Assembly: GCA_044892525.1 (NCBI GenBank) | Contig: CM097885.1 | Location: 22,940,001 to 23,004,000, forward strand | Reading direction: 5' to 3' | DNA: 64,000 nucleotides | Source: Schmidtea polychroa | Taxonomy: Eukaryota | Part shown: piece by piece, positions 1 to 64,000 of the stretch | Numbering within the stretch: position 1 is the first letter of the stretch | Layout: every line of letters starts with the position of its first letter | Position numbers and translations under genes: made by a program | Notes under the pieces: generated by a model | What the model saw: only the letters and a program-made list of their open reading frames with translations | Database searches by the model: none | Told to the model about the DNA's origin: nothing

Positions 1-1380
1 CTATTGAATTAGGTTCTCTCAATGTATGCTAAAGACAATATTCCTTAAAATCATGAATATTCTCTTATACTTTTTTCATTTCTTTTGAATTTATTTAGTA
101 AATCACTTAAAAAGGCAGTGCCGAAAATTGATTATGAAAAAACCATCGATATCTTTGTTGGGTTTTATTAGTTTGAGTCGGTACTCTCTGATTCAACGTC
201 TCCCTTTAACGAAACAACAAACAACCGAAATATCTCTCTCAACACAAAATAATCAATGACCAAAGTTTTATGAGTTTGACTGATCTTCCGCTCGGTGTTG
301 ATGCTTTGTCAAAATCTTTATTAATATTCACCTCGTCATTATTGATCCTTCCAATGAGTTTCACTTCGGTTTGTATGACTTTTGCCTATTCTCAGGTTTC
401 TTCTTAAAATCCCTCCCTAGAACGAAAATGCCGGTTTGTTCTGATTTCCCCATGCCGAGCCAATCTCTCTCCTGGCATTCAGCTCCACATTAATCACAGT
501 GACAAGATAATGAGCCTCAAAACTTATCTTTGTATACCCAACTCGGGATTTCTTTCTACTTCCTAATTAATTAATTAATCTATTTCTTTTTCTTGTTATT
601 TTAACTATTATGTACCTTTTCGCACTCTTCCTGGCACTTTCTGAAAATTCCGTTATCACAATGTTATTCTTCACTTTTTGTTCCACCTATGATCAATTTT
701 CCAGATTTCAATTCGATATTTGAATCCTTTATCGGTTTTTCACAATTCACATTTTTGTGCTTTTCACCTCTAACGATACACTTTCTCACACCTTTGTTCT
801 GGTTTTATTTATTTATCCTATCTATTCTATCTCTGATCGAATCTTTATTTTTATTAATTTATTTGATTATTTTATTACATCAACATCTTTAGTTGATTCA
901 TAGTAAATACAAAGTCAATTGAAAAGAAATCAGTGGTGAAAATTGAAAAAAAGTTCTTATAATATATACATAGCCGATAAAACAGTTATAATGTCAAATT
1001 ATAGAGAATTCCACTTGAATAATACAGATTTGGTCCTCAGTGGGGATATATTGCCGGGATTCCCAACAAAGTAGAAATAGAAAACCCTTTCACTAACGGA
1101 TAACTAACCTAATGTGACGAGTAAATTTGTCCGATTTATCATAAACTAATACTAATGTTTGTTTTATTTAATTTTAATTATAAATTTGTCAAATATTTGT
1201 GAAAATAAATTTATATTTGCTTGATTAATGAATGTAAAAATGAAATACTTCGAACTTGTTGTATACATTTTCTGTATACAGCCGAAAACTAGAATAAAAA
1301 ACAATTTCAGCATGAATATTATTTTAATGATTTAATTGTATAATCCGAGTTTTTGATAACCGAGTTCCGGTAAAATTCAG

Positions 1381-1657
1381 GTTATTCGATTAGAGGGGCA
1401 AGTTAAACGTCATAAATCAATTGCAGAAAGTTGTGAGAAGCAAGAAGAAGAATTAAAACAAGCGAAAAGAAAATACCAGAGAGAAGTTCGTTTTTGATGG
1501 AATTATTTTTCAAATATATTTATAAAAATCAAATTTTTTAATCTCACAGTTTCGAGAAGCTCAAAATAAAATCGAAGATCTTAAATCGGAAAACGCAACT
1601 TTACAGAAAAAACTCGAGAAAAATGCGAAGCAGAAATCAAAAAAAGAAACGAATTGA
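1381..1657 (+). CDS. LRRFIP2: LRRFIP1/2-family coiled-coil protein, last two coding exons (1381-1485, 1550-1657); upstream exons not identified
   Basis: Spliced translation VIRLEGQVKRHKSIAESCEKQEEELKQAKRKYQRE|FREAQNKIEDLKSENATLQKKLEK...* matches the LRRFIP C-terminal coiled coil (VIRLEGQV..YK..AE..EK.E.ELK.EKRKLQRE). GT-AG intron at 1486-1549, phase 0. Confidence 0.8.
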
Positions 1658-2239
1658 AATTAGAATTATTTTGCGAAATTTAATTTTAATTATTAGAAAT
1701 TTTGATTCTTCATATTTTAATATGAAATATTTTGTAGTACAATTTTATAATAAATTAGACCAATGCCACAGCTCAATATGTAATATAATAATTGTGTAGA
1801 ATTATTTCCAGCCGATAATAGTTTTGATAAATCCTTTTCCTAATATTCGATAATCATCGATATATCTAACAAACCAAAAAGATAAATGTAAATATATTTT
1901 TTGTTATTTAAATTTTGATTTGGTTCTAATATTGATTTTTTGTTTGTTTATCGTTAAAAAATAAAAGATTCACTATTTTTAACACGAATTTAATTTCTAA
2001 GGATTTTTGGAATTTTTATGTGCATTAATCAATAATAACAATTATCTAATATGATTGTGTGTGCGTGTGTGTTTGTGTGTGACTGGCACAGTATTGATTT
2101 GCTGTTGTATATTGATTTATATTTTATCTGTCGAGCGCTTCAATAACAGTTCAAGATTTGTTTTTGTAATAAATTCATCGTATATATTGATCTAAAAGTG
2201 CTGATATAAAATCTCGTTCACACATACACACACACACAG

Positions 2240-3060
2240 AATATTATTACTTATGCTGCACAATATCTGACAAATGTTACAAACGGCACTTTTGGTAGAC
2301 CTGCTAATATTGATAACATGCGAGTAGTTTAATAATAATAGCGGAACATCGTATCTATGCTTTTGGCGAGGAATTATTATGTTTATATTTAATCTATTAT
2401 TTGTCCCAGTAAAAGTCCAGCATGTAAAGTACGGATATCTTTATTATAGTATCACACACGCGATTAATTGGTGGTTAAAATACCCGGTAAATGTTCCCAA
2501 TAGCAGTTTTGGCACTGGTATATTTTTGAAATTAACGATTGGTGATACCATATGATTGTGGCTCAAATTTGCTAAAGATGTCATTAAGGACGTCCTCTAA
2601 GAATAGTTGAAGAGAATATCCACAAATGGGACGGTTGTGAGGAGGCCAAGTACATGTGACATCGCAAGCAACACTTTCATTAAAATTTCAGCCTAGTATT
2701 TAACATGTCATTTGCAAGAAAATCCAATTACCTGTTATGTCATATAGAGATTCATGTAATAACCAGCACCCATTTTCTTTTAATTGAGCGCGGCATCCCT
2801 TTTATTTAAATGATACTATTTCAAAATCAGGTAAGATTTTGCTCCAACAGTAAAAATTTTACATTTAATATTTTGCAGTTCTAAAGTATAATGTGCTACA
2901 ATTACATTCCATCTAAGGATTTTGAATACAATAATCTGTAGCAGCACTCAATAACACACATGTATGAACCTTTTAGCCCACAGTGATACTTACTATATTA
3001 TCATACTGATCTACTTCTTGAACCTGGTAGCACTGTAATATTCATCTCACTTGACAGCAT
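2240..3060 (+). pseudogene. Possible degraded C1q/TNF-like domain sequence(s)
   Basis: Peptides RGIIMFIFNL and NSSFGTGIFLKLTIGDTI*LWL, and a second TDLLLEPGSTVIF, resemble gC1q strands (PG.Y.F.F; S...L.L..GD.VW). The frame has stops and frameshifts. Confidence 0.3.
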
Positions 3061-3657
3061 TAGTTAGTGCAAGACTGTTAACTCGGAATAAAAACATAAT
3101 ATTGATTAAATTTCACCATAATTTATTTTTGTTAGAAGATGGACAAGTTTTAAAAGTCATAAAATTAAAATACTATGTAATTGGATACAATAGGTACAGA
3201 ATAAATATAAATGTGGAACAATAACACTGATAACAATCTCTACAATTGATAATTGGATTTTGATAACTGATTTACATTATATTTTAATCTGTTATTTTAG
3301 TATTATATTTAATTATTTTTATCATATTTGGCTTCTTGATAGCATCATAAATTGAATACCACTCCCTCAACATATAAATATCGACTGCTTAAAGAAATTT
3401 ATTAATTTTTTCCAATAAAGATATTTATTATTATACCAAAAGAATCAATGAAAAATTAACTGATTACACAAAATGTGTCTTTAAAAAAGAAAATAGACAA
3501 ACAAATAGAAAGTAGAACATGACACCAAAACAGCTGGTTAATGAAGTTGATAAAATACAACTAATTTGAACAATATGAAATAAAACACGAATTTATTGAT
3601 TATCAACAAATAATAATAATGATTATATAAATATAAATATATTATTATTTTGATTCC

Positions 3658-3917
3658 CGGTAAGTTTATCGAAAACGAGTTTATCGAAAAATAATTTTTT
3701 AAATATTTAAATTATTATCACTAATTTTTTGCAACAAATGCTATTATAAACACATTTTAAGTTTCTGCATATAAAGAAAAAATTTAAAAATTTTTAATTC
3801 CTTAAAAATAATATTTTTCGACAAACTCGTTTTCGATAAACTCGCTTTCGATAAACTCGTTTTCGATAAACTCGTTTTCGATAAACTAATTTTCGGTAAA
3901 CTCGTCGGCTATTACCG
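3658..3917. mobile_element. MITE-like element with 15-bp subterminal tandem repeats
   Basis: Ends CGGTAA...TTACCG. The unit GAGTTTATCGAAAAC occurs about twice at the left and about 5 times inverted (AAACTCGTTTTCGAT) at the right. No clear TSD. Confidence 0.5.
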
Positions 3918-3924
3918 ACGACAC

Positions 3925-4293
3925 TTAATAACGGAAACTTATTTGTTTTCCTTTCAATTTGTGCGGGACATATTTGTTTAGTTTTTTCGTTTTTCTAATT
4001 GCTTTGAGATGTTTCAGAACTGTTGGAAGTGTTACAGCCAATTTTTTAGCAAGCTCTCTGGATCGGCTTCAACTAATGCCTTTAATTTGTCATTGTAAAG
4101 GACTCATGGTTAATTACAATGCACTTCATCTTCAAGATTCTCCTTTCCATTTCTAAATCATGTGAATGGTACGTTCGTTATCTGTATTCGATTCAAACGT
4201 TTCATTCATATTGCGACCTTTATCTGATGCTTTCAGACCTCAGTTATATTCATAAAGGTAAATTTCTAGGATTTCGTTCCTTTCATCATTCAT
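3925..4293 (-). pseudogene. Degenerate mariner (Hsmar/SETMAR-type) transposase N-terminus
   Basis: Minus strand reads EIYLYEYN*GLKAS...RNMNETF...NERT...LYNDKLKALVEADP...LKHLKAIRKTKKLNKYVPHKL. This is the mariner paired HTH region plus a WVPHEL-like motif, with stops and frameshifts. Confidence 0.75.
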
Positions 4294-6393
4294 AATTTCC
4301 TTAAATAATATAAACATTACCAATATAAACATATGACTAATAAATTAACATTAAAAATGTATGACCTAAGATAAAAGCGTTCGTGCTTTATTAATAGTTG
4401 CTTTTTTTATATTATCATGATTATTGATTATTCATAATTGCTCTTATCTATTTTTATTATCTATCATGTAACATACAAATCTAAAAATGGAAAGTGGAAT
4501 AGCCTGGCTTCTTTTCATCTAAATCCGGTCCTGATTTTTACCAAACAGGTTATTGTTTTTCTGGTCAATAGTTTGACTTTCTACTTATATTAGAAATATT
4601 TATATTAAATTATATTAATAGGATTAATAATAAATTTCTATTAAATAATTAATTGCTATAAATATATTACTATAGATTACTATTGTTGGGCTAGGAAAAA
4701 TCTTTTTAGTTTTTTTGTTTTAATTTTCTTGTTGAGATAAGTTTTGTTTTAAATAATAAAACTGATAGGGGATGAAAAGTTCCGTTTTTTTCAGTCTCAT
4801 GGTTTTGTTGGGTTTAGGGGTGTCTCATTTTAAATGTGTTAGGAGTATTGATGAATTTTGAATCGACTCCTTCCAAAACGCCTGCATAATTATTGTACTT
4901 TATACCACCTGCGTACCCAGGGTCACAACCATGTTGGTGTTGTACACAATGGTTGAAAATCAATGAGCAGGTGAGCTTTACTGCCAAAACTACTCCTCAT
5001 TGTATTTTCATTTTCGGGTTCTGGACGTCATTGTTCATTATTCTGTTGTTAGATTATTGTTACATATTCATTTAATTGAGATCCTTATTTCTGGATGTTT
5101 TCCTTTATTTTATTTTATTTATTTTTTAAATAAATTTTTCCTGTTCCTTTTCTTAAAGTATGCACTCATTGACACAGCTTCTTCGTGTGTAAATATGAGC
5201 CATAACATCCCTAATTAATTCGATAATGGTCCTTCTTATGTAAATACGACCAATAATCCTTATTAAAATTTCTTTTAATATTCTTTTAATATTATTTATT
5301 ATTTTATTATCAATTAATTTACATATTATTCTTTTATTATTCTAGTTGAGAGCTTTTTAAATGAGTTATTTTTCTCTTAGCTGTGTTGGCGATTGCAACC
5401 TCTTGCGTTCCTTTATTTTATTATACATGTTTTATTTATTCTCAACTTTATACTTTATTTTGTATTACTTGGTGTATGATCATAGATTTTAATTCAACTT
5501 GGTGCGGTTTTTATGCTTTTCCGATCCATAAAAACAAACTCTCAATTCTCGGTTCTATCCCAACAGTTTCAATATAATCCGATAAAAAAATGTCTCGGAA
5601 ATTTCATAAAAAATCATAATTAAATTTGAAAATATTTAGATCATTTAATATAAAATCTAATACCAATTACTCCAATCATCTTTAATACTGTTAAATCGGT
5701 AATTCAATTGTTTGTAAAAATATATGTTCTCTTCACAAAATAACTTAACTTTCAACTTTCTACGTAATATTTTTTTTGATTTTCTGAATGAAAGTTACTT
5801 TTAAGCACTTGCGTCAACATAATTTTAAAATTTCTCAACCTTCATTCTAATGGATTGAAAATGAGCCAAAGAAAAAACATATTAAACCTAAATACGGCGA
5901 GGACAGAATTTCAAATAATATTAAATTTCAATTTTAATTGTAAAATTTGATGTACAGAAAACACATTAAAAAAACTATGGAAAGAAATTAAATTTAACTT
6001 TCTAAAAATGTAAAAAAGTAAAGTTATATCATATTTGTATGACAGTTTTTTGTTATTTAGAATAACTAAAACTAAACGTGTTTCAAAATAATAATTTTTG
6101 GCTTTTCAATAATTCATATATTCTTTTACATTATACAGATATTAGAAGAAATATTTATTTAATTTTAACATATGGAGTTTTCAGAAATCTGATTATTGAT
6201 GTATTTTTTTTAAAAAATAAAATATAATTTTTTAAAGTACCACATTAATATGAAATAGTCTTATAAATAATAATTTAGAAATGAATTTTTAATCATAATT
6301 TTGTAAAACGAAATAAATATTTCAAGTTATGTTATTGTTTTAATATTGCTTTAAAAATATTTGACGTTTACTGTGTGATCAACATTTTACATT

Positions 6394-6829
6394 ATGTTAG
6401 AATTTTTTAAAATTTTTGCTTTTTAATAATATTTTTATTAGGTCTAAAGTATCTTTTAAAATAACTTTAACGTCCGATCCAAATTTGCCGTTTAAAGTGT
6501 AAGATTTATTTTTTAAATTTTATTATTCTGAAATTATTAGACTCAAAGTTCCAGAACAAGCCCCATTTACAGCAGTATTAAAATATGTCGCTGAAGAAGT
6601 CTGATAATATTTATTATAGTTTGTTAATTTATTAACATTAGTTCAAAGTTCCACCTGCTACAAGTGCTATCATTACTAATGACGGAATAGGATTAAATCC
6701 TCAACAAACGGCTGGTAGTTCAATTTTTTATTATATTAATATTAGCAATCTTTAGGTGAAGTTTTTCTGAAGTATGGAAGTGAATTAAGGTTGATACCAA
6801 GAGACAGAGTTGGATATTCATTATTTTAA
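6394..6829 (+). CDS. UFM1: Ubiquitin-fold modifier 1; exons 6394-6395, 6442-6498, 6541-6598, 6642-6714, 6756-6829
   Basis: Spliced protein [87 protein letters not shown]. Four GT-AG introns of 41-46 bp. The AT|G start split by an intron is inferred. Confidence 0.96.
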
Positions 6830-9800
6830 AAGTGACATTTTGAGTTAATTGCAACGCTTATTTTACATGAATTTAATATTCTGTGTTTTTTTTTGTTTTT
6901 GAAATCAGATTAACTTATGACGTTATAAAGTTTGAAAGTATTTCGCTTTTAAAATAAGTTAGAATTTAAAAATTTACTATTTATAAATTTGTTGAAAAAT
7001 CATTTTGGTTTATTTGTAAGATTTAATTTATGTTAATTATCAATTTTAATGAAATATAATTTTTTGAAAGGATGTTTTTATAAGAATGCCTAAATGCAGG
7101 ACGATAAAACAAAATGTATTTAATAACATTGCAAATCCTTCTTTATTTACTGATAATAAAATTTGAAAGTTTTTTTGGGAAAATTTGGATTTATTGCTAG
7201 TCTTCATTCCATATGGCTCTTCCAATAGGGCCGTGAAATATTCCAATAATTATATTGAAATGAATTAACATTAAAGTTAGCTTTCTGACTGACTGACACC
7301 CATATAAGGGACTCTTATGTTCATATTACTTATCCCTTTTTCAAAGCTGACATTCCTTAGTTACTTGTGTAAATTTTTCGTTTCTATTGGTTCCTTTTCA
7401 CGGAAAATTTTTTTATCAATAAGCCATAACAATTTCTAAGCTACCAACTGTATAACCGCATGGATGAGACGCGTTTATAATGTATACAGTGGCGGAATGC
7501 ATAGGTAGAGGTGAGTTGGCTTAATTCCACAGCAACCTAATGTGCCTTATGTGCACGATCTTATGTGATTACTTTGTTTCGCGCTTTCTCCAATCTAAAG
7601 ATTTTCTGGTGGAGCTCGTGGGCCTTATCTGGAGCCAACCATGAGGTTAACCTCCGTTTTGGAATTTCTAGCATTCATGTACAATTTGTATAAATGTTTA
7701 TTTAACCTCTTTTTTCTAGAAAATATGTTGATTAAAAATCTATCACGATTAAAGTATGACAGAAAGAATAATCCTCATGCTTAGCCATTCTATGTATATT
7801 TCTCTGAAGAAACTAAAAATCTGACTAAAAAGCATTCAAGAAAATGTAAAAATTAAGTAAGTTGCTAACGTTTGTAAAAATGACGCACTACATTGTTTGA
7901 ATGTGTCACACAAGCTTAATGTAATTTCTAGTTTCAAAGACTGCCGTCAAGTAAAAATCAAGTTAATAGATTTTACCATATTATTGAAAAATATCATTTG
8001 CAAATTTAAACTATTTCACATACTGAAATATTAAATAAGTAATACCACGGAAAATTGTCTGAAGTATGAAATAATTCCGAATCTATTTATGGCAATGTTG
8101 GATTTGAGAGAAACCTTAGTTTTCAACATCTAGTATTATTTTCCATATAATTAACGAAATTTAGCATTGCTTTTCTCTCTTTTCAAAAATAAAATTTTTG
8201 ACATTCATTCAGATATATAGAATTGAATGACGTGTTGGATAAAGGAGATATTTAAATATTTGTTTAAGTGAGCTCTTCATCGAAAAGTAAGTAATAAAAT
8301 ACTACAGAAATGAAAAAAAACATGTGGACTAGTGTTCTCATCGAAATCGAAACATTATCATCAACAAATCACTAGTATTGGGTATTCCTAGAATTGAATT
8401 GGAAACTTTCAAACTGACCTATTCTGATGAAAGCTTATAAACGATACTGCGCCGCGCCAATAGAAAAGCCAATGAAATAGAAAAAACATTTGTATAAAAA
8501 TTATGATTATGACAAATTTTCTGTTGCTATTGGGCTAATTTGTCACACAGGGTTGGATCGTATCAGCTTTATGTCATCCTACTAATTCGATGCTATTTTA
8601 CAGGGAAATCATATCTTTGAACAAATTCAGTTTTTTCCTGAGGTCACTATAATTTGATTACTTCAAAACGCAATAAATATAACAATTCTGGGCATACCTG
8701 AGCATTAATTTCAAATTAAAATATTGGAAAAAGTTGAGTATATAGACTGGATGACTGCATCGAAGAATACCAATGAAGTAAAATCAATCGATGACGACTT
8801 TTTACCAATTCTAATGTTTAGGATGTTTCCATGTAAAACGCATTTATTGTCATAAAAAAATAATGCTACGTGTATGAAAGAGACATATTTATTCGAAATC
8901 TAGCCAATATCAGATGGGCTCTTGGTTAAATCTTACCGAAGAATTAGGAAGTAGAATTAATATAATACATAAAGCATTATCAAATTATAAAACTTAAGTT
9001 ATATAAGGCAACGACTTTGATTAAATGTTTTATAATAGAAATTGTATAGTGAAAAACGAAAGTCATTCGCATTTGGGTGAATTTAAATGCAGATAATACT
9101 ATGAAAAATAATTTGAGGCACAAGAAAGATATATATATAGTTTGTACATGTAGATCGTTTCGGATTCAGTTTCGCTAATCGTTAATAGATATTTCATAGA
9201 ACCAAAATCCAAAATTATAATTAACAAATTCACCATTTTCAAAATGTGATGGTCTTGAAACAAATGATTTTCCATCGAACCCATCGGTATCGACAAATCT
9301 TGGCAACAGCTCTCAACTACCTACATTTTTTGAATTTTGATAATTGCTAAGGGAAGTAGTCAAAATTGTATAGCAACAAGTTCATATACTGAAATCAACA
9401 AATCAGCCTTTTGTAAGTTATTCCTTCTATGGAACCCCCATTTGATTTTATTATAGTTTAACTCGTCCTATTATTCAGCAGCCGTCCATACCAGTTTCCT
9501 CCGGACAATATTCATTTTTGATTTTTTTAAAAATATTTTGTACTTTTTTATTGTGAATTCGGTGCTTTTATTGATTTTTCACCTCATTTTGTACCTCTCT
9601 TGTTGAAATCCAACAAGATTATATTTTCGATTCAAATACTCATATCAAGAACCATGAAAAATTGCTAAAAGATGAAATCCGAACTTTAAGTAACCGACAA
9701 GCCTGATATTATTCGGATAATTTTAAAATATACAATTTTAAAAAAACAGAATTATAAAATTTTAAGGATTAAAAAAACAATATTCCATGCCAAAAACACA

Positions 9801-10538
9801 ACTTTATACAACTATTGTGTCCAACGTAAAAACAATGGAAGAGAATTTTTTATCCTAAATCTTTAGATTATTTTTACCGAGCACAAAATATACGACTGTC
9901 AGATGGATTTGATTGGCAATACGCATTCGCCAGAAAACAAAAATTATTCGGAGTCGATCTTTTTTGACACTAAACTGCCATTAAAGAAGCTTCTTTACAT
10001 ATTTTTGGTCACTTTATGCTGGGCAGCATGACACACGAAGAAAAATTAAGGAATCAATTTGGATCAAGTGAACAACATTTTGAAGGCTATTTTAGTGTAA
10101 TTTCAATTTCATCGGAGATCAGAAAAGTTCATGATATTTAATTGGATTATTAGTTGCAATTAGCCGACTTTATTTTAATTTAAAAATAAATTTTACAATT
10201 GTATATACAAAGATATAACCGTTTTCTTAATATATAATCAATAACTATGCAGCCCGCTCTGAAATCAAACCACTGATAAAATTTTAGCTTCAAAAATCAT
10301 CAATATTCAAATAAATTAATTTCTTTAGTCAATAAAGTATTGATAATTTGTCGATAAAAATAATTTATTAATATTTTTTAAATACTATATCCTGAATGGT
10401 TAAAATGAGATTCTAACAGTAGCTCACTACTTTTGGACAAATACCCTAAAAATAGAGTGTATATTTTCAAATTATCAACACAATCAATATTATATAAAAT
10501 AAATAAATTATAAAATTTCGTAACTTCTCATGTTAAAA

Positions 10539-13500
10539 TCATTTAGAATCATTGCAAACCGGACAAATTAACAATGATTTTTCAGTTTCCTTCATACAGC
10601 ATTTATGGAAAAAATGAGAACATGGAAATGAAGTGAACTCATTTGTATAGTTAAAGAGTAACTTGGAACATATTATGCATTGGTTATCGTCTGTTAGATT
10701 AGAAACAATTGGCTTTGTAGCGTAAATATATCTATTGTTGATCATTTTAAAAATATCATTCCATTTGCCTGTTTGATGAGCATTAATTAGATTGACTCTT
10801 TTCTCATTGTTTATAAACAAGATCACCAAGGAGTCTTTTAATTTCGGTATTTCAGATCCCAATAGAACTGTTTGTATAAATGATTTCACATCTATATCCA
10901 TTCCAGAACTTTCTAAAATTGCTTTGATATAAGCCGGTTTCCCTATAGAACGAGACAATAAGTGTTTCCATAAATCCTCGTCAGCATTTTCCTGACAAAA
11001 ATCTATAGCTTCATAAACACTATTTTCTTGAGACATAATTCTTTCAAGTGCTTCCTTTGATTTACCAACTCGACCTACAAACGGCGGGAAAGTGTTATAA
11101 AATAAATTAAAATTATTGATCTTGAGCATCAAGAAATCGTATAGAGGAATTGAAAGAAATATTAACTATGTAGAATTTGAATTGCAAAACCTGTATTAAA
11201 GTGTTTAAGTCTATGAACCGATGAGGAATCACGGAAATCTAATATTAAAATTATCCACTGTATCGTGATATTTAATATTTTGGAACATATGCAAAAAAAG
11301 ACAGCAACATTTATTACTTAAAATCTAGTATGTTAGATATGTAATCGATGATTGAAAGGATTCATGACATTTGCACGCATTACTAGGGTGCTATGGCAAT
11401 ATGGAGCGGATAAAATGCGAGCGACGTAGTGCGAGGTTTGAGGGCAATTATAATTAAATTTTGAACGACTTAATAATTAAAAAAAAAATAATATTTAAAT
11501 AAAATGTTGAGGATATCTAAATAATAAATATTAAGAAAAATAAATAAAATTACCAGGGAAAATAGTCACGAGAAACGGGACGATCTATGGGAACGCAGAG
11601 AAGATAACGGAAGTAAAAAGAATCAAGAGATGAGAAAGATAAATCAAACAAAAGAAAGCAAACATGAAATAAAAACAAAGGTCATCATTAATTAAGAAGT
11701 ACAAAGCGGAAAGTGGAATTTTAAATTCCTAAAAACAAGACGGAAGAAACTTTATATTTACAGATATCGAAATTTTGGGAAAAGACGGTCTAACAGAAAA
11801 AGGGAAAAAGCAAGATCTGTCAGAAATAAGGTAGGGACAGTGGGAAATGCGGGAAGGAGAAAAATTGAAAAAGTTACCTCAAAGACAGCAATGTAAAAAA
11901 CTATAAAAGATACCGAGACCAGACAGAGTTAGAATAAAGTTGAAAGAGGTTAAAGTTGAATAAAGAGCATTCAGAATTAAGAAGAGATGTTTGATTGGGA
12001 GAATAACGAGAATCTTTGTAAACCTAATATAAAAGTGGAAAAGGATTAAATAATTGTGATCAAAGCAATAGAGTAACATATTCCTATGTTTTAATTGATC
12101 GACGATTAGTGATTTTTATTGTTATTGGCGACTTGCACACGGAGAGTTATTCTTTACGTAGTGATGTAATGAGTTCTGGATAATTGTCTATATTAGAGTT
12201 GATTGGCGTTAATTGCAACTTGTACAATCTATTGTGATTATTAATAAAGGTTATCTTGTTCGAATTTATAAATTTGTGAATTGATAAAACACGCTTGGAG
12301 TTAGAGACGTAATTGTTGAATTTATAACTCATCACCAATCCAATAAAACCCAAAAAATGTTTATAAGCAGTCTTATTATAATTTTAGTCCTTCAAATTGA
12401 TGCTGTGGTTGGATCCTATCAAAAAATCGGTTGATGCTCTTCTTCTGTTTCAGTCGATCAGTTGGTTGTTGTTATGCTCTTTCTGAATTTTCACTACTAA
12501 CCTCGGCACAGTTGGATGTGCAATTTGAACTATGCCATCCTTCTGCTGAGTTGTTAGTACGAGGAGTGTTGTCACGAATAGCTTGGTAGGAATCCCAGAT
12601 ATCGATGAAAAAAGAGCCCCAGCTCTTCATCGTCGACGTCTTCCAAGGAATGTGATAGTATTGAAATGTAAGAAAATAATTCGTTGCAAAACTGAACTTA
12701 GTTCATTGTTGGTGTTGATTTCGTAGAAAAAAAAGTTTATCAGCTTGATCGTTAAATTAAATAATATACTTAATGATAAAGTAATAATATTCAGCGACAG
12801 CTGACCGAGTATCTCCAAATTTCATAAAGATAGACTAGATAACATGCGATTTAGAAAGTTGAATTAAAAGTTTTTACACCAAATTGTCCGGTCACCCATT
12901 TCTGGAGATACTTTAACTGTCTTAGTTTCAAATAAATTCTAGAGATTCTTTGGATTACTTGTGTATAATTTTATTTTCAGGAGCGGTGATTGGTCAAATG
13001 ACCAAGCAGCTCAAATAACTAATCCTCTTCAAATCCATAGCATAGGAAATTAATTGGTCAAAAAATACCTTACTAGACAAGCATACCTATGAGAAGCTTC
13101 ACTATTGTTAATGATATGTTTCTTCAATTTTTAAAACACCAAGTGATGATGTCTTTCTTTATTCCTAACACAACAAACGCTACCATTTCTAAGAACTTTG
13201 CTCAAGGCACTTTCTGTCGGTATGTTTTTCAATTCAACTCTTCTAAATGGCCTCTAACAAAAGTTACTGATTCAACATTCACTAAAAACAAAATCTACAC
13301 TTTCGTTAATGGAGAACACATAATCACAATTTCAATTAACGCCATTATAATGCTAATTTAATAAAACAAAATTACATTCTATCAAAGAATACTACATTTT
13401 AGTTAATAATTGTTGCTGGGTGAAAATTTGCAGTCTTATTTTGAATATGTTTAATTACAGGGTTTTGCATTATTATAAAATCAATTTTGCATTATTATAA

Positions 13501-16500
13501 AATCATTTTTGCATTGAAAAGAATTCTTCAATTGGGTTAAGCTGGGGTGAGTATGGTGGGAGAAATCGAAGTCCAATGCTATTTCTTTGTAGAAGCTCAG
13601 AAATAACTTTAGAATGATGAAATCGCACATTGTCCATAACCAAAATCATATTACTGTTCCTAAGATTAGGGATTACTTTATTGCGAATGAATGTCAATAA
13701 CAAATCAGTATTATAAGAACCAATAATTGATTCATCGCCAATAATACCGTTAATTGATATTGATACACTTATATTTCTTCCCATATTAGTTGGAACTGTA
13801 GTATATGCTTTTGTATCGAGATGATTATATCCATGGATTTTACTGGTATGTAAGCTGATTCTCATTTCATCTCTTCATCATTTATGTGCAAAAGCTCTAC
13901 AATAAACCTCTCATTTATAACTCTTGGGCAGTTTCTTTCAACGGCCACTTTAACTATTTTTTCCCTCGAATATTCCATCTTTTTAATAGTTCTCGAAATT
14001 GTGGATAACATAGGAAGTAAATTTTCATCAAGTTTGTTCTTCTAAGATTTGAGGGTTAAGCTAAAGTCCAAACTTAGTGAGTTTGTAATTATAGGGCGAG
14101 CTAGAGAGTTTGACTTCTTATATTTTGCTCTTTCCTGACCACTTGTTTCGACGTTATTCATATAAGCAAATTACCAAAGGCACTTAATGAAAAAAGTTTT
14201 GGCAATTTCCTTGTTTTCTTTTCCTTTTCAACCAAACGAATGAAGTTGTTGATAGTTTCTTTCGTTATCACACTTCGAGTCTTTCTCCTTGCTCTTTCAT
14301 TTTAATTATAAATAATACTTTAATGATGAATTTATAATATTTTAATAATGATTTATAATTTTATATTAATGCAAAACCCTGTAAATAGAGTAAATTATTT
14401 TATCAATAACTATATTGACTAACATTATATATTTAAAATTAAAAAAAAAAAACTATATTTAAAATCCATTTCAATTTATATATGATTTCGATATTATTTA
14501 ATTAGTATATATAAATAAAGGAGAAAAGCAACGTCGTAGAAAAATTCAAGATAAAAGTACAATAGACAATCAACTTTGAATATCGTTGGGATTAAAGGGA
14601 TACGAGGAGAACTGAGAATTATTATAAGTGCGAATTTTGAAAATTGTTATGATAAAAATAAATTATATGATGATATAATTTATGAATTACTATTAAACTT
14701 AACATAGGATAAAATATAAATCTAAATGGAAAAGAAAAATCAGGAATGAAATTGTTTGAAATTTCTAGAATTTTTCAAGCATAAAAATATACAAAGCAAA
14801 GAATTAACAAAAGATATAAAAAAGAAGACATTAAAAGAGGAAATAATACGAAAAAATTACCAAGAAGAAAGGAAAGTTCTATTTGAAGTGATATAGCTAA
14901 TGATTGTAACTTTAGTTGCAAAATGTTTTGTTAAAACTTTTGAGAATAATATTAAACTTATTTCTGTGCATTTAAATCATTTTAAAAATATGAGAAAAAA
15001 TTGATATTTAATGGATTTAAGGAATGCGGCAATGAGTATTATTAGGAAATATTATAATTTACCTAGTAAATAAATGACTCCTCTATGAAATCCTTTTCTA
15101 TCACACAACTCTAATGCAGCACTGAGATCATATTTGTCACTACTTTTAAGAAACGATAACAAGCCATCTGATTTGAATTCTGCATACAAATTAACCATTT
15201 GTATGTGATAAGGTTCAGAAGCCAACTTATTATAGGAGAATAAAACATGTAAATACTGAAATTAAAAAAAATCGATTATCTGAAAATTCAGACTCAGAAT
15301 TAAAAATACGAGAAAAAATTAAGAAATAATAGATAAATGACAAATGAAAAGATAATAAAAATAATATTCATTGATTCATAATGATCAATATTGCATTTAT
15401 CAGATTTATGTGGTCAATATATTATACATTTATCATCCATTATTGATTATCATTTATTTGTTTAATAATAACAATAATAAATAATAATGATAATATATGT
15501 ATATATATATCCGATGTTATTTATTTATCTAATACGTTTTAGTCTATATATTAAAACAGTATGTAGTTTTTTGCTATGTAAGAGAAATATTGTAGTGTCC
15601 AACCGTCTCGGGACAGCTGGAATGAATGTGTGTTTGAATATATGTGTTTATACACAAAATTAATAATAAATTAACAGTGACAATTATCGAACATAAAATT
15701 TTATTTACGAAATAAAAATTAAAGACCTGTAAGTACCGGACAAAGATAAATTCGAAATACTCTAGTCTGGTTTCGATCTCAGTCTTTAAGCTCTAATTTG
15801 ATAACTCTTTCGATTTTTTTTCATTCTTTATAAGTTTTGTTCTTATTACTCTTTCTATTTTCTTTTATTTCCTTCGATATTCTTTTGTTCTTTTCAGATT
15901 TTTATTCCTCTTCACTATAGTAACTGACATTTTTAGATTTGATTATTCTTTTGACTTTCTTTAAAAATTTATCTGGTCTTGCTTCTAATATTCTATAAGT
16001 TGTATTTTCAGCTTCCTAATAATTTATTAAATTCTTTTATCGATTTTTTTTCTTTTCTTTCTATATTTGTATAGCGAAAATTTACCATAGTAAATTATCG
16101 TTGTGTAGTCTTTTTAATGTTTTTGGAACGCGACACGCGCCAAACGAAATGACTAGGTGTCACGGAACCTTGTTTTAAAAAAAATAGAATANNNNNNNNN
16201 NNNNNNNNNNNNNNNNNNNNNNNNNNNNNNNNNNNNNNNNNNNNNNNNNNNNNNNNNNNNNNNNNNNNNNNNNNNNNNNNNNNNNNNNNNNNNNNNNNNN
16301 NNNNNNNNNNNNNNNNNNNNNNNNNNNNNNNNNNNNNNNNNNNNNNNNNNNNNNNNNNNNNNNNNNNNNNNNNNNNNNNNNNNNNNNNNNNNNNNNNNNN
16401 NNNNNNNNNNNNNNNNNNAATAAATATTAATAATAACAATAATAAAAATAATAATAAATAATAGTAACAATAATAAATGATAANNNNNNNNNNNNNNNNN

Positions 16501-19500
16501 NNNNNNNNNNNNNNNNNNNNNNNNNNNNNNNNNNNNNNNNNNNNNNNNNNNNNNNNNNNNNNNNNNNNNNNNNNNNNNNNNNNNNNNNNNNNNNNNNNNN
16601 NNNNNNNNNNNNNNNNNNNNNNNNNNNNNNNNNNNNNNNNNNNNNNNNNNNNNNNNNNNNNNNNNNNNNNNNNNNNNNNNNNNNNNNNNTAAAATGATGA
16701 TTTTTTGGTAGCAGCATTAATTAAATGTTAATGAAAAGATAATTAAAATTAAATGGTGAAAATAAAAAAGATTGTAATGATAAAATAATTAAATATAAAA
16801 TCAATATTTAATGAAAATAAAATTACATGAAAAAGCCATATCGGTGTAGGTGAGAGGATTTTCACAATATTTTCCGGCTGGAAATATTCAAATTAGTTCC
16901 ATAATTGATAGAAATATATATATACATATACATACCGGGATATCATTCATATTCTCCATGAGCATAGCCAGAGTTTTATCTTTATTATAGCTAAATAGAA
17001 ACAACAGTTTTTCTTTGATATAATCGAACATTTTCCGTTTAGTCATCAACTCATACACGTGATCTTCGTCTTTCATGCGAAAATAACAGTCGAGAGACTT
17101 CTCATAGTCGTGATTGTGCTCATAGAGAATACCAAGAGATTGCAGAATACTGTACTCTTTGCTTCTCTTTTTAATTGCTGATCTATCTGAAATTGAATTA
17201 CAAAGAGTGCTTTGTGGATTTTCCATTAAATATTACCATTGTTATGAATCGATAACAGAGAAGCAGCTCGACTCTCCAGAACAAAATTAATGATACCGTT
17301 TGTATTGTATAATTTAGGAGGCCAAGTTTCCAATAGATTGAGAAATGATGACATATTATGCACAAACTGATACTTCAACACTCGCATATAGATATCAGTG
17401 CTTAGTGCCATGTTTCCGTCGATTGGAACAACCCGTAATAACACCTGACAACCAATCATTTGTAGGGTAATATGTGATTTCCGATAAATTATTATATAAC
17501 CTCAATTTGGTTGTTTTCCAATAATTTGTAGACAATTCTTTCCCAGGAGTCTTTATCGCCATTTATTGATTGACACACTTCTACTGCTTTGACAAAGTCT
17601 TTTTTGGAAAGTAGATAATCGATATATTTGATTCCAATATCCTATTTGTAAATTTTCAAACCCAATTATCAAATCATCTTATCAATAAACATTGAGTAAT
17701 AGAAAAGTAATATTATAAAAAAATTTAAATTTCACCTTGATTTTTAATTAATTTCTTTTCTAATGAAGATTTACATAATTATTAATTTTTCATCCCAGCA
17801 CTATCAGATATAGAATAATTAAAACAAAAATGGCAACCACTTCATTCAAACAAAAAACGACAATTACTTTATTAAAACAAAAATGGCAATTACATAATTA
17901 AAAAAATTTAAATGACAATAGCCTCATTAAAACAAAAATGGCAACACATCACTAAAAATTGCAATCACTTCATTAAAACAAAAAATTAAAAAATGGCAAC
18001 AAGTTCATTAAAACAAAAATGACAGCCACTTCATTAAAACAAAAAATGACATTCACATGATTACAAAAAAATTTAAAAAAAGCAACAACCTCATTAAAAC
18101 AAACATTAAAAAATGTCAACCACATAATTTAAAAATGGCAACAACTGCATTAAAAAAGACAATAACTATATTAAAACAAAAAATGGCAATTACATAATTA
18201 AAAAAATTTAAATGGCAAAACATTATTATAAATTGCAACCACTTCATTAAAACAAAAAATTAAAAAATGGCAACATGATTAAAACAAAAAATGACAATCA
18301 CTTTATTAAAACAAAAAATGACAATCACTTTATTAAAACAAAAAATAGCAATCACATTATTAAAAATGGCAACAACTGCATTAAAAAGACAATAACTATA
18401 TTAAAACAAAAATGGCAACTACAAAATTAAAAAAAAAATTTAAATGGCAACGGCCTCATTAAAACAAAAATGACTATTACTTTATTAATACTACATAGTT
18501 AAAAAAATAGCAACAACTTTATTTAAACAAAAAATGACAATCGCATCATTAAAAATGATAATCACTTTATTAAAACAAAAACAGCAATCACATCATTAAA
18601 AATAGCAACAACTTCATTAAAACAAAATGAGAATCACTTTATTAAAACAAAAATGATAATCACTTTATTAAAACAAAAAATAGAAATCACATTAAAAAAT
18701 GGCAACAACTTCATTAAAACAAAAAATAACAAACATTTTATTTAAAAATAGCAATCACATCATTAAAAAAATTTAAAATGTCAATCGTTTTATTAAAACA
18801 AAAATGGCAGTCACATTAAAAATTGGCAAAATTTTATTATTAAAACAAAATATTTATCTCGTATAACATGGTGTATAATTACGTAATAGATTGCTATGTA
18901 AACCCATGTGATATGTACTTCAACATTAACCGCCCGGGTGGTATATTATTTTTAACGCAGAACTCTCATAGTATCCTACCAATAGAATCTCCGATATCAT
19001 ATATTGCCAAATTTCAAACCTAATTACGATTTTTTACTATCACATTTTTTAATTCAACTACTTTACCGATTTCATTATTTTTATGTGTGATACAATTATA
19101 TTTCATTTTAATCCATAAAATGAAATTTTATTTCAATGTTATCTGAAAATCGACTTTTCTATTGAATGACAATAATATTAATTGAATTTTATATAAGCTA
19201 TTTTAAAATCGACAATGCAATTTTTATTTCAATGTTATCTGAAAATCGATTCCCCTATGGAATGATGCATAATTTGTCCAATTTCACAAATATTATTACA
19301 CTGTTAAATATTAAAAACTTATTTTAAATAACTTTAACTTGCTGATTGGAATTTTTTCCCAAATCATTATGATAACGATATCTATGTTTAGGAAAGCATA
19401 TGGTCTCAAATTAGCTTTAATTTTTTTCCTTAATAAAATCTTTAGTATTTCTACCAGTCATTTATTTATTTTCCTTTACAATTTACATTATCTTTGCTTT

Positions 19501-22500
19501 CCTAACTATAAACCAATATTTTATAATCTTACCGGAAATTACAGTAATACTAAATATTATTATTATTATTATTTTATATGCAACAGTATAATCTTTTTAT
19601 AACAGGTGTAATTTTACTTCTTATATATTAGTCAAATTTATTTGGACATATAAATACTTATTATACTTTTTGACTAAGACATTATGAAATTGGGTGTCAT
19701 AACAAAAGCGCGCAAAGATAGAAATAACTTTCATTTACAAGCCTAATGATGTTAATGTATTTTAATATTAATAATTAACCAAACATGAAAGTGTTAGTTG
19801 TTGGCTTAAAATATTTTGTCTCCACTTGTGTACGTGTATTCAGAAAAAAAAATTAATTATGGGATGGTATTAATTTTGAAAAACCTATATTGATTCTTTT
19901 CTTTTAAAACAGAATAACATTTTAAATCTTGTTCAAGTTAATTCAAATTAACTTTAATACAACTGCTAATTTTTGTGGTAGGTTTTAGTTGAAGTTTTTT
20001 AATTTGTCCTGCGCACTTTTGTCGGGTTACCATGAAATTGATTATTAAATTATGAAATTGATTATTAAATTAATAAAATATTATTGATAATAACTAAAAA
20101 ATTATTAAATAAATAATGCATTTACATACTATTTGTATTAAAAATCAATAAATAGCAAAATTTGATTTGTTTGAAATGTGAGTTTTTTTGGAAAAACGAA
20201 TTAAAACCTAATTAAAATTCAGTTTATAGGGGATTCAGCAATTTTATCATCCATTAAAAATGTTTAATTATTAAGGTTGGGAATGATGTATATTTACGGA
20301 TACTTATTTATGATTAATTTAATTTATTATTACAAAAACATGATAAATTATCAATAAATAAACTACTTTGTGTTTGTATTTTGTTTTATTAGGTTCTGTT
20401 GATTTTATCAGTGCTATAGCCCTTTCAAAACGCTGTTTATCTACGAGCCACTCAATTCTGTCATCAATTTCTTTTTCTTTAGCCAAAATTAAATCTTTCG
20501 ATGAAACAATGTAGAATTCATTTTCAAAGGGAATTTTTTCTGCAAAAATATCATTTTTCTGAAGCATAGTTTACATTCAATAATACCCAAATGAATGTTA
20601 TAGAATTTTGATGCCCGATAACCATTGAGATTGATTCGTTCATATGATAATTCCTTATAACCATCTGGTGATTTTGTATCCGGTTCAAGAATCATTATTA
20701 ATGACTGATAGTTCTAGATTGGTTAATCTTTTTAATGGAGATTCCAATTAAAGAATTTTACTGGATAGTTTGAATCAGAGACATCTGATGGCGTTGAATT
20801 AGAATCGAAAGAATGAACAACTCCAAGAACAAATTTATCATATGGAACGATACCTAATATTAGATCTGGAAGCATAAATGAATGAAGACTTTCAACTTTT
20901 TTGGGGTTCGACGAAAAACCCATCACTCCAGAGAATTCTAGTTGTTTAAGAGACGTGGAATAATTAGGATTGTTTTTAATAACACAAATTTGCACCAAAT
21001 GACCCCAACCAATCATAAATTTATTATTACTAATCCATGATATTCGACAATAAAATTCTTTATTAGAACTGGAAAATTATTTAAAAACAATAAATCATTC
21101 ATTAAATCTAACACTAAATGAGATTTATCCGGTTCTATTATACCAATCAATTTTTGTTCTTTCATGTCAAATATAAAAACGGACTAAATTTTGAGAATTA
21201 ATATGACTTCCCCGGTAAAAACTTACATCATCGGTAGCATAGAGTATTATTTGTTTATTCCACTTTATATTTCGTATTAGTGATTTATTATCTTGCAGAA
21301 CTTTATGATTATGAGATGAAAAGAGACCCTTGGAAATCAATAATAGCTGAAATATGTTTTCCAATTAATTTAGAAAAATTTATTAACAATTGAAATAAAA
21401 AATTATTATAGACCAATGAGAATTCATATAGAATCGAGATGAGATGATATTTTAGAAATAAAAAAAAATATCTGCAAATATACTTTCCATTTGAAATACC
21501 TCCTCACAATAGTGCTTCACATTGACATAAAAAACGTGTCAATTTCGAATAATAATAATAATAATAATAAGAACCAATATTTAATATTATTAATGTCAAT
21601 TTGACGTAAGATTTTAAGGTTAGAATGAGGTCAATCGTTTAAAGTCAGATTTCAAGGTCAATATCGTTCTAATGTCAAATTTCAAAGTCTTTTTGAGGTC
21701 AATGTCGTTTTAATGTCAAAAAGGTCATTATAAAGCTAAAAATTGATCAAAGGATCAAACTTTAAATGAATGCACGATGATTTAGTAATGTTAATGGTTG
21801 TTCTAATGGTCCTGTGTCATTTAGAGGCTAATGTCGCTCTAAAGCAGTGTTACTCAACCAAATTATATTTGTAATACGCTTATGCGGTCAAATATTCTTT
21901 TTCGTGGCCCAATATTGGGTCGTGGACTAGCGGTTGAGAATCGATGTTTTAGAGTCGAAGTTCAAGGCCAGTGTCATTTTAAAGCAGGGCGTCACTAGAG
22001 GGTGCTGGCCGCAACGGGTGACACCAATTTCTCAATTTGTCACCAAAATGAAAAAACATTTAAAAATTTTATCAATATCTCTAACTTAATTACGGTATAC
22101 ATAATATTTAAAGGAAATTAGGACAGTACATAATTTTTAAAGATAAAAGCAGCGACAGTCTTTGACTCAAAAAAGTGCGTATTACTACTAGTAGTTTACT
22201 ACTACAATAAAATAATAATGACGATATTCACATGTTTTTCTATTTGCCTGAAAAAAATATATATTTTTATTTTTTAATTAGAAAGATAAATAACTACATT
22301 TATTACCTAATGAATAAATAATATTGATTATAAATATTTATATAGATTTTATTATATTATATTTGTTTAGTTGTATATTTTTAAGTCCCTAATATATTAT
22401 ATATTTATTATTTAAGAATACATTATCATGCCACGTGGAGTGCACAAATCAAAGAGGCCTAGTGGATGTGATCAGCGAAAAGAAAAATCACAACAGGGAT

Positions 22501-25500
22501 TCATGTTTCAATATGCCAAGAGACCAAGTGATGGGCGAGGTTCATCAAAAGACGATGTTCCACAATCTACAATTGATACTGATTCCTCATACGCAAGCAG
22601 CATTACATGATCATGAGATATCGGATGACCATCTATGTCAGGAGTTAACAAAGTGCGGCCCGCGAGAACATTAAATAAGTGACAGTCATTTGTTGTCTGT
22701 GATCCGAATTAACACAACATCGTTTGAGCCAAATTTTGATGATATAATATCAAATAAAAAGCAGTTGCATAAATCCAACTCAAATTTGCAGTAATTTTTA
22801 AAGAATTTATTAATAATTATAAAGAAAAATCATAAAGAACCCATGAGTCCTGAACACAAAAATGCATTTACGAATATTCTCGGCTTAGAAGAACAATCAA
22901 ATAATCCCAGGAAAAGAAGGATGAAGCAAAAATGGCGAAAGTGTTGAAGATTTTGAATAAGTCTGTATATAAATGGCTAACTAAAATTGAACTGGCGGAC
23001 GATGAAGATTTTATAAAAAATATTCAGTTCAAGAAACCTGGAAGAAATGAAATGGAGGGATATCTTGCACAGGTTGCTTGATATAACAATGTTTCTTGCG
23101 AAACAAAATCTGGCATTCCGTGGCCATAAGGAAGAAGGAATAAAGGAAACTTTCTTGAGATGGTTGAGATGCTTTCTAAATATGACACTGTGTTGAAAGA
23201 GCACCAGTGAGATTAAAGCAAACGACATGCACAGTAAAAGCATCTGTATCTTACCATTCACCAGAAACTCAGAATGAATTTATAAATGTCCTGGCAAATC
23301 ATGTGAAGGAGATTCTGCGAGGTATTTTGGAGATATGGAATTATGTTTGACAGCACACCTGACAGGTCACACACTGACCAGATGCTTGAGGTGATCAGAT
23401 ATGTGAAAATATACAATGGGAATGTTGAAGTGAGAGAAGTGTTTTAAGGAGAAAAAGTTGATGACCTCAGTTCAGGCATTTTATAAAGTGATGGACTTGA
23501 CATAATGATGTGCTGCGCTGAAGGTTAGGGAGCATCCATTAAGGACGTCCCCCCAAAATAAGCACTCTTTGACCCCCCCCTTGTCTCTTTTCTGGAGACC
23601 CCCCGGGGACATCCCTCCGAAAACAGAACTCCCTTATTTTCAGACGAAATTTAGAACATAAAATTATAATATTAGGCAGATTATTTTGTTGCTGGTAATA
23701 CATAATATTGTTTAAGCTTTAGTAAAAATTGTCCAAATTTAAAAAGAGAATCCATTTTTAAAAACAAAATTAATAAAGCTAATATAGGCATCTGTCTTTT
23801 AACTAGTAGCCTAAATTATTTCAGTATAATGTTTACTCGTCCTCCCATGGTGATTGGGTAGGTATTAGGTTTAGTCTGAGGATGCCCTAAGCACTTGGAC
23901 GCCCTCCCCCATTGTCCCCTCTGTAGAGACCCCCTCTCCCATTGTCCCCTCTGTAGAGACCCCCTCCCACATTGCCCACTCTGTAGAGACCCCCTTCCCC
24001 ATTGCCCACTCTGTAGAGACCCCCTACCCCATTGCCCACTCTGTAGAGACCCCCTACCCCATTTCCCACTCTGTAGAGACCCCTACCCCATTGCCCACTC
24101 TGTAGAGACCCCTCCCCATTGTCCCCTCTGTAGAGACCCCCTACCCCATTGCCCACTCTGTAGAGACCCCCTCCCCGATTGTCCTCTCTGTAGAGACCCC
24201 TCCCCATTGTCCCCTCTGTAGAGACCCCTCCCCATTGCCCACTCTGTAGAGACCCCCTCCCCGATTGTCCTCTCTGTAGAGACCCCTCCCCATTGTCCCC
24301 TCTGTAGAGACCCCCCTACCCCATTGCCCACTCTGTAGAGACCCCCTACCCCATTGCCCACTCTGTAGAGACCCCCTACCCCATTGCCCACTCTGTAGAG
24401 ACCCCCTACCCCATTTCCCACTCTGTAGACCCCCTACCCCATTGTCCCCTCTGTAGAGACCCCCTCCCCCTTCCTCTTAATGGAAACAATACATGCATAA
24501 ATTTATTGCTTTACAGCAGCGCTTATCAACCTTTTTTGGCTTGAGTACCCCTTGGAAGTTCATTATCCTAAATTGTACCCCTTAGATTATATTTAGCGTA
24601 CGCGTAGGGTTGGGAACCGCTGCTTTACAACGAATCGCTTAGGTCAACGCATCAATGCGACAAATAATAATATCAGATTATATTCTGTAACAATATTGTT
24701 TCATAATTTTAAGCGAATGAGAATGAAGGAAATCGAGCAGAGTATAGGACAGAGAGAAGGGAATGAGAAAGGAGCCAATGAATGAAGGGCAATAAAAGTA
24801 CAAATCAAAGGTCAGTGCTGTAACAAATACTATGTTCTTACAGTACAGTTTCCATTGTAATATAATGATTAATTTTCATTGGTCAATTTATAATAGGAAT
24901 AATTCCAGGGCCCAATACCCTCCCCCTTTCTTATTTTATACAACTCTTAACAATATAAATGAAATTTTACTCGCGTGTCTCCTGTAACAAATTGAGACGA
25001 TCGTTTAAAATCCGGTGCAATTGCCACCGCTTTGATTGGTTGTTTAAAACTGACAACTGGATATTGTTTTTCATCTAAAAATCCAAAAATCATTACCTAA
25101 CATATAGAATTATTAATATTATTAGTTTTAATTGAATTACTTTACTATCATCAGAGCATGAAGCTATGTATTCACCAGTTGAATCAATACTGATTTGATT
25201 TATCACTGTAGAATGCTAAAATCTCTAATGTGAAAATTGTAGTGTTATGGAATTTAAAATACTGCATTTATTCTAGTTTTAGATGACGGATTTCCCTGAT
25301 GATCTAATACGTAAATATTACCCCATTCTGTACCAATCACTATAAACTATATATTTAGTAAGTTTGTTAAATCAAAAATTATTTAATAATACTTTGGAAT
25401 GTATTGCAATACAAGATATACAATCTCTAGAAATGATTTCTTGAGCACATTTTGGTACTCTTGTATATTTTAAACGAGGCTCTTCATTAACACTATCGAA

Positions 25501-25745
25501 GTTATCATTGTTTTGATAATCGCTTTCATGTTCTAGGTTGGGTTTTTCTTTAATGTTATCTTCGTCTTTTAAAGAGAAATTCTAAAACAAAATTAAGAAT
25601 ATAAGTAATATTGTTTTCAATTGCATGTTATTATTTTAATCTAATTTTAAATTTTTGTGGAATAAAATTATATTTAAATTTGATGATTTATAGACACAGT
25701 TAAAACACCATAAATAGAAACATTAATTTCTGTATATTTTGTCAT
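10539..25745 (-). CDS. VPS41: Vacuolar protein sorting 41 (HOPS subunit), multi-exon with large TE-filled introns
   Basis: Exons in order: EEPRLKYTRV (25581-25393), FIVIGTEWGNIYVLDHQGN (25346-25263), INQISIDSTGEYIASCSDD (25215-25141), PIKAVAIAPDF (25096-24971), NIKWNKQIILYATD (21346-21227), MIGWGHLVQIC (~21000), DDRIEWLV (~20450), LLETWPPKLY (~17320), a clathrin-repeat exon (16936-17226), and a last exon EAIDFCQENADEDLW...C-terminal RING (10539-~11070). The ATG at 25745 is tentative. Exons between 11.1 and 16.9 kb are uncertain because of N gaps. Confidence 0.92.
12400..13050 (-). pseudogene. Mutator-like (MULE) transposase C-terminal remnant in a VPS41 intron
   Basis: Minus-strand TFLGRRRR...FIDIWDSYQAIRDNTPRTNNSAEGWH...HPTVPRLV matches the MULE PRTNNxxEGWH motif; frameshifted. 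Confidence 0.75.
13458..14381 (-). mobile_element. Tc1/IS630-like DNA transposon, 924 bp, with a decayed DDE transposase
   Basis: TIRs CAGGGTTTTGCATTA(T/A)TATAAAAT at 13458 and inverted ending at 14381, with TA on both flanks. ORF 13503-13865 contains LVMDNVRFHH and FLPPYSPQLNPIEEFF (DDE_3). Upstream LSTISRTIKKMEYSR lies in another frame. Confidence 0.9.
14520..15000 (+). pseudogene. Possible non-LTR reverse transcriptase remnant
   Basis: KSTIDN, IIISANFENCYDK (cf. D.EKAFD) and an eroded YADD-like stretch (atagctaatgat...ttagttgcaaaa) occur in RT motif order; heavily decayed. Confidence 0.3.
16192..16689. other. Two assembly gaps (16192-16418, 16484-16689)
   Basis: Runs of N. Confidence 1.
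17815..18845. repeat. Degenerate ~25-30 bp AT-rich minisatellite in a VPS41 intron
   Basis: Many copies of AAAACAAAAAATG(G/A)CAA(C/T)CACTT(C/T)ATT. Confidence 0.9.
21845..21946. mobile_element. Small degenerate hAT-type MITE
   Basis: CAGTGTTACTCAACC ... GGTTGAGAATCGATG; the flanks ctctaaag and ttttagag resemble a decayed 8-bp nnnTAnnn TSD. Confidence 0.45.
21985..23520 (+). pseudogene. hAT transposase remnants (GTF2IRD2/SPIN-like C-terminus and ZMYM1/DUF4371-like core) in a VPS41 intron
   Basis: hAT-like end CAGGGCGTCACTAG at ~21985. SDSHLLSVIRINTTSFEPNFDDII at ~22680-22760. GNFLEMVEMLSKYDTVLKEH...SPETQNEFINVLA...DSTPDRSHTDQMLEVIRYV at ~23140-23410. Confidence 0.8.
23898..24468. repeat. 29-31 bp GC-rich minisatellite, about 19 copies
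   Basis: Tandem CCCCATTG(C/T)CC(A/C)CTCTGTAGAGACCCCCT(A). Confidence 0.97.
24517..24622. mobile_element. 106-bp hAT (Buster/Charlie-type) MITE
   Basis: TIRs CAGCGCTTATCAACC and GGTTGGGAACCGCTG; 8-bp TSD ctttacag/ctttacaa. Confidence 0.75.
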
Positions 25746-26007
25746 GTAAATTAATTTATTAACAAAATATTTTTAAGAATCATCGTTTAAAATTTTTAGT
25801 GAAATTGTAATGTAAAATTTATTTTTTATTCTTTAAATTTTGTCTGAATAATTGACAAATTTGAACTAATTGCTTTTAATTAAAAATAATTCTTATTTTT
25901 TGCGAATGTAATCATCTGTAATTTAAATTGTCATTATTTTTGATAGTACATATCATTGTTTAAATATTGATCAATCATTGTAATTTTTATTAAATTTGTA
26001 AATAAGA

Positions 26008-27534
26008 ATGAAACCTAAACAACCTGAATTAACAAAAGTTGAAATTTTGATGTTAGCCACATTGGGCGAATTATCTAGTAAACTGGAAGACATTCTTAAG
26101 GGATCACGTAGAAAGTTTGAAATGAATGCATGCGAATTTATTGCTAAAGATGTCAACCTTTTATGGCGTGCACCCGAATCTTATAATCAATGTTATGTTA
26201 AATTTGGTTATGAAACAAGAGAAGATTTGAGAACTTATGTTAGTCAGTTTTGTGAAAGGCTTGAAATAAACGATGCTTGGGAGACTTTGGAAGATGTTGA
26301 AGCTTATTGGAATGATTTTGTGTTAACTGTCTCCAAAAAGCTAAATCTTAATGAAGACCACGAAGATAATTTTATAAAGTATTATTTTAATAACACTAAG
26401 CAACTTTATAATCTTAATACAAATGAAGTTGTGCCTTATGAATCTGTTTTCCCTCGATTGTCACTTGCGATTTTGATTCCATTATACATACCGGGATATA
26501 TTTTAAAGAATTTTTTAAAGGAATTGGAAAAAATAAAGGTAAGTTCAATTTTTTTAAATTAAAGATTCAGATTTTTGAATTCGTAGCTATCTTATTATTT
26601 TTATAGAAAGAATTGTATATTTTTGGCATTGATACAAACGTTATTATTTTCGGTAAAAATAAAGATTCTAAATTCTGGTTAAAGCAATACAAAGTAAACG
26701 TGGAAAATATTTTTGTTGATTCATCTGATGAAATATTGAAAGCTAGGAGAAATTTGAATAATGTAATACTTTTAATCTGTGAATAGCGAGTTATTTTTAC
26801 AATCCTAACAGGTGTTTTCTGTTCAATCAATGGAAACAATTGGACTTTCTTGTAAAACCAAAATGAGGTTTCCTGTACCGGAAAATATTGATTGGCAAAA
26901 ATATCTGTTTCCCGGTGGCCTAGCGCTTGTTAATTCGGAAGGGACCGTTCACTATGAGCATTTGTCTGCGCATATTGGGGATTTCCCACAGAGTGAAGAG
27001 TTGATCGAAAAGATAATGTTTGCGTTCGGGGAAATTAACGATTTAAATAAAGAAGAATCGGTAAAGTATTTGAAAGACGGAATGAAATTCTACATTGTCC
27101 CTAAATTCGAACGATTTCAATATGAAAAGACTTCGGGATTTTATTATGACCCAGAAACGGCTTTGTATTATGAGGCGCGGTCGGGTTACTTTTTTGACGC
27201 GGAACGTTCGGTCTATTTGTATTGGTGTGAGGAGTCCAAGTGTTATTTACCTGTGCCGACTGGGACAGCTGTGGAATCAGGTGATGATGTCACTGGCCGC
27301 CTTGGGCTGCTGCCGAGCACAGAGACTGGTTTGGAGCCCCATATTTCATGCCCGCCAGTCACATATCAGCAAAGAGAACTGTCCAAGGAGGAACAACTGG
27401 GCGAGTCATCCTCCTCATCAGATCCATCGATAGCAGCTGAATGCCGCAAATCACAGACAGTCGAATATAAATCAGAACACAAACAGGAATCAGTCGATAG
27501 CGATGAGCCTCCTCCTAAAAAGATTCGAGAATGA
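26008..27534 (+). CDS. Two-exon gene (26008-26538, 26812-27534; 417 aa) encoding an OCRE-domain protein with an unrecognised N-terminus
   Basis: Two long ORFs joined in phase 0 by a GTAAG...AACAG intron. FQYEKTSGFYYDPETALYYEARSGYFFDAERSVYLYWCEESKCYLP is an OCRE octamer repeat as in RBM5/RBM10/AGGF1. The C-terminus PPPKKIRE is NLS-like. Confidence 0.75.
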
Positions 27535-28669
27535 GTGCGGTTGTCATGGAAATTATTGTTAAATATATTTTTAATTTATTTCTTGGAATTTATTGATTAT
27601 TTAATGCATTTTACTTTATTTATCCGATTTTGTTAACCGACCTCCCCACCCCCCACCTCTCTCTAATAAGAAATTTTATTTTTTCTAAAAAAACAATCGG
27701 TTACGCTTGATTGTTTAGAAGATAACAATAAGAACATTTAGCCTATTCTATATATCATTTTTGGTTACCCTCCGTATTTCCCCTTTCCATATCTCAAACA
27801 AGTCACCTTCCATTCTATGTCCTTTTATGTTACTATTCTTCCTCAAAAAATTTATTTAAATCGGTAATTTTAAGTGATTTTATAATGAACTTTGACCTTA
27901 TTCTGACAGTGTTTCCTTTGAGGTTATCGCTTCAAATAATTCAATATATAAATTATTGTTCATGCTGCAATCATAATAACAAATTTGAACTAATTTATTA
28001 TATGCGAAAAGTTCGTAGCACTGGAACCCAATTTATTAATCTTATAGTTATCTAGGGTTTAGATTTTACAAACTTGATTGGTTTCATAACCATCCTATAC
28101 AAATAAATATTATCCATAATGATTGTGGATTCTAGATAATATTCAAAATTTTACCAGTGGTTAATTTAGCCGTATGGACTGCCCGCTCGCGCTCCTTCCG
28201 TCCACCCCAAAACAATAAAAAATTATGGTTCTACTTGGCAGATGTATCTCCTGTAACTTCAGACAACATGGTAACAAATAAGTTAGAGAAATCACATGCA
28301 TATTAGATTACAGTATCAAGTACATGTATTTAGAATGTATATCATTACTGTATCCATTCTTGAAATTCTTCACCACCTACACATTAATATCTAAATCCAC
28401 CACTGGACATCACTAATCATAAATTAATTTCAATGTCATACAGAGATCAAACGGGAGACGAAGTGTTATAAAAGACAATTTTCTATACGCAGGGAAGCAG
28501 GGAATAGACACTCCTCAGTCAAAATCTTTGAAAAAATTACATCAAAACAAAATTTCAAATCATTAATATGTATTACAAATTGTGTTACAAATATGTTATT
28601 CCTTCCGAAGTTTGCAATAGGCACTGAAGTCATTGTTGTAATATTGAATTATTGGTGTCGGAGAGTATA

Positions 28670-29897
28670 TAGAAGTGTGCTCCATGAGTCACCACATACC
28701 CAACGTTCCCTCTAAGCTGCGCGCGCGCAGCACCTCCAACTCCCCAGCGCAGCAAAATTATTTTCATCGCAGTATATTTAATTCAACCGTTTCATGGCAG
28801 TTGTTCCTAGTAAAAAAATGTGCTATTTTTTATTTTATTTTCACCTTCCAATTAACATATTTATTATAAAACATTACGAATTTTTGATACTCAATATTAT
28901 TATGTGGTTCATTTTGAATATATTTAAAAATTTTCAATGTTAATAACCAGATGCATAATAACGGTATATTTCTGTAGTGTCGTTTTAAAACTCTTACAAC
29001 CACGTTATAGCATTTTGACGCTCATTTGTATTTAAAGGCTGCTCAGCGCAGCTGACTTTGCGCGCACTGCTGCTTATGGCTTAAAGGGAACGTTGCACAT
29101 ACCCCAGATGACTCATCGTTATGACTCATCAATGTCATTCTATTTTTAATAACTAAATCAAGGTCATTTGTAGAACAAAGACATCTATTTTTAGTAACAT
29201 TTTATTAAGGTGCTTATTAGTTAGAAATTTATTATCATTGGGTGTAATATATCTTTGTGAAAATAAGTGTCTTATAGGTTAAGATTTTTGAGTAACATTT
29301 ACCAAAAACATAGATATTTTGTGCGAATAATTTAAGAATATTGATTAAATATGTCATTTAAAATAATATTTTCAGACAATATTTAATAAATTCATTGGTT
29401 AATTTATATCTTTGTGAGAAATACATGATCATTTATTGACAATTCATTAATAATTTTGGTATAAATTCTTTATCATTTGGAGTAATTTTAGTCAAATTTA
29501 GTGAGTAACAAAGACATTATTTGTTAATATGTGAGTAATCGATGACTCATCATTTTAGAACAAAGCATAGAGTATGTGTGCGTATATTTCTCTATCCTAT
29601 CGGTATTCTGAATGGATAGACGTTACATATATTTTATGCTTTGTAATTCATTTTTCAAAATGCTCGTGGATCGATAAGTAAATTTTAATTAATATGTTCT
29701 TAATTATTATGTTTTTTATGAAACCAATTTTGTTATGAAAACAATTTATTAATTATGAAACCAATTTATTATGAAATTTTTTATGAAATATCAAGAAAAT
29801 GAATGTTTTTATGAAGAAAATTATGAAACCAATATCAGAAATGGTTATGTTTTTATGAAATTAATGTTTTATGAAATTACTTTGAAAATATTTTGAA

Positions 29898-29928
<31 letters not shown>

Positions 29929-30467
29929 GTAATAATAATAATTATAATAAAATAATAATAATAAAAAATAATAATATTACTTTGAAAAACAATAATATTA
30001 CATTGATAATAATAATAATTTTAATAATAACATCTTTGTTTTAGTAAAGTCCTGTTTTTATGAGTCATTGTCTTTGTTCAAAAAATAAATGATGCGATGA
30101 GCCATCGATGAGTCATTGCTTTGTTTAAAATGATGAGTCATTGTATTTATTCTTAAAATGATGAGTAATCGTCTTTGTTCTGCAAAAATGATGAGTCATA
30201 TGTCCTTGAATGACCTTGATGAGTCATAGAATAAAAATGATCGGGTCAATGATCGGAGCAAAAATGTTACTAAAAATAGATCCAAAATATTATTAAAAAA
30301 AGATGTCTTTGTCTTCGTTACTAAAAATAGACGGTGAGTCATTGATGAGTCATATGACCTTGTTACTAAAAATAGAATGACCTTGATGAGTCTTAATGAT
30401 GAGTCATCGCGATGGGTAGTGCAAAAAAATGACAAAAACAATGAGTCATGGAGCACACTTCCCACTA
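28670..30467. mobile_element. ~1.8 kb non-autonomous TIR element (hAT-like TAG ends) with TGA(C/G)TCA subterminal repeats
   Basis: Left end TAGAAGTGTGCTCCATGA; right end TCATGGAGCACACTTCCCACTA. ATGACTCAT copies on the left, ATGAGTCAT copies on the right; internal (AAT)n. No TSD seen. Confidence 0.6.
28701..29095. mobile_element. 395-bp hAT MITE nested in the element above
   Basis: TIRs CAACGTTCCCTCTAAGC and GCTTAAAGGGAACGTTG; perfect 8-bp TSD cacatacc. Confidence 0.9.
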
Positions 30468-30814
30468 CAATATATATCTGTGTTGGGGTTGGCACAAAAA
30501 CCAAAATATTTATATATAAAAGAGAAGCATAACGTTTCTAAAATTGAATACAAGTGTTATAAACCAATTTTTAAGAAAATACTCTAATATAATAGGTCAT
30601 TTTTGGGACCATTTAAAGATACTTAGTACGCTTATCGTATAATCCGCCAGTGAATACCGTGATAATATGTTTCCATTTTTCTTTAAAAATAGACATTTAA
30701 CGAAAAAGAAAATTGAGATCAACAAACAATTTCATAGTAAAACTTTCTATTAATATAATAATTGATTTTTAAAAACTCAACTATATGGTTTTCTTAACAG
30801 TTAGTCATATAAAC

Positions 30815-32520
30815 CAGTGGTGCGCAAAGTGTGGGTCACTTACTTTTTATGAGGGTTCACGAAAAAAAAGAATTTAATAATATTACAATATTTAAGGTTA
30901 AACAGACCAGGGTGTTCATAGAACATCTTATATTTATCTAAAACCTCACTTAGGTATCTTATCTATAAAAAATAAGATGATTGGTTACATGACTGAGGAA
31001 TCGGTAAAATATGATAGAAATTGTACTAAACTATCATTCCTTTATCCATATTCATGCCTTATCTCATCATAAATTTGTTCACTATTTAGTAATCAATATA
31101 AAAACAAAACACATTAACCAAATCAAAGCTCAAATTAAATATATTTATTAAACTTAAAACTGTTACCATGGGTTTTTAATTGAAATGGCGGCTAAAATAA
31201 AACAAATAGACATAATATTTTATAAAATAAGCGACCGCTGTAAACGAGTTCTGGTAACTGAAGAATTTTTTTTCAAAACTTTTTCAAACAAGAATTTAGA
31301 ACATATTGCATGTTAAAGAGATGAAAAATTAAATTTATGCAAGTTCACACAAATGTGTATTCTAAAATAAATTAAAGAATATTATTTCATATTATTTAAT
31401 ACTAGTTAATTGCAAGGCGCCTAAGGCGCCCGTTGACAAATCATAAAATAAATGAACAGTTTGACATACTAAATATTTATTAAAAATTCAATTTCTTGTA
31501 TTCTTAAGCAATTTGAAAATTATTTCTGTTATATATATGGAATGAAAAAAAAATTGCCAAAAAACTTAGAAAGCGCTTTTTCAAAACTCGTTATTCGTGT
31601 AAAAATTCTATGATAGTATTAGTGAGATAGAGAATATTTTTATGATATTGTTACAATCAACCAATCAGCGAGAGTTATAGAATCAGTCAGTGAATCAGTT
31701 AGTGAATCAGTGATGAGCGTAATTATATATTAGAAATATTATTTAATACAATGAAAACAAACGCATGGTAATGATTCGCATGTTTGAATTCATCCAATAA
31801 ATTCTCTCTTAGTAAATTTATAATTCGTACGTTTATTTACTGTGACTTATTTTCTTTAATTTAAAACCCCCAATTCTAGAAAATGTGTAGTGAGAACAAG
31901 TCCTTCAAAATCCAACGAAAGCGAAATTGTTGGTAGAATTCAAACACTGAAACTAAAAAAATATCTTCAACATCTTCTAATTTGAAAGGAACGAATAGAT
32001 CTAGAAAATATCAAGAGAATTATATCGAATATGGATTTATTTATACTGTTGTCAACGATGAATATCGTCCATTTTGCGAAATATGTTCTGAAAAACTATC
32101 CAGCGAAAGTATGAAGCCTGTTAAAATGAAACGATATTTGAATCGACTTATCCGGAGTTAATTAATAGGGAAAAATCTTATTTTAAAAGGTGTTCTAGTA
32201 ATATGCAAAGGCAAAAAATTTTGAGTAAATGAATAAACATACAGCAGTTTCACAAAAAGCTTCTTGGGAAGTATCAAATCTAATAGGAAAAAATATGAAG
32301 CCACACACCATAGGAGAATCTCTTGTTCTTCCTGCTGAAATAAAAATAATGTCATTTATGCATGAAGAAAAATATACTAATGATATAAAAAGCATTCCTC
32401 CACCAAAAGACACGGTTTCACAACGTATTACTAGTATCGCGATGAATTTATAATTTATTTTGCTTAGCCGTTTGTATGATAGTTAAGTTTTTGCTTTACA
32501 ATTAGACGAATCTACAGTAA
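30815..32520 (+). pseudogene. Buster/ZBED5-type hAT element remnant
   Basis: End CAGTGGTGCGCAAAGTG at 30815. YGFIY...RPFCEICSEKLSSESMKPVKMKR, KASWEVSNLIGKNMKPHTIGESLVLPA...TVSQRI, and FALQLDEST (~32030-32520). Confidence 0.85.
31402..31734 (-). mobile_element. 333-bp non-autonomous Helitron
   Basis: On the minus strand it starts TC(TAATATATAA), has short CACTGATT/CACTGACT repeats and a subterminal GGCGCC-TTA-GGCGCC hairpin ~11 nt before a CTAG|T 3' end. Confidence 0.6.
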
Positions 32521-32806
32521 ACGATCTTTCACCTAATCCTTTGATACGATGGATGAAAAAAGGGTGAATCGTAATGAAAAGGGTATCGGACCATTGTGAT
32601 ATTTTAATAAAAATGTTTGCATCAAAATATAGAATTCTTCCAAAAAATTGTTAAATCATTTACGCAATAATTCCTTCTACGCATTAAATAAATAAAAGCG
32701 ATTCTGATTGGTCAGCCAATTGTTGTTTTTATTTGACCATAATTATTTTACTTTATAACTTTAAAAAGATAATTAAAGAAATCAAGAAATTTTATTCATA
32801 TAAAAT

Positions 32807-35800
32807 ATGTCACAAAAAAATAAAATACATCCTATTGAAACGGAAGAGGAATTAGAAACAAGAATCATTTCACCTAATTCAATGATAATGCAAGTTTTTG
32901 ATAGCAGTTCGTCCGTTAAAAAGGAAGAAAAAGAAGAACATAAAAAAATGAATTATGATTCAAATCGACAGTTAGAAAAGATATTGAAATCAATAGAAAA
33001 CTGGGACCTCAAAGAATTTCTATCTATTTATGAATTAGAAATATTATCTGTCAACAGTGTTTTTGATTGCAAATTAAAGGAAACGGTAAATATTTATTAA
33101 AATATTTTCAAATATTAATACTACTGTCATTCATAAGTTGAAGCTGTCTTCGAATTTCCCTGGCTACCTTGACAATTGCAACTTGATTCACTATGCCACC
33201 TTGTACAGAGCAACTAAAATTGTAAGGTTGCTTCTAAGTTCACAATTTAACTACCCCATTGATACAGTGACCCAGGTAAGTCTTATTTTCTCTAAAGAAA
33301 TTGTGATAAATGCTTTTATTTAAAGGGTATTTATTTTCATTTGTGTTTTTTAAAATAAATTTATAACAGAAAATGTTTTCTACCTAACTAATTATATTAA
33401 AATAGTGTACATCATCCCTTCCGTTCCTTTTCCAAGTTTCTTCAACTCTCCTTGCAATAATTATTAACAAAATATTCTGGAGATTTGAAAGCAGAAACAA
33501 TCCTAACTCCAGTCAACTATATTTCGTTTGCTTTCGTTTTTTTTCTAAAATGGTTTTGAAAAGAATTTCAATATATCTCAGTTAAAACTGATGTATTTGC
33601 ATATTGTCATCCATACATCTTTTTCACAATATATATCGATAGCATCACCATCGTTGTCAGGTTACATACATATACAATATTGATAATTTATAAACTAATT
33701 ATTAAATCTCTAAGTTTTAAATTATAAATACTAATTTTAAATAATTATTTTCAAAAAGATAATCAAAAATAATTTTTAAAACATTAATTTAAAATTATTA
33801 AATTTTAAATAAATATTTTAAAACACTCTTTTTTATTTTTAAAAATTCTTTAAAAAAATAAACATCAACATACAAAACTTAATTAAAAACATTCAACACA
33901 CACGTATTCACTGCATTCTGCACATTGATTTTCGGATTAAAAGTTCTTATCAATAATGCTTCACATATCACATGCTCAAAACAATTATCAAAATTTTTTG
34001 ATAAGATTTTAAAATCAGACATTCCTAATTTTCTCGTACAACCTTTATTATGATCCTTAATATTGGTCACTCTTTCGGTCGACAAGGTTTTTGCACTCGA
34101 ATAATATATTTTTTGCATTAATTTATAGCTATATTTTCTATCTTTTAGTGTAATATTTTTTTGTCTGACTTTATTACATGGTTTATTAATTTTATTTTAT
34201 TGTTAATTATAAGTGTATCTACTAATTGCCAATTCTGAACATGATTGACCGTATTAATAATTTACATGCAGTGGCCCTCTTTTCAACAAAAAAGAACCAA
34301 TATTAAATACAATTGTCATATTTTACAAATTATTTTTTTATCTTTATTTCGATTTCGACTATTGTTCAATACTTTTCATTTATTCATATTTAAACACAAA
34401 TTTCCGACACTGCCTTTCTGAAGTGTCAGATATAATACAATATTATTTCAAATGTTATTCATTATAGCAACGGTTTGCAACACCGGTAACCAAGTTAATA
34501 GACGAAACTTCAATAAAAAACTTCGATAGTTCATCCGAAAATACCGATAATTTTGTAGTTCTGTTTTGAAAAAGGCACAAATACAATTAAATACCAAAAA
34601 ATGAATGTAGAATGAATGTCGTTGATCTTTTTGATGAGGAATTTTTGCACATCCTTTATCAAATAGAAACTTGTCAATATCATGTACCTTATATATTTCT
34701 TTGATTTATTGTCATACAAATATTAATATGAAAATTATTGAATTATAAAAAAATCAAAGGTGAAATAAAAAGATAAATATGATAATTACAATAAAATTAT
34801 ACTCCCTCTGTCCAAAAATGATAGTCCAGTTTGACTTTAAATCGTAATTTCTTTTATACTTAACAGTGATACTTAAAATGCAGTTTTGTTATTTGTTCAA
34901 TCAATAAAATAAAATTATTTAATGTGTTTTTATTGTAAAAGGTTTTACAAAACCGTTCAATTTTTTATATTCTCTATTGACAATCATTTTTTGAAAAAGG
35001 CTAAAATGAAAATAGACTATCATTTTTGGACAGAGGGAGTATATCATATCATACAGAATTTAATACCGAGTCTGATGAAATAGAAAGTAATTTGAAAACT
35101 AGTTTTAAATGCATGTTAAAAGGAAAATATTGGAAATAAATAATTTTTTTGAATGTGTTGTTGTCATATTGTAGAAAATCTGATAACAATTCGAATTAAA
35201 TATAAATACTTTGAAAAATATTGAAAAACTTGAAGTGCTAAAAGTTTTAAAATAAAAAATAAATACTTTTTAATAAATATTATATAATAACTTGTAGAAA
35301 ATTTTATGGCGAGTCTAATGTTGCTAAACATGATAGTAGGTAGATAGTAGCGTACGGCAGCAATAGGGGGGGTACCCCCCCCCTGCTGCCGTAATTTTTT
35401 TGCTGCAACTTTTGATTACGCAATTTTTCAGACTATAGTGAGGGGGTCTCGATGGTCCTGGGATTTTCAATACAAAAAAAATTTTCAATACAAAAACGAT
35501 GGTCCTGGGATTTTCAATACAAAAAAAATTTTTCAATACAAAAATCCGACTACCACTAAAAAATCATGGAATTTTCACACTATAGTGAGGTGAGTCTCCT
35601 TGGACCTGAGAAATAGGTGGTCTACACTAAAAAAAACGTGGTAATTTAAGGTCTCAGGATATTTTCTATACAAAAAGGCGGTCTCACTAAAAAAGCATGG
35701 TAATTTAAGGTCTCAGGATATTTTCAATACAAATAGGTGGTCTACACTAAAAAAAGCCAAGGATTTTTCACACTATAGTGAGGTGGGTCTCCTTGGACCT

Positions 35801-38800
35801 GAGAAATAGGTGGTCTACACTAAAAAAAACGTGGTAATTTAAGGTCTCAGAATATTTTCTATACAAAAAGGCGGTCTCACTAAAAAAGCATGGTAATTTA
35901 AGGTCTCAGGATATTTTCAATACAAATAGGTGGTCTACACTAAAAAAAGCCAAGGATTTTTCACACTATAGTGAGGTGGGTCTCCTTGGACCTGAGAAAA
36001 AGGTGTTCTACACTAAAAACGTGGTAAATTTTTCAATTAAAGTAAATAATGGCTCAAATTTTTGAATTACAGTAAATTATGGTCCAAAAAATTAAATTAA
36101 AGTAAATTATGGTCCTAAAAATTGAATTAAAGTAAATTATGGTTCTAAAAAATTAAATTACAGTAAATTATGGCTCAAATTTTTGAATTACAGTAAATTA
36201 TGGGTCTAAAAACTGAATTACAGTAAATAATGGTTCTAAAAATTAAATTAAAAGTAAATTATGGTTCTAAATTTTTCAAATACAGTAAATTATGGTTCTA
36301 AAAAAATTAAATTACAGTAAATTAAGGTCCAAATTTTTCAAATACAGTAAATTATGGTCCAAAAATTTAAATTAAAGTAAATTATGGCCAAAGTTTTTGA
36401 ATTACAGTAAATTAAGGTTCTAAATTTTAAATTAAAGTAAATTAAGGTTCTAAAAAATTAAAATAAAGTAAATTAAGGTCCAAATTTTAAATTAAGTAAT
36501 CAATGGTAATAATTTTTAAATAAGTAAATTAAAGTAAATTAAAGTAATAATTTTTAAATAAGTAAATTAAAGTAAGATTTTAAAATTTATTTACAAAAAG
36601 TTGAAGGTGTTTGAGAATTGAAATTTTTTAATGAAAATTTTTATGAAATAATTTTTTAAGTAAATTTTAATAGAAATTTTAATGAAATATTTTTCAATGG
36701 TAATTTTTAATGGAAATTTTTATGGAATATTTTTCAAAGACAAATTTTAATAATAATTCAACAACAAACCAACAACTTAGTACCAACAACCAGTAACTTA
36801 CGAACATGTATTAACAACCAGATACCTACAACTAGTTACTAACAACCAGTTACCTGATACCAATTACCTACCAAGTACTTACAACCAACATCAACCAGAT
36901 ACCTACAACTAGTTACTAACAACCAATTACCTGCTACCAAGTACTTACAACTAGATACCACGTACTAAATAACTCTCAAACAACCAAGTACCTACAACAA
37001 ATTACCAGATACCAAGTACCTACAACTAGTTACTAACAACTAGTTACCTGATACTAAGTACCTACAACCACCTAACAAGTACTAACAACCAAAAACAAGC
37101 AACCAACCAGGTACCAGATACCACCTACTAAGTACCTACAACCTACAACTAGATACTAACAACCAGTTACCTAATACCAAATACTTACAACTAGTTACCA
37201 AGTACCTACAACCACCTACCCATTAACTAGCTACCAAGTACTAACAACTAGGTCTCAAACAACTAAATACTAACAACCAGTTACTAACTACTAAGCATTA
37301 ATTACCTACAACTAGTTACTAACAACTAGATACCAAGTACTTACAACCAACATCAACCAGGTACTAAGCATCATCAACTAACTACTAAGTACCTACAACC
37401 TACAACTAGATACTAACAACCAGTTACCTGATACCAAATACTTACAACTAGTTACCAAGTACCTACAACCACCTACCCATTAACTAGCTACCAAGTACTA
37501 ACAACTAGGTCTCAAACAACTAAATACTAACAACCAGTTACCAACTACTAAGCATTAATTACCTACAACTAGTTACTAACAACTAGATACCAAGTACTAA
37601 CAACCAACATCAACCAGGTACTAAGCATCATCAACTAACTACTAAGTACCTACAACCTACAACTAGATACTAACAACCAGTTACCTGATACCAAATACTT
37701 ACAACTAGTTACCAAGTACCTACAACCACCTACCCATTAACTAGCTACCAAGTACTAACAACTAGGTCTCAAACAACTAAATACTAACAACCAGTTACCA
37801 ACTACTAAGCATTAATTACCTACAACTAGTTACTAACAACTAGATACCAAGTACTTACAACCAACATCAACCAGGTACTAAGCATCATCAACTAACTACT
37901 AAGTACCTACAACCTACAACTAGTTACTAACAACCAGTTACCTGATACCAAATACTTACAACTAGTTACTAACAACCAACCAACTAGGTACTAGATACCA
38001 AGTACTTACAACCAACATCAACCAGGTACTAAGCATCATCAACTAACTACTAAGTACCTACAACCTACAACTAGATACTAACAACCAGTTACCTGATACC
38101 AAATACTTACAACTAGATACCAAGTACTATCAACCAAAAACAACCAACCAACTAGGTACTAGATACCAAGCACTCACAACCAACATCAACCAGGTACTAA
38201 GCATTATCAACCAACTAAATACTAAGTACTAACAACCAACCAACCAGTTACCTGATACCAAGTACTTACAACTAGTTACTAACAACCAGATACCTACAAC
38301 TAGTTACTAACAACCAGTTACCTGCTACTAAGTACATACAACCAACTAGCTACCACCTACCAAGTACCAACAACCACCTACCCATTAACTAGCTACTAAG
38401 TACTAACAACTAACTACCACCTACCAAGTACATACAACCAACATCAACCAGGTACTAAGTATTATCAACCAAGTACTAACAACGAAGTAACTTACCTAGT
38501 ACTAAGCACTGTCAACTAGATACCAAACACTTACAACCAGATTACCACATGAAATTATTGGTTAAATATGAAAATAAGGGTTATAATTAGTTGTTTAGTA
38601 AATTATGGTGTAAAATTAAGTAATAAAGGATAAATAGGCAAATTAAGGATAAGTAAATTAAAGTTAAAAATTTTAAATAAGTAAATTAAGGTTCAAAATT
38701 TTAAATTAAAGGAAACAATGGTTTAAATTTTAAATTAAAGCTAAATGAGTAAATTAAAGTAATAATTTTTAAATAAGTAATGTAATAAGTAAATTAAACT

Positions 38801-38920
38801 AAGATTTTTAAATTTATTAACAAAAAATAGAAGGTGTTTGAGAATTGAAATTTTTTAATGAAAATTTTTATGAAATATTTTTTAAGTTAATTTTTAATGG
38901 AAATTTTAATGGAATAATAA

Positions 38921-38963
<43 letters not shown>

Positions 38964-41900
38964 TCAACAGTTACCAACAATCGGTTACTAAATATTTTTA
39001 ACTAGGTGCTAACAAATACTTACAACATGATACCACGTACTAACTAACTCTCAAACAACCAGATACTTACAACTAACTACTAAATATTCTTCACTGTATT
39101 TTATGAAATGCTTTTAAATTAATTTTTTATCTATCTACAAAAATATATTTAATTACAATCATTAGAAAAACCTTTTCAAATTTAACAAAAATGTTGATTT
39201 TCATCAAAAAACCACAACTCATCACCACGTGGAATTCAAAATAATTACAATGAAAGACTAATGAATTCTAATTTACAAAACATTCTTCTTTTAAATGATA
39301 ACTACTGACTTATTATTGCAATGTAAAAATCGCATTCAATAAATACTTATTGTTGATCAGTTTTATTATATATACTCTGACTTTATCCGACAGGATGTTT
39401 TGACCCCCTAAGGGTACAGGTCGTAAGGGTACTAGTCGTAAGGGTATTGGTAACACTCAACCACAACCTACCCATTAACTAGTTACTAAGTACTATCAAC
39501 AAGCTATCAACCAGATACCAACTACTAACAACCACCATCAAAACCCATCGAGAAATTAACAAATATCAACCTACAACTATATAACAACAATCAATAAACA
39601 ACACTGTACCAACTACCAAATACAAGATACCAACAACTTAGTACCAACAATCAACTAACAACACATAAAAATAATAGCAATTAAATACAAAATACTCTTC
39701 ATCACATACACTATCTTCTTATCAAAATCTAAAAAGTCAACCAACTACTTACAACCAACAACTATGTACTGACAAATTGATCTTTAAAAGAAAATACTCT
39801 TCACTTGAAAAATTAGATGGAAAATTAATTGAACTCAAGGCATCAATAACTAGGTAAAAATTGATTAAATAATTGTAAAAATTTAAATTATTCGAAATAA
39901 ATATCATAAAAAATTAATTAATGGACAAGAAAGAATTCTAATCATTAATCATCCAGTAAATTAAAAAAAATACTGATCATTCAAGTTGAATCAACTAAGA
40001 TAATAAATTAATAAGATAAGATCTAGTAGATAATTGATTTAGATTGAATAAATTAATTGAAATAAAATTAATTTTAATTATTTTTTTAAATGTACTCAAA
40101 ATGATTGACTGATTGCTCAAAATATTCAAAAAAAAACAGTATGAATTCATTACCATTATCAAAGTCAGCAATCTACAATAATAATATATATCATTAAATT
40201 CCAAAAGAGACTAGATAACTAATGATAACAAACCAGTAAATTCATTTAAATGACAATAATTGGTATATCCTAGTGAATTCTCCAATAAAATCATCTAAAA
40301 AGCATCAAATTTCCCTGAAATAACTATATCTTTTAAGATTAGTATCTTATCGATAAGTACTTGTTAAAGATCATATATTCACCTCAAACTAACAAGATTC
40401 CTTAAAATCCCTTAAATGACTATATTTCTACCCTTAATTCATATTATTACAAATATCATCTAAAAAGCATCAAATTTCCCTGAAATAACTCTATCTTTAA
40501 AGATTAGTATTTTATCAATAAATATCCTTAAAAGGTTATATATTTACCTCACACTAATAAGATTGCTTAAACTCTCCTTTAAATGACTATAATTCTAACT
40601 TTAAATCCTATTATCATACATATTTCACTATTGATAAAACCAGTTATAATTAAATTTTTGTTAATCACTGTAAATTTTTGTAAATCACTGTACTTGAAAT
40701 TTAAAATAAATATAACTGACTAGGTCCCATTGAAAGATTAAATTTATCCATTCAATAAAATATATTTCTTCAAATGATCATTTTTACCAATATTCAACCG
40801 ATTTAATTACTAATTAAAATCAAGATTTCCTCCAATAAAGATCAATTTTATTTAGTCAATGTTTTAAGTCCATATTTCTCAACTTTTGTCGTTGTCCGTC
40901 TAAATAAAGACAAAAATAATTCAAAGTTGATATCAATCCCATTTATCTGTAAAGTTTTCATCGTCAAAACCAAGTAAATCGATCATTATCCTTACTTAAT
41001 AGAACATTGTTCTAAAATATAAATCTAAATTAATATACAATGAATTAATCACAACCTAATAAAACGATATAATTATTATTGATACATAACTGACTAATTG
41101 ACATTTCCCTTAAAACAATGATATTTTACCAACATCACCATTAAAAAAATCATATATTCCCATCTTAACCCATGTCTCATTAAATTTAACCGACTATATT
41201 CCCATCTTAACCCATCCTTCATTAAATTCAATCGACTATATCTCCCTTACAATGATATATTCCCACCTTATCTGATCTCTCATTAAATCTAACCGACTAT
41301 ATCCCTTTAAAAATCATATATTCCCACCTTATCCGATCTCTCATTAAATCTCACCGACAATATCCCATCTTATCCGATCTCTCAGCAAATATTTCTACCC
41401 TTTTAAACATCTATCCGATTATATCCCTTATTTTCCCTAAAGATTTCACCCACTTGAGCCCTTTAATATATATCAATCCTCTTAAAATCCTCAGAGAACT
41501 TCAAAAATATGACTTTTAATTAATTGCTATAGGAACCAGACAAATAATAAGAGCCCCCTAAAAGATCAAAATTCACTAAATTTTCTACAAATATATACCA
41601 TCAAATACTGGAGATGATATATATTGATTGATCATAATTCTTCATCGATTCAGCCAATCATTTTCAAGCGCTATCAGCAAACTAAATTTCAGTATATTCT
41701 ACAATCATTTTCAAGTAAATTTAAATTCCTTGTTAAAGTTAACTAGTTTCTTAGCTCATGTTTTTTAAAGTTCATCAATGTGTAAATATTCTTAGAAAAT
41801 TATTGAAAAAATTATTTAGTGAAATATATTACAAACTTATCATTAAAAATTTATTCTATCACTTGAAATTAATTTTTATTTAAAAACTATTCAATAAAAT

Positions 41901-44900
41901 ACCACTAATTATCAAGAAATTAATTAAATTTATCAATTAAATTTATCACCATTAAAACTTTTAATCAGTCAACATGAAATTCTTAGAAAATTGTTCAATA
42001 TCCTCATAAAAATTTATCCTATCACTTGATTATTGTACAAACTCTAATTATTAACCTCATTAAAAATAAATTTTTATTTAAAATTATCAAGAAATTAATG
42101 AAATTTATCTTAGAATTATCATTAAATTATTAAAAATTCACGAAAATGATAGATATCCACAAAAATAATAGAAAATTACAAAAATGATGGAAATTCACAA
42201 TAATGATAGAAAATTACAAAAATAATAGAAAATTACAAAAATAATGGAAATTCACAAAAACGATAAAAATTCACAAAAATGATAGAAATTTACTTGAATA
42301 TTTACTAAAACCATCAACTCTAAAAATTATCAATGAATGCCTTAAACAACAAATTTGCCTAAATAATCATTCAAATAAAAGCATTAAATGATCAGTACCC
42401 TTGTGATATGTTGAATGTGAGTAGTACCCTTGTGAGCAATACCCATAGGGGGACAGAATATTTTGTCGGATAAACTCAGAGTATATATTAATTAACTCAT
42501 TCTTCATTGAATCAGTAAAATTATCATAAATTTCGATAAAAATTCTAAAGTGGTAAGCAATGAAAAGAGAAATATTCTTTAAACTTTGATAAAATTAACA
42601 ATGAAGGTGGTAAGAATCTTCATTAAAATGAGGAAATTACTCGATGATAAATTCAAATGGGTGAAAATAATTGGTAGAATAATTCATTAATAGATCATTG
42701 AATGGGCATAGATAAGAAGAAGCTTGATAAGAATGGAAGTATATTAATTTATTTAAAATTATTTCATAAAATTCATAAATTTAATAAAAAAAAAACTTTT
42801 AAAACAAATATTTGTCTGGAATAATTAATCAAAATTGGTGGAATATAATTGATTAAATATCGAGGGTGGGGAATATAAGTGAATAATTAATGGAAAATCG
42901 GGAATCGGGGGTAATATAGGGATTAAATAGTAGAGAATAATAGTGAATATAAGTGAGGAGGATATATAATTTAAGCTAGTTTATTACATAACAAGCCGTG
43001 ACTAGTTTATTACATAACAAGCCGCAACTAATTTATTACATAACAAGCTGTGAATGGTTTTTGAATAAGAAATATGGAATAGGTCTTATTTTTTTAAATT
43101 TTTGACTAAAATAAATTCTAAAATAATAACTAATTAACACTAAAATGTTTTAATTTANNNNNNNNNNNNNNNNNNNNNNNNNNNNNNNNNNNNNNNNNNN
43201 NNNNNNNNNNNNNNNNNNNNNNNNNNNNNNNNNNNNNNNNNNNNNNNNNNNNNNNNNNNNNNNNNNNNNNNNNNNNNNNNNNNNNNNNNNNNNNNNNNNN
43301 NNNNNNNNNNNNNNNNNNNNNNNNNNNNNNNNTAAGTTGAATATTCAAATATATATCTTAGAAAATACAATCAAAATTAAATTTTAAAAATATAAATTTT
43401 ATAAGTTTTTCAAATTCTCGAATAATGTAAATAATAATTTAATTTTTACCGGGTATAGACTTAAACTTATTGACGGAATTATGTAATAGAAATAAAAAGT
43501 TACTTAGGTTATTTTTTTTTCAAAATTATGACTAAGTCCTTTAATATTGTAATAATAGCTATTTATTAATAAATTTATTATTTTACGTTAAATATTTCAA
43601 AAACAATTATCATATTATTATATTACCCTTTTTAATCAAAATAAGATAACTATTCAAATAGATGATTTTTATAAATTACAATAAAAATTAAATACTTTTA
43701 CACTAAATTTAAAAATATAAATTTTATAAGTAAATGTAAATAAGAAATTAGTGTATTATCAGTTATATACTTTTTAAACTTATTGATTAGATATTAAAAG
43801 TTACTCTTTTTTTCATAAGGTCTTTTAATATTGTATTCTATTTATTATTAAATTTACTATTTTACACTAAAATATTTAGAAAACAATCATCATAATATTA
43901 AATATGAAACTTCAATCAAAATTAGCTAATACTCGAATATATATCTTATAAAATACAATCAAAATTAAATACTTCACAAATTTTAAGTAAAGTTTTTTAA
44001 ATTCTCAAATAAATGTTAACAAGATATTAATTTAATAATCATTATATACTTTTTAAACTTATTATTGGAATAAAACAATAGAATGATATTGAAAATATAT
44101 ACAATTTTAAAATATAATTAAAATTAAATTACATACTTTAAAAATTTAGTAAAATGTTGGTAAAATACCATTCACAGCTTGTTATGTAATAAATTAGTTA
44201 CGGCTTGTTATGTAATAAACTAGTCACGGCTTGTTATGTAATAAACTAGCTTAAATTATATATCCTCCTCACTTATATTCACTATTATTCTCTACTATTT
44301 AATCCCTATATTACCCCCGATTCCCGATTTTCCATTAATTATTCACTTATATTCCCCACCCTCGATATTTAATCAATTATATTCCACCAATTTTGATTAA
44401 TTATTCCTCACAAATATTTGTTTTTTTATTAAATTTATGAATTTTATGAAATAATTTTAAATAAATTAATATACTTCCATTCTTATCAAGCTTCTTCTTA
44501 TCTATGCCCATTCAATGATCCATTAATGAATTATTCTACCAATTATTTTCACCCATTTGAATTTATCATCGAGTAATTTCCTCATTTTAATGAAGATTCT
44601 TACCACCTTCATTGTTAATTTTATCAAAGTTTAAAGAATATTTCTCTTTTCATTGCTTACCACTTTAGAATTTTTATCGAAATTTATGATAATTTTACTG
44701 ATTCAATGAAGAATGAGTTAATTAATATATACTCTGAGTTTATCCGACAAAATATTCTGTCCCCCTATGGGTATTGCTCACAAGGGTACTACTCACATTC
44801 AACATGTCGCAAGGGTACTTTTAATACTTTTATTTGAATGGTTATTTAGGCAAATTTGTTGTTTAAGGTATTGATAATTTTTAGAGTTGATGGTTTTATT

Positions 44901-47900
44901 CAAGTAAATTTCTATCATTTTTATGAATTTTTATCGTTTTTTTGTGAATTTCCATCAATTTTTGTAATTTTCTATCATTTTTGTGCTTTTCTATCTATTT
45001 TGTGGATTTCCATCATTTTCATGAATTTCCATAATTTTTTGTGAATATCAATAATTTTTGTGGATTTCTATCATTTTTGTGAATTTTTATCGTTTCTTGG
45101 TGAATTTCTATTATTTTTGTAGATTTCTAACATTTTTGCAAATTTCATGTTTATTGGATGAATATTTAATAATTTAAAGTTAGTTCTAAGATAAATTTAA
45201 TTAATTTCTTGATAATTGGATGTATTTTTAATTTTAAATAAAAATTATTTTTAATGAGGTAAATAATTAGAGTTTGTACAATACTCAAGTGGTAGGATAA
45301 ATTTTTATGAGGATATTGAATAATTTTCTAAGAATTTCATGTTGACTGATAAATTTAATTAATTTCTTGATAATTAGTTGTATTTTATTGAATAGTTTTT
45401 AAATAAAAATTAATTTCATTGACAATTAGGTTAATAATTAAGTGATTTTTGATGATAACTTTGTAATGTATTTGACTAAATAATTTTTCAATAATTTTCT
45501 AAGAATATTTACACATTGATGCACTTTAAAAAACATAAGCTAAGAAACCAACTTTATCAATGACTTTAAATTTACTTGATAGTTATTGTAGGATATACAG
45601 AAATTTAGTTTGCTGTTATTGCTTGAAAATGATTGGTTGAATCGATGAAGAATTATGATCAATCAATATATATCATCTCCAGTATTTGATGGTAAATATT
45701 TGTAGAAAATATTGATTTTTGATCTTTTAGTGAACTCTTACTACATAGCTACTAAATTATTTCAATGGAAGAATATTTGGTGTCTATAACAATTAAGTCA
45801 TATTTTTGAAGTTCTTTAAAGATTTTAAGACTGAATTGAATTAAAGGAGGATTCAAGTGGGTAGAATTGAAGGATATATTCGGTTAGATGTTTAAAGAGG
45901 TAGAAATATTTGCTGAGAGATCGATTAAGATGGGATATTGTCGGTGAGATTTAATGAGGGATCGGATAAGGTGGGAATATATGATTTTTAAAGGGATATA
46001 GTCGGTTAGATTTAATGAGAGATCAGATAAGGTGGGAATATATCATTGTAAGGGAGATATAGTCGATTGAATTTAATGAAGGATGGGTTAAGATGGGAAT
46101 ATAGTCGGTTAAATTTAATGAGACATGGGTTAAGATGGGAATATATGATTTTTTTAATGGTGATGTTGGTAAAATATCATTGTTTTAAGGGAAATGTCAA
46201 TTAGTCAGTTATGTATCAATAATAATTATATCGTTTTATTAGGTTGTGATTAATTCATTGTATATTAATTTAGATTTATATTTTAGAACAATGTTCTATT
46301 AAGTAAGGATAATGATCGATTTACTTGGTTTTGACGATGAAAACTTTACAGATAAATAAGATTGATATCAACTTTGAATTATTTTTATCTTTATTTAGAC
46401 GGAGAATGACAAAAGTTGAGAAATATGGACTTAAAACATTGACTAAATAAAATTGATCTTTATTGGAGGAAATCTTGATTTTAATTAGTAATTAAATCGG
46501 TTGAATATTGGTAAAAATGATCATTTGAAGAAATATATTTTATTGAATGGATAAATTTAATCTTTCAATGGGACCTAGTCAGTTATATTGTAGTAATATT
46601 TATTTAAAATATCGAGTACAGTGATTAACAAAAAATTAATTATAACCAGTTTTATCATTAGATTTTATAAATTATTTAGGGTTAATGATTTTACATGTTT
46701 TATAGGGAAATATTTGTGATAATACGAATTAAAGTTAGATTTATAGTCATTTAAAGGGGATTTTAAGGAATCTTATTAGTCTGAGGGGAATATATGATCC
46801 TTTACGGGTACTTATCATTAAAATATCAATCTTAAAAGATAGAGTTATTTCAATGAAATTTGATGCTTTTTAGATGATTTTAGTGAAATATTTGTAATAA
46901 TATGAATTAAGGGTAGAAATATAGTCATTTAAGGGATTTTAAGGAATCTTGTTAGTTTGAGGTGAATATATGATCTTTAACAAGTACTTATCGATAAGAT
47001 ACTAATCTTAAAAGATATAGATATTTCAGGGAAATTTGATGTTTTTTAGATGATTTTATTAGAGAATTCACTTGGATATACCAATTATTGTCATTTAAAT
47101 GAATTTACTGGTTTGTTAGATGTTATCATTAGTTATCTAGTCTCTTTTGTAATTTAATGATAATTATTTTTATTGTAGATTGCTGACTTTGATAATTGTA
47201 ATGAATTTATACTGATTTTTTGAATATATTGAGAAATCAGTCAATCAATTTGAGTACATGTATTACTTTTACAAAAATAATTAAAATTAATTTTATTTAA
47301 ATTAATTTATTCAATCTAAATCAATTATCTACTAGATCTTATCTTATTAATTTATTATCTTAGTTGATTCAACTTGAATGATCAATATTTTTTTTATTTA
47401 CTGGATGACTAGAATTTTTTCCTGTCCATTAATTAAATTTTTATGATATTTATTTTGAATATTTTAAATTTTTACAATTATTTAATCAATTTTTACCAAG
47501 TTATTGATGCCTTGAGTTCAAATAATTTTTCATCCAATTTTTCAAGTGAAGAGTATTTGCTTTTAAAGATCAATTTGTCAGTACATAGTTGTTGGTTGTA
47601 AGTAGTTTGTTGACCTTTTAGATTTTGATAAGAAGATAGTGTATGCGATGAAGAATATTTTGTATTTAATTGCTATTATTTTTATGTGATGTTAGTTGAT
47701 TGTTGGTACTAAGTTGTTGGTATCTTGTATTTGGTAGTTGGTACAGTGTTGTTTACTGATTGTTGTTATATAGTTGTAGGTTGATATTTGTTAATTTCTC
47801 GATGGGTTTTGATGGTGGTTGTTAGTAGTTGGTATCTGGTTGATAGCTTGTTGATAGTACTTAGTAGCTAGTTAATGGGTAGGTTGTGGTTAAGTGTTAC

Positions 47901-48418
47901 CAATACCCCTACGACTAGTACCTTTACGACCAGTACCCTTACGACCAGTACCCTTACGACCTGTACCCTTAGGGGGTCAAAACATCCTGTCGGATAAACT
48001 CAGAGTATATATAATAAAACTGATCAACAATAAGTATTTATTGAATGCGATTTTTACTTTGCAATAATAAGTCAGTAGTTATCATTTAAAAGAAGAATGT
48101 TTTGTAAATTAGAATTCATTAGTCTTTCATTGTAATTATTTTGAATTCCACGTGGTGATGAGTTGTGGTTTTTTGATGAAAATCAACATTTTTGTTAAAT
48201 TTGAAAAGGTTTTTCTAATGATTGTAATTAAATATATTTTTGAAGATAGATAAAAAATTAATTTAAAAAGCATTTCATAAAATACAGTGAAGAATATTTA
48301 GTAGTTAGTTGTAAGTATCTGGTTGTTTGAGAGTTAGTTAGTACGTGGTATCTAGTTGTAAGTATTTGTTAGCACCTAGTTAAAAAATAATCAGTAACCG
48401 ATTATTGGTAACTGTTGA

Positions 48419-48457
<39 letters not shown>

Positions 48458-51400
48458 TCATTAAAATTTTCATTAAAAATTACATTTCTCAAAAAAGTTG
48501 GTGGTTATTCAATCTTTTGATAATAAAATTAAAAATCTTACTTTAATTTACTCATTTAGCTTTAATTTAAAATTTGAACCATTGGATACTTAATTTTAAA
48601 TTTTGAACCTTAATTTACTTATTTAAAATTTTTAACTTTAATTTACCTAATTATTCTTTATTTCTTAATTTTACACCATAATTTACTTAACAACTAAATA
48701 TAATCCTTATTTTCATATTTAACCTATAATTTCATGTGGTCATCTGGTTGTAAGTGTTTGGTATCTAGTTGACAGTGCTTAGTACTTGGTATCTAGTTGT
48801 TAGTAGTTGGTTGACAGTGCTTAGTACTAGGTAAGTTACTTGGTTGTTAGTACTTGGTTGTTAGTTGGTTGTAGGTACTTAGTAGTTGGTTAATAATGCT
48901 TAGTACTTGGTAGGTGGTTGTTTTTGGTTGTAGGTACTTAGTAGTTGATTAATAATGCTTAGTACTTGGTAGGTGGTTGTTAGTTGGTTGTAGGTACTTA
49001 GTAGGTACTCTAGTTGGTTGATAATGCTTAGTACCTGGTTGATGTTGGTTGATAGTACTTGGTATCTAGTTGTAAGTATTTGGTATCAGGTAACTGGTTG
49101 TTAGTATCTAGTTGTAGGTTGTAGGTACTTAGTAGTTAGTTGATGATGCTTAGTACCTGGTTGATGTTGGTTGTTAGTACTTGGTATCTAGTACCTAGTT
49201 GGTTGGTTGTTAGTAACTAGTTGTAAGTACTTGGTAGCAGGTAACTAGTTGTTAGTAACTAGTTGTAGGTTGTAGGTACTTGGTAGCAGGTAACTGGTTG
49301 TTAGTAACTAGTTGTTTGAGAGTTAGTTAGTACGTGGTATCTACTTGTAAGTGTTTGGTATCTAGTTGACAGTGCTTAGTACTTGGTATCTTGTTGTAAG
49401 TACTTGGTAGCAGGTAACTGGTTGTTAGTAACTAGTTGTAAGTACTTGGTAGCAGGTAACTGGTTGTTAGTAACTAGTTGTAAGTACTAGGTAGCAGGTA
49501 ACTGATTGTTAGTAACTAGTTGTAAGTACTTGGTATCTGGTAACATATTGTTAGTATCTAGTTGTAGGTACTTGGTATCAGGTAACTGGTTGTTAGTAAC
49601 TAGTTGTAGGTATCTGGTTGTTAATACATGTTCGTAAGTTACTGGTTGTTGGTACTAAGTTGTTGGTTTGTTGTTGAATTATTATTAAAATTTGTCTTTG
49701 AAAAATATTTCATAAAAATTTCCACTAAAAATTACCATTGAAAAATAATTCATAAAAATTTCCATTAAAAATTACCATTGAAAAATATTTCATAAAAATT
49801 TCTATTAAAAATTATTTAAAAATTATTTCATAAAAATTTCCATTAAAAAATTTCAATTCTCAAACACCTTCAACTTTTTGTAAATAAATTTTTAAAATCT
49901 TACTTTAATTTACTTATTTAAAATTTTTTACCATTGATTACTTAATTTAAAAATTATTACTTTAATTTACTTATTTAAAATTTTTTACCATTGATTACTT
50001 AATTTTAAAATTTAGACCTTAATTTACTTTATTTTAATTTTTTAGAACCTTAATTTACTTTAATTTAATTTTTAGAACCATTATTTACTTTAATTTAAAA
50101 ATTTGGACCTTAATTAACTTTAATTTGAAAAATTTGAGCCATTATTTACTTTAATTGAAAAATCTGAGCCCATTAATTACTTTAATTCGAAAATATGAAC
50201 CTTAATTTAATTTTTTAGGACCATAATTAACTTTAATTTAATTTTTTAGGACCATTATTTACTTTAATTTAAAATTTTGAACCTTAATTTAGTTATTTGA
50301 GCCCATTCATTACTTTAATTGAAAAATCTAAGCCCATAATTTACTTTAATTCAAAAATTTGGACCATAATTTACTTTAATTTAATTTTTAGACCATAATT
50401 TACTGTAATTTAATTTTTTTTTAGACCATAATTTACTGTAATATAATTTTTTAGAACCATAATTTACTGTAATTTAATTTTTTAGGACCATAATTACCTT
50501 ATTTGAAAAATTTGAACCATAATTTACTTTAATTGATAAATTTGGACCATAATTTACTGTAATTTAAAAATTTACCACGTTTTTTAGTGTAGACCACCTT
50601 TTTCTCAGGACCAAGGAGACCCACTTAATTTAATTCGAAAAATCCATGCTTTTTTATTGATAGTCGGATTTTTGTATTGAAAATATCCTGAGACCTTAAA
50701 TTACCATGCTTTTTTAGTGTAGACCAGCTTTTTATATTGAAAAATTTTTTTTTGTATTGAAAATCCCAGGACCAAGGAGACCCACCTGAATTGACCTAGA
50801 AAAATCCATGCTTTTATAGTGGTAGTCGGATTTTTGTATTGAAAATCCCAGGACCATCGAGACCCCCGCACTATAGTCTGAAAATTCTATGCTTTTTTAG
50901 TGGTAGTCGGATTTTTGTATTGAAAATCCCAGGACCATCGAGACCCCCTCACTATAGTCTGAAAAATTGCGTAATCAAAAGTTGCAGCAAAAAAATTACG
51001 GCAGCAGAACCCCCCTCCAGTCATCAAACAACAGAAAATTTTGAACCAGCATTAGTTTGTTTTCATTGCTTCAAATGTTTTGATTTATATATATTTTTCA
51101 TATTTAAAAGATCAAAAATTCAAAAATATTGATGTTAAAAATAAATTTTTCTCTATAATCATCAAATAATTATAAAATCGGGAAAATTACAAAAACATAT
51201 CTGTTTTAACTTATCAACATTTCAAATTTGAATAATTTTGTATGATTGCATGAAATTGATAGGCTGCCATCTAAAGGTATAATTTATTTTTCAGCAATGA
51301 TCAAAATGGCCGGAGTATCAAACAATATATTGCTCAATAAGATCCTAAATGATTGTAACATTAACACTCGAATAAATAAAAAAAATCATTTACATTATTT

Positions 51401-54400
51401 CTATTTAGAGTTTCAAACAAATTTTCGTCATTAATTAACTTAATAGATTCAATAATAATCTTTATCACACGCAAGGTATTGGATTTCATGACATGAGCAT
51501 CTTTTCGAACATGTACTGAATCCTAAGTATCCAACCAGCTATCGTAGTCAGTCATCATTGCCAAAGATGCATAACATAAGTCTAATTCTTTGACAAGAGT
51601 CACTTCAGAAACTGTAGTCACATTGATAACAGAAGCTACCATTTGATTCCAAAACTTTGACTAAAATTTCAAAGAAAACTAGAAAATTAGATTTTAATTT
51701 TGTGTACCTTTTTAAAAATTTTTCTTTCGGAAATTTTGGGACTTTTTGAGTTTGGAAAATTTGGGAAATTTATTTTTGGGACATTTTGAATTTTGGGAAA
51801 ATTTTGAGTTGGGGAAATTTGTAAAAAATAATTTTGGGAAATTTTTGATTTTGGAAAATTTGGGGGAAATAAATTTGGGAAATTTTTGAGTTGGGAGAAT
51901 TTGGGGAAAATAATTTTGGGACTTTTTAAATTTGGGAAATTTTTGAGTTGGGCAAATTTGTAAAAAATAATTTTGGGACTTTTTAAATTTTGGGAAATTT
52001 TTGATTTGGGAAAATTTGAGGGAAATAAATTTGGGAAATTTTTGAGTTAGGAAAATTTGGGAAAAATAATTTTGGGAAATTTTTGAGTTGGGAAAATTTG
52101 GGGAAAATAAATTTGGGAAATTTATTTTGGGGATTTTGTGATTTGGAAATATTTTGTAAATATTCCTTGTGATTTTTTTTCCTAGTAATTTGTTGATTTT
52201 TTCCAAGTATTTTTATATAAAAATTTTCAAATTTATCCAGGCATTTTTATTTTTCAAAATTTTTTCTAAGTCAAGTGGTGTGGCCTTCACTTTAAAGTAC
52301 ATTATCAAAAATTATTCTATGTCAAGTGGTGTGACTTTCATTTTAAAGTACTTTCATATTTTTTAAAATATTTTTCCAAGTATTTTATTAAAGCTTTTGT
52401 TCATTGTCCCACCATATGTTGAAGAATATGATTTTATTTCTATAATATAAGATTTTCTATGTTTGATAATATATGAATGGTGTTAAATTATGGCATTTGA
52501 TGTTGAAGTTTGAGACTTTGGAGCTCATTTTCCATGGAAACTATGCATTTTTTCTATATATAGACTATATAATTTTATGTTTGTTATAAAATTCCGAGTT
52601 TAAAAAAAAATTTCTCCAGGGGGGGTAGTGGTCTGGATGGGACACTACCATCTACTATTACTAAATGTAAACACAGTTTGCTAAGCACCTTTGCAAAACT
52701 TTGCACTGATAATTCTATATTAATACATACAATCATTATTAGACCTTGTTGAACATTAAGAGAAAGTAATTTTACTTGAAAAACATTAATAAACATGCAT
52801 TTACATAGAAATATTGGTTTTGCATTAAATTATCAAGGGTAAGATTTTGAGTAACAAATGTAAAGCAGAAATATTATACATTATTAAGATATTTTTCTTT
52901 CTGGATTTGACAAATTTCCGATGGAGATACAAAACGTCCTGATCATTGAGTAGAATACATTAACAAAATTCTAAAATCCACAGCAATAAACAAAAGCAGT
53001 ATCCTATTAGGGGGGGGGTCGATAACTCATAGTGATTTGGAAACGCTCACAAGTTTTTCGAGGAATTTCTAAAGTAGTTTGAACTGTCTGAATGAGATAA
53101 GAAAAAGCCGTGGTTAACCGATCTTTATATTCTTGTAAAATAAAACTTTGAAAAATCTTAAAGCAACGGCTTAAACAAACATACATATATAGTATACCTT
53201 CCATGATAACTTGTAGTGAATTAAATATTTAACATAACTTTTCAAAAGTAATTTTACCCATTATCTCCATGCCATACGGAAAGGTTATAGTCAATAAATA
53301 TATAGATTTTGACAATCTCTATACTTCCACAAACGAAATGTTTCAAAGATCTCAAATAGTCTCTAACTCAAAATATACAATATTTTGCTATATTTGACCA
53401 TCTTTCAATAGAAATATAAAAATCTAGTTGTCAGCAAAAAGGTAGGTCTCATAAACCTCTATATTTTTTGAAAATTAATTTTTCAAAAATCTCAAAGAAA
53501 AAAAAAGAAAAAAATTTTAATCCTGGAAAAATTGAAATTTCCGGTCAAATGAATTTAAAATCTTTTAAAATGCGCAATGTTATAACAAATTTTATAATTC
53601 AGACTATAAAATTTCATTGAAGGGGTTTGATAATGGGAAGGAAGTTAGAAAGCTCACATCTAGCTACTGTCAACTGTAAAGTGAAACATTTCTTCCATTT
53701 TGATGAATTTAGAGCTACCAATTTAAATATAGTGTAACCAACCTTCAGTATTCGATATTTATTCAAACGATTTAATATTTAGTTTGTTTGCACATTCCAT
53801 TGGTGTTAATTTCATAAAAATAATCAAAGAAATCTTAGTTTGGCATCAGAAAAATGAAGTATCTCTAGATTAAAGTTTTTGTAAGCACATTTTGCACATT
53901 TGAATCAAAGTCTCAACCTGATATTATTTCAATTTCAAGACCTTCATTACTCATAATTTGAAGATGAGTTATCTTTTGACGATGAAAAGTATTTATTTGA
54001 TACTTGAAATGATATTAAATTAAAATAAATAAAATTAACCCATTTTCACTTTATTATATTTTGCTAGCAGCACTACTTTGACAGATTTAATATATATTTA
54101 TGAGATTAAATGTCAATTAGAAAGTGTACTCTAACGCGTCTGCATTAATTTTATTTCATTTTATTAATATTTGAATATCTTAATAACTAATTTGATCCTA
54201 AACGGCCGTGAGTCACCTGTGACTCGACAACAATATATACAATAAACAAAGATAGCGTCCGGTGTGATAAACCTTTAATAATTCAAAAATTCAAATATAC
54301 AAATATATTTTTCAATTAAAAAAAAACTCCAGTCAAACATTCTTTTCACGATATATTTCGACAGTTTTCTTGTCATCATCAGGTGGGATATAATAACTAT

Positions 54401-57400
54401 GTGAATTAAGGATTTTAAACAAATTTATTAATTTACATAGTTATTATATCCCACCTGATGATGACAGGAAATCGAAATATATCGTGAAAAAATGTTTGAT
54501 TGACGTTATCTTATAATTAAATCATTGCCGTGTTTGTTTAATTATTAATTTAAAAAGAGTTGCTTTATTTTCACTGTTATAAAAGTTGATAAAATTCAAT
54601 AAAATTAATTTTAATAATTTTGAAAATAGACAATTACTACACAACCTTTCTTTGGCTTTCAACTTGTTTGGGAAACAAGATTTTATCATCATTGCAAAAC
54701 TATTCTCCATTTTCAAATGTGATTTATTTAAGTCATTTAAAACTTTTCTCTCCTCTAACTTTATTGAAATTTATGAAATATTCCACTTCTTCCAGGGTTC
54801 AATCTATTTTTCGGTAATCACTATAAACCTGCATTTTCTATTTTTCTTCTTCAAATAAAGCATTGTATACTGCAATTATGAGATTATTTTAAGAATTCCA
54901 CAACACAAAAAAGGACGGGGAAAGCTATTCTCATTTCTTTATAACACAATTTAATATTTTTAATAGAAAATTTTACCAAATTTTCCTTACAAAACAGGAA
55001 GGAATAACGCCACTTCACATTTCTGCAGCCATTGGAGATTTCTATACTGCTCGAGAACTTCTAGCGCACGGAGCAAACAAAAATTTGCTGGATAAAGTAA
55101 TTTTTGTTTAATTTAAAATATTTATTACTTTATCATCATTTGATACGTTTCCCAAGTTTCTCACGTCATCAGTCCAGAGACTTTTGCAACCATTTTTACA
55201 TATCTGGGGTTCCAAGCATTTCTGATTCAACACAAGATTGAATCACAAGAACCGCAAATAATTTTTCATCTGTAAAGACAACAAATCTCAGTTCGTATTC
55301 GTATCAAGTCGTTCTTTGTACATTCTATTTAGTTGTCCTAGGTTTATATTTCAAATAAAATTTCCAATTTACTTCAATAAAAGATGAACAAATCTAAGTT
55401 GAGGTATTTTAAGATCCATAGCTCGACATTTTTTGTTATTTCGTATAGAAAATTAGTTTCCTCCATCCTAAGACAACTGAAATTGGCCGGGAAAATGAAG
55501 TATTTCCTATCAAGCAGTTGAGTATTATAAAATTTGAAGCCCTTTTTCTAAGAATTATAAGGCCCCTTAAAATTGCTTTCACATTATCATTTACAAATAA
55601 GCTTGCCAACTCTCCCGTTTTTGTTGAGAGTCTCCCGGAATCGGCTTTCGTCTCCCGTCTCCTAGTTAAATATGACCCGGGAGATGTAAATCTCCGTATT
55701 TCCGTTTTTACAATATTTTACAATTTTCCTAGAAAAAGTACAGTTTTTCAAGTTTTAATTTTTATTTGATTTCTCTAAAATCACCAAAGCTATTGGAGTC
55801 AGCCAGACGACAAGAAAAATACAATTTTAAAAACAAACAAAAATAGCAAGATTTGTAAACTGTACTATGTAATATGTAAAAATAATTGTTTTGTTTAAAT
55901 CTTTATGGTATTAGTCATCATATAGTTAAAATCACTAACATGTGTAAACCAAAAAAGTGAAAGAACACCTGTTATATTATTTCTTAAGCGTTATACTGTT
56001 CACAATTTTATAATCTCCCGGGTTCAAGGTTGTGGGAGTTGGCAACCTTATTTACAAAAATAAAAATCATTCAATTTATAAAACAAAAATTATATTTATG
56101 AAAATAAAAGAATATAACATTGTATTTATTAAATAACTTGACTATTAATCGGTAAATATATCGATGTGTTTTTATATCTTTACTGATTCATAGTCAAGCT
56201 TTTAATAAATACAATGTCAATTGAAAAGAAATCAGTGCTGAAAATTGATAAAAGTTCTTATAATAAAAGAATATAAATTTAATTAAAAATTAATTAAAAA
56301 AAATTTAATTCAATAAAAAATTATGAAAAAAAGTAAAAAATATTTGAAAATTTTGATTTGATTTTTAGATTTTATATACATACGTTCAACAAGTAGCCAG
56401 AATATGTGTTAAAGGAAACGAACAAAAACGGTATATTTTAACATAAGAACAATACGGTTATAAAGGGTTTATTTTTCAATCCCATTTTCACACTTTCTCC
56501 AGCGAATCAAAAGTTTCAAAAAGCATCTTTTATTTTTATTTATTTTATTCTGCTGGTACTCCTGTGCTAAACACAGTAAGCAAAATGGATAAGATGGTTC
56601 TTTTATCAAGTATTCAAATACAAAATAAGTCCAAAATAATAAAAAAATAAAAATCAGAAGACAAAGCTTTGCTCGGTATATAAATATTTGAATACTTTGC
56701 AGTGTATACTAATTCCATATTAAAACCAAATATCTTCATAAGGTTTTTGACTATAAAGCAATGTTTTTTTCGTTTAACATAAAATTTACACAGCATTTTT
56801 CAATTCAATAACACTTGTAACAAAGGCACTGTAGAAAATTCATGTTAAATCGAAAAAAAAGTAATGATTTCAATGAAGATAAATAAAATTCTAAATGAAA
56901 AACCACAGATCAAAGCTGAACAAGAAATAAATGATTTTATTAAAATGTAATATGAAAAAAGTAAAATTGTTATAAATTTATTTATATACTTCGATTGTTG
57001 TTTTAATGGTTGTGCAAATTGTCAAATTGTTACTTATCAAATTGTATTTGAATCTTATTTGTGAAAAATTACTGACTAGTTTGGCCATTTCTGCTACTTA
57101 TGAAAATTTTTAAATTTTTTTTGCAAATTTTATTATTCAAACATCTATTTAATTATAGACAGGCAGAACAGCTTTACACTATGCAGTATGTTCTAATATT
57201 GAGACTTGCATCATTCTTACAAGTGATGGGGACTATGATCTACAACTTCAAGATGAGGTGGGGCATCGTTTTAATTGTAAATGATAAATTACAGTTTCAC
57301 GATTAGAACGAAAAGTCACCACTCCAATACGGGAAAATGGAAAACATGCCATTTATTTTCGAGTATTTAGAAACATTAGATAAAAAGGTAATATTTATAT

Positions 57401-60400
57401 TTGAAGCAAACAAGTCTGACCACATACATTTAGACACATAACCTATGGATACCTCAGAATATTTGGCAATATGAATGTTATTCCATCATTCCAAGGTAAT
57501 AATTTTCTCAATTTTTATTTTAAAGTTTTGTCTATTAAAGAGAAATAAAAACTTAAAATATTACCAATCTGGAAAAACTTAAAAATTATTTATCAAATAA
57601 TTTGATAAATTTTTGTACACAAACCTCATTTTCCTGAAATATGTAAATAGTAGGCTCGCCCTTTTTTGATGCAGTTAAGGGGGGATCTACAGAAAATAAT
57701 GAAACAATTTTAACTATTTGAATTTAACAAGTAAAAATTAAGTGATTACACAATGAGTACACATTTTACATATTTTCAATTTATGCTATTTGGTTAAAAT
57801 ATAAAAATAAATATAATTTTGAATTAATTTTCTAGTAACAAGCGATTTTATTATTATTAATTTAGCTATTAACACATGTTAATATTCTAAGGTTTTTCTA
57901 TGATTTTTTTTGTATTTAATAATGTTTATATTTCTTTTAATAATATTAATTTTTCAATTAATAGTGTTTGTCATTTCATTTCATATACAATTAATTTATA
58001 ATTATAATACTAATGAATATTAAAATTATACTTATTAAATAATAATAAGTTGTTTTAATATTATTATTCTAAGTGAATCGAATTTAAACATGACTGAAAA
58101 TCTTATTACTGGTGATTACGCTCAATTCTAATTATGTAAAGTAATTATAATTTCATACTACTCCGTCTCATCTTCTGATAATTTTCATATAGCTTAAATT
58201 ACTTTCATTTCATTTTGTTGGAGTAATATATAAAGGGACAAAGTAAAACAGAAGTACATTAAAAATAAATAAAGACACCAAAATAAAAATTAATTAAAAA
58301 TTTATAAAAGTTAATATTAATCAGGGGAAATGCGTAAGATTGAACGCCAAATCACGAGACGAGTCCAAAGATAATAATACATATTTAGTGAAGGGTCCCT
58401 AGAGAAAGTTTTAACGAAATAACAAACTAATTAAAATTAATTAATCATCTCATGGAAAGCCTGAGGTAATGTAAAACCTGAATCATTGGGAAACCCGAAA
58501 TTTATAGAGAGCCGAGCAGTAAGGAAAGTAATATAACTGATTTTTAAATAAAGCCTTAATAGGTAAGCCGAATAATTACCTTTTTGAGGAAGAAATTAGA
58601 TCTGAATTTCGGGAATAATTGCCTAACAATAATTAAAATGTATTCGGGACTGAAATAAAGCTTGCCACCTGAAGGTCGAAGAGAAAAAAATGAAAAAAAA
58701 TATTTAAAGCGAATTAAAAATGAATCAAGCAGAACGAATTGAATGATACAAACTTTGAGTGTTAACAGTAAATTAACTTAATGTACCAGAAAAGGCGATC
58801 ATTCATTGAGCCATCTACCTTTACATTAATTAACTAAATTCTGACGAATTGTAAATTGGATTGAGAATCAATAAATTTTATTGTGTTTGGTCTTAGTTGT
58901 TTGATTTATAAAAGGGACTCGAGGAGTTAGAAACGAACCGGCTTTATTGATTGATAACCCAACACTTTGACAATATTTTCACAATTTTCTTTTATTAAAA
59001 TTAATTTCACGCTCACGTTTTATTTATTTGACCAATTTCGCGCATAGTCATCCAAAATATATTTCATTTTTAAACCGTGTAAACTATCTCTCAATTGTTC
59101 AACCAGTATTATTCTTTATCATAATATTGTTTATAACATCAAATAAATCCCAAATTTTCAAAATCTCTTTTATAATTTTGTGTAAGTTTAATTTTTCCGT
59201 TTTAATTTACATAAACGTTTTTCTTTTTTTTTAATTCAAAAAAAATTGTTTTCCTAATTATATAGTAATTATTATTTTATTTAATATTTTATTTACTTTA
59301 TTAATTTTTTCAACATTTAAAATCATCATACATTTTATTGTAAAATATCAGATTATAAAATGAACTGCTTATTTATAAAATCGATTAACTCCCCAAAAGA
59401 AAAAGTAGAGAAAATTGATATACACTGTTTTTAAAATTACTTTTAACATTTATATTCAAATATACATAATGTGGCACTTAGCCTATTTATCAAGGAAATT
59501 AATTTAAATATAAAAAGTTAAGTATCATTCAAGCGCTTCAGCATTTAAATTTAAAAACATTCAAAATTTGGGTTAATCATTTTGACCTCTGTCAATAGTT
59601 CAAATATCGATTCAAAATTATTAGGATTATTAGTTTTACATGACTATTTAAATTACTTTATTATTATTATTAAATTATTGATGGTTAATAATCTAATTTA
59701 GAAAGGACAATCTGGTTCAATGTGAATGTGGACAAAATGTTGCAGATCATTATTCAGTTTTCGAAAAATATGATTTCGTTGACACGGAAAATGTTGAAAA
59801 ACCTACCAATTTCTATGGTGAAATAGAATTTTCAGGTCTTTACAAAAGCAAACCAGTAAGATTTACATAGCAAAATTATGATACAAAAATTATGTAATAA
59901 AAAGCAAATAAAATAAAAATTATTAACAAAAATCACAATTAATGAATAAATATTATAATAATAATTGTAAAAATAGCTTTACAAACTCATATGTCGGAAA
60001 TAGTGCGTTTCTTATATAAGCAAAACTCAAAATTTTAGGACAGTTGATATAATTAATGTCATTATATATTAATACAATATTGTAATATAATCTAATATAA
60101 TATTAATATAATATTTATATGATGTCGTAATATATTAATATAATATCGTAAATATATAATATTAATGTAATATCGTTATATATAATATTAATATAATGTT
60201 ATAAGATATTGACACATTTAGCAAAATTATGATGCAAAAGTTATGTAAAAATTCCCAAAAGTTGAAATCAAACAACATTTCAATAAATTTTTAACAAATT
60301 TGTGTTTATTAATATTAATGAATTCCTCAGTCGATAGTGATCAGGAACTTGAGAATGGAGATGACGGACAGTCATTCCAATGTATGTGGCATTGCACCCA

Positions 60401-60671
60401 TGACATAAATATTCTTAAGCAAGATTTGAAATCCACTAATAAACACGAAGTTATAGAAACAGGAATTAGAAACCACCTTCTAACGTTGGATAGATAACTT
60501 CTTGTTCAAAATATTTACGCAAACTGTATAACATTCCAAATACAAAAATGTAAACCTAAACACAAAATTGTGTTTGCTGATATAACGCAAATCCTTCAGT
60601 CGACAGTTATTCAGAACTTGAGAACGGAGATGACGGGCAGTCATTCTAATGTATATGGCATTGCATCCATG

Positions 60672-60713
<42 letters not shown>

Positions 60714-63700
60714 GTTATTGATATTAGTTCCACCAAATAACATTACTGACATTGAAAGAGGTTCTCTAGTAATATTGATCACAAGTCCCCATAAAGACAA
60801 TTTATTTAATTAGACAGTCGTTAGAATACTTTGACCTAGTTCCAGTTGTAAAATATTTGGCCAAGGAAAAACATCAATTTGTCTTCAGCTGCACCAGATA
60901 TAACATATTTTCTATGTTAACAAGTAAATGTATTTATCAAAAATGGTAAAAATGGCCATATTGGATTATGCAATACTCTTTTTTGAAGTTTCAGTAAAAC
61001 GAAATTTTATAAATTTAGAAAATTAGTTTTAAGGTAATATATGAAAGATATAAAATATATATTATCCATCTATTAACTGAGATGGGATATTTTTATTATT
61101 TGCCCATTCACATATTTAGTTGTAGATTTAATGATGCTTGATTCAAACAATGGGTAATTGTTTACAAGCCATTATTTGTGTATGAACATTGTTTATATAG
61201 ATAATAAACGGAAATAAATACGACATACGGATGCATAATAAATTTTATTATTATACGAATTAGTTTTTATTTCAAAATTTACGATAAAAATAATTTTCTA
61301 TTTTCACAGTTTATTTATTTTTATATTATTTCTAGAAGGTTAAAATATGCATCTTTTAAAGGTTTTCTATAATATATATTTAATAAAACAAAAAAATATT
61401 TTTAATTTATAAAGTAACTACATTATTTGTTCAAATTAACAAAATATTGATTAAATTTCACTTTAATAAAACAAAAATCTATCACTTTAATGAAATAAAC
61501 AATTTAAGAAAATGGTGTTGATTTTAGTTTTAATAGATAATAATCAAAATCACTTGAAACAGGCAGTGCTGAATACTCGTGAATATAAAAAAACATCGAT
61601 ATGTTTAATGGATCATAGTCAAAAATTTTCTTATAATCCAATGTTAATAGATATTGTTTAAATATCTGAAATTTCATAATTCAAAATATTTTGAATTTGC
61701 ATTATAGAAATTATTTTTGAGCATTAATTTACTTAAAGAACTACATTAATTTAAATTAAAAAATACATTAATCAATTTAAGAAAACACATTTGACAAAAA
61801 AAGACCATTATTTAATATTATTTTGAAATTAAAAAAAATCACAGATCATTATTTATAAAATTACCCTTGTCTTAGTAAAGCTTTTTTAGCTTTCGAAGAT
61901 CTTCCTCTCTTGCGCTTGGTTCCAATATCGACATTTTTTGCCTCTGGTGGTGGTTTGAAATACTTTAATCTGATCGCCGTACCAACCACATGTTTTCAAA
62001 TTTAGTGCTTTAGAAATGTATATATCGATACATGAATTCATGATCAAAGTTCTCCAAGAAGCTCATAAATATCCAACTTCAGCATTCACTCCCGAAGAAC
62101 ACTACAATCTTCTCAGTTGTGATACTATAGTTGCTGGTATATAATCTAATGAAATCCAGCCGCGACTTCTAGAATTAGGAGATAACACCTTCCACTTTAC
62201 ATAAAAGATCGGCTCTTCTGAGGAATTGTCAATGAAAGATTCAACAACAAAGCACTAATTGCAAAATCACTCAATCTATGACAAGCCACGAACTTCAATA
62301 TTTAAAACTAGGTGAATTATGTGCGGTAAGCATAAGGCATCAAACTACCCAGCAAAGGATTCTACACATAAAAATGCGGAAAAAGCAGACATTGATATTA
62401 AATTGCTTATCAAAGAAAATCGTTTTAACTCGAAGAACGGACACTCATACAATTATATCAGAGAACTTTATTAAACTTGAACCAATAGAAGCTGAAAACT
62501 CAATAATCGAAGCTTTTCTAGAAGGTCACACAGTCAAAGCTCTGATAGATACGGAGTTAGACTAATAGTTTGTATCAAAAAAATTTTTAAAAATGCACAT
62601 CCTAGAGTTTAATCATTTAGTAGTCGAATCAATACTATTTACTAACAATTCAAAACCCCTAACTTCAGGATCTTATAAGAGGACAATTCGCTTACAAGAT
62701 ATTGCTTACAGCCGCTCACTCCAAATATCCAAAAACCTTATTAAACAACTATTATTCGGAATGGACTTACTCAAGCGACAATCTATTTAGAATTTGGAGG
62801 CAAAGCACAGCCAATCACTCTTTTATTCGCTTCAAAAACAATGGAATTAAAACCGATTGTGATGCTTATTTGTCTCTCATTAACAAACAACGTCCTGATT
62901 TATCAAGAAATTAACAACCTATTAAAAACTACATAATACAAGAAAATCGCAGCCCTTGGGGAGCTCAGTGTTTTTTAATAAATAGAAACTTTAAACAACG
63001 TCGAGTGATTAACTGTTTGACTAAAGTTTTCAAAGGTTTTAAATAAAATTTCCCTTTCTTATCTTCAAGCAGCCTGTGAATCTGTGGGTTAGTATATTAC
63101 ATATAATATCTTGCATTTAACTAGTCTAACACATAACATAAGCTTTATCAGTAATTATTGGTTATGCTTAAGAATTTATTGATCTATTATCATTTTACAT
63201 AAAATAAAGAAAAGTAATTAATTTCTAATTGAATTAAGATTTCATATAACATATATAAATATATATACTATGAATCAATAAAGATATTGATGTTTTTTCT
63301 ATATTCACAAATTTTCGGCATTTGTATCAAAATCACTTGAAAAACGCAGTGCCAAAAATTCGTGAATATCAAAATAAGCATCGATATCTTTNNNNNNNNN
63401 NNNNNNNNNNNNNNNNNNNNNNNNNNNNNNNNNNNNNNNNNNNNNNNNNNNNNNNNNNNNNNNNNNNNNNNNNNNNNNNNNNNNNNNNNNNNNNNNNNNN
63501 NNNNNNNNNNNNNNNNNNNNNNNNNNNNNNNNNNNNNNNNNNNNNNNNNNNNNNNNNNNNNNNNNNNNNNNNNNNNCAATAAATACTAAATTTGAAACAA
63601 CCGTCTCACTGTTGATAGACCAGTGGAAAATTGTAAAGCCTAGCCTGATAATAAGCATTTATGGCAGTGACTTTGAGGGTCATGCGATTAAAGATATTTT

Positions 63701-63953
63701 GAGAAAAGGTATTCTAAAATCGGCTGGTAATAGAGGTATTCTATAAAATTGAACAAAAGAGAAATAATAATTTAATTCAGAAACATTTGTATGGATAATT
63801 ACTGACGGAATATTTACAAATTTAATTGAAGTAATCGGGAAAGCGATCCGTGATTTTACTGATGCATACGGTGAAAATCAAATGTATGCTTTTGCGATTA
63901 TGCCCTGGAGTATTCACAACGAAACGAACTATCTTTGTTCGAGAGATTATCAA
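32807..63953 (+). CDS. Ankyrin-repeat-bearing TRPM-family cation channel, 5' part. Exons 32807-33085, 33138-33275, 54998-55096, 57159-57257, 57307-57387, 57434-57495, 59702-59855, (<63577)-63735, 63781-63953; continues past the window
   Basis: Phases are compatible at every GT-AG junction that can be checked; the exon 8 acceptor lies in an N gap. Ankyrin repeats: [11 protein letters not shown]|[15 protein letters not shown]|[12 protein letters not shown]|NEKSPLQYG. These lead into TRPM MHR1/SLOG motifs [65 protein letters not shown]. Confidence 0.85.
33870..34700 (-). pseudogene. Penelope-like retroelement 3' remnant (GIY-YIG endonuclease C-terminus)
   Basis: ORF 33879-34118 IKDHNKGC...SDFKILS...[18 protein letters not shown]...LNVFN* matches the PLE endonuclease tail; the upstream RT thumb region is decayed. 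Confidence 0.6.
34802..35039. mobile_element. 238-bp Tc1/mariner (Stowaway-like) MITE
   Basis: Perfect 25-bp TIR CTCCCTCTGTCCAAAAATGATAGTC; TA on both sides. Confidence 0.95.
35430..36020. repeat. Outer arm module: ~194-bp tandem units made of ~55-bp subunits (mirrored, shorter, at ~50570-50960)
   Basis: CACTATAGTGAGGTG(A/G)GTCTCCTTGGACCTGAG recurs at ~35578, ~35771 and ~35965. Confidence 0.85.
36030..36540. repeat. ~31-bp AT-rich tandem repeat module (mirrored at ~50010-50570)
   Basis: About 16 copies of AAATTAAATTA(C/A)AGTAAATTATGGT(C/T)C(T)AA. Confidence 0.9.
36760..38540. repeat. C/A-rich complex satellite with a 257-bp higher-order repeat (mirrored and shorter at ~48740-49660)
   Basis: Shuffled CAACCAGTTAC, TAACAACTAG and ATACCAAGTAC motifs; the anchor AGTACCTACAACCTACAAC recurs at 37131, 37388, 37645 and 37902. 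Confidence 0.9.
39375..42481. mobile_element. Nested ~3.1 kb non-coding TIR element with TA flanks (left-arm copy)
   Basis: CTCTGACTTTATCCGACA... / ...TGTCGGATAAACTCAGAG, each bounded by TATA. Subterminal GTCGTAAGGGTAC repeats; internal ~170, ~45 and ~19-bp tandem repeats. Confidence 0.8.
43158..43331. other. Assembly gap in the foldback loop
   Basis: Run of N. Confidence 1.
44732..48005. mobile_element. Nested ~3.3 kb TIR element, mirrored right-arm copy
   Basis: Perfect 18-bp TIR CTCTGAGTTTATCCGACA at 44732 and inverted ending at 48005; TA flanks. Confidence 0.8.
51715..52150. repeat. C-poor G/T/A degenerate tandem repeat
   Basis: Repeated AAATTTGGGAAATTTTTGAGTTGGGAAAATTTGGG variants. 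Confidence 0.85.
54330..54502. repeat. 173-bp near-perfect hairpin (MITE-like), ~78-bp arms, ~18-nt loop
   Basis: CAGTCAAACATT...TCATCATCAGGTGGGATATAATAACTATGTGAATTAA followed by its reverse complement TTAATTTACATAGTTATTATATCCCACCTGATGATGA...AATGTTTGATTG. Confidence 0.85.
55598..56050. mobile_element. 453-bp hAT MITE
   Basis: TIRs TAAGCTTGCCAACT and AGTTGGCAACCTTA; perfect 8-bp TSD tttacaaa. Confidence 0.9.
60342..60712. repeat. ~65-bp direct repeat pair (~60342 and ~60612) followed by a (CA)n(TA)n microsatellite
   Basis: GAACTTGAGAA(T/C)GGAGATGACGG(A/G)CAGTCATTC..ATGTAT.TGGCATTGCA.CCATGACA occurs twice. Confidence 0.8.
61860..62050 (-). pseudogene. MULE SWIM-domain transposase C-terminal remnant
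   Basis: [49 protein letters not shown] (SWIM tail plus AT-hook-like KRKRGR). Confidence 0.6.
62460..63010 (+). pseudogene. Ty3/gypsy protease-RT remnant
   Basis: [18 protein letters not shown]...LLFGMDLL (retropepsin), then [11 protein letters not shown] (start of RT); stops and frameshifts. Confidence 0.7.
63392..63576. other. Assembly gap hiding the start of a TRPM exon
   Basis: Run of N immediately before SINTKFETT. Confidence 0.95.
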
Positions 63954-64000
63954 GTTCCATAATCATAAGTTATTTGAAAGAACATTTATTCTCAATTAGG

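Follow-up and report, generated by a model that had tools for sequence, protein, structure and literature searches.

The 64,000-nt window of Schmidtea polychroa DNA analysed here contains two multi-kilobase arms in opposite orientation at 35383-51007, and the question raised by this locus is whether the arms belong to a single transposon insertion or arose in some other way. An earlier note on the same DNA had read the segment as a giant modular foldback. This structure was confirmed by inverted-pair search, blastn, dot plot and tandem-repeat analysis with TRF. Positions 35383-43062 and 44163-51007 were found to be collinear reverse complements of 7,680 and 6,845 nt with nine modules in common (Table 1). 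Within 33000-53000, find_repeats returned 211 inverted pairs, the longest of which measured 725 nt (98% identity), 537 nt (96%) and 407 nt (99%). The self dot-plot and arm-versus-arm comparison proposed in the note, performed with 14-mers and blastn, gave a single clean anti-diagonal running from 35383/51007 to 43062/44163.

The arms account for 7,680 + 6,845 of the 15,625 nt and leave a non-inverted middle of 1,100 nt, estimated assembly gap included. As in a foldback element, long TIRs make up the bulk of the structure round a short middle, the size of which rests on the gap estimate, and the TIRs are built of tandem repeats with arm-specific copy number as detected by TRF. We consider that these arms probably stem from a single insertion, in the ~21.7-kb intron of an ankyrin gene, of a non-autonomous class II (TIR) transposon of foldback type that is at least 15.6 kb long. 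Such an element, with exceptionally long composite TIRs, is most likely an unusually large individual of a known kind. Its head-to-head layout depends on the scaffold join.

Table 1. Features of the inverted-repeat locus and its surroundings (positions within the window)
Feature	Position	Strand	Details
Host exon left of element	33138..33275	+	Donor GTAAGT after 33275, phase 0; weak ankyrin match, Ank_3 E 0.033
Left-flank partner of ~20-nt near-perfect palindrome	35353..35373	.	Axis T/A at 35373/35374
Candidate target-site duplication, left copy	35374..35382	.	A, then C run; C-run match with right flank
Left arm (long TIR)	35383..43062	+	7,680 nt; inverted-repeat search, blastn, dot plot
Left terminal and subterminal domain	35383..36025	+	27-nt terminus, 47-bp x2, 193-bp x2.4
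193-bp units	35554..36019		x2.4; left arm; TRF
30-bp array and AT block	36026..36766	+	30-bp x16.8; AT block 40-bp x3.2; TRF
C/A-rich satellite	36767..38596	+	14/28/42-bp units; TRF; GC skew -0.34 to -0.43
Second AT-rich repeat block, then unique segment	38597..39368	+	(AAT)17 at 38913-38963; blastn, TRF
Nested TIR element, left arm	39369..42487	+	Non-coding; 3,119 nt; 24-nt termini, TIRs ~70-80 nt
Inner unique segment	42488..43062	+	Ends in 26-bp x3.3 repeats; 98-99% identity to right arm
Non-inverted middle	43063..44162	.	95 nt unique, gap 43158-43332, ~290-bp tandem array from 43333
Right arm (long TIR)	44163..51007	-	6,845 nt; left-arm module order in reverse complement
Nested TIR element, right arm	44726..48011	-	3,286 nt; extra 176-bp and 19-bp repeat copies
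Right terminal and subterminal domain	50569..51007	-	27-nt terminus, 81-bp x2.7 repeats
Candidate target-site duplication, right copy	51008..51016	.	C-run match with left flank
Host exon right of element	54998..55096	+	Acceptor before 54998, phase 0; 33 codons, one ankyrin repeat, Ank E 8.3e-6
Next host exon	57159..57257	+	33 codons, one ankyrin repeat, Ank E 7e-4; phase 0 at both ends

Module composition and arm-to-arm identity

All modules listed in the earlier note were present, with one correction: the inner repeats have a period of 26 bp, not 25 bp, and occur x3.3 and x3.0 in the two arms. Copy-number differences between left and right were detected by TRF in arrays of 47/81/193, 30-31, 40, 14/28/42/257 and 26 bp; the 30/31-bp arrays, for example, reached x16.8 in the left arm and x20-22 in the right arm. 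The C/A satellite, which reads as G/T-rich on the right arm, spans 1,830 nt on the left versus 1,010 nt on the right and thereby accounts for most of the difference in arm length. Inside this satellite, a 257-bp higher-order unit repeated x3.3 at 99% identity (37125-37969) was found in the left arm only. The proposal that arm asymmetry derives from repeat copy number was borne out. Each arm also carries a copy of a nested TIR element, and the flanks of this element are the same in both arms. The presence of this 3.1-3.3-kb element in both arms suggests that copying or homogenisation of the arms took place later than the nested insertion.

Identity between the arms was unevenly distributed. In the outer tandem arrays, where copy number varies between the arms, the alignable portions are 72-85% identical, while the inner 4.2 kb of the arms are 94.5% identical and form a mosaic of identical tracts and tracts with ~11% divergence. 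The longest identical tract was 398 nt, as compared with 95 +/- 18 nt in 2,000 permutations, and counts per 200 alignment columns had a variance of 152 versus a mean of 12.5, consistent with patchy arm identity. The identical tracts could be in part an assembly effect, if reads from both arms were merged.

The assembly gap and coding capacity

The entire left arm lies on the contig to the left of the gap at 43158-43332, the length of which is estimated, and the entire right arm lies on the contig to its right. The right contig begins inside the ~290-bp tandem array (~2.8 copies), which extends up to the gap edge. No overlap between the contig ends was found across the gap, and the 95 nt to its left displayed AT-rich, low-grade likeness to the array (at best 69% over 78 nt). 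Since the ends do not overlap and the 95 nt match the array poorly, the contigs cannot demonstrate adjacency of the arms or the true length of the centre. With the centre unread, the true size of the element may exceed 15.6 kb, and the gap could hold a coding segment.

No ORF of at least 70 aa was found in the arms, and stop-to-stop ORFs of at least 45 aa were repeat-derived only. No ORF crosses the gap except as a run of X's. In the read part of the element, no protein-family match was found; no P-type (THAP) transposase was found there, nor was a MULE-type transposase, for which the gap could hide sequence. As no transposase was found, the element cannot be placed in a superfamily. The window gave no match in Rfam and tRNA scans. 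An OCRE-domain ORF matched a protein at 85% identity that is listed under a UniParc number. A hAT-like remnant considered at 31.9-32.5 kb was dropped, having no Pfam match at E <= 1.

Further copies of the element were also sought. None of the element's termini, its subterminal motif and the terminus of the nested element had a further copy in the window's other 48 kb. Scans of metagenome, prokaryote-genome and viral contig collections gave 0 exact matches to the 26/27-nt terminus, to the 25-nt subterminal repeat or to the 24-nt terminus of the nested element, and a search with the spurious ORF that crosses the right terminus against a collection of 5.8 billion proteins yielded no candidate copy. 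The absence of a second copy carries little weight, because the searched collections lack the host genome, but the foldback family proposed in the earlier note gains no support from these searches.

These findings bear on the possibility that the locus is a long-TIR transposon rather than a true foldback, with a coding or otherwise long middle missing in the gap and the 1.1-kb loop an artefact of an underestimated gap. Such a reading would fit a gap length that is an estimate only, a right contig that starts in a tandem array, which is a typical place for an assembly break, and the location of one arm on each contig. However, gap estimates of 175-227 nt recur in the scaffold, which suggests spanning read pairs and not arbitrary padding, and the longest-TIR copies of known families are non-coding (PMC3573991). 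A missing middle of this kind is considered unlikely.

Element ends, junctions and host intron

The same 27-mer was found at both ends of the element, at 35383-35409 (+) and 50981-51007 (-), and nowhere else in the window (chance expectation, 0). The two ends agree at every position over their outermost 96 nt. A subterminal 25-mer (n=5) is confined to the two ends in mirrored orientation. A 13-nt motif (as at 35464-35476) is likewise restricted to the ends and mirrored, with 8 copies on the left, all in one orientation, and 5 on the right. Beyond the termini, the inverted repeat stops sharply, and the two flanks show no relation to each other on either strand. Because of these unlike flanks, and because each of them adjoins the same element end, an allelic (haplotype) false duplication was rejected.

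Both junctions carry a C-run direct repeat that had been absent from the earlier note. It comprises 7 exact nt, or 7/9 when compared as 9-mers; as a homopolymer, it can be read as 7, 8 or 9 nt. In the 64 kb, runs of C>=6 number only 7, and two of these adjoin the element ends. Relative to the element ends as placed here, the exact 7-nt repeat is shifted by 1-2 nt. This flank repeat is target-site-duplication-like and was taken as a candidate duplication.

At the left junction, the sequence 35353..35373 reads, in reverse complement, as the direct repeat followed by the element's first 10 nt. Just 3 sites in the window carry the terminus 10-mer, namely the two ends and this stretch of left flank. 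The corresponding DNA hairpin was predicted at -20.7 kcal/mol (z -6.8), with 0/200 shuffles as good. A G-run and the 10-nt inverted terminus copy, both in the left flank, are left unexplained by the foldback model. They allow an alternative reading in which the inverted repeat reaches ~9 nt further with an 8-nt insertion.

A local inverted duplication, in which break repair or template switching turned a repeat-rich piece of the intron into a palindrome with the termini as duplication boundaries, would be compatible with the small palindrome at the left junction, with the occurrence of the nested element in both arms, with the failure to find a transposase and with the single-copy status of the sequence within the window and the searched collections, the host genome lying outside them. 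Yet nothing in the making of a duplication junction would lead it to reproduce the rare C-run found in the other flank, both arms terminate at the same nucleotide, and the outer 0.4-0.6 kb of both arms bear subterminal motif arrays like those of transposon ends. A duplication of non-transposon origin would show neither a direct repeat in the flanks nor transposon-like ends; both were found here. We regard this origin as rather improbable. Large genomic palindromes maintain their similarity through arm-to-arm gene conversion, and they resemble the present element in their multi-kilobase inverted arms, short unique spacer and mosaic of identical and diverged tracts. Unlike this element, they are not known to end in transposon-like termini that have subterminal motif arrays and a flanking direct repeat.

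The element sits in an intron of an ankyrin-repeat gene model on the + strand. No homologue of exon 1 (93 aa) was found among 1.8 billion protein representatives. With this result, and with a weak ankyrin match in the left exon, the gene model counts as plausible but falls short of proof. The exons ending at 33275 and starting at 54998 had been described as collinear and in frame. Their phase-0 donor and acceptor and their common strand were upheld, whereas being in frame by genomic coordinate has no meaning across a gap of estimated length.

These exons also bear on a scaffold misjoin, by which ends of two repeat-family copies from different loci were placed together and no 15.6-kb foldback exists. 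The arms are on separate contigs, and read-pair linking could have been led astray by inner modules that are 95-99% identical. Against this, the C-run direct repeat matches at both outer junctions, and splice-phase-compatible ankyrin exons lie in the same orientation on both sides; we judge a misjoin very unlikely. The sharp ends, unrelated flanks, C-run repeat and phase-0 ankyrin exons on both sides provide independent evidence that the two contigs hold the two ends of one insertion. Least credible of all is the head-to-head insertion of two complete elements of ~7-8 kb, along the lines of the earlier proposal of two copies of an ~8-kb element: the locus does contain two similar units in opposite orientation, but, leaving aside the 10-nt piece in its left flank, the terminus is present only at 35383 and 51007, flank repeats exist as a single pair, and neither arm is a complete TIR element, since the inner ends at 43062/44163 lack a copy of the terminus.

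Relation to known foldback elements and proposed origin

Foldback-like elements are modular in their domain plan, lack ORFs and have 8-10-bp TSDs (PMC4079207). The foldback-type plan inferred at this locus held up on comparison: flanking, tandem-repeat outer and inner domains are combined with a non-inverted middle, in the arrangement depicted for Tetris of Drosophila virilis (PMC4079207). In its read part, the element shares with Tetris the flanking, outer and inner domains, satellite-like tandem units that vary in copy number in the outer domain, a non-coding middle and a lack of ORFs. The TSDs of Tetris are 8-10 bp, compared with a homopolymeric repeat of 7 exact nt or 7/9 here, and, in a comparison by structure, its TIRs reach 1,735 bp versus 6.8-7.7 kb (PMC4079207). 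In contrast to Tetris, the present TIRs contain several unrelated arrays and a nested element.

In Galileo, a foldback-like element of the P superfamily, TIRs lengthen through tandem-repeat expansion and recruitment of inner sequence, and it is in non-autonomous copies, with ~95% TIR-TIR identity, that the longest TIRs are found (PMC3573991). As at this locus, repeat number differs between a Galileo copy's two TIRs. Galileo is defined as a family by its P-type transposase and has TIRs of up to ~1.25 kb and a 7-bp TSD (PMC3573991), whereas the element described here has no transposase in its read part and a flank repeat of 7-9 nt.

Drosophila FB and Mutator/Phantom foldbacks such as Tm1 have composite TIRs of variable-length tandem repeats, TSDs of 8-10 bp (mostly 9) and many non-coding copies, and the TIR pair of one element is ~93% identical on average (PMC3169594). 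No MULE/FLYWCH protein was found in the read part of the present element. The sole specific likeness to FB is the 30-31-bp period, a common period that is not evidence of homology, and FB-like structure is polyphyletic according to the cited foldback literature (PMC3169594).

A single foldback-type insertion, the favoured reading, would have proceeded by cut and paste, with a transposase supplied in trans that recognised both the terminus and the subterminal motif in its repeated copies and whose staggered cut spanned 7-9 nt. The arms may have grown beyond ordinary TIR length by two routes, namely amplification of internal tandem arrays and recruitment of inner sequence into the inverted repeat; the recruited part would include the unrelated 3.1-3.3-kb TIR element, which had presumably landed earlier in one arm. 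Arm-to-arm copying, by gene conversion or hairpin-templated repair, could have kept some tracts identical while others drifted to ~11% divergence, and the arrays would have changed copy number independently in each arm, as with the left-specific 257-bp unit. Because the flank repeat is imperfect and the arms have diverged, the insertion appears to be old and is probably immobile now. Transcription of the host intron would, as a likely side effect, generate a multi-kilobase imperfect hairpin RNA.

A bolder interpretation, which we hold to be doubtful, is that the element belongs to an undescribed family of giant foldbacks, with arms actively homogenised in cis, whole satellites and transposons carried as TIR cargo and a role as an intronic source of hairpin RNA (endogenous siRNA), or that the unread centre hides a transposase of unrecognised type.

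Since each arm sits on a separate contig and the sequence of the centre is missing, the size and non-coding status of the element are provisional, and giant inverted arms split in this way call for caution in annotation. If real as assembled, its ~7-kb TIRs are several times longer than those of Tetris (1.7 kb) and Galileo (1.25 kb), and this one locus shows arm growth by array amplification, capture of a nested transposon and patchy arm-to-arm copying. Foldback structures of such size seed satellites, break assemblies and promote rearrangements, and foldback arms within an intron could yield long double-stranded RNA.

Arms and their modules

The window is 72% A+T and contains four runs of N, one of which (43158-43332, 175 N) lies inside the element, a ~15.6-kb candidate foldback insertion at 35383-51007 in an intron of a plus-strand ankyrin-repeat gene. 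From 33 to 53 kb, a repeat search returned 211 inverted pairs, with a maximum length of 725 nt (98% identity). One single, clean anti-diagonal, from 35383/51007 to 43062/44163, emerged from a blastn comparison of the left part with the window, from a collinear chain of the hits and from a 14-mer dot plot. An earlier note, made from the sequence alone, had described the two arms as reverse complements, and this observation was confirmed. Its list of modules was correct, except that the inner repeats are of 26 bp and not 25 bp. Module lengths add up to the arm lengths in both arms, and the asymmetry between the arms is almost wholly due to the C/A-rich satellite.

Host exons, arms and arm modules of the element
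Feature	Position or length	Strand	Details
Host exon left of element	33138-33275	+	GTAAGT donor, phase 0; weak Pfam Ank match, E 0.033
Host exon right of element	54998-55096	+	acceptor before 54998, phase 0; 33 codons, one ankyrin repeat; Pfam Ank E 8.3e-6
Next host exon	57159-57257	+	phase 0; 33 codons, one ankyrin repeat; Pfam Ank E 7e-4
Left arm	35383-43062	+	7,680 nt
Right arm	44163-51007	-	6,845 nt
Terminal and subterminal repeats	left 643 nt, right 439 nt		left 47-bp x2, 193-bp x2.4; right 81-bp x2.7
30/31-bp array	left 593 nt, right 719 nt
AT block	left 148 nt, right 186 nt		40-bp units
C/A-rich satellite	left 1,830 nt, right 1,010 nt		257-bp unit x3.3 at 99%, left arm alone
Second AT-rich block	left 316 nt, right 196 nt
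(AAT)n	left 51 nt, right 39 nt
Unique segment	left 405 nt, right 407 nt
Nested TIR element	left 3,119 nt, right 3,286 nt
Inner segment	left 575 nt, right 563 nt		26-bp x3 repeats at its end

Exact copies of a subterminal 25-mer were found at both ends, two on the left and three on the right. The outermost 545 nt on the left hold eight copies of a 13-nt motif (as at 35464-35476), and the outermost 340 nt on the right hold five; the motif is absent elsewhere in the window and is mirrored in orientation between the ends without exception. This arrangement is that of putative subterminal transposase-binding repeats, a layout known from foldback-like and other TIR elements (PMC3573991). The arms contain no ORF of at least 70 aa, and all 52 stop-to-stop frames of at least 45 aa within them are translations of repeats; Rfam and tRNA scans gave no matches.

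Ends, flanks and host exons

At both ends the inverted repeat breaks off at the same nucleotide, and the flanks beyond are unrelated on either strand. The terminus, the 27-mer at the outer ends, occurs exactly twice in the window, at 35383-35409 (+) and 50981-51007 (-), with a chance expectation of none, and the outermost 96 nt are identical between the two ends. Because the same element end adjoins both unrelated flanks, false duplication of two haplotypes was excluded. At the left junction the flank ends in A and eight C (35374-35382), and at the right junction it begins with AA, six C and T (51008-51016), forming a direct repeat, the candidate target-site duplication, of 7 nt exact or of 7/9 as 9-mers. 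Runs of at least six C number only seven in 64 kb, four of them within one GC-rich array, and, taking the left run as given and 0.14 as the base frequency, six aligned C would arise by chance with a probability on the order of 1e-5.

In each host exon, the exon boundary cuts the ankyrin repeat at the same point. Of the proposal that the flanking exons are collinear and in frame, the agreement in splice phase (donor at 33275, acceptor at 54998) stood, but a genomic frame across a gap of estimated length is meaningless. Collectively, the shared sharp ends, the C-run and the host exons are three independent lines of evidence that the two contigs carry the two ends of one insertion. For a putative first exon of this plausible gene model (32807-33085, +, 93 aa), a search of 1.8 billion representative proteins detected no homologue; the sequence would be either an N-terminus specific to the lineage or no genuine exon at all. 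Elsewhere in the window, an OCRE-domain gene lies at 26008-27534 (+; Pfam OCRE, E 3e-13), and the protein nearest to its product in a 5.8-billion protein collection (85% identical) bears a UniParc number only.

Just outside the left flank repeat, a 21-nt stretch (35353-35373) almost perfectly reverse-complements that repeat together with the element's first 10 nt. The resulting ~20-nt near-perfect palindrome spans 35353-35393 and folds into a hairpin of -20.7 kcal/mol (z -6.8); its axis coincides exactly with the flank repeat's outer edge when the repeat is read as 9 nt. The window has only three occurrences of the terminal 10-mer. Hairpin-type repair at the left junction may have left the palindrome as a scar, or it may be a remnant of another end, and an alternative alignment, with the inverted repeat ~9 nt further out and an 8-nt insertion, is also allowed. 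About 700 nt right of the element, a tandem array of 41/57/156-197-bp units (51712-52133) has no relation to the repeats of the element and yields a spurious 164-aa ORF.

Centre, nested element and arm divergence

The gap interrupts the non-inverted centre (43063-44162), with the left arm wholly on the left contig and the right arm wholly on the right contig. A ~290-bp tandem array fills 43333 to ~44130, and the right contig starts inside it; similarity between this array and the last 95 nt before the gap is 69% over 78 nt, the noise level for AT-rich sequence. Since no overlap between the contig ends was found at the gap and nothing coding crosses it (the only 'ORFs' there are X-runs), neither continuity nor the true length of the centre can be established from sequence. 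The inverted repeat is independent of the gap; the adjacency of the two arms depends on it. The sequence read from the element, its centre being unread, has no coding capacity. Two other gaps, just 65 nt apart at 16192-16689, are another assembly break at a simple repeat, the 65 nt between them matching an AAT microsatellite also present at 29.9 kb and in both arms.

A separate, non-coding TIR element of 3.1-3.3 kb is nested in both arms, with 24-nt termini at 39369/42487 and 44726/48011, TIRs of ~70-80 nt, and internal repeats of 19, 42, 61 and 176 bp. No further copy was found in the window or in viral contigs, and its own target duplication is ambiguous in an AT-rich context. Because its flanks are the same sequence in both arms, it was probably inserted once, and the segment carrying it would then have been copied into the other arm.

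The arms differ by 222 substitutions and 30 indel events over the inner 4.2 kb (94.5% identity). Their longest run of identity, 398 nt, compares with 95 ± 18 in 2,000 permutations, none of which reached 398. Differences per 200 columns are strongly clumped (variance 152, mean 12.5), and ~1 kb (roughly 41340-42300) is ~11% diverged, between stretches below 1.5%. We read this pattern as suggesting arm-to-arm copying on an old duplication; rate variation among internal repeats, or the merging of reads from both arms in assembly, would be alternative sources of clumping. Against this mosaic background, the identity of the terminal 96 nt does not in itself point to selection.

The element matches the rest of the window via the AAT microsatellite only. 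Exact scans of metagenome, prokaryote-genome and viral collections found no copy and, because these collections do not include the host genome, say little on copy number; a protein search with the terminus-crossing ORF gave no match. Elsewhere in the window, a Tc1/mariner-type transposase fragment (13503-13865, -; Pfam DDE_3, E 4e-19) lies within the region covered by a Vps41 gene on the minus strand, the exons of which have matches to Pfam Vps41 families at ~10.5-21.1 kb, and a GC-rich 30-bp tandem array (23898-24470, 19.4 copies, 90% match) stands in AT-rich surroundings, its long repeat-derived ORFs matching no family.

Origin and relation to known foldback elements

The element is probably one old intronic insertion of a non-autonomous DNA transposon of the foldback type. 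Some transposase acting in trans would have mobilised it with a staggered cut of 7-9 nt, and the TIRs would have lengthened through array amplification and through recruitment of inner sequence, the nested transposon included, with partial homogenisation in cis. Any hairpin-RNA output would likewise be conjectural. The same insertion may instead conceal a longer and possibly coding centre in the gap, which we consider unlikely. Slightly less likely is a local inverted duplication without transposition, which is opposed by the transposon-like ends and the flank repeat. That ends from two loci were misjoined in the scaffold is improbable. The interpretation in the earlier note was supported in part. 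Its alternative of two complete elements fixed head-to-head is contradicted by the lack of the terminus at the inner ends and is very improbable.

Drosophila FB repeats have a 30-31-bp period, which the element shares, a likeness that does not speak for homology. Tetris, in which TIRs reach 1,735 bp, TSDs measure 8-10 bp and ORFs are lacking, has the same foldback domain plan as the element (PMC4079207). In Galileo, TIRs reach ~1.25 kb, grow by tandem-repeat expansion and recruitment, are longest in non-autonomous copies, and differ from arm to arm in the same manner as those of the element (PMC3573991). Tm1 and FB tie foldback structures to Mutator/Phantom transposases with 9-bp TSDs, and foldback architecture has evolved on several occasions and is no guide to classification (PMC3169594). 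The element shows three features of the structural foldback class, next to a candidate target-site duplication of 7 nt exact or 7/9 as 9-mers, and probably belongs to that class; membership in the FB/Mutator or P superfamilies would be conjectural. With its centre unread, and its size and content so far provisional, the element represents an unusually large example of a known foldback kind.

What the first reader, a model, noticed from the sequence alone, without database searches (positions are those of the whole stretch)
32807..63953. TRPM-type channel with about 4 N-terminal ankyrin repeats
Seen: ankyrin exons run in frame into TRPM MHR1/SLOG sequence ([43 protein letters not shown]). The ankyrin-to-SLOG junction crosses only 46-49 bp introns (57257-57495), so the fusion does not depend on the long introns. 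Known: canonical TRPM channels such as human TRPM1-8 lack ankyrin arrays, which typify TRPA, TRPN, TRPC and TRPV. Inference: an atypical chimeric TRP architecture. Some invertebrate TRPM/TRPS-like proteins may already have it; I cannot check this.
Basis: partly seen in the sequence, partly recalled or inferred. Interest (0 to 1): 0.75.

Follow-up and report, generated by a model that had tools for sequence, protein, structure and literature searches.

The report
Planarian TRPM channel gene with ankyrin head
The window holds the first nine exons of a flatworm (planarian) TRPM-type gene in which ankyrin-repeat exons are spliced in frame onto the normal TRPM start; a published transcript of a close relative (Smed-TRPM-a1, a thermosensory-neuron channel) shows the same join, so it is real, but it is an undescribed feature of a known gene family, not a new kind of channel.

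Summary
All five quoted motifs are at the stated places on the + strand. The ankyrin exons join the TRPM N-terminal exons through 49- and 46-bp GT..AG introns, in frame. I built a 9-exon model (32807-63953); the gene runs off the 3' end, so no channel domain is in the window.

Pfam supports two ankyrin repeats firmly (exons 3 and 4). Exon 2 is weak and exon 5 gets no support, so "about 4" is generous. Exons 8-9 match the TRPM SLOG domain.

The best SLOG matches are all flatworm proteins. A riboprobe sequence of Schmidtea mediterranea Smed-TRPM-a1, printed in a paper supplement and taken from a transcript contig, runs intron-free through the homologues of exons 1-7. By my by-eye estimate it is about 85-91% identical to the window, and every junction is where I placed it. 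So the ankyrin-TRPM join exists in mRNA of a close homologue, and exons 2 and 3 (either side of gap 1) are neighbours there.

Gap 2 hides the acceptor and about 6 codons of exon 8; I did not fill it.

The literature I could search says TRPMs lack N-terminal ankyrin repeats. The only exception it gives is the flatworm channel TRPM_MCLZ, which lacks SLOG. Verdict: a real, new variant of a known kind, of moderate interest.

The parts
32807..33085 (+). Exon 1: ATG plus 93 codons, Lys/Glu/Ser-rich leader with no domain hit
   Evidence: The ORF opens right after a stop and the donor is GTAAAT. Its last ~60 nt have a homologue at the 5' end of the Smed-TRPM-a1 probe, in the same frame. The 5' extent and the start codon are not verified.
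33138..33275 (+). Exon 2: 46 codons, degenerate ankyrin repeat (N-terminal cap?)
   Evidence: A 52-bp GT..AG intron lies before it. Ank_3 15.2 bits, E 0.033, below the cut-off; z 2.9 against a remembered ANK consensus. It is joined to exon 1 and exon 3 in the a1 transcript; the junction 13-mer was found.
33276..54997 (+). Intron 2, 21.7 kb: two inverted copies of a ~7 kb repeat (35383-43062 and 44162-51007) around a 1.1 kb spacer that holds the N run 43158-43332
   Evidence: The inner ~4 kb of the arms are 88-96% identical and the outer tandem-repeat parts 74-82%. There is no coding homology beside the gap. The a1 transcript joins exon 2 directly to exon 3.
54998..55096 (+). Exon 3: 99 nt, one complete ankyrin repeat
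   Evidence: Pfam Ank 29.2 bits, E 9.6e-07; phase 0-0; an exact 23-mer is shared with the a1 probe.
57159..57257 (+). Exon 4: 99 nt, one ankyrin repeat
   Evidence: Pfam Ank 21.1 bits, equal to the gathering score; phase 0-0; GT..AG.
57307..57387 (+). Exon 5: 27 codons, possible truncated C-terminal ankyrin cap
   Evidence: No Pfam hit and z 1.3, so the ankyrin reading rests only on position and an S-P-L start. It is flanked by the 49- and 46-bp introns.
57434..57495 (+). Exon 6: start of the TRPM-specific N-terminus (W-I-x-x-N-I-x-x-x-E-C)
   Evidence: It aligns with the same motif in Dreissena, Octopus and Gigantopelta TRPMs. Local BLASTP of exons 6-7 against fetched TRPMs gives 30-36% identity. 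An exact 21-mer is shared with the a1 probe.
59702..59855 (+). Exon 7: Cys-rich pre-SLOG region (C-x-C-G; T-N-x-x-G-E-I-E-F-x-G)
   Evidence: Scanned alone it has no Pfam or PDB hit.
63392..63576 (.). N run that hides the acceptor and about 6 codons of exon 8
   Evidence: Left unfilled.
63579..63735 (+). Exon 8, readable part: SLOG (MHR1) strand-helix with P-S-L-I-I-S-I-Y-G
   Evidence: LSDAT_euk 24.7 bits, profile positions 9-59. The donor at 63735 is confirmed by P0001, a public 114-aa fragment 93.6% identical across exons 8+9.
63781..63953 (+). Exon 9: SLOG continued (W-I-I-T-D-G; R-D-F-T-D-A-Y-G)
   Evidence: LSDAT_euk 22.4 bits, profile positions 64-116. Best PDB match is human TRPM2. In the 1.84-billion-protein search every match that could be named is a flatworm protein, apart from two Octopus multi-SLOG proteins and one unrelated repeat protein.

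Best explanation
This is the 5' third of a planarian TRPM gene of the TRPM-a1 / DjTRPMa type. Its protein starts with a ~230-residue extension: a charged leader, then a short ankyrin stack with two clear repeats flanked by two degenerate ones, each repeat encoded by its own phase-0 exon. That extension is fused directly to the normal TRPM N-terminus (Cys-rich motif, then the SLOG/MHR1-2 domain).

Shown: the exon chain, the reading frame, the domain hits, and the same exon chain in a transcript of a close homologue.

Inferred from the homologue and from published work: the rest of the protein is a six-TM TRPM channel with a C-terminal NUDIX-like domain, expressed in peripheral thermosensory neurons.

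Inferred mechanism: in solved TRPM structures the N-terminus and MHR1/2 sit at the outer rim of the cytosolic ring. The ankyrin stack would therefore project from each of the four arms. There it could act as a docking or tethering module for a partner protein or the cytoskeleton, or as a regulator of the ligand-binding MHR1/2 arm, with the pore gated as in TRPM2-like channels. The one-repeat-per-exon layout suggests the ankyrin block was added by exon shuffling or duplication within flatworms.
For: The gene model has 7 visible GT..AG introns, consistent phases and stops just past every donor. Pfam finds Ank in exons 3 and 4 and LSDAT_euk in exons 8 and 9, and the best PDB match of exon 9 is TRPM2. 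Exons 6-7 align to the TRPM N-terminal motif.

The Smed-TRPM-a1 probe, taken from transcript contig dd_Smed_v6_17857_0_1 or dd_Smes_v1_33400_1_1, is colinear with exons 1-7 without introns. That probe consists largely of the ankyrin-coding region, and it stained head-tip and peripheral cells, matching DjTRPMa thermosensory neurons. The same contig number is used for the paper's NUDIX alignment.

Flatworm affinity: the named best hits are Hymenolepis, Echinococcus, Protopolystoma, Trichobilharzia, Fasciolopsis and Macrostomum, which share an R-D-[YF]-x-D-A-Y-G motif with exon 9.
Against: The transcript evidence comes from a homologue roughly 9-15% different in nucleotides (by-eye estimate), not from this locus, and the PDF text of the probe has dropped letters, so its frame cannot be checked end to end. 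Exons 2 and 5 are not statistically ankyrin. No structure prediction of the spliced N-terminus was possible. The exon 7-8 junction is hidden in a gap. No channel, TRP-helix or NUDIX sequence is in the window. The proposed role of the ankyrin stack is inference only.
Confidence: 0.78

Rival explanations
1. There are two transcription units. An upstream ankyrin gene ends just after exon 4 or 5, and the TRPM protein starts at the Met inside exon 5, for instance after trans-splicing at the exon 5 acceptor. The fusion would then exist only in the gene model.
For: Reading through the exon 4 donor gives a stop after 8 codons. Exon 5 contains in-frame Met codons. From general knowledge, not tested here: flatworms use spliced-leader trans-splicing.
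Against: The homologous Smed-TRPM-a1 transcript stretch is continuous across exons 1 through 7. The gaps between exons are only 46-49 bp with canonical GT..AG and matching phase. A probe made mostly of the ankyrin-coding part gave the expression pattern expected of the TRPM.
Confidence: 0.07
2. The copy in the window is a partial duplicate, a pseudogene or a channel-less Ank-SLOG protein, not a working channel gene. The functional TRPM-a1 would lie elsewhere.
For: It differs by roughly 9-15% in nucleotides (by-eye estimate) from the published a1 transcript. S. mediterranea has at least 21 TRPM genes. Intron 2 is bloated by a 15.6-kb inverted repeat and intron 7 holds unexplained ORFs. SLOG proteins without a channel exist, such as the Octopus multi-SLOG proteins. 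The 3' part of the gene is outside the window.
Against: All nine exons are open, with intact splice sites and no frameshift. P0001, a second public sequence 93.6% identical in protein, keeps the same exon 8-9 splice. The divergence fits an orthologue in a sister species equally well.
Confidence: 0.12
3. Exons 1-2 are joined to exons 3-9 only by a scaffolding error across the N run at 43158-43332. The true gene would start at or near exon 3.
For: The two exon groups lie on either side of an assembly gap, inside a large inverted repeat, which is the kind of place where scaffolders go wrong.
Against: The a1 transcript joins the exon 2 homologue directly to the exon 3 homologue. Exon 2 ends and exon 3 begins at the same point of the ankyrin repeat unit, both in phase 0. 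The repeat arms are 74-96% identical, not ~100%, so they are real copies rather than one sequence assembled twice.
Confidence: 0.03

Closest known systems
Smed-TRPM-a1 (Schmidtea mediterranea) / DjTRPMa (Dugesia japonica)
   Same: It is an exon-by-exon homologue of exons 1-7, about 85-91% identical in nucleotides by my by-eye estimate, with identical junctions including ankyrin-to-TRPM. The paper reports a C-terminal NUDIX-like region and expression in head-tip and peripheral neurons. DjTRPMa is implicated in thermotaxis.
   Different: It is not the same sequence, so the window is either a paralogue or an orthologue in a related species. The papers I could read do not mention ankyrin repeats in these proteins ('ankyrin' occurs 0 times in the supplement). 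Inoue et al. 2014 was not available.
Canonical TRPM2-like channels (human and zebrafish TRPM2, Nematostella TRPM2, schistosome TRPM_PZQ, Smed-TRPM-f)
   Same: They share the Cys-rich N-terminal motif followed by the SLOG/MHR1-2 domain. The flatworm members share the R-D-[YF]-x-D-A-Y-G motif of exon 9.
   Different: Their TRPM motif starts about 45-100 residues from the N-terminus and no Ank Pfam domain precedes it (0 of 120 hits). Here about 230 residues, including ankyrin repeats, precede it.
Flatworm TRPM_MCLZ (meclonazepam target, Smp_333650)
   Same: It is a TRPM-clade channel of flatworms described as having N-terminal ankyrin(-like) repeats.
   Different: TRPM_MCLZ lacks the MHR1/2 (SLOG) domain and has 3 exons; the gene here has both ankyrin repeats and SLOG. 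I could not test whether the two ankyrin blocks are homologous, because I had no sequence of TRPM_MCLZ.
TRPA, TRPN, TRPC and TRPV channels
   Same: They have N-terminal ankyrin repeats on a TRP channel.
   Different: None has a SLOG domain or the TRPM Cys-rich motif between the repeats and the membrane part; here both are present.

Membership tests
TRPM (melastatin) channels | N-terminal SLOG / MHR1-2 domain (Pfam LSDAT_euk) | tested here: met
   Exons 8 and 9 cover profile positions 9-116 of 266, at 24.7 and 22.4 bits as single exons. TRPM2 is the best PDB match. The rest of the domain lies beyond the window.
TRPM (melastatin) channels | Cys-rich N-terminal motif before the SLOG (W-I-x-x-x-I-x-x-x-E-C ... 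C-x-C-G ... G-E-I-x-F) | tested here: met
   Exons 6-7 align column for column with mollusc TRPMs and give BLASTP matches at 30-36% identity.
TRPM (melastatin) channels | MHR3/4, six transmembrane helices, pore loop, TRP helix | not testable with these tools
   The gene leaves the window at 64000. These features are reported only for the homologue: BLASTP E = 0 to DjTRPMa and 5e-78 to human TRPM3.
TRPM (melastatin) channels | No N-terminal ankyrin repeats (stated as a family trait in the literature) | tested here: not met
   Ank hits in exons 3 and 4 lie upstream of, and in frame with, the TRPM motif. This departure is the finding itself.
Ankyrin-repeat domain | 33-residue repeats that reach the Pfam Ank threshold | tested here: met
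   Exon 3 scores 29.2 bits and exon 4 scores 21.1 bits, against a cut-off of 21.1.
Ankyrin-repeat domain | A stack of at least 3-4 consecutive repeats | tested here: inconclusive
   Exon 2 is below the cut-off (15 bits, z 2.9) and exon 5 has no support (z 1.3). The spliced protein has no reference, so it could not be folded.
Flatworm NUDIX-bearing TRPM subclade (TRPM_PZQ, Smed-TRPM-f, Smed-TRPM-a1) | C-terminal NUDT9-homology domain | not testable with these tools
   It lies outside the window. It is reported for Smed-TRPM-a1 and DjTRPMa.
Flatworm TRPM_MCLZ-like channels | N-terminal ankyrin-like repeats and absence of the SLOG domain | tested here: not met
   The repeats are present but so is SLOG; the published description is. 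Clade membership by the channel domain was not testable.
TRPS (ced-11-like) | Divergent TRP domain, and grouping with ced-11 in trees built on the channel domain | not testable with these tools
   There is no channel sequence in the window. The SLOG part matches TRPM2-type proteins best.

The most novel reading that the evidence does not exclude
Planarian TRPM-a-type channels carry a true ankyrin stack in front of an intact SLOG domain. They would then represent the architecture from which the SLOG-less, ankyrin-bearing flatworm drug target TRPM_MCLZ arose, with ankyrin gained once in flatworms by exon shuffling and SLOG lost later. In this reading the stack takes part in the temperature or ligand gating of the planarian thermosensor.
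Probability: 0.2. Interest if true: 0.7.

Novelty: new variant of a known kind. Interest (0 to 1): 0.5.

Why it matters
Reviews and surveys of TRP channels repeat that TRPM is the Group 1 TRP family without N-terminal ankyrin repeats. The two large TRPM phylogenies I could read did not sample Platyhelminthes. An ankyrin + SLOG + channel protein in planarians is a documented exception to that rule.

It belongs to a gene family with a behavioural phenotype (thermotaxis), and RNAi and in situ tools already exist for it. It also gives a candidate link between ordinary TRPMs and the ankyrin-bearing, SLOG-less TRPM_MCLZ of parasitic flatworms, which is a drug target. The question of what an ankyrin stack does on a TRPM arm can be tested directly by deletion in heterologous expression.

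It does not define a new channel class, and the gene family is already named.

Tried and rejected
1) Search of 1.84 billion representative proteins with exon 9. The only close hit was P0001, a 114-aa fragment; there was no full-length orthologue. P0001 is not on record in the contig index.

2) P0156, 69% identical to exon 8, sits on a 682-bp metagenome contig, so it gives no context.

3) Three word-indexed protein searches. The Octopus SLOG region returned 120 canonical TRPMs, none with Ank. A flatworm SLOG profile returned 120 fragments, none with Ank and none new for this subfamily. An exon 6+7 profile, made specific by local trials, returned no subfamily member. The public protein collection therefore does not hold this junction.

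4) Profiles headed by a long TRPM, meant to reach full-length proteins, were dropped. Local trials showed that generic TRPM2s would fill the 120 listed hits.

5) Exon 7 alone against PDB and Pfam gave nothing meaningful.

6) Rfam and tRNA scans of the window were empty.

7) The ankyrin-like open frame at 56447-56647 (with G-T-P-V-L) was rejected as an exon: it has no usable acceptor, and the a1 transcript joins exon 3 directly to exon 4.

8) Hydra and nematodes were considered as sources because of the 27% G+C and ~47-bp introns. They were dropped after the flatworm hits and the Schmidtea transcript match.

9) Inoue et al. 2014 (PMC6608440) is not held.

10) Pfam and AlphaFold on the spliced N-terminus were not run.
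Full report
**What is in the sequence**

The window is AT-rich (27.4% G+C) and has four N runs.

Reading the DNA around each open frame gave a nine-exon model:
- E1 32807-33085
- E2 33138-33275
- E3 54998-55096
- E4 57159-57257
- E5 57307-57387
- E6 57434-57495
- E7 59702-59855
- E8 (start hidden)-63735
- E9 63781-63953

Every visible intron is GT..AG. E1 to E6 all begin in phase 0. E6 ends in phase 2, and E7's first base completes that codon. Reading through any donor meets a stop within 2-17 codons. Four introns are 45-52 bp; the others are 2.1, 2.2, 3.7 and 21.7 kb. Exons are 32-42% G+C (E1 28%) against 15-33% in the introns. The gene runs off the 3' end of the window, so only about 420 N-terminal residues can be read.

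**Domains**

I scanned each exon on its own against Pfam.
- E3 is a clear ankyrin repeat (29.2 bits).
- E4 sits exactly at the Ank gathering score (21.1 bits).
- E2 is below it (15 bits).
- E5 has no hit.

The honest count is two firm repeats flanked by two degenerate ones. That is what the end repeats of an ankyrin stack usually look like, but it is not shown here.

E3 and E4 are each exactly 99 nt, phase 0-0. E2 ends and E5 begins at the same point of the repeat unit, so the layout is one repeat per exon.

E8 and E9 match 'SLOG in TRPM' (LSDAT_euk), profile positions 9-116 of 266. E9's best solved-structure match is human TRPM2. E6 and E7 carry the Cys-rich TRPM N-terminal motif and align column by column with mollusc TRPMs. 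In canonical TRPMs this motif starts 45-100 residues from the N-terminus. Here it starts near residue 235.

**The two gaps (tested first, as asked)**

Gap 1 (43158-43332) lies inside intron 2, far from any coding sequence, so the frame is not at stake there. What is at stake is whether E1-E2 and E3-E9 belong together.

Intron 2 consists of two inverted copies of a ~7 kb repeat, 35383-43062 and 44162-51007. The inner ~4 kb are 88-96% identical and the outer tandem-repeat parts 74-82%. They surround a 1.1 kb spacer that holds the gap. The arms are too different to be one sequence assembled twice. The transcript evidence below joins E2 to E3, which supports the scaffold join.

Gap 2 (63392-63576) ends two bases before the first readable codon of E8, and there is no AG in between. 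By alignment with canonical TRPMs, about six codons and the acceptor are hidden. The left flank shows no TRPM-like frame. The E7-E8 join therefore rests on homology only.

**Whose gene is it**

A search of 1.84 billion representative proteins with E9 found one close relative: P0001, a 114-aa fragment known only from UniParc. It is 93.6% identical over E8+E9 and spliced as in my model. Two Octopus multi-SLOG proteins and one unrelated repeat protein also reached significance.

Every other hit that could be named is a flatworm protein: Hymenolepis, Echinococcus, Protopolystoma, Trichobilharzia, Fasciolopsis and Macrostomum. These share an R-D-[YF]-x-D-A-Y-G motif with E9.

I then searched the supplement of Curry, Huynh and Rouhana 2025 (PMC12421698), which describes 21 TRPM genes in Schmidtea mediterranea, with short words from the window's exons. 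It returned exact matches in the Smed-TRPM-a1 riboprobe.

That ~600-nt stretch was copied from the reference transcript contig. It runs without introns through the homologues of the 3' end of E1, then E2, E3, E4, E5, E6 and most of E7. Every junction is where I had put it.

On that estimate identity is about 85-91%. So the window holds either a paralogue or the orthologue from a related species; I cannot tell which.

The paper gives further context on Smed-TRPM-a1:
- It names the gene as an orthologue of Dugesia japonica DjTRPMa (BLASTP E = 0).
- It finds a NUDIX-like C-terminus in the same contig.
- With this very probe, which is mostly ankyrin-coding, it stains head-tip and peripheral cells like the DjTRPMa thermosensory neurons.

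DjTRPMa is implicated in thermotaxis.

**What it most likely is and does**

It is the N-terminal part of a TRPM2-like, NUDIX-bearing planarian channel subunit whose normal TRPM start is preceded by a short ankyrin stack. The exon chain, frame and domains are shown. The channel body, the NUDIX tail and the neuronal expression are inferred from the homologue.

In solved TRPM structures MHR1/2 forms the outer cytosolic arm (established knowledge). I therefore infer that the stack projects from each arm as a docking or regulatory module. This is untested. The one-repeat-per-exon layout fits gain by exon shuffling.

**Rivals**

- Separate transcripts, with translation starting at a Met in E5. This is disfavoured by the continuous homologous transcript and the 46-49-bp in-frame introns.
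- A truncated, pseudogenic or channel-less copy. This cannot be excluded, because the 3' part is outside the window and channel-less SLOG proteins exist. However, all nine exons are intact.
- A scaffolding chimera for E1-E2. This is disfavoured by the E2|E3 join in the homologue.

**Comparison with what is known**

None of 120 full-length TRPMs and none of 120 SLOG fragments carries an Ank Pfam domain. A profile specific for E6+E7 found no subfamily member in 5.8 billion proteins.

[quoted passage not shown] A 2026 mollusc survey says the same. The two broad TRPM phylogenies did not sample Platyhelminthes.

The one described exception is the schistosome meclonazepam target TRPM_MCLZ. It has N-terminal ankyrin(-like) repeats but lacks SLOG. 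The planarian papers I could read do not mention ankyrin repeats in TRPM-a1 or DjTRPMa. Inoue et al. 2014 was not available.

**Verdict**

This is an undescribed architectural variant (Ank + SLOG) of a named, functionally studied gene family, so I file it as a new variant of a known kind, with moderate interest.

Noticed in passing
window 35383-43062 and 44162-51007: A 15.6-kb inverted repeat fills most of intron 2. The two ~7 kb arms are rich in tandem repeats (periods of about 30-280 bp). They are 88-96% identical in the inner 4 kb and 74-82% in the outer parts, around a 1.1 kb spacer that holds an N run. It may be a foldback-type element or a head-to-head pair of repeats; I did not identify the element.
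   Followed up: partly
window 10542-21076, minus strand: A VPS41 gene. Exons match the Vps41 beta-propeller and TPR-like regions and a C-terminal RING. Two N runs (16192-16418, 16484-16689) and a Tc1/mariner-type DDE_3 transposase remnant (13506-13874) lie in its introns.
   Followed up: partly
window 26002-27531, plus strand: Two long open frames (186 and 241 aa). The second has an OCRE domain (E 3e-13). This is probably a two-exon gene of unknown identity.
   Followed up: partly
window 23898-24470: A 30-bp minisatellite with 19 copies, 90% matches, in a locally G+C-richer stretch (35%). It gives long Pro/His/Cys- or Gly-rich open frames on both strands.
   Followed up: no
window 31937-32450, plus strand: Two 74-codon open frames lie 350-870 bp upstream of the start codon. 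From memory they look like hAT / GTF2IRD2-type transposase remnants. Pfam found nothing.
   Followed up: partly
window 62236-63043, plus strand (intron 7): Several 80-110-codon open frames lie next to gap 2. One contains an A-L-I-D-T-like motif reminiscent of a retroelement protease. Pfam found nothing in the two frames scanned.
   Followed up: partly
proteins P0002, P0019, P0020 (Octopus sinensis, O. bimaculoides): These proteins of 1272-1423 aa contain several tandem TRPM-type SLOG domains (three in P0002, the one I read) and have no ion-channel Pfam domain. They are a reminder that a TRPM-like SLOG does not by itself prove a channel.
   Followed up: no
The search for homologous proteins, alignment query: With a 201-aa first sequence the hits ranged from 49 to 349 aa. 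For alignment queries the length window therefore seems to run from 0.55 x the shortest row to 1.75 x the longest row.
   Followed up: no
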